Positions 1-48,332 of a DNA stretch of 48,332 bases are shown piece after piece; position 1 is the first letter of the stretch, and each line of letters starts with the position of its first letter. The translations under genes and the position numbers were made by a program. The notes beneath the pieces are model-generated. The model had not been told where the DNA came from, ran no database searches, and saw nothing but the letters and a program-made list of their open reading frames with translations. This DNA comes from an uncultured Bacteroidota bacterium (GTDB lineage Bacteria; Bacteroidota; Bacteroidia; Chitinophagales; LD1): positions 1-48,332 of the forward strand of contig CAIXBT010000167.1 in assembly GCA_903917755.1 (NCBI GenBank), written 5' to 3'.

Positions 1-96
1 CCTTTATACCAAATCCATGGTATAATAAACTTTGCATTCCCATATCTCTAAATTAAAATATTTCTATTTTCCAGGTATGCATTATTACGATGAACC
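1..96 (-). mobile_element. Probable left end of an ISL3-family insertion sequence (terminal IR plus transposase N-terminus, running off the window)
   Basis: The minus strand from ATG at 43 reads MGMQSLLYHGFGIK, resembling the ISL3 transposase N-terminal pattern (MSTSLLYHxFGI). It is preceded by GGTTCATCGTAATAATGC starting at 96, like ISL3 GG-start terminal IRs, next to an A-rich flank. Only 14 codons are visible. Confidence 0.55.
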
Positions 97-144
97 AAAA
101 AATCATAAAGTTTATTTAGTGTACCCTAGGCAAATCTTGTACGG

Positions 145-1725
145 TTATATACCAGCCTCTGGATTGATCACTTCTGTTCTTTGCGGCTTTTTTTGTTTAA
201 AATACTCTACAAGCTTTCTTTCCACACGGTTTTCGTATCTGTTTGATAGGATACTGCGCACCATCCTCCCAAAGCGAATGGGCCGAAAGAGATAGTTCGA
301 GCTTAGAAAGGTCAAATTAGTTAGGAGTTCATAGAGCTTATACCAAGGTTCTGAAATCAGGTCGGTATAATATTTACCCTTCCCGTCTGAATGGAGGAAT
401 ACCAATTCCAGAAAGAAATCGTCATTCGATAAATCGATCCTCTTTTCATCTACCAGTTTGTCAAATAATACACTGCCGGGATAGGGATGGAAGCGCGATT
501 GCGTGATATCATTTACACCAGCCCAGCTGCACTGTATCAGGAACCATATCGTTCGCCATACATCTGCATGTGTTTCGCCCGGCAGTCCGATGATCATGTT
601 CAGGTTTATATATATTTTTTCTTTATGAGAGCTTCGCATCGACTTGAGCATGTTAGGCACCTTCACTTTTTTACGGATCAATTTGAGCAATGAAGGCGAA
701 CCCGTTTCGGGTGCATAGGTCACCTGACGGCAGCCTGACAGGTAGAGATTGCGTGCTACTTCCGAATCAATCACTTCCGATCTAGTTCCCACAGGCAATT
801 CCCAGATAACATTCAACTTTCTATTTATGATCTCTCGAGTAAAGGTCATTATCCATTCTTTTTTAAGAATGGCTGTAAGATCGTAAAAATCAAAACTCGT
901 GATGCCGTATGTCTGCATCATGTATTCCATCTCATTGATAATGTGAATAGGATTCCGCATATAATAACGGGTGCCCCACATCTGAGGGCTTGAGCAGAAA
1001 GTGCATGAATAAGGGCACCCCCTTGTGGCCAGTAGCGGGATTGATTTTTGGTTAGTATTGCCCCATCGTACTTCATATTTATGGTAATTTTCCATCGGGA
1101 AATATTCCCAAGCGGGCAATGGCATGTCATCCATATTTTTCACCCTCGTACGTCGTTTTGTTACAACTGCCTTACCGCTTTCACTATCTCGGTAGGCAAT
1201 TCCGTCTATATCCTTAAAATCTCCATGCTTTTCGATTGCCGCCAATAGGTCAACTATCGTTTCTTCTCCTTCGCCAAGCACACAAACATCAAGGTGTTTA
1301 GTTTGCTTCAGGCCTAATTCTGCCATGGCTGTAATACTCTCACCGCCAGCAACTATCAATGCCTGCGGAAACCGCTCACCTAAAAAATCAATCAGGTAGC
1401 GATCAAAAAGCCAATTGTTCGAAAACATTGCAGAAATGCCAATGATCTGCACGTCGACAGGAATTTTATTTGCTATTTCAATAGCGCTTAGTCCATTAAC
1501 ATATAACCTGTTGAGCGGCAATTGAACTTTAATGTCTAGGTGTATATCACCTATTGGATGGTAAGCCATTGGGCTTTCACCTATCGCGTCGATTACAGAT
1601 ACAGTGTGTCCAGCTTGTTTTAATGCCCCAGCAATAAATGCGAGGCCCAGAGCAGGAGTGTTATTGATTACAACCGATTCTTCTTTATCTCTGCACCGTG
1701 ATGGACGGATTAAACAAACATTCAT
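145..1725 (-). CDS. Cobalamin (B12)-binding radical SAM enzyme (class B methylase-like), paralog group A
   Basis: N-terminal Rossmann-like B12 domain (PALGLAFIAGAL...IGIS...AGGE...GEGEET), TRGCPYSCTFC CxxxCxxC motif, YAPETG, PYPGS. Confidence 0.92.
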   Translation of the reverse strand: MNVCLIRPSRCRDKEESVVINNTPALGLAFIAGALKQAGHTVSVIDAIGESPMAYHPIGDIHLDIKVQLPLNRLYVNGLSAIEIANKIPVDVQIIGISAMFSNNWLFDRYLIDFLGERFPQALIVAGGESITAMAELGLKQTKHLDVCVLGEGEETIVDLLAAIEKHGDFKDIDGIAYRDSESGKAVVTKRRTRVKNMDDMPLPAWEYFPMENYHKYEVRWGNTNQKSIPLLATRGCPYSCTFCSSPQMWGTRYYMRNPIHIINEMEYMMQTYGITSFDFYDLTAILKKEWIMTFTREIINRKLNVIWELPVGTRSEVIDSEVARNLYLSGCRQVTYAPETGSPSLLKLIRKKVKVPNMLKSMRSSHKEKIYINLNMIIGLPGETHADVWRTIWFLIQCSWAGVNDITQSRFHPYPGSVLFDKLVDEKRIDLSNDDFFLELVFLHSDGKGKYYTDLISEPWYKLYELLTNLTFLSSNYLFRPIRFGRMVRSILSNRYENRVERKLVEYFKQKKPQRTEVINPEAGI

Positions 1726-1779
1726 GATGTCATTTTTATATCAGCGTATTACACAACTCTTATTATAAACTCAGTTTCT

Positions 1780-1787
1780 CAAAGTTA
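1780..1787 (-). promoter_or_regulatory. Bacteroidota-type -7 promoter element (TAACTTTG)
   Basis: Exact TAnnTTTG match on the minus strand about 55 nt upstream of the 1725 start; the near-identical 16-mer recurs at 3524-3539. Confidence 0.6.
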
Positions 1788-1891
1788 GCAAATAAATAAG
1801 AAAAGCAATATCAACTCTTACATAGAATTATGCTCATGTATGATGAAAATTCCTCGTGTTAAATCATGAGTTTGTTGAGATCATCAACTAA

Positions 1892-3469
1892 TCATACCTG
1901 AGGCTCCAGCCTTTTTGATTTAAAACTTAGCTTTTCTGATTTTTGATTCAGATATTCTACTAAACTTCTTTCGGCCCTGTTTTCATAATTGCGTGTGATA
2001 AGGTTCCGCAATGTCTTGAAGAAACGTAAGGGCCTAAATAAATAATTAGTACCAAAAAAGACAACTACGGAAAACAACTCGTAAAAATTATACCAGCCGG
2101 TAGAAATCAGGTCATTATAATATTTATTCTTGCCAAAAGAGTCTATAAAGATCAGTTCAAAAAAGAAATCATCAGTAGAAAGATCAATCTTCTTTTCTTT
2201 AACTAATCTATCGAATAATGCGCTGCCAGGATATGGCTGGAATACTGACGGACTGATATCATTCACCCCAACCCAACTGCATTGGATCAGGAACCAAATA
2301 GTGCGCCATACATCTGCATGTGTTTCGTCCGGCATGGCCATGATCATATTTATGTATACAAACATTTTTTCTTCGTGAGAACTTCTCATGGACTGAAGCA
2401 TGTTTGAGATCTTAACCTTCTTTTTGATCAGTTTAAGCATTTTAGGTGATCCTGATTCGGGAGCATAAACTATGTGTCGGCATCCTGATAAATATAAATT
2501 ATGCGTTACTTCCGAATCGATCACTTCAGATCGCGTTCCGACCGGCAACTGCCAGGTTATGTCTAATTTTCTTTTTATTATTTCATTGGTAAATGCAATT
2601 ATCCAGGTTTTCTTTATGATGGCAGTAAGATCATAAAAATCAAAATTAGTGGCCCCATATTTGGCCTTCATGTATTCCATCTCATTCACCACACTCTCCG
2701 GATCACGCATATAATATCGGGTACCCCACATTTGAGGGCTACTGCAAAAAGTGCAAGAATAAGGACAGCCTCGGGTAGCCATTATCGGAATAGACCTTTG
2801 CTTGGTCACCCCCCATTTGATGTCATATTTTTCATAATTATCCATAGGGAAATACTCCCAGGCCGGCATGGCAATTTCCTCCATGTTTTTCATTCTAGTA
2901 CGCCGACTGGTGAAAACAGCTTTTCCGGTTTCCGGATCGCGAAACGCGAGACCATTCACTTGGTCAAATCTTTCTTTTTTTTCTATTGCAGATATTAGTT
3001 CTACAATGGTTTCCTCTCCTTCGCCCAATATACAGGCATCCAGATGTATTGTTTGATCTATGGCCATTTCTGCCATAGCTGTAATACTTTCGCCTCCAGC
3101 TACGATCACTGCCTGCTGAAAACGCTCACCCAAAAAATCAATTAAATAGCGATCAAATAACCAATTATTGGAGAACATGGCAGAAATGCCAATCACATCA
3201 ACTGAATTAGGAATTCTGTCAGCTATTCCTGCGGCGCTCAATCCATTAGTAAATATTCTATTGGCAGGCAGGTTTGCCTTAACGTTCAGCTCAAAACTGA
3301 TTGGATTAAATTCTTTTGGGCTTTCGCCGATAGCATCAATAACCGACACATTGTGCCCAGCCTGCTTCAATGCTCCTGCAATAAAAGCCAAACCTAAGGC
3401 AGGTGTATTAGTAATATTTATAGCGTCTTTATCTAAAAACCTAGGAGGACGTATAAGGACAATATTCAT
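1892..3469 (-). CDS. Cobalamin-binding radical SAM enzyme, paralog group A (tandem duplicate of 145..1725)
   Basis: TRGCPYSCTFCSSPQMWG; long identical stretches with the neighbour, e.g. GISAMFSNNWLFDRYLIDFLGERF and ETHADVWRTIWFLIQCSW. Confidence 0.92.
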   Translation of the reverse strand: MNIVLIRPPRFLDKDAINITNTPALGLAFIAGALKQAGHNVSVIDAIGESPKEFNPISFELNVKANLPANRIFTNGLSAAGIADRIPNSVDVIGISAMFSNNWLFDRYLIDFLGERFQQAVIVAGGESITAMAEMAIDQTIHLDACILGEGEETIVELISAIEKKERFDQVNGLAFRDPETGKAVFTSRRTRMKNMEEIAMPAWEYFPMDNYEKYDIKWGVTKQRSIPIMATRGCPYSCTFCSSPQMWGTRYYMRDPESVVNEMEYMKAKYGATNFDFYDLTAIIKKTWIIAFTNEIIKRKLDITWQLPVGTRSEVIDSEVTHNLYLSGCRHIVYAPESGSPKMLKLIKKKVKISNMLQSMRSSHEEKMFVYINMIMAMPDETHADVWRTIWFLIQCSWVGVNDISPSVFQPYPGSALFDRLVKEKKIDLSTDDFFFELIFIDSFGKNKYYNDLISTGWYNFYELFSVVVFFGTNYLFRPLRFFKTLRNLITRNYENRAERSLVEYLNQKSEKLSFKSKRLEPQV

Positions 3470-3523
3470 AATATGGTATCTAAGATAATCAATTAGAAAA
3501 AAATATCCAATCTAGTCATTTAA

Positions 3524-3531
3524 CAAAGTTA
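3524..3531 (-). promoter_or_regulatory. Bacteroidota-type -7 promoter element (TAACTTTG)
   Basis: TAnnTTTG match on the minus strand about 55 nt upstream of the 3469 start. Confidence 0.6.
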
Positions 3532-3585
3532 GTAAATAATTGGCCACCCCATGAGTCAAAATTCCCCCAAATTTCGAATGGCATT

Positions 3586-5184
3586 TCAAGCAACCTTAGA
3601 CTGGACAGTATCCGGAGGGGATTGATAGTGGCCAAATTCAACCGGGGTGACGACCTTGGTCGCTACGACATTGGTGATGCCTATCTTGCGCAGAAAAAAT
3701 TTCTTTAGATGAAAGAAATTATGAAAAGCGTATGTTTTAAATTCCGGGTTTTGCATCATAAAACCTGTGATAAGATCACAGAACATGGCTAATGGACGAA
3801 CCAAAAATCCAGGTATCCTTTGGATATGCTCGGGACGTATTTTCTTTTTGATCGAGTCGGGCAAAACAGGCATGATCCTGAATATCACCTCATAAGATTG
3901 ATAAAGGCGCATGAGCTTATCATCTTTGATATTCTCTGTATTTCTGAAAAAGAAGAAATCTTCTCCCTCGTTGATCTTTCGCTCCTGCTCTTCAGTGATC
4001 CTCTTTTTTGCTATCGCATCATTCATCATTTCTGTACCCGGCAGAAAGCAGGTCCAGAAGGTCTGAATTCGTTTTGTGCCGTGATTTGCATACAGGGCTC
4101 TGGCATTTTCCTGAGCGCTTATCGGTTCGTCAGGCAGACCAAACATATGGTCGACCTTCACATTCATTTTATACTTGTTCATAGCATCAATGGCTGCGCT
4201 CACATCCTCACTGCGCTCATATCTAAGCAGGTTTCCTTTTTTAAAATTCTCGTCCATTGACTGCACCCCCATCTGCACCCATTCACAGCCGGAATTGCTA
4301 AGCCATTTTGCTATATCGTCATCCATATAGCGTGGATGTGTCAATATTTGATAAGGCTTGTTTATTTCCTTCTTGTAGAGATAGAGAAAATCCTGCAGCC
4401 ATTTTTTGCTGGTCGTAAAAACATCATCCTGAAAATCCACCACTTTGATGTTATACCTTTTCTGAGCGATCTTAAGCTCTGCGATCATGTGTTCCGGGCT
4501 TCTCAGGCGAACATATTTTCCCGATTTTTCTTCAGGCAGTTTTGCGAAAAAGTTATTAAAACAAAAAGAGCAGCGATATGGGCATCCGCGTGAGGCCATG
4601 GTCAGATATAGATCACCCAGTCGGACATTCTCCTCCCACAGCGGCTTATCATAGAAAGGCAAAGAGTCGAGATCCTGAATAAAACCGGCTTGTATTCCCT
4701 GGATTATCAATCCATCTTTGGTTTTATATTTTGTGTTAGGTATCGGCTTATTGTAATTGGGGTCATTTATAGACTCTATGATCTGCGGGAAAGCCACATC
4801 ACCCTCGCCCACTACTACATAGTCGATAACCGGGCGCTTCAAAAGCAAGTGGGGTACTGCTGAAGCATGTACTCCCCCGAAAACTGTCTTTACATTGGGG
4901 TTGATCTCTTTGGCCCGGGATGCTATATCAAGTGCCCACTGATAGGTAGATGTAAGCGGTGAAAAAGCCAACAGGTCCGGTTGCTGCTTTTCGATAGACT
5001 TCATCACCTCATTGGTATCATCAAAAAACGAGGAGATACTTGGCATTTCGAGATTGAACCGGTCATGGAAAAGCGAAGCCGAAAAGGCCAGACCCACTGA
5101 ATGACCCCTCGATTTTGCGATGGCAGAGAGCATACTTATGCCTAGCTGTTCGGTGCCTAATGCTGCAAAAGTTACTTTAGCCAT
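3586..5184 (-). CDS. Cobalamin-binding radical SAM enzyme (distinct subfamily)
   Basis: QLGISMLSA...FGGVHAS...GEGD B12 domain; SRGCPYRCSFC; FQDDVF; MGVQS. Confidence 0.9.
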   Translation of the reverse strand: MAKVTFAALGTEQLGISMLSAIAKSRGHSVGLAFSASLFHDRFNLEMPSISSFFDDTNEVMKSIEKQQPDLLAFSPLTSTYQWALDIASRAKEINPNVKTVFGGVHASAVPHLLLKRPVIDYVVVGEGDVAFPQIIESINDPNYNKPIPNTKYKTKDGLIIQGIQAGFIQDLDSLPFYDKPLWEENVRLGDLYLTMASRGCPYRCSFCFNNFFAKLPEEKSGKYVRLRSPEHMIAELKIAQKRYNIKVVDFQDDVFTTSKKWLQDFLYLYKKEINKPYQILTHPRYMDDDIAKWLSNSGCEWVQMGVQSMDENFKKGNLLRYERSEDVSAAIDAMNKYKMNVKVDHMFGLPDEPISAQENARALYANHGTKRIQTFWTCFLPGTEMMNDAIAKKRITEEQERKINEGEDFFFFRNTENIKDDKLMRLYQSYEVIFRIMPVLPDSIKKKIRPEHIQRIPGFLVRPLAMFCDLITGFMMQNPEFKTYAFHNFFHLKKFFLRKIGITNVVATKVVTPVEFGHYQSPPDTVQSKVA

Positions 5185-5321
5185 TCTGCCTTGATATTAA
5201 ACATTCTCAGACCAGTGTCCATAATTGAACCATGAATATAGTAAGATCTTATGATATAAATCAGGTGGTCAATGAAATAAACAAAAAACAAACATACAAA
5301 ATTGAGTCCTCTCAAAACAAT

Positions 5322-5341
5322 ACACCGGGCAATACCGGTGT
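5322..5341. repeat. Perfect 7-bp inverted repeat (ACACCGG-N6-CCGGTGT) in a divergent promoter region
   Basis: Seen directly; a GC-rich palindrome in otherwise AT-rich intergenic DNA, function unknown. Confidence 0.5.
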
Positions 5342-5479
5342 GCTAAATTTTGTCGGTAACTTTATAATATAGTTTTTATTGCAAGCATAAAAGTAACAAT
5401 GTGTTCTATCTACTTTGATTAAAAAATTTACTTATTCTTAGCTACATTCACGATTATTTTGCACTGAAGTGACAGTCTC

Positions 5480-6886
5480 ATGAATGTAGTCTTTCTTAAT
5501 CCCCCCCATGATACACGTATACAGCGTCGATTCATGTGCAGTTATAATGCGGCCAATATACTTTTGCCGCCTCAGGAGTTGATTGCATTGGGAGGGGTCT
5601 TGAGGTCTTTTGACAAATGCAAAACATTTCTGATCGACTCTATAGCCAGCCAGTTAAACACCCGGGCTACCATTGATAAACTCGTTTCGCTGAAACCTGA
5701 CATCATAGTGGCCATTCATGGCTTCGAATGTTTTGAAGAAGACATGAATGTCCTGGAAGAAATAAAGCAAACCATCCCTCAGTCCACGGTCATATTATTC
5801 GGACATTATGCCAGCATATTTCCGGAGGAAATACTCAAAAAAACAAGTATTGACATCATCATACTCGGAGAACCGGACAATATATTTGAATCCCTGATAG
5901 CGACCCTGCTCGAAAACAAAGACCTCGCAGGAGTGAGCGGGATCGCATATAAAGTGCAAGGGAATATCGTCGTCCAAAAAGGTGATGAACGTATCACACA
6001 TCCTGAGCTTCTGCCAATGCCGGCATATGAACTCCTTAACCCCGAAGAATATTTTGAGCCATTTCTCAAACCCCCATTCGGGCTCATTCAGAGTGCGCGT
6101 GGCTGTCCATACAGCTGCAATTACTGTGTTAGAAGTTTTGGCAAAAGACTCACATATCGGACCACCGACCAGATCATAGATGAGATCCTCTTTATGAAGG
6201 AAAAATTCGGCATACGGTCATTGCGATTCATTGATGATACTTTCACCGTACATACCAAGCGTGTCATAGAGATCTGTCAAAAGCTGATAGATCTGAAGAT
6301 CGGGATCGAATGGACCTGTCTGAGCCGGATAGATACGCTGCGCGAAGAAATGATCCCATGGATGAAAAAAGCAGGATGCAAGCGTATTTATTTTGGTGTG
6401 GAAAGCGGAAGCGCTAAAGTGCTGCATTATTTAAATAAAGATACTGACCTCGGTCAGGCCATCACTACATTGCATACTTGCAAAAAATACGGTATTGAAA
6501 CCTTAGGTTTCTTTCTGGTGGGTACTCCGGGCGAGGAGCAGGAGGACTTTAATGCCAGTGTCAATTTTGCGATCCAAGCTGATTTTGATTACATCATTGC
6601 CGGCGAACTAATACCATACCCCGGTACCGAGCTATATGAAAAATTCAAGGAGCAGGTTGATTTCTCGCTTTTCCCATATAAGAATGAGTGGAAGGACCCG
6701 TCCATTAAAGTCAAAAACGGCGAGAAGGAAAAGGAATTTTACAGAAGGTTTTACTATCGAAAGAAATACATAGTTAAGAGTGCTCAAAAGATGATCGAAC
6801 ATCCCTGGGAGTATCTGGATAATTTCAGAAAGCTATCGAGTTTCATGATGACCTCGCAGAAAAGTAAGCGCCAGGATTATATTTAA
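5480..6886 (+). CDS. Cobalamin-binding radical SAM enzyme
   Basis: MNVVFLNPP...PPQELIALGG B12 domain, ARGCPYSCNYC, FIDDTF, FGVESGS, PYPGT. Confidence 0.9.
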   Translation: MNVVFLNPPHDTRIQRRFMCSYNAANILLPPQELIALGGVLRSFDKCKTFLIDSIASQLNTRATIDKLVSLKPDIIVAIHGFECFEEDMNVLEEIKQTIPQSTVILFGHYASIFPEEILKKTSIDIIILGEPDNIFESLIATLLENKDLAGVSGIAYKVQGNIVVQKGDERITHPELLPMPAYELLNPEEYFEPFLKPPFGLIQSARGCPYSCNYCVRSFGKRLTYRTTDQIIDEILFMKEKFGIRSLRFIDDTFTVHTKRVIEICQKLIDLKIGIEWTCLSRIDTLREEMIPWMKKAGCKRIYFGVESGSAKVLHYLNKDTDLGQAITTLHTCKKYGIETLGFFLVGTPGEEQEDFNASVNFAIQADFDYIIAGELIPYPGTELYEKFKEQVDFSLFPYKNEWKDPSIKVKNGEKEKEFYRRFYYRKKYIVKSAQKMIEHPWEYLDNFRKLSSFMMTSQKSKRQDYI

Positions 6887-6929
6887 ATTTATTTCCGGTA
6901 TGAGTCTATCAGCTCTACTTCGGATTATT

Positions 6930-7835
6930 TTAAGAAGCTTTATTCAGTACAGCTCGGATCCTGCCCATGAAGGATAGCTCAGGTCCGAATCCCGCATTTT
7001 CCTTCAGCTTTTCCAATTTTTTTGTAAGCTTTTCTTTTTCTATAATAGGGTTTTCAAATTTTTCTGTTGCGAAAAGTTTACCCAATACCGGTTTTTCGAA
7101 AATACTGGTCGCGAAATTTTCAAATCGCAATAAGAAATCTTCAGGCATCTCAAATTTTTCAAGTTGTCCCTCCGGTGACTTATAATGAAAGATCATTGGA
7201 GCCTCTTTGGTTTTCACTCCAGCGGTAATAGCTTTGCGAATCCGAACTGAATGATTCGGGGTGGAATAATGAATGACGCTCTGATTTAAGATGATAGCCT
7301 CTCCAGCCTTGACATAGACCGGTATACAGCTATCTATAACATCCTTTTCGCTGCCGGTAAAAAAAAAGGGAATAGTAGGAGACCGCAAAGAGGCGATCTT
7401 TGAGTAATGGCTGCCCGGCAATACATGCAGCGCGCCATTTTCTTTATTTACATCTATCAGGGGTATCCAGCAATTTAGCGCTACAAATTTTTCCTCATCT
7501 ACGATAGTCCAATCCTGATGTACACCAAGTTCATTATTCTTCGATGGCATTTTATAGAGAAAGGAAGCCCCAAACGTCTGATAGTTTATAAACAATCGTT
7601 CGAAATGTTTAGTCAGTATAGCCACTATCCTATCGCTGGCATTTTTTTTGAAGTCAAAATCATTTGAATAACTATCTGATACAAAGCCCCTGTCATCGGG
7701 CAGTACCGGATGTATCTCGTCAAAAAGATCATTGAGCTGAGTCACTTCTGTTTCGTCCAAAAACTTTGCTACAAGAAACCCTTGTTTATCAAATTTGGCC
7801 TGTTGGACAGGGTCTTTAAAAATAGAAGGAGCCAT
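6930..7835 (-). CDS. PhyH-family Fe(II)/2OG dioxygenase
   Basis: HQD...H(YS)...R facial-triad and 2OG motifs, WIPL-D, ENGAL-VLPGSH. Start moved to ATG 7835 (MAPSIFKD) to match paralog N-termini and avoid overlap. Confidence 0.88.
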   Translation of the reverse strand: MAPSIFKDPVQQAKFDKQGFLVAKFLDETEVTQLNDLFDEIHPVLPDDRGFVSDSYSNDFDFKKNASDRIVAILTKHFERLFINYQTFGASFLYKMPSKNNELGVHQDWTIVDEEKFVALNCWIPLIDVNKENGALHVLPGSHYSKIASLRSPTIPFFFTGSEKDVIDSCIPVYVKAGEAIILNQSVIHYSTPNHSVRIRKAITAGVKTKEAPMIFHYKSPEGQLEKFEMPEDFLLRFENFATSIFEKPVLGKLFATEKFENPIIEKEKLTKKLEKLKENAGFGPELSFMGRIRAVLNKAS

Positions 7836-7839
7836 ATAG

Positions 7840-8730
7840 CTAGTTGATCCCGAAGAATTGTAAAAATTTTTTGACGCCTTTCGGTTTGAGTGACCCATAT
7901 TTCTTTTCGAGCAGAGCGGCATCGATCTTTGGAAAATCATAATCCACCAGGCCTAGGCTCTTTCCTATCTTAGGGCGATCAGAGATATTCTGGCCAAACT
8001 GATCGAAATTTGTCATGAATTTATCATCCTGCTCAAAGATCTCGACCTTGCTGCCATAGTCTTTTTCCCAATAGCAGGTCTGAAACGTAGCATCCTTATG
8101 AGTAAAATAAGTATTGGTCACTATTCTCGGTCTGCCCGATCGGTTTGCCTCAGAGTAATGAATAATACTCTGATCAAATATTACTGCCTCGCCTGCTTTA
8201 GGATAGACTTTTATCAAATACTTTTTGATCTCATCATTGCACTCTTCATAGATCCCGCAGATAGACGAGCCTCTGTATGACGGGTAGATCCTATGGCTAC
8301 CCGGCAAGACCTGCAGTGTACCATTCTCATCATTCAGGTCGAGAAGCGGGACCCAGATATTAATACCTGTATATTTTGATTCGTCGACCAGTGTCATGTC
8401 CTGATGCACACACATTGCACTCTCAGGCATAGACTGCTTGACTATGAAACTGCCACAAATGACCTTGATGTCCTGCAGGTATTTCTCTACGGATCTGCTG
8501 CATACTGCCCGTATTTGTGTATCGGCCTGCGTTCTGTAGTTTTTGTCCTGAGAGAAAGTGCTGGGGAAGAATCCTTCACTAACCTTAGGCTGAATCGTAT
8601 CATATAGTGAAAGCAGTGCCGATATCTCTTCTGCATTATAGAATGGCAATATGATATAGCCGTCTCGCTCAAACTGCTCCTGATGGGCAATATCACGAAA
8701 AACTTTTGTCATTTTAGGAAATTCATACAT
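7840..8730 (-). CDS. PhyH-family Fe(II)/2OG dioxygenase
   Basis: FERDGY, HQDM, WVPLLD, NGTLQVLPGSH, IIHYS, R. Confidence 0.88.
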   Translation of the reverse strand: MYEFPKMTKVFRDIAHQEQFERDGYIILPFYNAEEISALLSLYDTIQPKVSEGFFPSTFSQDKNYRTQADTQIRAVCSRSVEKYLQDIKVICGSFIVKQSMPESAMCVHQDMTLVDESKYTGINIWVPLLDLNDENGTLQVLPGSHRIYPSYRGSSICGIYEECNDEIKKYLIKVYPKAGEAVIFDQSIIHYSEANRSGRPRIVTNTYFTHKDATFQTCYWEKDYGSKVEIFEQDDKFMTNFDQFGQNISDRPKIGKSLGLVDYDFPKIDAALLEKKYGSLKPKGVKKFLQFFGIN

Positions 8731-8752
8731 ATTGCTATAATTCTTATTCCTT

Positions 8753-10678
8753 TTAAACTGTGCTATTCTCGAATAATCTCTTCCTCACCTCACGAACTAT
8801 GTTCAGAGGAGTATACTTTTCTAAAAAGCCTCTTTCGTCTACCCATGGCTTCGGCTCTGCAGCAGGTTGTGTTTCTGAAACTGTCGGTGCCTCTGCTTCA
8901 GGTGCTGTATCTTTCGGAGTGCCATTCATATTATAATTAAAAAGCTTGGCGAGTTTTTCACACATCGGCACATTAAATTCATTGCCGGTACTTTTTATTA
9001 GCTCTATCAGTTCATCTCCAGTAAACTTAGGCAAAATATAAGGCAACTCTCCTTCATTCTCATATCCTTCTATCAGCTGCTTTTTATCATACATTTTAGA
9101 CAGGCGTTGATTTTCATATTTCAAAAAGAACCCCGGGTCTATTTTATATTTTAAGACTATATCTTTTTTGCCATCAGGTTTGAGATAATAGTGTACCAGT
9201 TTCGCCTCCTGCTGAGTAAATCCTATACCAAAAGCAATTCTTGGTTTATCGGTCGTATTGGGGGGAGAACCATGAAAAGTTCGATTGTCAAAGATCAAAG
9301 CCTCACCCGCTTTCATTTCTATCAGTTGCAGATACGGGAATATAGCAAACATATGCTCTGCTATGGGAGACGGAGATTGCGGAGACGGGGAGGGGCGGAA
9401 ATTTTTGAAATAATTATGACTGCCTTTGATGACACCCATAGCACCGTTTTCCATAGTCACATCTACCAGAGGTATCCAGCAGGTGACGGAACAATGCGAT
9501 TCTTCATCTTCCACAAACGACCAATCCTGATGCACCGGCACTATACCAGTGGGATTGGGCTCTTTAATAACAAAACTGCCTACAAAGGCTTTTGCTCCTG
9601 CAAAATGGGGCTGCAACTTCGGAAGAGCTACTGCAAATAGTTTATCCAAAATGTTTTTGACGAGGCCTTTGTCCTGCTGATCCATGCTGATATGAAACCC
9701 AAATCCAGCCTCGTCTTTAAATTTCACTTCCTCATAATACTCCAATAATTGCTTCACATCGGCAGGATCCAGAGCCGGGATCTTGACATAGCCATCCCGT
9801 TTAAAATCCTCCTGGGTCTTTTCGTCCCTGAATAATGGAAGCATTTTTCTGTTTCTGGTTTCCTGATGCAAAATATGTTGTATTTGAAGTGTGCTTAATG
9901 TAGGTACAATATATTCAAATTTATCTACTACTGTGCCAAAAAGAGGCCGCTGGCCCATATTATAATACCTCTGAAAGAAATCATCGGGCATGTCAAATTT
10001 CTCCACCAAATGGTTTTTGTCATTTGCTTCTTTGTGATAATACATCAGGCTGGCATCTTTTGGGATAAGTCCATATGCTATGACCAGGCGCTCCTTTGAT
10101 GTAGTATTGAGTGCTGAAGCGTGAAGTACGGCATGGTTGAGTACGAATGCCTGTCCTGCTTTCATGGGCAGGGTGATCATATTGTCCCATAGCAGGTCCA
10201 TATCATTCTGATAAGATACTCCTATATTATTGCTACGGTATGTGTCAAAGAAACGGTGACTGCCCGGTATGACCATTATGGCGCCATTTTCCGCAGTAGT
10301 ATCTACGGTAGGTATCCAGATAGTAGCCGAATAGTATTTAGATTCATCTACTACGGTCCAGTCCTGATGTACCCCCATTCTGCCCGCTTCGCCCGGAGAT
10401 TTGCACAAAAAAGTACTGCCCAGCTTTTTAATGTCCTGAAAGGTATCAGCTATCGCCTGATGAACTATCTGCTCGGTGTGTGAGTAGATATCCCCTTTGA
10501 GATCGCTATCCGGATTGAATGCCACGGAGTAAAAACCTTTTGGTATATCGGTATAAACCTCATAAAACTTTTTTGCCACTGCCTCCGCCTGCTCAGGGCT
10601 GATGAAGTCAATAACTACATATCCATCGCGATCAAATCGCTCCTGGATTTCCTTATCCCTGAATATTACAGCACTCAT
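8753..10678 (-). CDS. Tandem two-domain PhyH-family Fe(II)/2OG dioxygenase
   Basis: Two complete repeats: FDRDGY..HQDW..PGSH..LHAS..R and FKRDGY..HQDW..KGSH..FHGS..R; Pro/Ala/Glu linker near the C-terminus. Confidence 0.88.
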   Translation of the reverse strand: MSAVIFRDKEIQERFDRDGYVVIDFISPEQAEAVAKKFYEVYTDIPKGFYSVAFNPDSDLKGDIYSHTEQIVHQAIADTFQDIKKLGSTFLCKSPGEAGRMGVHQDWTVVDESKYYSATIWIPTVDTTAENGAIMVIPGSHRFFDTYRSNNIGVSYQNDMDLLWDNMITLPMKAGQAFVLNHAVLHASALNTTSKERLVIAYGLIPKDASLMYYHKEANDKNHLVEKFDMPDDFFQRYYNMGQRPLFGTVVDKFEYIVPTLSTLQIQHILHQETRNRKMLPLFRDEKTQEDFKRDGYVKIPALDPADVKQLLEYYEEVKFKDEAGFGFHISMDQQDKGLVKNILDKLFAVALPKLQPHFAGAKAFVGSFVIKEPNPTGIVPVHQDWSFVEDEESHCSVTCWIPLVDVTMENGAMGVIKGSHNYFKNFRPSPSPQSPSPIAEHMFAIFPYLQLIEMKAGEALIFDNRTFHGSPPNTTDKPRIAFGIGFTQQEAKLVHYYLKPDGKKDIVLKYKIDPGFFLKYENQRLSKMYDKKQLIEGYENEGELPYILPKFTGDELIELIKSTGNEFNVPMCEKLAKLFNYNMNGTPKDTAPEAEAPTVSETQPAAEPKPWVDERGFLEKYTPLNIVREVRKRLFENSTV

Positions 10679-10688
10679 TGTCGTAGGA

Positions 10689-11606
10689 TTAATTAGTGAA
10701 AATGGCCTTTACTTTTTCTAACAGATTATTTGCAGATTTCTCATCGATCCTCTTTCTTGCCATCTTTTGCAAAAATTGATCGACGGTGAGCTGACTGGGG
10801 GTATAATCAAACGAACGAATTCTTTTAGCTTCCTTGGCATCCTTCCATGGATTAAACTGCATATAAAAGTCTGTATCTACCTCCAGCACTTCTATTTTGC
10901 TCATACTTTCTTTCGTATTCATATGATAATGAATAGAAGGTGCTTCTTCAGGCACTAAGATCAATTGTATAGCTAGCCTTAGTTCATCGGTTTGATTGAG
11001 TGCGGAATAATGAACGATACTATCGTCCAATATGATCGCATTGCCTGCTTTTACATTTAATGGTATCAGATAATTATTGATGATCTCATTTTTAATTCCC
11101 TCTAGCTCCCAAGATACCATAGGTCCACGAAATTCTCCAAACCGTTTGTGGCTGCGAGGGACTACCTCCAGTGTACCATTGGCTTTTGAACTATCTACCA
11201 AAGGGCACCATATAGAAACAGATGTATACTTCCACTCATCTACAAAGGCCCAATTCTGATGCAGCGGTACCTCGCCTGTGTCGGTTTTCTTTCTGATATA
11301 ATTGGCTATGATAGGACGGTAATCAGCCAGCCATTTTTGTACATGAGGCTTGAAATACTCCGTGATCACATCAAATACCGCCTGTTTGTAGGCTATGTTT
11401 TTGTCAATGAAAGTGAAATCATAGGATATTTCACAGCCCGGCATTCCGTTGTCAGCGGGGCCTAGATTGCCCCCGCTTTGAGTTATCAATTCAAAAAAAT
11501 TTCGTTTCAGATCTTCTACTTCCTTAGGTGAGATGAATGGAATCTCAACATATCCTTCTTCCTGAAATTGCTTTTCAAGAGCCTCATCTCGCATTACTGG
11601 TCTCAT
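10689..11606 (-). CDS. PhyH-family Fe(II)/2OG oxygenase with atypical HQN metal motif
   Basis: FQEEGY, PLHQNW (Asn in place of Asp), WCPLVD, PRSH, IVHYS, R. Start probably ATG 11606; the ORF is open to TTG 11639. Confidence 0.85.
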   Translation of the reverse strand: MRPVMRDEALEKQFQEEGYVEIPFISPKEVEDLKRNFFELITQSGGNLGPADNGMPGCEISYDFTFIDKNIAYKQAVFDVITEYFKPHVQKWLADYRPIIANYIRKKTDTGEVPLHQNWAFVDEWKYTSVSIWCPLVDSSKANGTLEVVPRSHKRFGEFRGPMVSWELEGIKNEIINNYLIPLNVKAGNAIILDDSIVHYSALNQTDELRLAIQLILVPEEAPSIHYHMNTKESMSKIEVLEVDTDFYMQFNPWKDAKEAKRIRSFDYTPSQLTVDQFLQKMARKRIDEKSANNLLEKVKAIFTN

Positions 11607-11642
11607 AAATTGATTTTTTATAAAATTAATCAAAAGCAAGGA

Positions 11643-12482
11643 TTAAATATAATCTGCCAGATCTGCTTCGGCAATGATAAAAATCACAATACCGGATAAG
11701 AGAAAGAAAATGGAAAAAATAATTGATGGCAGAAAAAACAAACTTGGAAAAGCATCTCCTAATATTGCCCACCGGCATCCCTGTATCACTCCTGCTATTG
11801 GATTGAAATACAGGACAAAAGAATAGTTTTTGGGGATCAGGTATACTGGATAAAAAACTGGTGTCAGCCAGATCATAAACCCGACCAATGTAGGCACAAA
11901 ATGATTGAGATCTCTATAGCGAATAGTCAGGGCGTTGAGCCAAACAGCAATTGCTGTTCCGGATATAAGCCCGATAAATATAAAAACAGGGAGAAAAAGG
12001 ATCTGCCAATGCAGGGGATAGTGTAAAAAAGCAATCAATAATAGAAGTAACATTAAGGAGACAAATACTTCTACCAATCCGACCAGTATTTTTGAGAAGA
12101 CAAGGATTATTCTGGGGAAGTATATTTTTTTGACCAGTTGCTGATTTGCGATAATTACATTACCTGCATTATTGACCATATAGCTGAAATTATTCCAGAT
12201 GATAAGGCCTGAAAAAGCAAACAGAGTATATGGATAGATCAGATCAGGGATATGCATCAACCGATCAAAAATGAAAGTAAATAAGGCAAGCACCATTAAG
12301 GGTTTCAGCACCACCCAAAAAAAGCTGAACCTGGTTTGTATATATTGCACCTTAAACTCCTGAAAGGCAAATATCGATATGAGGTTTTTATACTTCCATA
12401 TTTCATGAAGATATTCACTGATAGTGCTTCTGCCGGATCTGATGATCTTAGAGGGTTTGCTATTTTGAGATTTGTGTGCCAC
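11643..12482 (-). CDS. wzm: ABC-2 polysaccharide exporter permease (Wzm/TagG-like)
   Basis: About 6 hydrophobic segments, LVKKIYFPR, RYRD, TPVFYP, NPIAGVI..R, C-terminal ADYI. Confidence 0.88.
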   Translation of the reverse strand: MAHKSQNSKPSKIIRSGRSTISEYLHEIWKYKNLISIFAFQEFKVQYIQTRFSFFWVVLKPLMVLALFTFIFDRLMHIPDLIYPYTLFAFSGLIIWNNFSYMVNNAGNVIIANQQLVKKIYFPRIILVFSKILVGLVEVFVSLMLLLLLIAFLHYPLHWQILFLPVFIFIGLISGTAIAVWLNALTIRYRDLNHFVPTLVGFMIWLTPVFYPVYLIPKNYSFVLYFNPIAGVIQGCRWAILGDAFPSLFFLPSIIFSIFFLLSGIVIFIIAEADLADYI

Positions 12483-12488
12483 TTATTG

Positions 12489-12496
12489 CAAAGCTA
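12489..12496 (-). promoter_or_regulatory. Bacteroidota-type -7 promoter element (TAGCTTTG) immediately upstream of wzm
   Basis: TAnnTTTG match on the minus strand, 7 nt from the GTG start (near-leaderless if that start is right). Confidence 0.45.
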
Positions 12497-12738
12497 TTAA
12501 AATTACCATTGCATGTCATTGGGGTAATTTAAGAAATATTTATACTCCTTAAAAGCTTTGAGAGAACATGTTATTCTGCACAACAATATGATTGTCGATC
12601 TGTCAAATGAAAGTTTTATCAGACACCCCCTTTAAATCATTTCAAATTTTTAATTAAAAAGCCCTAATGGATTTTTATATTTAAACATTATTTAGACCCG
12701 CTATTTATACTAATTCTTTAACTTCTAATTATCTGAAT

Positions 12739-13518
12739 ATGACTGATCAAAAATTTACTTGGCCCAAGGGAGAGGAATTGGTTTATTTAAGACCACCTAA
12801 AGAGGAATATCATGGGAATTTGCCGAATTTTTATCCGTCAGAGATGTTTCATGAGCTTGATATCCTTAAAGAAAATTGGGAGGCACTGAGAGATGAGATC
12901 ATTGCCTATGAAAAAGAAAAAGGAGAAATCGAAGGTATTGATTCCTATTCCCCGGCAGATACAAGAGGGACATGGAGCACTGTCAATTTGGTGAGTTATG
13001 GCGTGTTTTTTCACAAAAACAGAAAGAAGTTTCCTTTGCTGACCAAATTGACCGATCAGATACCCAGTTGCACTACCGTTACGATCAGCATTCTGCATCC
13101 TTTTACAGAGATCAAGCCACACTATGGAGATACCAATGGGGTAATCCGGGCACATCTTGGATTGATAGTACCTGATGCCTATCCGACAGTCGGAATGCGG
13201 GTGGGGGACGAAGAACAAGGTTGGAAGGAAGGCGAATTGTTATTTTTCACGATAGTGAACCGGCACCATGTTTGGAGTAAATCAGCTAAAAAACGATATC
13301 TTCTCCTTATTGATTTTGTTCCGGAGCTACTAAAAGACAAACAGGCTGAGATATGCTCAAAAACATTGGGTAGCCAGACCTATATATTTTTGTACAAAAG
13401 AATTTCTTTGTTCAGGCATCTTCCTGAGTCCATTGCAAATTTTATGTGCTTTAGTTTTTCCGTCTTATGGAGAGTATTGTTGCCTATCCAAAGGAAAGTA
13501 AAATGGAGTTTGATATAA
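12739..13518 (+). CDS. Aspartyl/asparaginyl beta-hydroxylase (AspH/LpxO family) Fe(II)/2OG oxygenase
   Basis: LKENWEALRDE, PHYGDTNGVIRAHLGL, W.EGE...H.VW...R..L..D. Confidence 0.85.
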   Translation: MTDQKFTWPKGEELVYLRPPKEEYHGNLPNFYPSEMFHELDILKENWEALRDEIIAYEKEKGEIEGIDSYSPADTRGTWSTVNLVSYGVFFHKNRKKFPLLTKLTDQIPSCTTVTISILHPFTEIKPHYGDTNGVIRAHLGLIVPDAYPTVGMRVGDEEQGWKEGELLFFTIVNRHHVWSKSAKKRYLLLIDFVPELLKDKQAEICSKTLGSQTYIFLYKRISLFRHLPESIANFMCFSFSVLWRVLLPIQRKVKWSLI

Positions 13519-13665
13519 TATCTGATTTAGTGATGATAAAGACAATTGTCTGAAGAGGTGATTTACTCTGCAATTGCTCATCATGGCTTTATACTTATTA
13601 AGTAGCCTCAATGCCATTGAAATAGGAAATCTTTCTTTACCTTCGTAATAATTACAAAATATACG

Positions 13666-15213
13666 ATGAAGATTTGCTTGATTAATCCTTCACGATTAAT
13701 GAAACCGATGAGTGCTACAATGAAGCCATCACCTTCATTGGGTTTGGCATTCATAGCCGGCGCACTAAAAAGAGAAGGACATCTGATTCAGATCATTGAT
13801 TCTCTCGCTGAAGCACCCGATCAGTATATTGCATTTAAAAATGACATCGTACTAAATGGTTTGTCAGAAACAGAGATTGCAGATCTCATAGAACCAGATA
13901 CGGAGGTGATAGGTCTGAGCTTAATGTTTAGCGGCAACTGGCTTCATAATCGTATATTAATTGACTATTTGGGCAGGCGTTTTCCTGCTGCTAGGATATT
14001 GGCAGGAGGCGAACATCTCTCTGCTGCTCCGGAGATGTGTATTGAGCAAACCAGGAGTTTAGAGATTTGTATCTGCGGAGAAGGAGAAGAAACCGTAGTA
14101 GAAGTTGTAAAAGCTGTAGAATCAAGAGGGGATCTTTCGCAGATTCCGGGGATTGTATACCGAAATGAAGATGATACTCCCACCAGGACCCCAACAAAAA
14201 AGAGAATAAGGGAAGTAGAAGATATAGCCTGGCCAGCATGGGAGCTGTTTCCACTGGAAAAATACAAACAACACGGCATCATCTATGGAGTCGACAGAAA
14301 CGTATATTCACTGCCGCTCATGGCTACCAGAGGCTGTCCATACGAATGTACTTTTTGCAGTAGTCCGCAAATGTGGGGTACACGGTACTTCATGCGCAGC
14401 CCACAGGATGTGGTCAATGAAATAGTTTTTTTTAGAAATAAATTCAAAGTCACCAATTTTGATTTTTATGACCTCACTGCCATCATCCAGAAAAAGTGGA
14501 TCATTGATTTTGCAAAAGAGGTGATTGATAGAGAACTCAACATCACCTGGCAGATACCGGCAGGAACAAGATCCGAAGTCATTGATCAGGAAGTAGCCTA
14601 CTACTTATATCGGTCAGGCTGCAGAAACATCACTTATGCTCCCGAAAGCGGCTCAGAGGAAACACTGCGACTAATAAAGAAAAAAGTGTCTTTGTCGAAG
14701 ATGCTTGACTCCATAGGCTTTTCTAGCAAGGAGCACATGAATATTAAAATAAACATGATCATTGGATTCCCCAGCGAAAAGCATAGAAACATATGGAAAA
14801 CCATGTGGTTTTTGGTCAAAGCAAGCTGGTACGGAGCGAATGATATGGCCCCATCTATATTTTCTCCTTATCCGGGAAGCGAGCTTTTTAATACATTAAG
14901 CAAGGAGGGTAAAATAGACATGAATGATGATGAATTCTTTTATCAAATCATTTATGTAGATACATTTTTCAAAAATTCATTTTATAATAACGAGATCAAT
15001 ACGTATACACTAAGGTTTTACCTCATAAGCTATTTGGCCATTTTTTATATCTCCAATTTTATTTTCCATCCTACTCGTATCTTAAAAACCATGCAAAATT
15101 TATTGACCCGCAACTATGAATCACGGGCAGAAATGGCTTTGGGAGAATTGATCAAACGATCAAAAATAAAAATCAAGCAAACCGAAAAATCAACTATCGA
15201 ATCTCTCATCTAA
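13666..15213 (+). CDS. Cobalamin-binding radical SAM enzyme, paralog group A
   Basis: PSLGLAFIAGAL, TRGCPYECTFCSSPQMWG, FYDLTAI, PAGTRSE, YAPESG, PYPGS. Confidence 0.92.
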   Translation: MKICLINPSRLMKPMSATMKPSPSLGLAFIAGALKREGHLIQIIDSLAEAPDQYIAFKNDIVLNGLSETEIADLIEPDTEVIGLSLMFSGNWLHNRILIDYLGRRFPAARILAGGEHLSAAPEMCIEQTRSLEICICGEGEETVVEVVKAVESRGDLSQIPGIVYRNEDDTPTRTPTKKRIREVEDIAWPAWELFPLEKYKQHGIIYGVDRNVYSLPLMATRGCPYECTFCSSPQMWGTRYFMRSPQDVVNEIVFFRNKFKVTNFDFYDLTAIIQKKWIIDFAKEVIDRELNITWQIPAGTRSEVIDQEVAYYLYRSGCRNITYAPESGSEETLRLIKKKVSLSKMLDSIGFSSKEHMNIKINMIIGFPSEKHRNIWKTMWFLVKASWYGANDMAPSIFSPYPGSELFNTLSKEGKIDMNDDEFFYQIIYVDTFFKNSFYNNEINTYTLRFYLISYLAIFYISNFIFHPTRILKTMQNLLTRNYESRAEMALGELIKRSKIKIKQTEKSTIESLI

Positions 15214-15217
15214 GATC

Positions 15218-15982
15218 ATGAATCAGGCAACAGTAAAAATAGAACCAGCAGAATACTTTCTCAAAGAGGAAACGTATATCGGAAATCATGACTACTTTTA
15301 CAATACGGAGGAATACCCAGCCATCAAAGAGCTTGAGTCCAACTCTCACATTATTATGGAGGAATTAATGCCCCTGCTCTCAGGAGTTGAAGAAATGAAA
15401 GTGAAGAATTTCAATCCTCCATATCTCTCCTCTCCCAATGCCTGGAAAAATTTATATTTCTATAACTTTGGATGGCAAAATCATGAAACCTGTGATCGAT
15501 TTCCCAAGACCCATGCTTTGTTGAAAGCTATTCCCAATATGACATTTGGAGGGATCACCGTTTTAGAGCCACATTCACGGGTCTTGCCACACAATGGAGA
15601 AACCAACACGATCATAAGGTGTCATTTAGGTCTGAAAATTCCTGCACCTTACCCTGTCTGCGGAATAAAAGTCGGGAATGAAGAGCGCGGGTGGGAAGAA
15701 GGCAAGGTGGTAATGTTTAGCGATGCTCACTATCATACTGTATGGAACGATAGTGACAAACGAAGGTTTATCATTGTCTTTGATATCGTGAGAAATGAAT
15801 ATGCAGATCAGAAACATCTGGTATGCGCCAATGTACTTGGGGCCCTTTCTTTAAAATTCTTTTACGCCAAAATGCCTGCGTTAAAGAAACTGCCTCTTCC
15901 TATTATCCAAACAGTACATTTATTTTTGAAGTCCTTGTGGTATGTCTATCTACCCTTGCAAAATCGTTTCCGTTTACCATAA
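15218..15982 (+). CDS. AspH/LpxO-family beta-hydroxylase
   Basis: FPKT..LL..IP, PHNGETNTIIRCHLGL, WEEGK..F.D...H.VWN...R. Confidence 0.87.
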   Translation: MNQATVKIEPAEYFLKEETYIGNHDYFYNTEEYPAIKELESNSHIIMEELMPLLSGVEEMKVKNFNPPYLSSPNAWKNLYFYNFGWQNHETCDRFPKTHALLKAIPNMTFGGITVLEPHSRVLPHNGETNTIIRCHLGLKIPAPYPVCGIKVGNEERGWEEGKVVMFSDAHYHTVWNDSDKRRFIIVFDIVRNEYADQKHLVCANVLGALSLKFFYAKMPALKKLPLPIIQTVHLFLKSLWYVYLPLQNRFRLP

Positions 15983-16127
15983 CACTATTTGATAAGTTAG
16001 TATATATATTTGTCATCAACCTGCTTGTATAATTAAGAATGTCCCTGATTTAATCTGCCTCGGGATATTGGCAAGAAATTATATTGCTTTTTTCCTAATT
16101 TTGGTTGCTCACCATCAAAAATAAGAT

Positions 16128-16907
16128 ATGTCTGCCGATCCAATAGCCATGCCTCAAAAAGAGGAGTTGGTTGCTCTTATCCGCGATCAAAGATATGAAG
16201 GCAATCTTCCCCGTTTTTTTTCACCTGAACACTTTCCTGAATTAGAGATATTGCGGTCTAACTGGAAAGGGATCAGGGATGAAATACTGAATTTCGAAAA
16301 GCAAAACGGAGAGATCATGGGACTTAATTCTAACCCATATGTCGCCCCTCAGTTTGAAGGAATAAATTGGAGTAATATTTTTCTTGAGAACTTTACTATC
16401 AGACATCATAAAAACAGAAAGAAATTTCCTTTTTTATCTTCACTCATTGATCAGATACCTAATTGTACATTTGCAGTAATAAGTATTTTATCACCTCATA
16501 CTGTCATCAAGCCCCATTACGGAGATACAAATGGAATAGTCAGAGGCCACCTTGGCTTGATTATTCCCGATTCCCTTCCTGGATGTGGCATTAAGGTTGG
16601 TGATGAAGAGCAGGGATGGGTAGAGGGCGAATGGACGCTTTTCACTGAAGCATATCTGCATGGAAGCTGGAACCATACAAGTCAAAAACGATATCTGATC
16701 GTAGTAGACATAGTTCCTAAGTTTATGGGTGTAAAATTAATAACTGCATGTACGAAACTGCTCGGAGCACAATCGTTTAATTACCTGGAGAATCGTTTCC
16801 CTATATTCAAAAAAATCCCCGATACATCCGTACCTATTCTAACCTTTTTGATAGCTCTGGGCTGGAGGTTATATCTTCCTTTACAAAGGCGGATATGGTT
16901 TCTTTAA
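16128..16907 (+). CDS. AspH/LpxO-family beta-hydroxylase
   Basis: LRSNWKGIRDE, PHYGDTNGIVRGHLGL, H.SWN...R; close paralog of 12739..13518. Confidence 0.85.
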   Translation: MSADPIAMPQKEELVALIRDQRYEGNLPRFFSPEHFPELEILRSNWKGIRDEILNFEKQNGEIMGLNSNPYVAPQFEGINWSNIFLENFTIRHHKNRKKFPFLSSLIDQIPNCTFAVISILSPHTVIKPHYGDTNGIVRGHLGLIIPDSLPGCGIKVGDEEQGWVEGEWTLFTEAYLHGSWNHTSQKRYLIVVDIVPKFMGVKLITACTKLLGAQSFNYLENRFPIFKKIPDTSVPILTFLIALGWRLYLPLQRRIWFL

Positions 16908-17031
16908 AATTAATAGAGTATCGGCACTTTTCATTCCGCACAAGATGTGAGAGGTATATCAGGATTTAAAAAAAATCAATTCAGGAAGATCCACGCCTAA
17001 AAAATCAATAAAACGGAGTTGGACAGTCTTT

Positions 17032-18204
17032 TTAATATAGTTTGATTCTTTTTTGAAAAGAATAGATAATGGTAGAATCTGGGAGCCAGTATTGAGATTT
17101 TTCGCCCCCCCTGATTTTTAATTCTAACGCTCCATTATTTCGGGAAACTTTGATATTGGAGATAGTATCAAAAATTGATTTGCCATCAAGAGGCAGACTG
17201 ATTCCACTAATTCCCGGCAATGCTTTATATCCTCGAGATTGCATATTCAGATTATACGCATCACGACCATTGAGACGTATTTCACTTTTGCCTAAAACTT
17301 TTCCCAGACCATCGATCACTTCAAAATATACGATTGGTTCTATGAATACAACGATCGGATGAGGAAGTTTAGTATTTCTCCACTGGATTATCACTTTCTG
17401 CGAAGTCGTATCATATCTTGCTGTAATGTCATCCATTATTTTCAGGTGTTCAGGTTGGGGATGGTCCTTGTCATCATGTCTCCAATATATATAATGTACC
17501 CCCTTGCCCTTATCGTCATATTGCTGGTGGCATGACAGGCAGTCTGAACTCTTGATTTCAGGCATTTTTACCATTCCTTTATATTCCTCAAAATGGCAAG
17601 TAATGCAGGTATTACTCCGTGAAAAGAGAACCGATCCTTTCGGATTGCAATATGGGGGAGAAGATCTAGGGGCTTTTGGTACAAAATCAAAATTGGTTAT
17701 TACCCGATTGCCATCATAATGACAACTAAGGCAATCGATACCTGTGATAAAGCTATCTTTATTTGCTTTTCTGATGGGTGGTCTTTTATCTGCATGATCC
17801 TCCAGATAAACCCTAAATGAGTCTTGATTTTCAGGAATGGACGTTAAAATTTTTTTATACTGATCATCGCCCGCATGACAATTTATACACGTCCCCCTAT
17901 TTTGATTGATATAAAATTTATAATCTGCATCATCATATTGTTTGCTATCGACATATGCAAGGTGCTTTTGAAGCATAAAAAAAGCATTTCCATGAGGCCC
18001 CTTCATTTCATTTTCATATTCTTTTATATGACAGCTGCCACACGTTTTTACCTGTTCTGCTCTGGGAAGGCTATTGAAGGAGTCTATCAAATGATGGGCG
18101 GCTATATCCTCTTTCCTGTTTTCTGAGACCTTATTGCGATATAGGTAGGTCAACGATATAAGAAGTAAAAGCAGAAAAATAGATATTATATAAAATTTTT
18201 TCAC
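17032..18204 (-). CDS. Membrane-anchored or exported pentaheme c-type cytochrome
   Basis: Five CxxCH motifs (CGSCH, CINCH, CLSCH, CITCH, CLSCH) after an N-terminal hydrophobic segment; start probably GTG 18204. Confidence 0.85.
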   Translation of the reverse strand: MKKFYIISIFLLLLLISLTYLYRNKVSENRKEDIAAHHLIDSFNSLPRAEQVKTCGSCHIKEYENEMKGPHGNAFFMLQKHLAYVDSKQYDDADYKFYINQNRGTCINCHAGDDQYKKILTSIPENQDSFRVYLEDHADKRPPIRKANKDSFITGIDCLSCHYDGNRVITNFDFVPKAPRSSPPYCNPKGSVLFSRSNTCITCHFEEYKGMVKMPEIKSSDCLSCHQQYDDKGKGVHYIYWRHDDKDHPQPEHLKIMDDITARYDTTSQKVIIQWRNTKLPHPIVVFIEPIVYFEVIDGLGKVLGKSEIRLNGRDAYNLNMQSRGYKALPGISGISLPLDGKSIFDTISNIKVSRNNGALELKIRGGEKSQYWLPDSTIIYSFQKRIKLY

Positions 18205-18245
18205 GCAGCAAATTATAAAACACAAAATTGACCGTTAAGCTAAGC

Positions 18246-19667
18246 CTAAAATCGTCGAATCAAAGATAATAGTTTGTCCGCGATATTTACTGACCATCTT
18301 TTCGAGAATTTCTCGTTCAATAAATCCGCAAAATTTTCCGGGTTATGCAGTACATTTTTTTTGATCCATTGAAGGTAGGCTTCTCTATAGCAAATATTAA
18401 ACAGTATAAACTCCAGCCGTTCCATTAGAGAGAGTTTGGTCTGCCACGATCTGGAGATGATATTTCGCAGAGAATAAAAATTGCTGATAAAAAATTCTGT
18501 GCCAGAAATTACCGTATCTGTTTCCACCCCATTTGGCAAATAGCTCAGATGGTTTCCATCATAAAATGAAATATCATCGGTAGTAAATGTGCCTTTTTTT
18601 TGCATATAATTAGCCACCTTAGTCCCCGGGTTGTATGTCAGGAAAGTGAGCTTGGCATAGATAATCCCCATTTTTTGAAAAAAATCTAAAGTTTTTTCAA
18701 ATGTCCTTTTATTCATGCCCTCTATTCCCAAAATAAAACCCGATGCTATCTGAATGCCATGACTTTGTACCTTTCGGATAATGCGTTCGTAATTTTCAAT
18801 ATGGTTGGTATTCATTTTATGTACACTATTCAATGCCTTTTCTTCTATGGATTCAAGACCACAATAAATTATTTTGCATCCACTGGCTTTCATGGCAGCA
18901 AGAATCTCTTCATTGTCGAGCTCTTCAATGCACATTTCAGCCATCCAGCCGCTTGCTCCAGATTTGGAGATCAGGCTACAGGTGTCAATCATATGAGATG
19001 AATTTACACCAAAATTGTAGTCGACAATATTTATGAATTTGCCTCTATATGCCGTTAGCTCACGCTCCAGCTGGGCGCTGCTTTTTACAAAATAATTTTT
19101 TTTCTGCATCACATGTACCATACAGAATGAGCAAACCTCGGTGCAACCGCGTGATGTCTCCAATGGCATACCCATGAATGAATAATATCTTGACGGGTCT
19201 TTTATAAGGTCGAAACGAGGAGGATGTATATCTGTCAAGGAGAATTTATTATCACCTATATATGTTTTTTTTAACTTTACATTTTGAAGGTCCGCAATAA
19301 GACTATCAGCTATCGGCTCCCATAAACCTTGTACAATTGTATCTGTATACTTTAAACATTTTTCAGGAAGGAGGGTGGGCAATTCTCCACCCCAGATCAA
19401 AGAGGATTTCGGAAAATATTGTCTGATCTCCGAGGTTAAGCTTATTGCATTTTCAATATTCTGGCAACTTACTTTAAGACCGAAAAATGCTATTGATTTA
19501 TTTTTATCGATCTGCGAAAAAAAAGTATTTCCATCTATAATATTTAAATCAAAAATTTCTATTTCATAATAAGAGCTCAAAACAGATGCTACAGCAGGAA
19601 GCGAGAGAGAGATAGACCCCTTTGGAAAGACCGGCAGATCGACTAAAATTACAGTTTGCTTTATCAT
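18246..19667 (-). CDS. Cobalamin-binding radical SAM enzyme (divergent)
   Basis: SLSLPAVAS..IWGG..PT B12-like domain, SRGCTEVCSFC, CGLES; start probably ATG 19667 (MIKQTVILVD). Confidence 0.85.
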   Translation of the reverse strand: MIKQTVILVDLPVFPKGSISLSLPAVASVLSSYYEIEIFDLNIIDGNTFFSQIDKNKSIAFFGLKVSCQNIENAISLTSEIRQYFPKSSLIWGGELPTLLPEKCLKYTDTIVQGLWEPIADSLIADLQNVKLKKTYIGDNKFSLTDIHPPRFDLIKDPSRYYSFMGMPLETSRGCTEVCSFCMVHVMQKKNYFVKSSAQLERELTAYRGKFINIVDYNFGVNSSHMIDTCSLISKSGASGWMAEMCIEELDNEEILAAMKASGCKIIYCGLESIEEKALNSVHKMNTNHIENYERIIRKVQSHGIQIASGFILGIEGMNKRTFEKTLDFFQKMGIIYAKLTFLTYNPGTKVANYMQKKGTFTTDDISFYDGNHLSYLPNGVETDTVISGTEFFISNFYSLRNIISRSWQTKLSLMERLEFILFNICYREAYLQWIKKNVLHNPENFADLLNEKFSKRWSVNIADKLLSLIRRF

Positions 19668-19728
19668 CGCATTATTGTTTAAAGACCTAACCGCAAATTG
19701 GAACAAAAAAATCAAAAAGCAACAAAAA

Positions 19729-19759
19729 TTGCCTGTGCTATTAAAAGCCTGACAGGCAA
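19729..19759 (-). terminator. Possible intrinsic terminator downstream of 19818..20687
   Basis: TTGCCTGT-N15-ACAGGCAA stem followed by a T-rich run on the minus strand; the loop is long. Confidence 0.4.
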
Positions 19760-19817
19760 ACACTCCGCAAAATGTACAGATTAACAGTCGGGCATTTAAT
19801 AAATGTTTGCAGGATGT

Positions 19818-20687
19818 TTAATACCAAGTCATATCGGCCTTCCGGAAAACAAATTTCTTATAATAATTATTCAATGATGCTGTTTTGATAGCATTATTTG
19901 CAACTCGCCCATTATTATATAAAACACTTTTGACGGTCTGGGTAAAAGTTAGCTCAAACCAATCATTATCGTTTGGTGAATCCGGTAATTTAATGGTGAG
20001 AGAAAGCAGCCCGGAGGCAGGATTAATAATGTTGTATGCAGAACGTACTATAGAAATTGCCTGTCCATTGGCAGGAGCGAAATACTGTTGAGTCATAGAT
20101 GGGGCACTCCTCCATTGTGCCGTATCTCCCGCACTTAGTGTGAGTATTTGTCCTGCCGTGCCTTTGTGATTGGAAAGCAAAAACATTCTTTCGAATGAGT
20201 TTCCTTCTCCACGTTTGAATTCAATGCCGTTTTTTGTAAAACCAAAATAGGCTCCGCCAGACGTGTCTCCTGCGAGTGTGGTCTGAATACCAATTTCATT
20301 AGGCGTTGCTTTCAATACATTATTGGTTGTACCACTGTTATCCACCAAACCTATGATAGCATTCATTGAATCATCTCCTGAACGGGTATTATTGTCTAAA
20401 GCAAGAACACTATGCAGGTATATAGGATTTCCCTGTGACAATAGTATATGCGGAATGCTATACGGTAATGTAGGTACAGTATCTGACATGGTAAAATAAT
20501 AGGGTATCCCATCCGCCCCGGTAAATTTGAAGTTCACTTTGCCGTTAATATTCAACACATCATATACAGTATCCGCTACATGCACTATTTTCTCCCTACC
20601 CTTGGTATTAGAATTAGTTTGTCCGCATCTCGACAGAAGTAAAACCAAAAAACCTAAAGCGAGAAATAGTGTGACTTTTATTTTCAT
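19818..20687 (-). CDS. Hypothetical lipoprotein with phage tail-fibre-like segments
   Basis: Signal peptide with Cys (LLLSRCGQ); GTAGQILT...AQW motif; C-terminal LTIKLP.SP.D...TWY module resembling virion fibre proteins. Confidence 0.55.
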   Translation of the reverse strand: MKIKVTLFLALGFLVLLLSRCGQTNSNTKGREKIVHVADTVYDVLNINGKVNFKFTGADGIPYYFTMSDTVPTLPYSIPHILLSQGNPIYLHSVLALDNNTRSGDDSMNAIIGLVDNSGTTNNVLKATPNEIGIQTTLAGDTSGGAYFGFTKNGIEFKRGEGNSFERMFLLSNHKGTAGQILTLSAGDTAQWRSAPSMTQQYFAPANGQAISIVRSAYNIINPASGLLSLTIKLPDSPNDNDWFELTFTQTVKSVLYNNGRVANNAIKTASLNNYYKKFVFRKADMTWY

Positions 20688-20727
20688 TGTCTAATTTATA
20701 CGGTGAGCCAATGGCCTAAAACAAAAG

Positions 20728-21987
20728 CTATTTGAATATTTTTATTTCCTGATAACTTCCCAACAAAACATCTGATATTACCGTTGGTTCTGCATCCAGC
20801 CAATTTTTTAAAACAGATGAATAGACAGATCTATAGTCATACTGTAATGATAGATTATCTTGTACTGTCACATGCTCGGGTATAACGGGATTGACTCCGA
20901 TAATGCCAGCATTGATACCCCTTCCGAAAAATAATATTGGCTGTGATGAGCCATGGTCGGTGCCCATGCTTGCATTAGACATAATTCTTCTTCCAAACTC
21001 TGAAAATGTCATACCAACTACATCATCCTCTCTTCCCATCGCAGTAATATCTTCCCAAAAACATGAAACTGCCTGAGATAATTTTTTGAGCAGATCTGCA
21101 TGAGCCCCCTTAGTGGAATCAGAAGGATCTACCTGTCCCTGATGTGTGTCAAACCCTTTCAAATCTACCAAGTACACTGGTGTTTGCGATCCGGATTTTA
21201 TGAGTTTTGATACGATCTTCAATTGATCAGCTAGAGAGTTTTCGCCTTCTTTCGGATATGACTTAGAATGTTGAAACGTGGTATTGAGAGCATTTTTAAG
21301 CGTTTGGGAATAATGTTGGGTTTGCAGGAGTACTTCTGAAATACTCTTCATCTCTATAGCTGCAAAAGTACTTTCGTCGTCCGCTGGCAAATCCACTTCA
21401 GGTGCCTGAAACCCCGTCGATGGGTTGATGATCACACTCATATCTATGGTTTCGCCCTGAAAAAGGAATGTACCCGTATCTCCTATCTTGATAGCAGGAG
21501 GATCCGGATATTTTTGGTTGGGAAATCCCTGTGGATAGTTTTTATACCGGGTTTCTAGGAAACGAGCCATCCATCCGGTTGAAAGGATCTTAGTGTCAGC
21601 CCCAGTGAGCCAGATATCCTGTGATCGGAAGTGTGACAATACGAGATTAGAATATCCGACCCCCTGTACGAAAGTCACCAGATCATTATCATACATATCT
21701 TTGATACCCTCCAGAGATGGATGAAGTCCGGCAGAATTTGTTCCCTTTATTGACAGAATTTTGCGCTCAGGTATATAGAGACTCGGTCTGGCTTTCGTTA
21801 TCCTTTCATAGTTATCCAAAGGAATCAATGTATTCAAACCATCATTGCCGCCTATCAGTTGTATCAGTATGAGTATTTTATTTTGTGGTCTGCGACGAGT
21901 GTGAAAATTGCATGCAGATAAGGCCCCTAAAAAAAGCGGAACAGCTGCTGTAATAGCAGAATTTCTTATAAAGGATCTCCTGTTCAT
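20728..21987 (-). CDS. DUF1501 family protein (Tat signal, possible lipoprotein)
   Basis: MNRRSFI Tat motif, QL.GGNDGLNTLIP, LHP, SHFRS, GFDTH, SEFGRR, GTDHG, DYRSVY. Confidence 0.9.
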   Translation of the reverse strand: MNRRSFIRNSAITAAVPLFLGALSACNFHTRRRPQNKILILIQLIGGNDGLNTLIPLDNYERITKARPSLYIPERKILSIKGTNSAGLHPSLEGIKDMYDNDLVTFVQGVGYSNLVLSHFRSQDIWLTGADTKILSTGWMARFLETRYKNYPQGFPNQKYPDPPAIKIGDTGTFLFQGETIDMSVIINPSTGFQAPEVDLPADDESTFAAIEMKSISEVLLQTQHYSQTLKNALNTTFQHSKSYPKEGENSLADQLKIVSKLIKSGSQTPVYLVDLKGFDTHQGQVDPSDSTKGAHADLLKKLSQAVSCFWEDITAMGREDDVVGMTFSEFGRRIMSNASMGTDHGSSQPILFFGRGINAGIIGVNPVIPEHVTVQDNLSLQYDYRSVYSSVLKNWLDAEPTVISDVLLGSYQEIKIFK

Positions 21988-23567
21988 CAGATCATTTGGT
22001 ATTGAACCATATTAGTCATTCTTTTAAAAAAAGCTCTCAATCTGGTTTCTACAATATTCTTGGCTTCCTCATCTGTCGGGGTGGCGATATACTTTTGCCA
22101 TGCATCGGCCCAATAATGATTTGCTACCTGCCCGGACAGCAATATACTCTTTAACTTGTTCTTAGCTGCGTCACTGATCCTTACTGCATACAGCAGTTCG
22201 ACACAATGGTCGATCAGCAGGTCAACATTTTCAGGATCCTTAAATTGCTTTACGAACATGGTGAGATCAAATTTGATATAAGGCCCGTTGCATTTCAAAC
22301 CGACAGATGAATTAAGATTGTTTACGAGTTCCATGCGCACGCTCAGAGAGCTGGGATTGATCCACCATCGATGATATTTAGGTGCCTGATAGTATGCTGG
22401 CCATCCTGCTACTGACGGCGGATTGCCTATGATCATAGACAGCCCTCCTATGAAATCATGAATAATGACGGAGCATAGCAGGTTTTCTGAGATATCACTT
22501 GGTAAAGTGACACCAAATTGCTGAATAACCCCGACCAAAAAATCAACCGGGCTTTTTTCGATACAGCCCCTGAAAGCCTTGTCATAAAAATGCTCGCTCT
22601 GTAATAGTATCCTTAAAACAGGAACGACCTCATAATTATTGGCAATAAGGATCTGTGCTAAAGGTTTGATGATATTGCGCTCTGTTTGTTCATCCATTTG
22701 AGCGCAAACTAGCCAGCGGTATATGTTTTTGCAAAAAAATTCAGCTGTTGCTGTTCTCTGAAAGATCATTTCTATTAGTTCATCTGTTTCGCCGGCACCA
22801 TCCGCACCTTGCCTGCCTCTGATAACCCTGTTTTCAAAAAAAGGGGAAAAGTGTTTATCACCTGAGTCATGAAGCAGCGGATCAAACTCAGAACGGATAT
22901 CCTGTTTATTATCCTTCCAACCCGTCAGGACTCTGGCAGCAGCCTTCACATCATCTTCTGAGTATCTGGTCTCTGCTCCCTTGCCTATGGTGAATAATTC
23001 CATCAATTCTCTGCTGTAATTTTCATTTGGAGCCGCCTTCTTGTTTGAATTTCCATTTAGATAGACGAGCATAGCAGGGTTAGCAGTCCCTTCACGGATC
23101 AATTTTTTAAAATTGCCCAATGCATGGGTACGAAGCATGGCATAATAAGCATAATCATATCTGGCATCTTTGACTATATTCATTTCTATCGGAAAATGGT
23201 TGTGCCAGAAGAGGATCATTTTTTCTGTAAGAGAAAAATCGCGGCCTATGATGCGCGATACCCACCATGATCTCAATGCTTCCGATCTTTTGCTGTCTAT
23301 CATTTCATTTTCAAAAGGGGCCTCGATCCATTCGGTACCTATCGGCACCAGAGGATCTGTCAGATCGGGGTCTTCCTGAACGGGTGGTTTGAGAGCTGTA
23401 GTAGGAGTCAAAAGAACATCAAGACATTGAGACAGCTTTTTTTTTCTGAAAAATTCAAGTTCCTTATGACCCACGCCAAATAGCGTACGCCTCAGCAGAT
23501 GAAGAAGGTCATCTGTTTCCCATTTTCCGCTGTAAGGTGCGAGGCTATATGAAGATATGACAGGCAT
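21987..23567 (-). CDS. DUF1800 family protein
   Basis: HLLRRTLFG, EKM.LFWHNHF, PNENYSRELMELFT.G, DVKAAARVLTGW, PPSVAGW. Confidence 0.9.
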   Translation of the reverse strand: MPVISSYSLAPYSGKWETDDLLHLLRRTLFGVGHKELEFFRKKKLSQCLDVLLTPTTALKPPVQEDPDLTDPLVPIGTEWIEAPFENEMIDSKRSEALRSWWVSRIIGRDFSLTEKMILFWHNHFPIEMNIVKDARYDYAYYAMLRTHALGNFKKLIREGTANPAMLVYLNGNSNKKAAPNENYSRELMELFTIGKGAETRYSEDDVKAAARVLTGWKDNKQDIRSEFDPLLHDSGDKHFSPFFENRVIRGRQGADGAGETDELIEMIFQRTATAEFFCKNIYRWLVCAQMDEQTERNIIKPLAQILIANNYEVVPVLRILLQSEHFYDKAFRGCIEKSPVDFLVGVIQQFGVTLPSDISENLLCSVIIHDFIGGLSMIIGNPPSVAGWPAYYQAPKYHRWWINPSSLSVRMELVNNLNSSVGLKCNGPYIKFDLTMFVKQFKDPENVDLLIDHCVELLYAVRISDAAKNKLKSILLSGQVANHYWADAWQKYIATPTDEEAKNIVETRLRAFFKRMTNMVQYQMI

Positions 23568-23572
23568 GGAGG

Positions 23573-24838
23573 CTATGATCGGGATTTATATATTTTCAAT
23601 TCCGGAAAATCGCCTTTCAGGATCTCTTTAATATCGGTCGAAGGCGCAGTCATCCATTTTTTCAAAACAGATCCATACACAGATCTGAAGTCATATTGCA
23701 AGGCTAGATTGTCACTACCGAGTACTGTATCAGGTATGACAGGGTTTTTGCCCATAATGCCACCCGCGAGATCAGCACCAAAAAACAAGATCGGCTGAGT
23801 GGATCCATGGTCTGTGCCACGACTCGCATTAGATTTGATCCTCCGGCCAAATTCAGAAAAAGCCATACCGGAGACATCATGCTCCCTGCCCATCTGATTG
23901 ACATCTTCCCAAAAGCAGCTAATAGCCTGTGAGACTTTTTTCAACAGATCCGCATGTGTACCCTTAGTAGGGTCTTTGGCATCCAGCTGATCCTCATGTG
24001 TATCAAATCCTTTCAGATCTACCAGATATACTGAGGTCTCGAGGCCGGAGTCAATCAATTTAGCAACCATTTTCAGTTGATCTGCCAATGAATTCTCACC
24101 TGATTTGGGATATGATTTGGAATGAGAAAATTTATTTTTTAGTGCTTTCTCGATGACATTAGAGTAAGATTTTGTCTGCAGCAATATTTCTCGGATACTA
24201 TTCACTTCGTGTGCTGCATAGGTGTCTGCACTATTGCCGGAAGGTTCGATCTCAGGGCTCTCAAAGCTCTTATAGGCATCGATCACGATACTCATGTCCA
24301 TTTTATAACCTTCAAATAGAAACGAGCCAGTATCGCCTATTTTAATGGCTGGCGGATCAGGATGAGTCTGATTTGGAAACCCTTCCGGATAGTGTTTATA
24401 CTGTGTTTCAAGATAACGTGCCATCCAGCCTGTATATAATGTCTCTGCCGATCCGGACCCTGTAAGCAAAATATCTGATGAGCGAAAGTGAGAATAATTG
24501 GGGTTTTCATAACCCACACCCTGAATGAAGCTCACCAGGTTATTATTATAAAGGTCTTGCACTCCCTTCATAGATGGGTGCAAACCGGTGGCTGTAGCTC
24601 CGTTCATCATGAGCACCTTATTTTCCGGAATGAGAATATTGGGTCTGGCTTTGGAAAGATTGGGGTATTGGTCCAGCGGGATCAATGTATTCAATCCATC
24701 ATTCCCTCCTATCAGCTGGATGAGGACGAATACCGGCTTTTGCTTGCCTGATTTCACCGTACACGATGCCAGTGAACCAAGAAAGTAAGGCAGTACCGTA
24801 GCCAAAGCTGTGTTTTTGATAAATACTCTTCTATTCAT
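23573..24838 (-). CDS. DUF1501 family protein (Tat signal, possible lipoprotein), second copy
   Basis: MNRRVFI, GGNDGLNT, SHFRS, GFDTH, SEFGRR, GTDHG. Confidence 0.9.
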   Translation of the reverse strand: MNRRVFIKNTALATVLPYFLGSLASCTVKSGKQKPVFVLIQLIGGNDGLNTLIPLDQYPNLSKARPNILIPENKVLMMNGATATGLHPSMKGVQDLYNNNLVSFIQGVGYENPNYSHFRSSDILLTGSGSAETLYTGWMARYLETQYKHYPEGFPNQTHPDPPAIKIGDTGSFLFEGYKMDMSIVIDAYKSFESPEIEPSGNSADTYAAHEVNSIREILLQTKSYSNVIEKALKNKFSHSKSYPKSGENSLADQLKMVAKLIDSGLETSVYLVDLKGFDTHEDQLDAKDPTKGTHADLLKKVSQAISCFWEDVNQMGREHDVSGMAFSEFGRRIKSNASRGTDHGSTQPILFFGADLAGGIMGKNPVIPDTVLGSDNLALQYDFRSVYGSVLKKWMTAPSTDIKEILKGDFPELKIYKSRS

Positions 24839-24839
24839 C

Positions 24840-26420
24840 TTACATGATTTGATATTCAGGCATATTTATTATTTTCCGATAAAACTCCTTTAGTCTTGTT
24901 TCAATCACTCCTTTATTTTCTTTGTTTTCTGGGTCAGCAATGAATTTATTCCAGGCATCGGTCCAATAATGATCTGCCTCCTGACCGGATAATAACACTG
25001 CTTTGAGCCTATTCTTATCAGATTGACTTATTTCCATAGCCAATAAAAACTCTACACTGCTATTGATCAGCTTATCGGGGTCTTCCGGGTTCTCAAGTTG
25101 GCGTACAAAATTCGAAAAGTCAAATTTTATTCTTGGTCCGTTGCAATTTAGTCCCTCTTCGGCTATCAGGCTGTCAATAATTTTCATTCGAAAACTTAAT
25201 GTGTATGAATTGATCCACCACTGATGAAATTTCGGCGCTTGATAGAAAGCCGGCCAACCTGCCACCGAAGGCGGATCGCCGATCATCATAGACAATCCAC
25301 CCAGGTAGAACATATAGTGCAACCAACAGAGATGGTTTTCAACAGAAATAGCCGGAAAAGCCAGATCAAATTGTTTAGAAGCACCGATCCAAAAGTCTAC
25401 TGGGCTCTTTACAATACAACCTCTGAAAGCGGGATCAAAAAAATGCTCACTGCTCAATAAAGTCCTGAGCACAGGAGATACCTCATAATTATTTGCCTGT
25501 AGTATATAGGCAAGGGGAGTTATGATCTCAGTTTCCACTCTATCGTCGATCTGTGCACAGACCAGCCAGCGATATAAATTTCTGCAAAAATATTTAGCCG
25601 TCTCTTTTCTGCAAAAGATCACATCAACTAGTTCATCTGTTTCTATCGCACCAGAAGCTCCCGATCTACCTTTTATGATCGTATGATCAAAGAATGAAGA
25701 GAACCTTTTATCGTCGGTATCGTGAAGTTCGGGGTGGAAGTTTGTCTGAAGAGTTTCCTTATCATCTTTCCATCCTGTCAGAACCCTAGCTGCTGCTTTC
25801 ACATCTTCCTCTGTATATCTCACATGAGGATCTTTGCCCAGTGTGAATAGTTCCATTAGTTCTCTGCTATAGTTTTCATTAGGGGCTTCTTTGTTATTTG
25901 AATTGCCATTGAGATAAACCAGCATGGCAATATTGGTTGTCCCCTCTCTTATAAGGTTTTTAAAATTGCCTAATGCATGGGAGCGCAATGTGTGAACATA
26001 CTGATAGCTATATCTTCCGTCTTTGACTATATCCATCTCTGTCACGAAATGATTATGCCAAAACAAAGTCATCTTTTCGGTCAATGAATAATCGCGATTA
26101 ATGATCTGACCTACCCACCATGCTTTCAGATAGAATCTTCTTTTTTTGTCTATCTCCTCACTTTCATATGGAGCATTGATCCATTGGGTACCTCTGGGCA
26201 CCAAAGGGTCGATGATGTCCGGGTCATCCTGTGCCAGCATTTCCGGTGCAGGAGATCTCTTTAACAGGGACTCCATGCACTGGTTAATATCCTTGCCCTT
26301 GAAAAACTCAAAATCTTTGATACTTACACCAAACAAACACCGCCCAAGCAGGTGTGACAATTCGTCCTTCTTTAATTTACTATTAATCGGAGCAAGACTA
26401 TATGATGAAGCAATACGCAT
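24840..26420 (-). CDS. DUF1800 family protein, second copy
   Basis: EKMTLFWHNHF, PNENYSRELMELFTLG, AARVLTGW, PPSVAGW. Confidence 0.9.
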   Translation of the reverse strand: MRIASSYSLAPINSKLKKDELSHLLGRCLFGVSIKDFEFFKGKDINQCMESLLKRSPAPEMLAQDDPDIIDPLVPRGTQWINAPYESEEIDKKRRFYLKAWWVGQIINRDYSLTEKMTLFWHNHFVTEMDIVKDGRYSYQYVHTLRSHALGNFKNLIREGTTNIAMLVYLNGNSNNKEAPNENYSRELMELFTLGKDPHVRYTEEDVKAAARVLTGWKDDKETLQTNFHPELHDTDDKRFSSFFDHTIIKGRSGASGAIETDELVDVIFCRKETAKYFCRNLYRWLVCAQIDDRVETEIITPLAYILQANNYEVSPVLRTLLSSEHFFDPAFRGCIVKSPVDFWIGASKQFDLAFPAISVENHLCWLHYMFYLGGLSMMIGDPPSVAGWPAFYQAPKFHQWWINSYTLSFRMKIIDSLIAEEGLNCNGPRIKFDFSNFVRQLENPEDPDKLINSSVEFLLAMEISQSDKNRLKAVLLSGQEADHYWTDAWNKFIADPENKENKGVIETRLKEFYRKIINMPEYQIM

Positions 26421-26611
26421 TTCTTATTTCGATAGTTTGAACCAAGTTCACACCTCCATTTCTTAGCCAATCAAAAACAAGGTTAGTAAACCCTCAAATA
26501 ATGTAAGAAGTATGTGACTACTCATTGTTATAAAATTACTAAAATTTTTGAAGATAAATATTGAACATATTACTACGTCCAATTATTTACCATGTATTTG
26601 TCGGAACATAG

Positions 26612-27487
26612 TTATTGCTTAGCGATCCAGTCGAATGAAACAGGAACAACGCCTGGACTAGATACGAAGTTCACAGTGAACGTAGTTGCTCCCTTGGCTG
26701 TGATATAGTAGGCCAATGCATTCCCAGCCGCTGTAGGGCTTATGACGACCTGTGAAGGGGTATATCCAAGGCTGTGAGTTACTACAAATGCTGTTTGAAG
26801 TGCCGATCCTGTTACTGAGTATGAACCTCCACCTGTGCCAACTGATTGCCATGAAGCAAGACCTGTTGCATCTGAGGTGAGGACTTTCCCCGCGCCTTGA
26901 GTGCCGTCCATTATTTTAATTCCATCAGGACGACCAAGAGTTCCTATTTGAAAAACACCTACACCGACCCCACCTCTAGCACCCTTCATATATACCAAAG
27001 AATCCATTACAATGTCCGAATTTCCCGTGTCTATAGGAGCTAGGGCCCAAAATTGAATATAATTAGATATGATATGTATTGATGAATCCCCCTTAACAAC
27101 CGCACATGATTGAGCGCCTACATATGAAGGATCCACTCCGCATGTCGTACCATCACCAGCAAACACGCCACTATACCCACCAGTAATCAGATTATTATAT
27201 AAAACCAAAAAATCTCCGTCTACTTCTAAAGCATGCGCCGGGCTAGTTGTTCCGATGCCTACGTTCCGAGAGTTTTTAGGGTATAAGCTATTGCCACTTT
27301 GTGTCCAAAATGTATGATTGCTGAAATATTGATTTATTTTCGATCCGCTGGTTGTGTCAACGCATTGATTGACTTGCGTACAATTCAACGCGCTATTCCT
27401 GAGCGACGCCGAAAGCGAAGGCATTAGCGCCGCGCCAATCGCCCCCACAATGGCTAAAAATGCGACTAATAACATTGTTTTTTTCAT
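26612..27487 (-). CDS. Exported tail-fibre-like hypothetical protein, probably phage-derived
   Basis: Signal peptide MKKTMLLVAFLAIVGAIG (start 27487), NVGIGTTSP..ALEV.G, DGTQGAGKVLTSDATGLASW, C-terminal HSLGYTP...FTV..FDWIA; directly downstream of phage baseplate genes. Confidence 0.55.
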   Translation of the reverse strand: MKKTMLLVAFLAIVGAIGAALMPSLSASLRNSALNCTQVNQCVDTTSGSKINQYFSNHTFWTQSGNSLYPKNSRNVGIGTTSPAHALEVDGDFLVLYNNLITGGYSGVFAGDGTTCGVDPSYVGAQSCAVVKGDSSIHIISNYIQFWALAPIDTGNSDIVMDSLVYMKGARGGVGVGVFQIGTLGRPDGIKIMDGTQGAGKVLTSDATGLASWQSVGTGGGSYSVTGSALQTAFVVTHSLGYTPSQVVISPTAAGNALAYYITAKGATTFTVNFVSSPGVVPVSFDWIAKQ

Positions 27488-27503
27488 TATGTTAATTTTA
27501 AAG

Positions 27504-27808
27504 TTACAACTCATTCAATAAGTTTTCGTTTTTGAGTCCATCACCATTTTCGTTTTGCAATTGCTCCACCGCATTAGGCTCCCCGCTATTGTTGACATCA
27601 ATATTAGCGGCCTTAAAGCTCGACGCGATATTGGGCGGCGTCACGAGGCCGTCGGGTATGATAATGACACTTTTGGGGGCGGGTCATTTGTGAGCGACAA
27701 CGAGGGATTGGCTAGGAATATGTCAAACAAATTATCTATTTGACCACACGAACATATCACTACGTCATACGCACTTTGACCGCGCCGGGATATGTATTTT
27801 GTTGGCAT
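27504..27808 (-). pseudogene. Frameshifted LysM-like (gpX-type) phage tail/baseplate gene
   Basis: ATG 27808 overlaps the upstream stop (TAATG). It reads MPTKYISRRGQSAYDVV..GQIDNLFDIFLANPSLSLTNDPPPK and stops at 27641, but the expected LysM ending VIIIPDG... continues in another frame after the C5/A4 run at about 27671-27679, to TAA 27504. Confidence 0.6.
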
Positions 27809-28107
27809 TATGGAGTCACTGAATTTTTAACCCTCATTCCGGGCGTTGCCTTAAGACTTAACACCTTATAGTTATCATAGATCAACATACGCCTCACGCG
27901 ACCCGCTAAGGCCACAAGGTTAGGCGATCCGTTGAGGTCACGTATTACGCCCAATCCCAATAAGGGGAATTGCCAGGCTTGCCCTAAGTCGAGCGTGTAT
28001 ATGTCGCGGATATGTTGTTGATCTGAAAAATCAACCTTCCAATCGCCCTTAATGGTATCAATCACTAAGTCACCCTGAAATATCATATCTGTTACAGCTA
28101 TCGACAT
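27808..28107 (-). CDS. Phage baseplate wedge protein (gp25/GpW-like)
   Basis: DL.I..GD....SDQQH...I....G...QFPLLG.G pattern of Bacteroidota myovirus-type tail loci; lies between the spike and LysM genes. Confidence 0.6.
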   Translation of the reverse strand: MSIAVTDMIFQGDLVIDTIKGDWKVDFSDQQHIRDIYTLDLGQAWQFPLLGLGVIRDLNGSPNLVALAGRVRRMLIYDNYKVLSLKATPGMRVKNSVTP

Positions 28108-28128
28108 TGTTTGCTATTCGGTTACAAA

Positions 28129-28434
28129 TTACTGTTTTACTTTTATGTTTTCCAAATCTGAGTTTTGTGTTTGGACGAGTTGCGACCCAAACCACGCGGA
28201 CGACGACGCCTTAAGTGCCGCGCCGCCGTCCTGAGGCACGGGCATCCATCCACTCATAGCTGTTTTCAAAGTGTTATTGTCTTGCTCTATCTTATTTAAT
28301 CGGTCAACTACATTTGACAGCAATACAAGACCCTTGTTATTTCCGCCGTTAAAAGCGATTCCGTTTTGATCCATGAAAAGCTCCATCTCCTTAACCTTTA
28401 TGTCAAGTGTACCGCTATCGTCTAACCTTACCGA
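28129..28434 (-). pseudogene. 5'-truncated phage baseplate spike (gpV-like), C-terminal part
   Basis: FNGG.N.GLV...LN.IE...LK...W.PVP.DGGAALK....W...T...DLEN.KVK; the frame is open only to about 28434 and the N-terminal domain is missing. Confidence 0.6.
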
Positions 28435-28443
28435 TTACCTTAG

Positions 28444-28674
28444 CAAAAAGCAACCCGTCAAATCCGCTTTAACCTTACGCCGGATCAAAATGCCCCGGTA
28501 TATGCTAACGCGGACGGTACATTAGCTCAGGATTCGTTAGGCTTTTTCAAAAACGAGGCGGCGAAAGGCGTGTTGCAAATGGTTACGGACGGCGAATTAT
28601 CAAATGCCGCAATCATTATCGACCCAACGCAAAACGTCGTAAGCTCAGGCAAGATAGTAATAAACACCGCCTGA
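28444..28674 (+). pseudogene. Internal fragment of a phage tail sheath gene (DUF2586-like), inverted relative to the baseplate genes
   Basis: Not in the ORF track. Reads QKATRQIRFNLTPDQNAPVYANADGTLAQDSLGFFKNEAAKGVLQMVTDGELSNAAIIIDPTQNVVSSGKIVINTA*, matching the sheath C-terminal pattern (GELS....IDP.QNV) but lacking a start and the final strands. Confidence 0.65.
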
Positions 28675-28748
28675 GCAAATGAAGCAATTCGCCTTTATTA
28701 AATTCCTTTTTGAAAGGCGATAAACTATATGTGGGGGCGATTGACATA

Positions 28749-29930
28749 TTAATTTTTAAATTGTATCTGCTGTTTCAGGTGATCTATCAGCACTCTGAAC
28801 AAAATCTCAGCCTTATTTTGCTCCCCTTTAGGGTTCAAATGACAGTCGTCAAGCCAGCAAGTGTGATCTGTGATAGAGTCGAAAGCAAACGGGACAAAGA
28901 TCCCCCCATACTTTTCAGACAAAGACTTTGATATAGAAACATTCAGTGAATTCATTTTGTCGTACTCTTTATTATTGACCACAAATTCGGATTGTTTATT
29001 TAATGCATTGGGGAATACCACTAGCATTGAACTATCTTCCACAATGGACATAAACAGGTTGGAGCTGTTTCTATAAAACGGATAAAATTCAAACTGCTTA
29101 TTATCTATTATACTATCTATATTCAATTGTGACCATTTGCAAAAATGCTGGTTTTGCTGAATAGAAAAGCAATCCCTCCCGGTTTTACCATTATAAGCAA
29201 AATTATCATAAAACAAACGAATGGTAAAAAAGCTAATAAAATAGGATTTGAGGAGCCATCTGGCTGGAGTCGTGAGCGGATCCAGATTGAAACTACGCCT
29301 TCTGAAATGTGTATAGTCGAGCTGAAAATCTTTTTGCGGGTTGGTGGCTATCAATGCGTCATTGACACCACTATGCACAATAACCACGTCCGGTTTATAA
29401 TACCTGTATTTGAATAAATATTGCTGTAACTCTTCTGCAGAAGTGCCCGCCTCAATGCCCGCATTAATAACCTCACAATCCTTAAACTTGCTATTCAAAC
29501 TTTTATCGTGGATAATATAGTCCTTCAATAACTCCTGGAGGCGGGCGGGGTATGCCTGATAGGGTGAATCTACAGTATATCCATAGGTAGTCGATCCTCC
29601 CAGACACAAGATCCTGAGCTTTTCGGATCTCTGAAGGGGTACTTTTTCTCCCCTGTATCCATCTTCATTGTGCTGTACTACACCGTTCTTTTTGTAACCG
29701 GGATAAGGTATGTAACCTAAATATGGCAGTGAAAGATAACGCGGAAAGTTTTCCGGTTTTTGATTGTCCATTAGCATGTACCTAATCTGAAAATAGTTTT
29801 TGTTTGAGAGCCAGTCAAACGAACGACTATTGATCCACATGCCAAAGTACCCCACAGCCTCCAATCCTATAATGACAATAAGGATCAAGCTGAAGCGCAA
29901 TAGAAATAATTTTGGCCTTCCTTCTTGCAT
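28749..29930 (-). CDS. Membrane-anchored SGNH/GDSL hydrolase or acyltransferase
   Basis: N-terminal TM, N..GYRG, LGGSTT (block I), INAG, GVND, DDCHLN (DxxH). Confidence 0.85.
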   Translation of the reverse strand: MQEGRPKLFLLRFSLILIVIIGLEAVGYFGMWINSRSFDWLSNKNYFQIRYMLMDNQKPENFPRYLSLPYLGYIPYPGYKKNGVVQHNEDGYRGEKVPLQRSEKLRILCLGGSTTYGYTVDSPYQAYPARLQELLKDYIIHDKSLNSKFKDCEVINAGIEAGTSAEELQQYLFKYRYYKPDVVIVHSGVNDALIATNPQKDFQLDYTHFRRRSFNLDPLTTPARWLLKSYFISFFTIRLFYDNFAYNGKTGRDCFSIQQNQHFCKWSQLNIDSIIDNKQFEFYPFYRNSSNLFMSIVEDSSMLVVFPNALNKQSEFVVNNKEYDKMNSLNVSISKSLSEKYGGIFVPFAFDSITDHTCWLDDCHLNPKGEQNKAEILFRVLIDHLKQQIQFKN

Positions 29931-29985
29931 TGCTCTATTTCACATAAAATGTATCAGTCACTAAGTCAAATTTGCAGATTCGATA

Positions 29986-30696
29986 CTAATATATAGTTTT
30001 TGCTTTTTCTATCGGTAGCTGCTTTTTGAAGTTATATACTGTTTTATATAATGCTGACATCTCAATGATCACTTTGCTGAGCGTTTTCCAGCTGCCTCCG
30101 GTAGATATTCCTCCATTGCGTTCATGATAAACAGATGGGAGCTCTATCGGTTTACATCCCGCTTTGATGAGTTTAGCACTAATTTCACTTTCCACGATTG
30201 AGCTTTTCATTTGAAAATCTACAAAATCCAACTGATCCTTTCTGTATACTTTGACCCAATTTATATCTTTCATTTCTACCCCCAGCAATAGTTTATTGAA
30301 AATCCGGTTTAAAAAGGATAGCATGGCCCGATATATGCCATAGTTTGTCTTAGGCCGGTAATATGAGTATAAGCTGTAAATTGTAAAGGGTTTTATATTC
30401 AATAATTCCCTGACGTCAAACTGCCCATCACCGGGAATAGCGCAGACATATTCCTTGATTGCAGCATTATACCCCGACCTGAGTGCCATTCCAATTCCAA
30501 GATTGGTGGGATGGATAATATATTTTACAAGGGGGTAGCGTTTGATGATCTCAGTTGTCCCATCGGTACTTCCATCATCTACTACTATTATCTCAAAGTC
30601 GTCAGACAGCTGGCCGGCAATGTCAAAAGAAGATCCTATGACCTTTTCAATATTATCCTCCTCGTTATGACAAAATATGATGATAGAAATATTCAA
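29986..30696 (-). CDS. Glycosyltransferase family 2 (DPM1-like)
   Basis: ISIII..HNEE, VVDDGSTDGT, N.G.G.ALR.G, GDGQ. Confidence 0.9.
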   Translation of the reverse strand: MNISIIIFCHNEEDNIEKVIGSSFDIAGQLSDDFEIIVVDDGSTDGTTEIIKRYPLVKYIIHPTNLGIGMALRSGYNAAIKEYVCAIPGDGQFDVRELLNIKPFTIYSLYSYYRPKTNYGIYRAMLSFLNRIFNKLLLGVEMKDINWVKVYRKDQLDFVDFQMKSSIVESEISAKLIKAGCKPIELPSVYHERNGGISTGGSWKTLSKVIIEMSALYKTVYNFKKQLPIEKAKTIY

Positions 30697-31709
30697 ATTA
30701 GAGAGATTATTGATCCATTAGAGTTTAATGATTCCTGCGCCTTTTCTAAGATCTTTACTACTTGTAGTGCATTCTTACCATCCGCGACAGGTTGTGTGCC
30801 ATTCAAAATACAATCATAAAATTCACCGATCACATTTTTTAGAGGTTCAGAGATCTCATACTTGGGTATAGTAATATCACCGAGACGGTAGTCTATTAGT
30901 TTTAATTTGTTTTCATTACTGGTCGGTGTATGTTCATAATCATAAATGATCAATTTATTCGTAGCCTCTATGTCATCATAAATGATCATTCTCTTTTCGC
31001 CGCCTATGATCATTTTGCGCATCTTGACAGGCGAAGCCCAGGACGAGTTGATCTGAACCAAAAGTCCAGATTTATAATACAAGAAAAGATATGCCACATC
31101 TTCTACCCCAAAAGTTGGATTGATCCGACCTATCGCCCTTACACTTTGAGGTTCTTCATCGATCAAATAATTAATGATAGAGAGGTCATGGCAGGCCAGA
31201 TCCCATAACACATTGGTGTCGTTCTGATAGATACCCAGATTGATCCTCGTTGCGTCTATATAATTGATCGTTCCAAGAAAGTCCTGGTTGATGTATTTTT
31301 TTAGTTGTCTTACTACAGGATTATAAAGAAAAATATGGTCAACCATCAAAACCAGATTATTGGCTTCAGCTATAGAGATTAACTCTGCTGTTTGCTCTGC
31401 TGATGTAGAAATGGGTTTTTCAATTAATACGTGCTTTTTCTCCAGCATAGCTTGCTTAGCTAAAGAATAATGGGTGGAGGTAGGAGTAGCTATAATAACT
31501 GCATCTATTGTTCCATCTTTAAAAACATCCTTACTATCTGTCGTGATATTCAGCGAAAAATTATTTCTTTTGACAGCGTCTATAGAACTTTGATTTTTAT
31601 CACAGACTGTAAGGGTTCCTGAGAGGGGTTGTTCGGTAAGATTTCTAAGAATATTACTCCCCCAATATCCACAACCTATTAAGCCTACATTTACTTTCGA
31701 TGATGACAT
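30693..31709 (-). CDS. Gfo/Idh/MocA family NAD-dependent oxidoreductase (nucleotide-sugar dehydrogenase-like)
   Basis: GLIGCGYWG, IATP..TH, KHVLIEKP, WDLACHD. Confidence 0.88.
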   Translation of the reverse strand: MSSSKVNVGLIGCGYWGSNILRNLTEQPLSGTLTVCDKNQSSIDAVKRNNFSLNITTDSKDVFKDGTIDAVIIATPTSTHYSLAKQAMLEKKHVLIEKPISTSAEQTAELISIAEANNLVLMVDHIFLYNPVVRQLKKYINQDFLGTINYIDATRINLGIYQNDTNVLWDLACHDLSIINYLIDEEPQSVRAIGRINPTFGVEDVAYLFLYYKSGLLVQINSSWASPVKMRKMIIGGEKRMIIYDDIEATNKLIIYDYEHTPTSNENKLKLIDYRLGDITIPKYEISEPLKNVIGEFYDCILNGTQPVADGKNALQVVKILEKAQESLNSNGSIISLI

Positions 31710-31860
31710 TTCCTTTCTTCAAGACTGAAAAATTAACTTTATGAACCGTAAAATAGTCATTTTTGCCTAAATTAATCGATAAGAATATTTAAATTCATTT
31801 TCATGCAGTTTTCAGCATGGATTATATATCATTGACATGTTGATTGACTTGGCTTTTATA

Positions 31861-31868
31861 TAGCTTTG
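31861..31868 (+). promoter_or_regulatory. Bacteroidota-type -7 promoter element (TAGCTTTG)
   Basis: TAnnTTTG match in the divergent intergenic region upstream of the 31976 operon. Confidence 0.5.
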
Positions 31869-31975
31869 GTCATATTCACAGATTTTAAATTAGTAATCTG
31901 ATGAAAGGACAACATCGGGTCTGTATGTTTCTGTTTGCATAAATGCATAATAATCTCAAAATTTATCCCTAATAG

Positions 31976-32764
31976 ATGGATACTCTTGATTCCAATACTG
32001 ATATAGAACTCAGCATTATTATGCCCTGTCTGAATGAAGCCGAGACTTTGAGAACATGTATTGTCAAAGCTTTCGAGTATCTCAATGTAAATAATATCAA
32101 AGGTGAGGTTGTGATTGGAGATAACGGAAGCATTGATGGGTCGCAGGAAATAGCACGTAATTGTGGTGCCAGGGTTATCTCAGTGCCGATCAAAGGATAT
32201 GGGAGTGCGCTAATGGGTGCTATTAAAGCAGCACACGGGAAATATGTGGTCATGGGAGACTCTGATGACAGCTATGATTTCAGCAATCTGAATCCATTTT
32301 TGGAAAAACTGCGCGAGGGCTATGAACTTGTGATAGGGAATCGTTTCACGGGTAGCATCAAACCGACAGCTATGCCCTTTTTGAATAAATACCTTGGTAA
32401 CCCTTTTTTGTCCTTTATAGGACGTTTATTTGTCAGAAGTGAGATTGGTGATTTTCATTGCGGGCTTCGGGGTTTCAACCGGGAAGCCTTATTAGCACTC
32501 GACTTAAAAACCACAGGGATGGAGTTTGCATCGGAAATGATAATAGTAGCGACAGTAAACCACTTGAGAATCACAGAAGTACCGGTAGTGCTCTCGCCTG
32601 ACGGAAGAAGTCGACCATCCCACCTCCGTCCATGGAGAGATGGATGGAGGCATTTAAAGTTCTTGCTAAGTCATAGTCGTGGTCCTGTATTTCTGATTCG
32701 TGAACTTTTGCTGATGGCCGGCGGCCTGATCAGAAGACTATTTCGGGTATTAAAACTGATTTAA
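31976..32764 (+). CDS. Glycosyltransferase family 2 (polyprenol-phosphate glycosyltransferase-like)
   Basis: MPCLNEA, DNGS.DGS, GYG.AL, MGDSDDSY, DFHCGLR, GMEFASEM, RDGWRHL. Confidence 0.9.
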   Translation: MDTLDSNTDIELSIIMPCLNEAETLRTCIVKAFEYLNVNNIKGEVVIGDNGSIDGSQEIARNCGARVISVPIKGYGSALMGAIKAAHGKYVVMGDSDDSYDFSNLNPFLEKLREGYELVIGNRFTGSIKPTAMPFLNKYLGNPFLSFIGRLFVRSEIGDFHCGLRGFNREALLALDLKTTGMEFASEMIIVATVNHLRITEVPVVLSPDGRSRPSHLRPWRDGWRHLKFLLSHSRGPVFLIRELLLMAGGLIRRLFRVLKLI

Positions 32765-32806
32765 TCAGAACTTTTAAATGTTTTATTTTTGTTCTAAGCA
32801 GGAAAT

Positions 32807-33871
32807 ATGACACTTCGTACCATTTTTGATATTACGCAGAAGAATTTAGAGCATGGCTATTACAAGATTACTGGGCAAACTCATCGAATCGTCCCGTATA
32901 AAATTGTAGTTGAGCTTACGACGCAGTGTAATTCTAAATGTCTCTATTGCGATATTTGGAAAATAAAGAAAGAGGACGTTCAAAAAATTGATATGGGTCA
33001 TTTCGAAAATTTTTTGAAAAAAATGGACCGAAATCTTTTGTGGCTCGCTCTGACCGGAGGAGAAATTTCAACCAACAACCAGTTTCCGGAGATCATAAAA
33101 TTAATAAAACAAAATTGCCCCAATCTCCGGATCATAACTTTCACTACAAACGGCCTTCTGCCAGAGCGCATTCTGGATTATGCTCTGCTTATTAAAAAAG
33201 AACTCAATTGTGATTCATTCATTACTATCAGTCTGGATGGAGATGAGGAAACACATGACGCGATCAGAGGCGTTAAGGGCAACTATGCAAAGTGCATGGA
33301 GACATATCAGCTTATGAAGAAAAATGGCATTCAATGTCATTTCGGTATTACAGTTGCAGAGGGTAACTATTCGTTTATTAAAAATTCTTTCCGGTCTTAT
33401 CGTGATAAGATCAAAGCAGTCACTTTTCTTCATAGCGGAGGTATTTTTCTTACAGATCATGACCCTGGTGACCCTGCTACCGATATGAAGATCATGGGGT
33501 CGTTGAAAACTATTTATCACAACTACAAAGTTTCATCGCCTGGTGAATGGCTAATTAAACAATATATAAAAGTGGGAATTCTGTTTCTGCAAAAAGGCCG
33601 AAAAACAAATATTATACCCTGCGATGTCGGCTTATCTTCTGCACACCTAATGGCAAATGGTGACCTCTTGCCATGTATGTATCTTCCTCCCATCAAAAAA
33701 ATAGGCGAAGGTTTTGAAGTAAGCGATTATCATAATCCTGAGGCACAGGCTATGCTAAATGAGATCAAAAAAGATAAGTGCCCCCATTGTTGGATGAGCT
33801 GCTACGGCCCCCACAACATGTTACAATCTCCATTAAAATCACTTTCCGTTTTACTAAAACCCCTTGAATGA
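32807..33871 (+). CDS. Radical SAM enzyme with C-terminal SPASM/twitch-type auxiliary cluster domain
   Basis: CNSKCLYC, LTGGE, TNG, ISLDG...HD.IRG; C-terminal PC..G...GDLLPC...CPHCWMSC. Confidence 0.88.
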   Translation: MTLRTIFDITQKNLEHGYYKITGQTHRIVPYKIVVELTTQCNSKCLYCDIWKIKKEDVQKIDMGHFENFLKKMDRNLLWLALTGGEISTNNQFPEIIKLIKQNCPNLRIITFTTNGLLPERILDYALLIKKELNCDSFITISLDGDEETHDAIRGVKGNYAKCMETYQLMKKNGIQCHFGITVAEGNYSFIKNSFRSYRDKIKAVTFLHSGGIFLTDHDPGDPATDMKIMGSLKTIYHNYKVSSPGEWLIKQYIKVGILFLQKGRKTNIIPCDVGLSSAHLMANGDLLPCMYLPPIKKIGEGFEVSDYHNPEAQAMLNEIKKDKCPHCWMSCYGPHNMLQSPLKSLSVLLKPLE

Positions 33872-35382
33872 GTAAAAAGCAAATTATTTACTTACTTTCT
33901 GTATTTGCCTTGCTTCTGATCGGACGGATATCGATAGCAGGTACCGGATATTTAGAAGATACTGATGAACTATTATACATCTGGATCCATCTTCATTTTG
34001 CTGATTTTACACATCTGTCTACATGGTCGCACTGCATGTTTCGTGTACAAGGGCAGCCACCCGAAATATTGATCCGTCTCATGGAATACATTTGCTTGCT
34101 GCCAATAGCGGCATCTATGGGCAAGTCCATGTTGCATCCGGATATTCTATACTTTATGGGTTTGTTCAATATTGTTGTTTCATTGCTAATACTATATGTC
34201 TTTTTCCGTATTTTACTAAAACTCAAGTTCTCCTTTGAATATGCTCTGACAGGAGTGGTACTATTAGGTACGCTTTTCAATTACAACATGTATACACGGC
34301 ATATTCTGCCATATGATCATGCCCTTTTGTTTCAGTTGCTCGCTTTAAATATTTTATTGGGAGATAATGTCGGTTACCGAAAAATCATGTTAGCGGGATT
34401 GTTCTCTGCTATAGGACTTACTAATTATTTAGGATGCTTCATGTTCATGTTCATTAACTTCGGATACTTGCTACTTTCCAATTATAAAATGCCGAAAGTA
34501 GCATTAATGAAAGCGTTGTTTTTTGTTCTTCCCTTCCTAATACTGATATTATGCTATCAGGCCCTGACCCTCGCAGATGAAAAATCCTATTTATCTTTTT
34601 TGGGTGAATACTCCGACACGGTAAATAGCGGGGGGAGTTTCGATGAAGGGCTTATCTATGTGTTTCTGTATTTCTATCTTGTCGAAAAATGCTGGGGTAT
34701 ATTGCTGCTATTGCTCTCTTTTGCAGGGGGGTATTTACTATTTCTAAATATTAATTTCTCCAAAGCCAGACTTGTCCTCTTTCTCGGGCTAATTGCTTAC
34801 CTGACCTTTGGGGTGTATGTTTACTTTTTCCATAAGATGCTTTTTTCTGGTAGAGTGCTGCATATATATTACCCATTTGTCATTATAGGGGTACTGGGTT
34901 TATTGCAACAGCAAAAAATTTTGAAGCCCGCCTATATGATTGCGGGAATAGTTTTTTTTGCATTTATCAGCTACGCATTTGTGATCAAGGATTTTAACAG
35001 GATTGGCTATCCGCGTAATGCTATTTATAAGTATGGGCTCTTTGAACAAAAGGGGAAAGTGCATTTTTCTTATTTCGAAGAAATGTATAGTCCCATGCAT
35101 TACAGCGATCGTGCTAATTTTTATATTGATAGTACTGGGCCCACTATATTGCCCTCGGGACATTATGCCGTGGGCAATCTTGGTTTCCTGGTCGACGTCC
35201 CCGATACTTTGTATAAATACTATCAGCCATGGAAAAAAGCAGATAAGGACAGTGTGGTTTTCGAGCAATTGCATTTTGAATCGCACCCGGCTTATACTTT
35301 GGAGTATTGCACTCGCTTAGGGCGAAATTTTTATTTAGAAAAGAAATTAAAAATAAGAGTAGTTAAAATTCAAGATCCATAA
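33868..35382 (+). CDS. Polytopic membrane protein, GT-C/ArnT-like glycosyltransferase candidate
   Basis: About 10-11 hydrophobic segments, acidic EDTDE motif after the first TM, soluble C-terminal domain; overlaps the upstream stop (ATGA). Confidence 0.55.
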   Translation: MSKKQIIYLLSVFALLLIGRISIAGTGYLEDTDELLYIWIHLHFADFTHLSTWSHCMFRVQGQPPEILIRLMEYICLLPIAASMGKSMLHPDILYFMGLFNIVVSLLILYVFFRILLKLKFSFEYALTGVVLLGTLFNYNMYTRHILPYDHALLFQLLALNILLGDNVGYRKIMLAGLFSAIGLTNYLGCFMFMFINFGYLLLSNYKMPKVALMKALFFVLPFLILILCYQALTLADEKSYLSFLGEYSDTVNSGGSFDEGLIYVFLYFYLVEKCWGILLLLLSFAGGYLLFLNINFSKARLVLFLGLIAYLTFGVYVYFFHKMLFSGRVLHIYYPFVIIGVLGLLQQQKILKPAYMIAGIVFFAFISYAFVIKDFNRIGYPRNAIYKYGLFEQKGKVHFSYFEEMYSPMHYSDRANFYIDSTGPTILPSGHYAVGNLGFLVDVPDTLYKYYQPWKKADKDSVVFEQLHFESHPAYTLEYCTRLGRNFYLEKKLKIRVVKIQDP

Positions 35383-35452
35383 AATCATTGATTACAAAAA
35401 ATGCTCTTTGTTTTTTATTTTACTATTGCTGTTAGATTGTTTTATTAAACTC

Positions 35453-36430
35453 ATGATGATTAACACTCAGGAAACTTTTGAGACCATAGATAAAGCTGAA
35501 TTAGTAAATAGCGAGGGGGTGTATTACCTTGATTTTAGAAAAACACTGACTCCGCGCTATCATATAGTGTGGTTTGATATTTTTTTGGGATACTTTGCTT
35601 TACTATTTGTCTTGGCAATCGCCGCTTATGCAGAAAAAAAATGGAGTGCTTGTTTTTTATTGATCATACCCATTGGAGCCCTTTTGGTAGGATATATAGT
35701 TTCAGCTCTTCATTTATTTATTCATGAAGCCTCGCATTACAATCTTGCTTCTGACAGGAAGCGAAATGATCTGCTATCAAATATTTTTCTTGGTTTACTG
35801 GTCGGTATGGACGTCAATTTCTACAGGACCGTACATTTTGCCCATCATCGTTTGCTCGGCACCGCCAGAGATACCGAAAAATCATATTTTGATGCTATTA
35901 GCTGGCGATTCATACTAGAAACACTGAGCGGGATTCGTGTTATTAAAGTAATCGCTCATAGAAATGAAAATATTAAATTGAATGAAGGCAGTGGTGTAGA
36001 AATAATTAAAAAAAACAACATGGTATTTTTTGCTGCCGTCTGTTTAAATATTCTATTCTTAGTCGCTTTGTTAGCACTTGGTTATTGGCAGGTAGCCCTT
36101 GTTTGGACATTAGGCTTAGGATCCTCATTCCCTTTCTTTGCTTCCTTTCGTCAAATACTGGAACACCGCAGTGTGAAGGCGTCCTCAGAAGTAAATTACC
36201 ATAAGGTGGATCATGGGATAGTGCATCGCATGTTTGGCGAAGGCCCAATTGCTTCAACTCTCGGTGCTGCAGGGTTTAACAGGCATTTATTACATCATTG
36301 GGACCCTCAGGTATCTTATACCCGGCTAAAAGACGTGGAAGAATTTCTAAAGAAAACCCCCCTGAATAACGAGCAACAAAAAAGCCAAACCACTTATTTT
36401 AAAACTTTTATAGCGTTATTATATAGTTAA
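35453..36430 (+). CDS. Membrane fatty-acid desaturase/hydroxylase family di-iron enzyme
   Basis: Three His boxes HEASH, HFAHH, HLLHH plus EH; TM segments; start probably ATG 35453. Confidence 0.88.
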   Translation: MMINTQETFETIDKAELVNSEGVYYLDFRKTLTPRYHIVWFDIFLGYFALLFVLAIAAYAEKKWSACFLLIIPIGALLVGYIVSALHLFIHEASHYNLASDRKRNDLLSNIFLGLLVGMDVNFYRTVHFAHHRLLGTARDTEKSYFDAISWRFILETLSGIRVIKVIAHRNENIKLNEGSGVEIIKKNNMVFFAAVCLNILFLVALLALGYWQVALVWTLGLGSSFPFFASFRQILEHRSVKASSEVNYHKVDHGIVHRMFGEGPIASTLGAAGFNRHLLHHWDPQVSYTRLKDVEEFLKKTPLNNEQQKSQTTYFKTFIALLYS

Positions 36431-36507
36431 GCGATTCTATTAATAATATAAAAAGGTTAAATTTACTCAGGTGAGATCCCTGTCCTTTTTATACCTAATA
36501 CGTAAAA

Positions 36508-38073
36508 ATGAAAGTTTGTATAATCCGGCCGGCTGTAATACATAAGGAGATGGCATTTTCCCATATGCCAGGCGCTCCTTTAGGCCCGGCATATATAGCG
36601 GCTATGCTCAAAAAAGCCGGATATGAGGTACAGGCGATAGATGCTGCAGTCGAGGGATTTCATGATGTCGAAAAGTTCAGAATGGAGAAATTCCGGTTCG
36701 ACACATACATTTTTGGGCTTAATGTAGAAAACACAATCCGGCTTATCAAAGAAGATACAGATTTCATCTGCTTTAGCTTCATGTACACAAACAACTGGTA
36801 TTTTGACCGGGAATTAGTGATCAAAGCACGTGAACGGTTTCCTAATGCTATTATCATTGCCGGAGGCGAGCATGTCAGTGCCACTCCTGATTACTGTTTT
36901 AGTACTGCCCCTGACATAGATTATATCGTTTTAGGCGAAGGGGAAGCGACGATACTTGATCTCATGGAATCTATCAAACAGAATCAACCTGTAGAAGAAA
37001 TATCGAGGATCGCATTTAAAAAAGACGGTAAGGTTGTTGTGAATAACTTCAGCCGTAGGATCAAACGAGTGAGCAACATTGATGAGATTCCCTGGCCTGC
37101 CTGGGAATTATTCCCGCTGGATAAATATTTTGGTTACAGAGTCAGTTATGGCGTCTATAGAGGAAACTCCCTGCCCGTAATGGCTTCGAGAGGATGCCCG
37201 TATGAATGTACTTTCTGCTCAAGCCCGCAAATGTGGGGAAGAAAGTACAATTTGAGAGACGTTAATGACTTTGTCGATGAGATGGAATATTACCATAATA
37301 CATACAATGTGGTCAGTTTCGATTTTTTTGATCTGACGGCTATTATCTACAGAGATTGGATAATTAAACTATGTGATGAAATTATTAAAAGAGGGCTGAA
37401 GATCACCTATCAGATCCCGGCCGGGACACGTTCAGAGGCCATTGATTATGAAGTGGCCTATAAACTATATCAATCCGGCTGCAAAAATATTACTTATGCC
37501 CCTGAATCGGGTTCAGATAAAGTCCTAAAGGAAATTAAAAAAAGGGTCAAGCTGTCAAATATGTTGGATTCGATCAAGTTTTCATATAAGGTCGGCATGA
37601 ACATCAAATTGAATATTATAGCGGGCTTTCCCGATGAGACACATATGGATCTATGGAAAACTATTTGGTTTCTCGTCAAAAGTAGCTGGTATGGGGCCCA
37701 TGATATGTATCCCGGCGTTTTTTCCCCATATCCAGGGAGCGCGCTTTATGATCGATTGACAGCAGAGGGCAAACTCGATCTATACAGTGATGACTATATC
37801 ATGGAAATCATTAATTCACACGATCTATGGCCGGGCAAAACCTATAATGATAAAATGCGCCCTGCCACTGTCAAAATCTATACTGTGATCATGTATGTCG
37901 CCTTTTATGGAAGCAACTTCTTATTCAGGCCGCAAAGGCTTTATAAAATGATCAGAAACCTGATCACAAACAATCATGAATCCAGGGCCGAATCCGTACT
38001 CGCACAGACATTTACTAAGTTGAAATTGTCAAAACGAAAGACAGCAAGAGAGCAACAATTGCTTCCAAGCTAG
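36508..38073 (+). CDS. Cobalamin-binding radical SAM enzyme, paralog group A
   Basis: PLGPAYIAAML, SRGCPYECTFCSSPQMWG, FFDLTAI, PAGTRSE, YAPESG, PYPGS. Confidence 0.92.
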   Translation: MKVCIIRPAVIHKEMAFSHMPGAPLGPAYIAAMLKKAGYEVQAIDAAVEGFHDVEKFRMEKFRFDTYIFGLNVENTIRLIKEDTDFICFSFMYTNNWYFDRELVIKARERFPNAIIIAGGEHVSATPDYCFSTAPDIDYIVLGEGEATILDLMESIKQNQPVEEISRIAFKKDGKVVVNNFSRRIKRVSNIDEIPWPAWELFPLDKYFGYRVSYGVYRGNSLPVMASRGCPYECTFCSSPQMWGRKYNLRDVNDFVDEMEYYHNTYNVVSFDFFDLTAIIYRDWIIKLCDEIIKRGLKITYQIPAGTRSEAIDYEVAYKLYQSGCKNITYAPESGSDKVLKEIKKRVKLSNMLDSIKFSYKVGMNIKLNIIAGFPDETHMDLWKTIWFLVKSSWYGAHDMYPGVFSPYPGSALYDRLTAEGKLDLYSDDYIMEIINSHDLWPGKTYNDKMRPATVKIYTVIMYVAFYGSNFLFRPQRLYKMIRNLITNNHESRAESVLAQTFTKLKLSKRKTAREQQLLPS

Positions 38074-38126
38074 CCTACCTGTGCTTAAGATAAATAATTC
38101 GTTCTATAAGTTCCCTAGAAATTTCT

Positions 38127-39851
38127 ATGACCGCATCCGGATATTCACAAAAAGACCTTTTTCTCACTCTAGCTGTTACTTTATTGTGTTTTGGCCTGAC
38201 CTATCTTTTTTTGGGTTTCTACTACGTGGAATATGAAGGGTTACATGACAGCTTTTATAGTGGAAAACTAAGTCCGGGAATCCCTTTTCGGTCGCTCCAT
38301 TTTTTGGCCAATATGGGTACATCTCATTTTTATTCTTACTTGTATGAGAAATTTCCAAACATCGAATGGATATCCTGGATATTCTACTCATGCCTTTTTG
38401 TAGCTTCCTTTATTGGTCTTTATATAGTGGCAGAATTATTACGCCCCACAAGATCTCTAACTACTATTATCTTAGTACAGATTGGAGTTTACTTTTTGAT
38501 TTTTGCCGATCATAATATTCATTTCATCTACACTAGGGTGTCATATATGAGTTGCGGGCTTTCGCTTATTGCGTTGATCGTATTTTTTGATTCTCCTAAA
38601 GTCATTAAGTCCCACCCTTGGTTATTCTTATTCCTTAACCTTTTCTTTACCCTTGGGACATTGACAAGGGTGGAATCTGCTGCCGCCTCTATATCTCTCT
38701 TGCTGTTTTGGGTTGTTTTTTATCTGCAAAATATCAGGCAATTAATAAGGCTTTTTTTATACCCCATACTTTTGGTTGGTTCACTCATCATAGCCATCTC
38801 ATATGACATTAAAACCTCCAAAGAATTCTATAAACAGATCGAGCCGGATATAGAAGTTCAATACTGTGAAAGAGAAAATTCAATCCCTCTTTCTTCAATG
38901 AAAACACATCGGGACAGCGTGCTATACAATGCCGCATTGAGTATAATGTGGTCAGACCCTCGCATAATGACACCCACATATCTGCGCTCGCTGATACGGT
39001 CAGAAAAGCTAATTTATACAGATGCTTATCAATGGAGCAGAACATACAGAAATATATCTGATACTATTTTAGAGAATTGGCAGATCGTTTTGCTGTGTTT
39101 ATTTTTGACATTTGCTGTATATCTACAATATGATTTTAGGAGATCAAAACTCAGGATCTTAAGTTGGCTGGCCTTTGAGTGCTCATTTTGGGTGCTTATC
39201 ACTATGCAGACATATACATTCAAAATAGTCGACCGTTCTTTTCTACCCTTTATGAGCTTATTCATGCTGTGCCATATTATAATATTGATCCGGCATATGA
39301 AACCTCAATTTTCTCTTTTGCTTTATCCTATTTATTTTTTCTGCACTATTCTGTTCTTTGTTTGTATTTATGATATTAAAGTCGAATCCATCATTTTGAA
39401 ACGGGATCTGTCAAAATATCAGGACAACACTAAAACAATTCAAAAACTAGCATCCAATCACTATTTGGTTCTCAACTCTTCTTCTTGTGATTTCTTATTT
39501 CTAAGCAACACCCCTTTTCATCCTTTTGACTTTTCAAATTATAAAAAGGTATACATCACTGACGGGTATAATATTCCATTTCTCCCATACTATAGAAAGT
39601 ATCTGGAAAAAGAATGCCATTGCAATATGTATGACTATCCCAGCTTCTGGAATTATTTGAGGACAGTGCACAGTGATGTAATTATCGTTTCGGAAGCCAG
39701 AAGAATGGACATAACAACCAACTATCTGCAAGAAATACATCACTATATATTACCAGTTAAGGAAGACTCATCAGTAGTATTAAACAAACTAGAGAAAAGC
39801 GATGCAAGAGAAAACTTTGTTGACTTGAAAGTATATCGATTGGCTGACTGA
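38127..39851 (+). CDS. Polytopic membrane protein (glycan polymerase or GT-C-like, uncertain)
   Basis: About 11 hydrophobic segments with a large central soluble loop and a soluble C-terminus; no diagnostic motif recognised. Confidence 0.45.
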   Translation: MTASGYSQKDLFLTLAVTLLCFGLTYLFLGFYYVEYEGLHDSFYSGKLSPGIPFRSLHFLANMGTSHFYSYLYEKFPNIEWISWIFYSCLFVASFIGLYIVAELLRPTRSLTTIILVQIGVYFLIFADHNIHFIYTRVSYMSCGLSLIALIVFFDSPKVIKSHPWLFLFLNLFFTLGTLTRVESAAASISLLLFWVVFYLQNIRQLIRLFLYPILLVGSLIIAISYDIKTSKEFYKQIEPDIEVQYCERENSIPLSSMKTHRDSVLYNAALSIMWSDPRIMTPTYLRSLIRSEKLIYTDAYQWSRTYRNISDTILENWQIVLLCLFLTFAVYLQYDFRRSKLRILSWLAFECSFWVLITMQTYTFKIVDRSFLPFMSLFMLCHIIILIRHMKPQFSLLLYPIYFFCTILFFVCIYDIKVESIILKRDLSKYQDNTKTIQKLASNHYLVLNSSSCDFLFLSNTPFHPFDFSNYKKVYITDGYNIPFLPYYRKYLEKECHCNMYDYPSFWNYLRTVHSDVIIVSEARRMDITTNYLQEIHHYILPVKEDSSVVLNKLEKSDARENFVDLKVYRLAD

Positions 39852-39864
39852 AGAGAGTACGCGA

Positions 39865-39872
39865 TATATTTG
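39865..39872 (+). promoter_or_regulatory. Bacteroidota-type -7 promoter element (TATATTTG)
   Basis: TAnnTTTG match upstream of the second PhyH run. Confidence 0.45.
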
Positions 39873-39946
39873 AAAACAACTTCTGAAATAATAAAATCGC
39901 ATCAAATTTATAGTTGTATAAAATAAAGTGCCTATCTTGCTATTGC

Positions 39947-40786
39947 ATGTTTAAAGACCCTGCTATAGAGCAAGAACTAACTAAGAATGGATATGTTGTT
40001 TTAGATGCACATCTAGAGAGGGAAGTCGCGCAATTGCTCACATACATTAATGAAAATTTCAACCTTTCAGGTCCTGATTTTTATTATAGCCTTTTATCAA
40101 ATTCCTATCAAAAAAACACTGAGTTACAAAAGGTGATCCGTGCCGTTCTTCACGATTTCTATGAGAGGTTTTTTGAGGATCACCGCATACTCACTCCTTC
40201 CTTTTTATCTAAACCGGCTAATACGCCTGCAGAACTATTACTTCATCAGGATTGGTGTTATACTGATGAACATGTTTTCTCTGCTTATAATATCTGGATA
40301 CCGCTGGATGATGTGACTGAAACGAATGGCGCCATGGTGTTTTTGCCGGAAAGCCATTCCTGGTTTGACAATTTGAGGTCGACCACCCTGCCCACAGCCA
40401 GGATCAGTTCTTCATATTTTCTAAGCCAAGGCATTAAGGTGATATCAATGAAAAAGGGCCAAGCGCTTATTTTTCACCCGGCTGCTTTCCATGGCTCTTG
40501 CCCTAATCTGTCTGCCCAAAGCCGTATTGTAGTGACATCGACCGTTATGCCAAAGGATGCCTCTTTTTTATACTTTCAGCAAAGTAGCAGCCCTGATGAG
40601 GTCAGTGTATTACATTTGGATGACGAGGCTTTTTTGAGAGACCTTAATCCCCTGGCAATGGGTCTTAAAACGGACTACCCTGAGATCAAACGAATAAAAT
40701 ATACCCATAAAACAATTACTGAGGATGACCTGAAAACTAAGTTTCATGCCCACAGCTTAATTTATGAAAAAGATAAACCTTTGTAA
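39947..40786 (+). CDS. PhyH-family Fe(II)/2OG dioxygenase
   Basis: NGYVV, HQDW, WIPLDD, NGAM..LPESH, FHGS, R; start probably ATG 39947. Confidence 0.88.
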   Translation: MFKDPAIEQELTKNGYVVLDAHLEREVAQLLTYINENFNLSGPDFYYSLLSNSYQKNTELQKVIRAVLHDFYERFFEDHRILTPSFLSKPANTPAELLLHQDWCYTDEHVFSAYNIWIPLDDVTETNGAMVFLPESHSWFDNLRSTTLPTARISSSYFLSQGIKVISMKKGQALIFHPAAFHGSCPNLSAQSRIVVTSTVMPKDASFLYFQQSSSPDEVSVLHLDDEAFLRDLNPLAMGLKTDYPEIKRIKYTHKTITEDDLKTKFHAHSLIYEKDKPL

Positions 40787-40868
40787 TTTTTCGGATGATA
40801 TTAAATATTGAAATTCTGCTAATTTTTGACTCTAAATCAATGCCTGTGATATTAATAAATGTGCCAGT

Positions 40869-41768
40869 ATGAATAAGATACCTGCGATCTTTATAGATAA
40901 AGAACTTCAATCTTCTTTTGAAAAGGATGGATTTGTCAAGATACCCCTACTGAATGAAGAGCAGGTAAATGAACTGACAACGCTTTTTGATGACACTTAC
41001 GGAGAACATGCTACGGTTACTACATTTCATCATACCACTACTGACACTCAAAATCCCGATCTGATATATCGTGTTGATACCCAGATCAAATCTGTTTTCT
41101 CGTCCTCATTAGAAAAGTTTCTTACTGATTTTAAGCCTTTGGTAGGGTGCTTCCATATTAAGGAGGTTGGGCTCAAGTCTGAGACCGGCATTCATCAAGA
41201 TCCAACTTTCGTCGATGAATCAAAATACTGCAGTGCAAATATATGGGTAGCTCTGCATGATATAGATGAAAGAAACGGAAACCTATTCTTTATTAAGGGC
41301 TCTAACCATGTAGTACCTGCACTTCGGGTAACCCCAAGATCACCCAACTACTTCGACGATTTTCAGGATATATTGCCTGCCTTGGCGGTGCATGTGCCAT
41401 TAAAAAAAGGAGAAGCCGTTATTTTTAATAATGCCACTATCCACGGTGCCACAAAAAATCTCTCAGATAAAGTTAGGCTCGCTTCGACACTATTAATTTG
41501 TTCAGCGCCGGCTGACTGGTTATTGTATTATCAGGATGAAAATACGCCCTCAGGCAAAATAGAGGAATACAAATTAGATCTGGATGCCTTTGTAACCATG
41601 CCAAAAGATGGAAGACCCGTCAGCAGGTCATTCAATCAATATATTACAACAAAATTTCCTAAGATTTCAAAGGAATATTTTCTCCGAAAAATAAAAATGG
41701 GGGAGGATCAGAATGATAGCTACCTTCAAAAGGTAATTAATGTTTTTAGAATGAAAAGCTCGCGATGA
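40869..41768 (+). CDS. PhyH-family Fe(II)/2OG dioxygenase
   Basis: FEKDGF, HQDP, WVALHD, KGSN, IHGA, R. Confidence 0.88.
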   Translation: MNKIPAIFIDKELQSSFEKDGFVKIPLLNEEQVNELTTLFDDTYGEHATVTTFHHTTTDTQNPDLIYRVDTQIKSVFSSSLEKFLTDFKPLVGCFHIKEVGLKSETGIHQDPTFVDESKYCSANIWVALHDIDERNGNLFFIKGSNHVVPALRVTPRSPNYFDDFQDILPALAVHVPLKKGEAVIFNNATIHGATKNLSDKVRLASTLLICSAPADWLLYYQDENTPSGKIEEYKLDLDAFVTMPKDGRPVSRSFNQYITTKFPKISKEYFLRKIKMGEDQNDSYLQKVINVFRMKSSR

Positions 41769-41830
41769 AAAAGATCCAAGAGCAAATCGGTCTGGCCATA
41801 TTTTGAGTGCCATCTTAAAGAAAGTAAAAA

Positions 41831-42709
41831 ATGAAAGCACTTTTTAGTTCAGATGAACTGCAAAAAAAATTTGAAGCAGATGGCTATGTGCAAATACCTT
41901 TGCTAACTCAGGCAGAGGTATATGAGCTAATGACTGAATACAAAGCAGTGTCTGAGGCGCATGAAAAAATTAATATCCCCTATATCACTACCAGCCACTC
42001 CAATAATGCAGAATTGATCCATCATGTAGATGCTGTATTACAAAAGGTAATAGCTCCCGCTGTCGATAAATATTTGAAAAACTATAACCTGCTGTTCGGC
42101 AACTATCTCGTCAAAATGCCCGGCAACGGATCAGAGACAATGCCACATCAGGATATTACATTTGTCGATGAATCTCAGTATGCCTCAGTCAATATATGGG
42201 TAGCCCTGCAGGACACCAATGAGGAAAACGGATGTATGTATTTTCTGAAAGGCAGTCATAATCTGATGCCGACGCTAAGACCGACACATGATTATCCATG
42301 GGTATATTCGAATGTGATCGATGATATAAAAAGGAGGTCCGAAAAATACCCTGCCAAAGCGGGAGATGCCTTTATTTTCAATCATGCTGTGATCCATGGC
42401 TCATATCCCAACAACACCAATCTGCCCAGAATAGCAGCTGTCATCGCAGGGTATCACAGCGATGCTCCACTACTGCACTATTATCTTCCGGTGGGAGAGT
42501 CTAATAAAGTGGAAAAATATAGCATGACCAAGGAGGCCTATCTTCATTTTAAAAAGGGGCAACCTCCTGCCAAAGGAGTTCTTTTAGGTGAAATAAATTA
42601 TGATTTTTATCAAATAGACAAAAAAGAATTTAAATTACTTTTAAGAAATAATTCAAACCGGAATTCAATACTGAATTCCGTATCCGATTTTTTTAAAAAA
42701 CTGATATAG
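41831..42709 (+). CDS. PhyH-family Fe(II)/2OG dioxygenase
   Basis: FEADGY, HQDI, WVALQD, NGCM..LKGSH, IHGS, R. Confidence 0.88.
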   Translation: MKALFSSDELQKKFEADGYVQIPLLTQAEVYELMTEYKAVSEAHEKINIPYITTSHSNNAELIHHVDAVLQKVIAPAVDKYLKNYNLLFGNYLVKMPGNGSETMPHQDITFVDESQYASVNIWVALQDTNEENGCMYFLKGSHNLMPTLRPTHDYPWVYSNVIDDIKRRSEKYPAKAGDAFIFNHAVIHGSYPNNTNLPRIAAVIAGYHSDAPLLHYYLPVGESNKVEKYSMTKEAYLHFKKGQPPAKGVLLGEINYDFYQIDKKEFKLLLRNNSNRNSILNSVSDFFKKLI

Positions 42710-42716
42710 TAACGAT

Positions 42717-43640
42717 ATGGCTAAGCCAAGAGTATTTCGTGATGAAAAGTTGCAAAGCGAATTTAATGAAAATGGCTTTGTCAAATTTAAGCTGCTGTCT
42801 GAAGCGCAAATACACCGTATTGATGACTTTTATCTTAAAACACAGGAACAGCATGAAATCGTTATTGATAAGAAAAAATTTCACGCTACTAATGATACTG
42901 ATAATCCTGAATTGATAGCCAAGGCTGATAGTTTTATCAAAGAAGTGATGGGTGAAGAGATCGACAAGCATTTTTTCAATTATAAAACGATCGCCGCAAG
43001 TTATCTGGTTAAACAACCCTCAGATGCTTCAGGGCTGGGCCCCCATCAAGACCTCCGTTTTGTCGATGAAGAAAAGTTCTACTCGTTTAATATCTGGATA
43101 GCCACAGAAGCCACAAATAAAACCAATGGTTGTCTCCGGTTTCTAAAGGGCAGTCACAAATTATATGATACTATTCGTCCTTTACCGACTTATCCCTGGA
43201 AGTATAAAAGCGTAGCATCTATCATCCCCGATTATTTTACAGATGTTCCTACCGAGAAAGGTGAATGTATTATACTCAATCATGCCTGCATACATGCATC
43301 CTATCCGAATCTATCAGACCACACGAGAGTAGCGGCCATTGTAGCTATGATACCGCAGGAAGCGGACATTCTGCATTATTTTCTGCCCGAAAGCGATCCC
43401 AAAAATAAGGTAGAAAAATATAGCATGACACTAGATGATTTTATTAATCTAAAAGGAGGCCAAAGGCCGGAAAATGCCAAATTGATAGATAGCTTTGATT
43501 TTGATTTTTCTCCCATCGAGGTTGACCCATTTGTTAAATGGCTACAACAAAATAACCCCGATAAGAAGCCGGGGCCGGCAGCCAATAATGGATCTGAATC
43601 TCTGGGCAGAAAATTGTTGTCCTTATTTAAGAAAAAGTAA
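42717..43640 (+). CDS. PhyH-family Fe(II)/2OG dioxygenase
   Basis: FNENGF, HQDL, NGCL..LKGSH, IHAS, R. Confidence 0.88.
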   Translation: MAKPRVFRDEKLQSEFNENGFVKFKLLSEAQIHRIDDFYLKTQEQHEIVIDKKKFHATNDTDNPELIAKADSFIKEVMGEEIDKHFFNYKTIAASYLVKQPSDASGLGPHQDLRFVDEEKFYSFNIWIATEATNKTNGCLRFLKGSHKLYDTIRPLPTYPWKYKSVASIIPDYFTDVPTEKGECIILNHACIHASYPNLSDHTRVAAIVAMIPQEADILHYFLPESDPKNKVEKYSMTLDDFINLKGGQRPENAKLIDSFDFDFSPIEVDPFVKWLQQNNPDKKPGPAANNGSESLGRKLLSLFKKK

Positions 43641-43707
43641 TACCACTGCCTAAAAAGGATGGCCATTATATTATATGATTTATTATCTTAGAGTCAATGA
43701 ATAGCAC

Positions 43708-44589
43708 ATGCAAACAATAGAAGAGACCACTACGATTTCAGGGGAAAATATTTTTTTTAATTTTATTGAAGTCCCCTTTGACAAACTCTCAGAATCGGGA
43801 GACCTTATCAAAAAAATTAAGGATGGAGAAGTCCATGGGTTTGTATTGAAAAACCTTTTTACCCAACAGGAGATCACCGATCTGCTCGCTGCGATCGAAA
43901 AGCCACTTGAAGAAAAGGCAATGCCCACTCCATCCGGTAAAATGTTTCCTGCTCCATTTGCCATAGTCACTAATGCTACTGAGCGACTGGATGCTTATTA
44001 TGAATCTATTGACACTATCCATGAGCTGATGGACCGTGAACCGATCGTGCAAATGGTCCGCGACAGAATTGAATCCTTTTTTAAGGCCGTAGGAAGTAAT
44101 TACAAAGTAAGTGTGCCCATCAATAAAGAAAAAGGTCTTCCTGTGTCTGAGGGCTGCTTCAGGGTGTTCTTTAAAGACAAAGGAGGGCTGTTCGTACATT
44201 GCGGAAACCTCTTTCAAAAACAATCTGAATATTACTATTCCCTGTTGGATCATGACATTGATATGAGTGACCAGCTTAGTTTTTTCTTCTGCCTGCAGAA
44301 TACCGAAGTAGGGGGCGAACTGACGATCTATGACATGCTTTGGAAAGATGTAAAAAACAAAGTCACCCCTGACGAAAACAATTCTGTGATAGCTGACACC
44401 GGAGAGACTATCTATCTCAAGGATCTGCCCCAGTTTACTGTAAAACCACTGCCGGGAGATATACTCGTCTTTTCAGGAGGGCCTATCTGGCACCGTGTAG
44501 AAAACATAAAAGGTGATACCGCCCGTATCACATACGGTGGTTTTGTCAATTTCTCAAAAGATGGAAAAGAAGTTTTTTACTGGTCCTGA
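43708..44589 (+). CDS. WelO5/AmbO5-like carrier-protein-independent Fe(II)/2OG halogenase candidate
   Basis: H164-C-G166 (HxG, no carboxylate ligand), distal H262, R273; SDQLS, GGEL..Y, PGD.L.F.GG...HRV and R.T.GGF..FSK.....YWS match WelO5 motifs as I recall them. Confidence 0.78.
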   Translation: MQTIEETTTISGENIFFNFIEVPFDKLSESGDLIKKIKDGEVHGFVLKNLFTQQEITDLLAAIEKPLEEKAMPTPSGKMFPAPFAIVTNATERLDAYYESIDTIHELMDREPIVQMVRDRIESFFKAVGSNYKVSVPINKEKGLPVSEGCFRVFFKDKGGLFVHCGNLFQKQSEYYYSLLDHDIDMSDQLSFFFCLQNTEVGGELTIYDMLWKDVKNKVTPDENNSVIADTGETIYLKDLPQFTVKPLPGDILVFSGGPIWHRVENIKGDTARITYGGFVNFSKDGKEVFYWS

Positions 44590-44601
44590 GAATTGAAATA
44601 T

Positions 44602-46317
44602 TTATCCTGATATCGAGGGCAATAACGAGAGATTTGTTTCGATCAGTTTGTAATCGATCCCGTCATATACATTTGGCATTTCTCCGACCTTAGTTGCCCG
44701 GTTTATCAGTTCATTGTTGTTTGTCCACTCGTCCTTCAGATAGTAATCACTATCTTCTTTATAAATACTGACCAGCGCCTTTTCTTCATTTTCGCATACG
44801 AAACTGTAGTAATCAGATTTAGTGTGTGTCAGCCTTATACAGAAGCATATACGATCTTCATCAGTCTGATTTGGTAGAGCATCATGTATCAGCCTTAGAT
44901 CAAAAAGTACCGCCTGCCCTGCTTTAAGGTTGAAAATCTTTTTCCTCCTGACAAACTCAGGTATAAGTGATATATATGGCCATTTCAGCCCATTGACAAA
45001 CATGACATGCGAAAATTTATGGCTTTTCTCGATCGCACATAGGGCACCATTTTTTTCATTGACATCGATCAAAGGACACCATATACCATAATGCGGTTCC
45101 AAATGCGTGTTTAGTAATAAGGATGTGTCATTATGCCAGGTGAGATTGCCTTCTGATTTTGCATATTTAGTAAAAAAGCTGGCAATCGGTGTCAGGTAAT
45201 CATTAAAATACTTGTCCAAAGCCGGTCTCGCTGTCCCTATAATGAAATCATGTATATATCTTTTGGTAGCAGGTGTGGTATGCTCCATAGGAGTAAATCT
45301 GCCGATAGAGGTATGAGAAGAACTGAACAGTTTGATATATTCTGCTTTCAAAGCAGCTACTTCCTTGTCATTTAGCAAATCTATAACGACAAAACCATCA
45401 CGATACATTTTTTTCTCCAGGTCACCATCTCGCAGCAAGTGCAATTGTATCGGTTCAAAACCTTTTTCATCGGTGCCAAAATATGCTTTGAATTTCTGCA
45501 CCAGATCGATCGATGTGAGTTTTGAATTATCGATCAGATTAATGGCTTGCTCTGCTTTGCTTATAGGATTCACTGGCGCGCCACCCTTCTCTAAGCTGCC
45601 CAGTGAACTTAAAAAAATGGCCGGATCAATGGTATATACATCGGTCTTATTTTCCTTTGTGTTTTTTTGAAAATATTGAAGCGGAGCGTTTTTTTGATAA
45701 ATACTCACGATAGCAGAAACTCTATTTTGTCCCGACAGATTAGGATATGAGGCATGAAAAAGCGAATTGTGATATACTAGTACATCTCCCGGTGGGATGA
45801 TCATATCAGCCACATACGGCTTAACGGTCTCATCGGTGTTTATCATAGGCATATCATAGGTCCCGGAACGCAAGTTCTGAAAAAAATGATGGCTGCCGGG
45901 CAATACGATCATTCCTCCATTGGCGGGGTAGGATAGCTCCAATGGGATCCATATTTGATAACTCGTGTATTGATCTTCATCCACTATATTCCAGTCCTGA
46001 TGCAGCGGGAGTTCTCTGCTCGTATTTGCTCCCTTGACCATAAATCCTGATATAAAAAAATCAAAGTTTTCAAATGTCCTGGTCAGAGAAGGCATTAATA
46101 TATCCTTGATCTTATTGCGGATCAATAGGCTCTCCTCCGGTGAGGTTCTGCTATGACTGGCAGCTACTCCTGATACATTCTTCTCAAGCACAAACTGCTC
46201 ATATACCGACCCAATGCTTTTTATTTGCTCCGCATTAAGAAGTGGGATCATGCAAAAGCCAAGTTCATCCAGAGCTTTTGCATAGTCCTTGTCAATAATC
46301 AGTGAATCCTTGGCCAT
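44602..46317 (-). CDS. Tandem two-domain PhyH-family Fe(II)/2OG dioxygenase
   Basis: Domain 1 HQDW..PGSH..FHAS..R; domain 2 RDGF..HNDT..KSH..IHDA..R. Confidence 0.88.
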   Translation of the reverse strand: MAKDSLIIDKDYAKALDELGFCMIPLLNAEQIKSIGSVYEQFVLEKNVSGVAASHSRTSPEESLLIRNKIKDILMPSLTRTFENFDFFISGFMVKGANTSRELPLHQDWNIVDEDQYTSYQIWIPLELSYPANGGMIVLPGSHHFFQNLRSGTYDMPMINTDETVKPYVADMIIPPGDVLVYHNSLFHASYPNLSGQNRVSAIVSIYQKNAPLQYFQKNTKENKTDVYTIDPAIFLSSLGSLEKGGAPVNPISKAEQAINLIDNSKLTSIDLVQKFKAYFGTDEKGFEPIQLHLLRDGDLEKKMYRDGFVVIDLLNDKEVAALKAEYIKLFSSSHTSIGRFTPMEHTTPATKRYIHDFIIGTARPALDKYFNDYLTPIASFFTKYAKSEGNLTWHNDTSLLLNTHLEPHYGIWCPLIDVNEKNGALCAIEKSHKFSHVMFVNGLKWPYISLIPEFVRRKKIFNLKAGQAVLFDLRLIHDALPNQTDEDRICFCIRLTHTKSDYYSFVCENEEKALVSIYKEDSDYYLKDEWTNNNELINRATKVGEMPNVYDGIDYKLIETNLSLLPSISG

Positions 46318-46566
46318 ATATCTTACTATATAATTTTAATATTCTCTATGATGATATACAGAGGTATTAGTAATACATAGTTACGTCAATTTTTTCGAAA
46401 ACAGGAAGTGATTTTTGGTAGTAAATGCATAAAATAGGAATTGTGATTGGCTTTTGATACAAATACATGGGTCCATTTTCATTTTTCATTGAGAATGTCA
46501 TTTTATAGACCAAATCCAATGATTGTTCCATATTTGTAGAAGGTAAGATCATTAACTTCTTAAAAG

Positions 46567-47865
46567 ATGAAACCAGAGAGTGAAATAGCCATTGAAATTA
46601 AACACCTGTCAAAGGAATTTCACATTGTGAAGAATAAGGAGACTGAAGGCAACCAGGGCCAGCCTTTTTATGCTTTGCGTGATATTTCATTTACGCTCTA
46701 CAAAGGTGATGTCATCGGCATCATAGGAAGTAATGGCTCAGGCAAAACAACCCTTTTAAAGATACTCAGTCAGATCACTAAACCTACTTCCGGAGAAGCT
46801 CATTTTTATGGTACAGTGACCTCCATTTTGGATATAGGTAGCAATTTTCACCCAGACCTGAGTGGACGGGAGAATGTGTCGATGCAACTAAAATTAGCCG
46901 GGGCTCAGAAGAGTGAATTTGATGCCTTCTATAATAAAATAAAGGAGTTCAGCGAGGTCGGTGACTTTTTTGATCAGCCATTAAAATTTTATTCAAGTGG
47001 GATGTTTTTGAGATTAGCTTTTTCAATAGCATTTCATTTATCCTCAGATATCTTGATACTGGATGAGGTGCTCTCGGTGGGAGATGAGGGCTTCAGGCTG
47101 AAATGTCAGGAATTATTAAAGCTTTTTACCGAGATGGGAAAGACGATCCTGTTTGTATCGCACAACAGGATGGAAATACTTGAACTAAGCAATAAGTGCA
47201 TCTGGCTTGAAAAAGGAGAGATCAAGAGGATCGGTTCTCCATCTATGGTCCTGGGTGAGTATTTTACCATGCATCGTGACAACTATGATGGCAAAAAAAT
47301 AATCATTGATATCGAAGCAAATAACGGTGATAACCAGAATAGTAGTCTGGGTTTAATAGATCTGTCCTGGTCCGAAGAGGACGCACCGGGAAATGATATT
47401 TTATCCATTCGGAGTGTATCTGTGAAGCCATCCATGCTTAATGACAGGATCTATCATAACGACTCCATCTCTATGAAATTTGTGATCCACAAAAAAAAGA
47501 AAGGTATTAATATCGGGCCTTTCTTCTTTTTGCAAGATGTCTTTTATCAGCCTGTACTCGTCGGGCATTTCTTAAATAATACCACTGATCAGAACCTGAG
47601 TAGTCTGATAAAAAATGAAACCGGCCTGATCGAGATCAACTGCTCCATACCAGCGGGATTTCTCTTTCCCGGCAAATACTATTTACTGCTACGGTTTGGA
47701 ATGGAAGAAAATGAATGGAACACTGAATCACAGGAGGCATTCAGGTTCTCCGAGAAGCTTCATTTCATAGTGCATGCTGAACCCGGCCATACCGATTTCA
47801 TCGGGGATATGAGCAAAGGATCTGTAAGACCGGCATTGGACTGGGAAATAAAAAAACACCTATAG
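46567..47865 (+). CDS. wzt: ABC polysaccharide exporter ATP-binding subunit with C-terminal (Wzt-C-like) domain
   Basis: Walker A GSNGSGKTT, FHPDLSGREN, signature YSSGM..RLAF, Walker B ILILDE, VSH; about 170-aa beta-rich C-terminal extension (PG.Y). Confidence 0.9.
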   Translation: MKPESEIAIEIKHLSKEFHIVKNKETEGNQGQPFYALRDISFTLYKGDVIGIIGSNGSGKTTLLKILSQITKPTSGEAHFYGTVTSILDIGSNFHPDLSGRENVSMQLKLAGAQKSEFDAFYNKIKEFSEVGDFFDQPLKFYSSGMFLRLAFSIAFHLSSDILILDEVLSVGDEGFRLKCQELLKLFTEMGKTILFVSHNRMEILELSNKCIWLEKGEIKRIGSPSMVLGEYFTMHRDNYDGKKIIIDIEANNGDNQNSSLGLIDLSWSEEDAPGNDILSIRSVSVKPSMLNDRIYHNDSISMKFVIHKKKKGINIGPFFFLQDVFYQPVLVGHFLNNTTDQNLSSLIKNETGLIEINCSIPAGFLFPGKYYLLLRFGMEENEWNTESQEAFRFSEKLHFIVHAEPGHTDFIGDMSKGSVRPALDWEIKKHL

Positions 47866-47866
47866 G

Positions 47867-48331
47867 TCAAAACAGCTGTTTGATCTTATTCAAAAGATGT
47901 CTCTTCCAAAAAGCATTCATTCTGCCGTCTATATATTCTACCTCTTTAGTTGAGAGTTTTTTTTCTCGCTGTCCGGTTTGCGGACGCTGAAAATGCTCAT
48001 AACGAATATAAAACCCCGGGTCATCTACACTATATAATTCGATCTCATCAGTACCCTCCAGCTGAAAATAATGCAGCCATGGGGTGGCTGAGGCCGGCTT
48101 TAAAGAAAAATTGATGGCAGGACGTATCTTTTCTGTTTTATTGGGTGGCGAATAGTGAAGCAGAGCATGATCATATATGATGGCATCTCCTGCTTTCATC
48201 GGAATCAGCTTCCCATAGCGCTTAGCCCATTCATTGTCATGTATCCGTGCGCTCTGCCTTATTCCCGGCCCGCGGATAGCATTAGTGACCTTATGAGAAC
48301 CTTCTATTATTCCCAGACAGCCATTTTGAGC
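47867..48331 (-). CDS. PhyH-family Fe(II)/2OG dioxygenase, 5'-partial (continues beyond the window)
   Basis: Frame open to the window edge: AQNGCLGIIEGSHK...MKAGDAIIYDHALLHYSPPN....R. Confidence 0.85.
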   Translation of the reverse strand, partial: AQNGCLGIIEGSHKVTNAIRGPGIRQSARIHDNEWAKRYGKLIPMKAGDAIIYDHALLHYSPPNKTEKIRPAINFSLKPASATPWLHYFQLEGTDEIELYSVDDPGFYIRYEHFQRPQTGQREKKLSTKEVEYIDGRMNAFWKRHLLNKIKQLF

Positions 48332-48332
48332 A

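What the first reader, a model, noticed from the sequence alone, without database searches (positions are those of the whole stretch)
145..48332. Scaffold-less tailoring mega-cluster: 7 B12-radical SAMs and 16 Fe/2OG domains coupled to a Wzm/Wzt glycan exporter
Seen: 7 cobalamin-binding radical SAMs, 1 SPASM-type radical SAM, 12 PhyH domains, 3 AspH-like enzymes, 1 WelO5-like enzyme and a desaturase. They are interleaved with wzm, wzt, GT2s, GT-C-like proteins, SGNH and a sugar dehydrogenase. No PKS/NRPS, cyclase, RRE, peptidase-transporter or clear precursor is present. Known: class B radical SAMs methylate unactivated C or P, Fe/2OG enzymes hydroxylate or halogenate C-H bonds, and Wzm/Wzt export lipid-linked glycans; ordinary O-antigen or capsule loci carry few or none of these radical enzymes. 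Inference: a pathway I do not recognise that builds a surface glycan or glycolipid, or a substituent on it, by extensive radical C-H functionalisation. An alternative is polytheonamide-style modification of a peptide or protein encoded outside the window.
Basis: partly seen in the sequence, partly recalled or inferred. Interest (0 to 1): 0.92.

Follow-up and report, generated by a model that had tools for sequence, protein, structure and literature searches.

The report
Radical-enzyme-rich cell-surface glycan locus
This contig is the middle of a very large, conserved but uncharacterised gene island in a Bacteroidota-like bacterium that most likely builds a heavily methylated, hydroxylated and perhaps chlorinated cell-surface sugar polymer, using an unusual number of radical enzymes.

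Summary
Pfam confirms 7 B12-type radical SAM genes (5 pass the B12-binding cut-off, 2 are weak), 1 SPASM/twitch-like radical SAM, 12 PhyH domains in 10 genes, 3 AspH-like genes, 1 WelO5-like gene with the halogenase H-x-G motif, a desaturase-like gene, an ABC-2 permease, a TagH/Wzt-like ATPase, 2 GT2s, a GFO oxidoreductase and an SGNH protein.

"Scaffold-less" is an assembly artefact. The window is a whole contig of a 430-contig MAG. Other contigs (C99, C134, C338, C50) and intact loci in same-genus genomes add:
- sugar-nucleotide enzymes
- more glycosyltransferases
- a UbiA prenyltransferase
- an ACP with a FabH-like gene
- a flippase-like protein
- a PMT_2-TPR GT-C

No PKS, NRPS or conserved precursor peptide was found.

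The gene set recurs in 6 of 10 same-genus genomes and 14 of 24 same-family genomes. It also occurs in a second family, where wzm and wzt bracket a PhyH array.

Best reading (about 0.55): radical C-H tailoring of polyprenyl-phosphate-linked sugars or glycans, then ABC export or flipping, then transfer outside the membrane.

Substrate and chemistry are inferred. The "GT-C-like" label for g29 and g32 rests on topology only. No description was found in seven literature searches.

The parts
1..100 (.). End of a multicopy IS-like repeat; the assembly breaks here
   Evidence: 98-100% identical copies at the ends of 9 other contigs, including the right end of C99, plus a 91% partial match on a tenth
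145..3469 (-). g01 (145-1725) and g02 (1892-3469): B12-binding radical SAMs of the 'B12a' family, 68% identical paralogues
   Evidence: Pfam Radical_SAM plus B12-binding over cut-off. Paralogy. CPYSCTFC motif. No NCBIfam cut-off reached.
3586..5184 (-). g03: B12-binding radical SAM, 'B12b' type
   Evidence: Pfam 68.5 and 67.7 bits. 67-77% identical orthologues in G004-G006.
5480..6886 (+). g04: radical SAM with weak B12 domain, 'B12c' type. Best model is HpnJ, far below cut-off.
   Evidence: Radical_SAM 82.3 bits. B12-binding 22.2 bits. HpnJ 190.8 bits against cut-off 577.6.
6930..11639 (-). PhyH array g05, g06, g07 (two domains) and g08, co-directional with wzm. The g05 start is probably at 7835.
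   Evidence: Pfam PhyH 62-156 bits. HQD...H triad. The block Wzm-PhyH-PhyH2-PhyH-PhyH is conserved in G004, G005 and G006.
11643..12482 (-). g09: ABC-2 permease (Wzm-like)
   Evidence: PF01061 43.6 bits. 6 TM segments. Best NCBIfam model is galactan Wzm at 44.8 bits, below cut-off 380.
12739..16907 (+). g10 AspH-like, g11 B12a radical SAM, g12 AspH-like, g13 AspH-like
   Evidence: Pfam. B12a-AspH adjacency recurs in relatives. Closest solved relative of g10 is human AspH, E 4e-17.
17032..19763 (-). g14 membrane-anchored pentahaem cytochrome c, and g15 radical SAM with weak B12 domain ('B12d')
   Evidence: 5 CXXCH motifs. Weak cytochrome Pfam hits. The pair is seen in L020, and the cytochrome without B12d in L060. 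The cytochrome (g14) was absent from G004-G006 at E<=1e-2, and no B12d-labelled hit appeared there.
19818..20687 (-). g16: lipoprotein-like secreted protein of no family
   Evidence: No Pfam, NCBIfam or PHROG hit. One relative, in L014.
20728..26420 (-). Two DUF1501/DUF1800 pairs, about 60% identical paralogues
   Evidence: Pfam. Paralogy. Such pairs lie inside the loci of G004, G005 and G006.
26612..27514 (-). g21: secreted Gly-rich, tail-fibre-like protein. Not conserved in sister loci.
   Evidence: Signal-like N-terminus. Some relatives carry Collar, Peptidase_S74 or Collagen domains. No hit in G004-G006.
28749..31709 (-). g24 membrane-anchored SGNH, g25 GT2 (236 aa), g26 GFO/IDH/MocA oxidoreductase
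   Evidence: Pfam. Best model for g26 is UDP-GlcNAc 3-dehydrogenase, 167.8 bits against cut-off 450. The GFO-GT2a pair is conserved.
31976..39851 (+). Operon-like run: g27 GT2 (polyprenyl-P-hexose-synthase-like), g28 SPASM/twitch-like radical SAM, g29 10-TM protein, g30 membrane di-iron desaturase/hydroxylase-like, g31 B12a radical SAM, g32 9-12-TM orphan protein
   Evidence: Pfam. Best models for g27 are AglJ 120, Dol-P-hexose transferase 85 and PpgS 78 bits, all below cut-off. The same order is seen in L025. The g32 family has 3471 representatives, no Pfam domain and no PDB match.
39914..43640 (+). Four tandem PhyH genes, g33-g36
   Evidence: Pfam 64-95 bits. Closest solved relatives of g35 are SnoN, MysH, EvdO2 and SnoK.
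43708..44589 (+). g37: WelO5-family Fe/2OG enzyme with halogenase-type H-x-G
   Evidence: PF22814 179 bits. H-C-G aligns with H-V-G of WelO5 structures.
44602..46317 (-). g38: double-domain PhyH protein
   Evidence: Pfam, 2 stretches. Alignment.
46567..47865 (+). g39: Wzt/TagH-like ABC ATPase with an unassigned 190-aa C-terminal domain
   Evidence: ABC_tran. TagH 179.5 bits and Wzt/RfbE 148.9 bits, both below cut-off. The C-terminus has no PDB match.
47867..48332 (-). g40: PhyH gene cut by the contig end
   Evidence: Pfam 41.1 bits. Full-length orthologue next to wzt in G006, and in the corresponding flank of G004.

Best explanation
The window is the central 48 kb of an accessory cell-envelope glycoconjugate locus. 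In this MAG the locus is broken over at least five contigs and totals roughly 90 kb or more.

Proposed mechanism:
1. Sugars are activated and pre-tailored by nucleotide-sugar enzymes encoded on sister contigs.
2. Sugars are loaded on polyprenyl phosphate by small GT2s of the Dol-P/Und-P-hexose-synthase type (g27, g25) and extended by further GTs.
3. The lipid-linked sugar or glycan, or an acyl or amino-acyl substituent on it, is functionalised at unactivated C-H bonds on the cytoplasmic face. The enzymes are a battery of B12-type radical SAMs (C-methylation or rearrangement), SPASM/twitch radical SAMs, about 16 Fe/2OG hydroxylase domains, one halogenase-type WelO5 relative and a membrane di-iron enzyme.
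4. The product is exported by Wzm/Wzt or a flippase-like protein.
5. It is installed on a periplasmic or surface acceptor by polytopic membrane proteins: PMT_2-TPR on C99 and the orphan g29 and g32 families.
6. Secreted DUF1800/DUF1501, SGNH and arylsulfotransferase-like proteins act afterwards.

Shown: gene content, intact catalytic motifs, conservation and linkage.

Inferred: the substrate, each chemistry, the order of steps, and that g29 and g32 are transferases.
For: (1) Context.
- G000 contigs C134 and C338 carry a DegT aminotransferase, an NAD epimerase/dehydratase, an AsnB-like amidotransferase, a carbamoyltransferase and a CN-hydrolase. They also carry a GNAT, GT2, a DXD GT, a CMAS-like methyltransferase, a UbiA prenyltransferase, a FabH-like gene and N-terminal-twitch radical SAMs.
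- C134 also has a 75-aa ACP-like ORF.
- The flanks of the same-genus loci G004 and G006 carry the same genes.
- C99 adds a flippase-like LPG_synthase_TM protein, a PMT_2-TPR GT-C, 2 JmjC, an AspH, a PhyH, an ASST-like gene and 2 more B12a genes.

(2) Linkage to export.
- Wzm and Wzt are present in all 3 same-genus loci inspected in full, with Wzm co-directional with 4 PhyH genes.
- In another family, G190 has Wzm-PhyH-MT-PhyHx5-Wzt on one strand.

(3) g27's best models are all polyprenyl-phosphate glycosyltransferases (AglJ, Dol-P-hexose transferase, PpgS). g26's best model is UDP-GlcNAc 3-dehydrogenase.

(4) A cross-phylum minimal module.
- In a Vicinamibacterales locus, B12a is followed directly by a PMT_2 GT-C, with a SPASM radical SAM and a GT2b-like tblastn match nearby.
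- GT2 co-occurs with B12a in 28 of 75 loci.
- 36 of 75 loci have an ORF of >=430 aa with >=8 TM segments within 3 kb of B12a. The G000 background is about 0.18 such ORFs per 7.5 kb.

(5) Closest solved relatives act on sugars.
- For PhyH g35: SnoN, EvdO2 and SnoK.
- For the B12a profile: AprD4.

(6) By hydropathy, none of the PhyH, AspH, WelO5-like or radical SAM proteins has an N-terminal hydrophobic segment, so they should act before export.
Against: - No initiating phosphoglycosyl transferase, ligase or polymerase was identified in the window, and none was searched for genome-wide.
- Wzm and Wzt score well below the NCBIfam cut-offs. Wzt lacks a recognisable Wzt_C domain.
- g29 and g32 show no sequence relation to the PMT_2 family or to any solved structure. 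The fold test could not be run.
- The closest solved relatives of the AspH-like and JmjC proteins are protein hydroxylases: human AspH, JMJD5, FIH and JMJD6.
- No radical SAM reaches any equivalog cut-off, so C-methylation is not established.
- The gene order differs between genomes, so the genes may form several cassettes rather than one pathway.
Confidence: 0.55

Rival explanations
1. A secreted protein or ribosomal peptide is the substrate. It is hydroxylated by AspH, JmjC and PhyH, C-methylated by the B12 radical SAMs, then exported and possibly glycosylated or sulfated. Two published models fit this idea: the polytheonamide type, and the Iyer et al. 2010 proposal of beta-hydroxylase, PhyH and sulfotransferase acting on tail-collar or Gly-rich secreted proteins.
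For: - The closest solved relatives of g10 are human AspH. Those of the C99 JmjC are JMJD5, FIH and JMJD6.
- The window encodes g21, a secreted Gly-rich protein. Some of its relatives carry Collar, Peptidase_S74 or Collagen domains.
- ASST-like genes lie in the locus.
- PMT_2-TPR enzymes are protein O-glycosyltransferase-like (family knowledge, recalled).
- Iyer et al. predicted such neighbourhoods (PMC2938197, passages read).
- A conserved S/T/G-rich T9SS Ig-repeat protein lies in the flank.
Against: - g21 and g16 have no counterpart in the three same-genus loci, even at E<=1e-2.
- The only small ORF conserved in 4 same-genus loci is ACP-like.
- There was no NHLP match, but that control was uninformative.
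- RiPP radical SAM models are far below cut-off: rSAM_ocin_1 at 102 against 281.85 bits, ApyD at 135 against 750 bits.
- No leader peptidase, RRE or peptidase-ABC exporter was seen.
- The ASST type here differs from the PAPS-type sulfotransferases in the Iyer neighbourhoods.
Confidence: 0.15
2. A membrane lipid is the target rather than a sugar. Candidates are an acyl chain, an amino-lipid or the polyprenol carrier itself. The result would be a poly-methylated, poly-hydroxylated lipid or glycolipid head group, by analogy with hopanoid side-chain tailoring or lipid A hydroxylation.
For: - A membrane di-iron desaturase/hydroxylase-like g30.
- An ACP-like ORF and a FabH-like gene.
- Membrane-anchored SGNH proteins.
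- An LPG_synthase_TM protein.
- g04's best model is HpnJ, and several radical SAMs hit the 'lipid biosynthesis B12/rSAM' model weakly.
- A class III aminotransferase in sister loci.
- LpxO and OlsC are AspH-family lipid hydroxylases (recalled, not tested).
Against: - No squalene-hopene cyclase was found in a 96.7% complete genome.
- All lipid-related radical SAM models are far below cut-off.
- No lipid synthase beyond the FabH-like gene and the ACP-like ORF was seen.
- The surrounding genes are overwhelmingly carbohydrate enzymes.
- The closest solved PhyH relatives act on sugars.
Confidence: 0.12
3. This is not one pathway. It is a hypervariable island that pools several independent modification cassettes, each decorating a different envelope acceptor and each gained or lost separately. 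Examples are Wzm-PhyHxN-Wzt, GT2-rSAM-membrane protein-B12a-membrane protein, and B12a-AspH-membrane protein.
For: - The same families occur in different orders and copy numbers in G004, G005, G006 and G190.
- Distribution is patchy within the genus, 6 of 10.
- A tRNA gene lies at the border, and an IS-like repeat lies at the window end.
- G000 has four extra B12a paralogues (g01, g02 and two on C99) about 68% identical to each other.
- The B12a/GT2/SPASM/GT-C module exists alone in other phyla.
Against: - The cassettes stay physically together over about 48 kb in all three same-genus loci and in another family.
- AspH and PhyH were linked to B12a in 18 and 17 of 28 loci I labelled Bacteroidota, and in 0 of 47 others. 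This suggests a co-adapted set.
Confidence: 0.18

Closest known systems
ABC-transporter-dependent (Wzm/Wzt, TagGH) polysaccharide pathways
   Same: An ABC-2 permease plus a TagH/Wzt-like ATPase with an extra C-terminal domain, embedded among GTs and sugar-tailoring genes.
   Different: Scores are below the family cut-offs, and no Wzt_C domain was detected. In my recollection such loci carry at most an isolated oxygenase, for example the PhyH-like XAC3597 in X. citri (PMC3130047, passages read). Here wzm and wzt sit beside arrays of 4-6 PhyH genes plus 7-9 B12 radical SAMs.
Polyprenyl-phosphate-sugar plus GT-C periplasmic glycosylation (ArnC/ArnT, GtrB/GtrA/GtrC, PpgS/Rv3779, UbiA/DPA with Emb/Aft or TfpW). 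These names are recalled.
   Same: Small GT2s whose best models are Pol-P-hexose synthases, a flippase-like protein, a PMT_2-type GT-C, a UbiA prenyltransferase and several large polytopic membrane proteins.
   Different: No known system of this kind interposes B12 radical SAMs, SPASM radical SAMs or Fe/2OG arrays. g29 and g32 are not detectably GT-C by sequence.
Aminoglycoside and oligosaccharide natural-product tailoring (AprD4, GenK-type B12 radical SAMs, BtrN, KanJ, SnoN/SnoK, EvdO2)
   Same: The same combination of enzyme families acting on sugars. The closest solved relatives of B12a and PhyH come from this set. The roles of GenK, BtrN and KanJ are recalled.
   Different: Similarity is remote (E 1e-10 to 5e-17). 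Here the enzymes are tied to an envelope exporter and membrane transferases, not to a diffusible antibiotic pathway.
Polytheonamide/proteusin RiPP maturation
   Same: Several B12 radical SAMs together with Fe/2OG hydroxylases.
   Different: No precursor, leader family or conserved small ORF was found. The RiPP radical SAM models are far below cut-off, and the context is glycan genes.
Hopanoid side-chain tailoring HpnI/J/K/L/O (recalled)
   Same: GT2, an HpnJ-like B12 radical SAM, an LPG_synthase_TM protein and a class III aminotransferase occur together.
   Different: HpnJ scores 190.8 bits against a cut-off of 577.6. No squalene-hopene cyclase was found in the genome.
Iyer et al. 2010 predicted beta-hydroxylase/PhyH/sulfotransferase neighbourhoods with tail-collar or Gly-rich proteins (PMC2938197)
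   Same: AspH-like and PhyH genes lie together with a secreted tail-fibre-like protein (g21) and sulfotransferase-like genes.
   Different: g21 is not conserved in sister loci. The radical SAMs, the ABC exporter and the GT genes are not part of that description in the passages I read.

Membership tests
Wzm/Wzt ABC-transporter-dependent glycan export | ABC-2 permease of the Wzm/TagG/KpsM type | tested here: inconclusive
   PF01061 scores 43.6 bits, over the cut-off of 26.9. NCBIfam galactan Wzm scores 44.8 bits against a cut-off of 380, and KpsM 28 against 300.
Wzm/Wzt ABC-transporter-dependent glycan export | Wzt/TagH-type nucleotide-binding subunit | tested here: inconclusive
   TagH scores 179.5 bits against 320, and Wzt/RfbE 148.9 against 400. 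These are the two best-ranked kinds among 170 hits.
Wzm/Wzt ABC-transporter-dependent glycan export | Wzt C-terminal carbohydrate-binding domain (only some members have one) | tested here: not met
   No Wzt_C hit in Pfam at E<=1e-3. Residues 240-432 have no PDB match better than E 0.82.
Wzm/Wzt ABC-transporter-dependent glycan export | Initiating phosphoglycosyl transferase, polymerising GTs and a ligase in the genome | not tested
   Only GT2 and DXD GTs were seen. WecA/WbaP and WaaL were not searched.
Polyprenyl-P-sugar / GT-C periplasmic glycosylation | GT2 polyprenyl-phosphate glycosyltransferase | tested here: inconclusive
   The best models for g27 are AglJ 120 against 325, Dol-P-hexose transferase 85 against 375 and PpgS 78 against 370 bits. 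This is the right kind of enzyme, but below cut-off.
Polyprenyl-P-sugar / GT-C periplasmic glycosylation | GT-C fold transferase | tested here: met
   This is met on the sister contig only. The C99 936-aa protein scores 30.8 bits for PMT_2 against a cut-off of 26.1, and carries TPRs. A PMT_2 gene lies next to B12a in L037.
Polyprenyl-P-sugar / GT-C periplasmic glycosylation | g29 and g32 belong to GT-C | tested here: not met
   This was tested by sequence only. hhalign against the PMT_2 family gave probabilities of 10.7% and 0.4%. There is no Pfam hit and no PDB hit.
Class B (cobalamin) radical SAM methyltransferases | CxxxCxxC radical SAM core plus N-terminal B12-binding domain | tested here: met
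   5 of 7 pass both Pfam cut-offs, and 2 of 7 have sub-threshold B12 domains. The motif is present in all.
Class B (cobalamin) radical SAM methyltransferases | Methyl transfer rather than another radical chemistry | not testable with these tools
   The best models mix non-methylases (BchE, HpnJ, AprD4) with methylases, and all are below cut-off.
WelO5-type carrier-independent halogenases | WelO5 family membership and Gly in place of the carboxylate ligand (H-x-G) | tested here: met
   PF22814 scores 179.2 bits against a cut-off of 27. H-C-G aligns with H-V-G of the WelO5-family chain 8aut. Halogenation itself is untested.
Proteusin / polytheonamide-type RiPP | Precursor with an NHLP/Nif11 leader, or any conserved small ORF in the locus | tested here: not met
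   There was no TIGR03793 match in G000, but the control rang in 0 of 14 genomes, so this is weak. Nif11 was not searched. The only small ORF conserved across 4 same-genus loci is ACP-like.
Proteusin / polytheonamide-type RiPP | RiPP C-methyltransferase subfamily membership | tested here: not met
   TIGR03975 scores 102.1 bits against a cut-off of 281.85 for g01, and lower for the others.
Hopanoid side-chain tailoring (HpnIJKL) | HpnJ equivalog and a squalene-hopene cyclase in the genome | tested here: not met
   HpnJ scores 190.8 bits against 577.6. PF13243 has no match in G000, which is 96.7% complete.

The most novel reading that the evidence does not exclude
This is a previously undescribed mode of envelope glycoconjugate biosynthesis.
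- Polyprenyl-phosphate-linked sugars are remodelled at unactivated carbons. The remodelling enzymes in this genome's locus are 9 B12 radical SAMs, several SPASM/twitch radical SAMs, more than 20 Fe/2OG domains and a halogenase.
- The product is then installed by a new, large family of polytopic membrane transferases, the g32 family, which has 3471 representatives and no Pfam or PDB relative.
- The result would be a poly-C-methylated, hydroxylated and possibly chlorinated and sulfated surface polymer with no known structural counterpart.
Probability: 0.3. Interest if true: 0.9.

Novelty: new variant of a known kind. Interest (0 to 1): 0.78.

Why it matters
Radical C-H chemistry on bacterial surface glycans is almost unexplored.

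A conserved locus that spends tens of kilobases on B12 radical SAMs and Fe/2OG enzymes tied to a glycan exporter predicts sugars or substituents of a kind not yet seen in LPS, capsule or glycoprotein chemistry. These would be C-methylated, multiply hydroxylated and possibly chlorinated.

It would give substrates to large unassigned branches of class B radical SAMs and bacterial PhyH, AspH and JmjC enzymes. It would also give a function to an orphan membrane-protein family with thousands of members.

Ecologically, the product is a patchy accessory trait, as expected for a target of phage or grazer selection. It would also make the cell surface dependent on cobalamin and O2.

Tried and rejected
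Tried and negative:
- Anammox or ladderane idea: no hydrazine synthase alpha in G000.
- Hopanoid tailoring: no squalene-hopene cyclase, and HpnJ is far below cut-off.
- Proteusin precursor: no NHLP match, but the control rang nowhere. The screen of 216 intergenic small ORFs across 4 same-genus genomes found only an ACP-like ORF and tRNA shadows.
- Rfam: 0 matches in the window.
- PHROGs: only one weak hit, E 0.0017, among 6 proteins of the 26.6-28.4 kb region and g16.
- g29 and g32 as GT-C: two profile-profile comparisons and three PDB sequence searches were negative.
- Wzt C-terminal domain: no PDB relative.
- 16S rRNA was not found in the MAG.

Literature: seven searches found no description of such a locus. 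Only PMC2938197 and PMC3130047 were opened, and only passages were read. All other papers were seen as search listings only. Supplements were not seen, and Figure 4 and the supplementary data of PMC2938197 may list related neighbourhoods.

Limits of the counts:
- The TM counts use a crude Kyte-Doolittle window.
- The ORF clustering used 25 of the 75 loci plus the window and C99.
- A2 used 22 sequences. A5 used 2 of G000's own proteins plus 43 of the 150 listed hits.
- The 'Bacteroidota' label for 28 loci comes from record titles, and one of them (L017) is titled only 'uncultured bacterium'.
- The genome search scored at most 9 PhyH candidates per genome.

Full report
**What is there.**
The window is the whole of contig C167 of a 4.05-Mb, 430-contig MAG that is 96.7% complete. 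ORF listing and four Pfam scans give about 40 genes.

- Seven genes are radical SAMs with an N-terminal B12-binding domain. Five pass both cut-offs. g15 (21.9 bits) and g04 (22.2 bits) have weak B12 domains.
- All seven, and the eighth radical SAM g28, carry CxxxCxxC.
- Ten genes carry 12 PhyH domains. All 11 complete domains keep the H-x-D...H triad. The twelfth is cut by the contig end.
- Three genes are AspH-like.
- One is a WelO5-family protein whose H-C-G aligns with the H-V-G of the WelO5-family chain 8aut. This is the halogenase signature.
- Also present are a desaturase-like membrane di-iron protein, an ABC-2 permease, a TagH/Wzt-like ATPase, two small GT2s, a GFO oxidoreductase and an SGNH protein.

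No radical SAM reaches any NCBIfam equivalog cut-off. Rfam finds nothing.

**The contig is only part of the locus.**
The left 100 bases are the end of a repeat that also ends at least 9 other contigs, among them C99.

- C99 carries two more B12a genes, about 69% identical to g01. It also has two JmjC/Cupin_8 genes, an LPG_synthase_TM flippase-like protein, an AspH, a 568-aa paralogue of g32, an arylsulfotransferase-like protein, a 936-aa PMT_2-TPR protein and a PhyH.
- C50 carries two PhyH genes after a tRNA.
- C134 and C338 carry a 75-aa ACP-like ORF, a FabH-like gene, GT2, GNAT, a T9SS Ig-repeat protein and DegT. They also carry an amidotransferase-like protein of no Pfam family, a CN-hydrolase, a carbamoyltransferase, PhyH, a CMAS-like methyltransferase and UbiA. 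Further genes there are AsnB-like, an NAD epimerase/dehydratase, a DXD GT and N-terminal-twitch radical SAMs.

By tblastn, the locus in this genome holds 9 B12 radical SAMs and more than 20 Fe/2OG domains.

**Conservation.**
The g32 protein finds relatives in 6 of 10 other genomes of the genus and in 14 of 24 of the family. It finds none in 16 other families of the order sampled in that call. Its family profile matches 4 of 300 other genomes in an even sample of the phylum.

Three same-genus genomes were inspected over 80 kb each (G004, G005, G006). All carry about 48 kb with the same families in a rearranged order. The stable blocks are:
- Wzm-PhyH-PhyH2-PhyH-PhyH-GFO-GT2
- B12a-AspH-membrane protein
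- DUF1800-DUF1501
- SPASM-g29 and LPGtm/JmjC/AspH

These lie beside WelO5, PMT_2-TPR and Wzt genes. The run GT2-SPASM-g29-desaturase-B12a-g32 is seen in the window and in L025. The flanks carry the glycan genes listed above.

In another family of the order, G190 has Wzm-PhyH-MT-PhyHx5-Wzt on one strand. It also has B12a x2, B12c x2, AspH, four N-twitch radical SAMs, UbiA and the DXD GT.

Among 75 loci fetched with the B12a profile, out of at least 535 relatives:
- AspH and PhyH accompany B12a in 18 and 17 of the 28 loci I labelled Bacteroidota, and in 0 of 47 others.
- GT2 accompanies it in 28 of 75, and a SPASM radical SAM in 13 of 75.

In a Vicinamibacterales locus, B12a is followed directly by a PMT_2 GT-C.

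**What it most likely does.**
The context is carbohydrate throughout.
- g27's best models are polyprenyl-phosphate hexose or HexNAc synthases. g26's best model is UDP-GlcNAc 3-dehydrogenase.
- The closest solved relatives of a PhyH are SnoN, MysH, EvdO2 and SnoK.
- The closest solved relative of the B12a profile is AprD4, followed by CysS, TokK, TsrM and OxsB.
- By hydropathy, the PhyH, AspH, WelO5-like and radical SAM proteins lack N-terminal hydrophobic segments. They should therefore act before export.

I therefore read the locus as follows. Sugars or glycans are assembled on polyprenyl phosphate. They are tailored by radical enzymes at the cytoplasmic face. They are exported by Wzm/Wzt or flipped. 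They are then transferred outside the membrane by PMT_2-TPR and perhaps by the orphan g29 and g32 proteins, with secreted DUF1800/DUF1501, SGNH and ASST-like proteins acting afterwards.

Only content, motifs, conservation and linkage are shown. Substrate, chemistry and order of steps are inferred.

**Evidence against, and rivals.**
- The AspH-like and JmjC proteins are closest to protein hydroxylases among solved structures.
- g21 is a secreted tail-fibre-like protein. This recalls the neighbourhoods that Iyer et al. predicted to modify such proteins (PMC2938197, passages read).
- However, g21 and g16 have no counterpart in the sister loci, and the only conserved small ORF is ACP-like.
- A lipid target is suggested by the di-iron enzyme, the ACP with the FabH-like gene, and the HpnJ-like best hit. 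But there is no squalene-hopene cyclase and no lipid model near its cut-off.
- The rearranged order and patchy distribution allow a mosaic of cassettes rather than one pathway.
- g29 and g32 could not be tied to GT-C by sequence. The g32 family has 3471 representatives at E<=1e-3, and the 62 relatives listed carry no Pfam annotation.

No fold-level test was possible, and no earlier findings were consulted.

**Verdict.**
This is a real, conserved and very unusual locus. Its 'scaffold-less' premise and its peptide alternative are not supported. I found no description of it in seven literature searches.

Noticed in passing
window 1-100: End of a multicopy IS-like repeat. It also terminates at least 9 other contigs of the MAG, including the right end of C99, and explains why the locus is fragmented.
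   Followed up: partly
window 17032-19763: A membrane-anchored pentahaem cytochrome c (5 CXXCH) sits directly beside a radical SAM with a weak B12 domain. The pair recurs in L020, and the cytochrome recurs in L060. Neither was detected in the same-genus loci (g14 re-tested at E<=1e-2). A periplasmic-facing cytochrome next to a cytoplasmic radical SAM is unexplained.
   Followed up: partly
window 19818-20687 and 26612-27514: Two secreted proteins of no family share a short G-x-[IV]-L-T...W-x-S motif. They are the only ORFs in the genome with it, but the motif was derived from them, so the count is circular. Some relatives of g21 carry Collar, Peptidase_S74 or Collagen domains.
   Followed up: partly
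window 27515-28748: A 1.2-kb stretch with only short ORFs (99 and 85 aa). They have no Pfam hit, one weak PHROG hit (E 0.0017) and no counterpart in sister loci. It may be a remnant or an insertion.
   Followed up: partly
window 6930-7940: The listed g05 ORF overlaps g06 by 100 nt. Alignment with paralogues suggests the true start is the ATG at 7835.
   Followed up: yes
window 20728-26420; also G004, G005, G006: DUF1800/DUF1501 pairs are duplicated here and recur inside the same-genus loci. G006 has three DUF1800 and two DUF1501 genes. This suggests that the widespread unknown pair acts on an exported glycoconjugate.
   Followed up: partly
G000 C134 1480-1707 (outside the window): A 75-aa ACP-like ORF before a FabH-like gene is the only small ORF conserved in all four same-genus loci.
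   Followed up: partly
L093 12940-18790 (G006); G000 C338: Four tandem radical SAMs have the SPASM/twitch domain at the N-terminus. The NCBIfam N_Twi_rSAM model scores 166.4 bits against a cut-off of 170. They lie next to the UbiA and DXD-GT genes.
   Followed up: no
L094 2737-7155 (G006); G000 C134 about 6503-8362: A 1472-aa S/T/G-rich Ig-repeat protein with a T9SS sorting domain is conserved in the flank of the locus. It is a possible glycosylation acceptor.
   Followed up: no
L031, L075, L080 and other loci: B12a relatives at 35-44% identity occur in loci titled SAR116, Pelagibacteraceae, Nitrospina, Omnitrophota, Elusimicrobia and Vicinamibacterales. They are mostly without the Fe/2OG genes. 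The family is much wider than this locus.
   Followed up: partly
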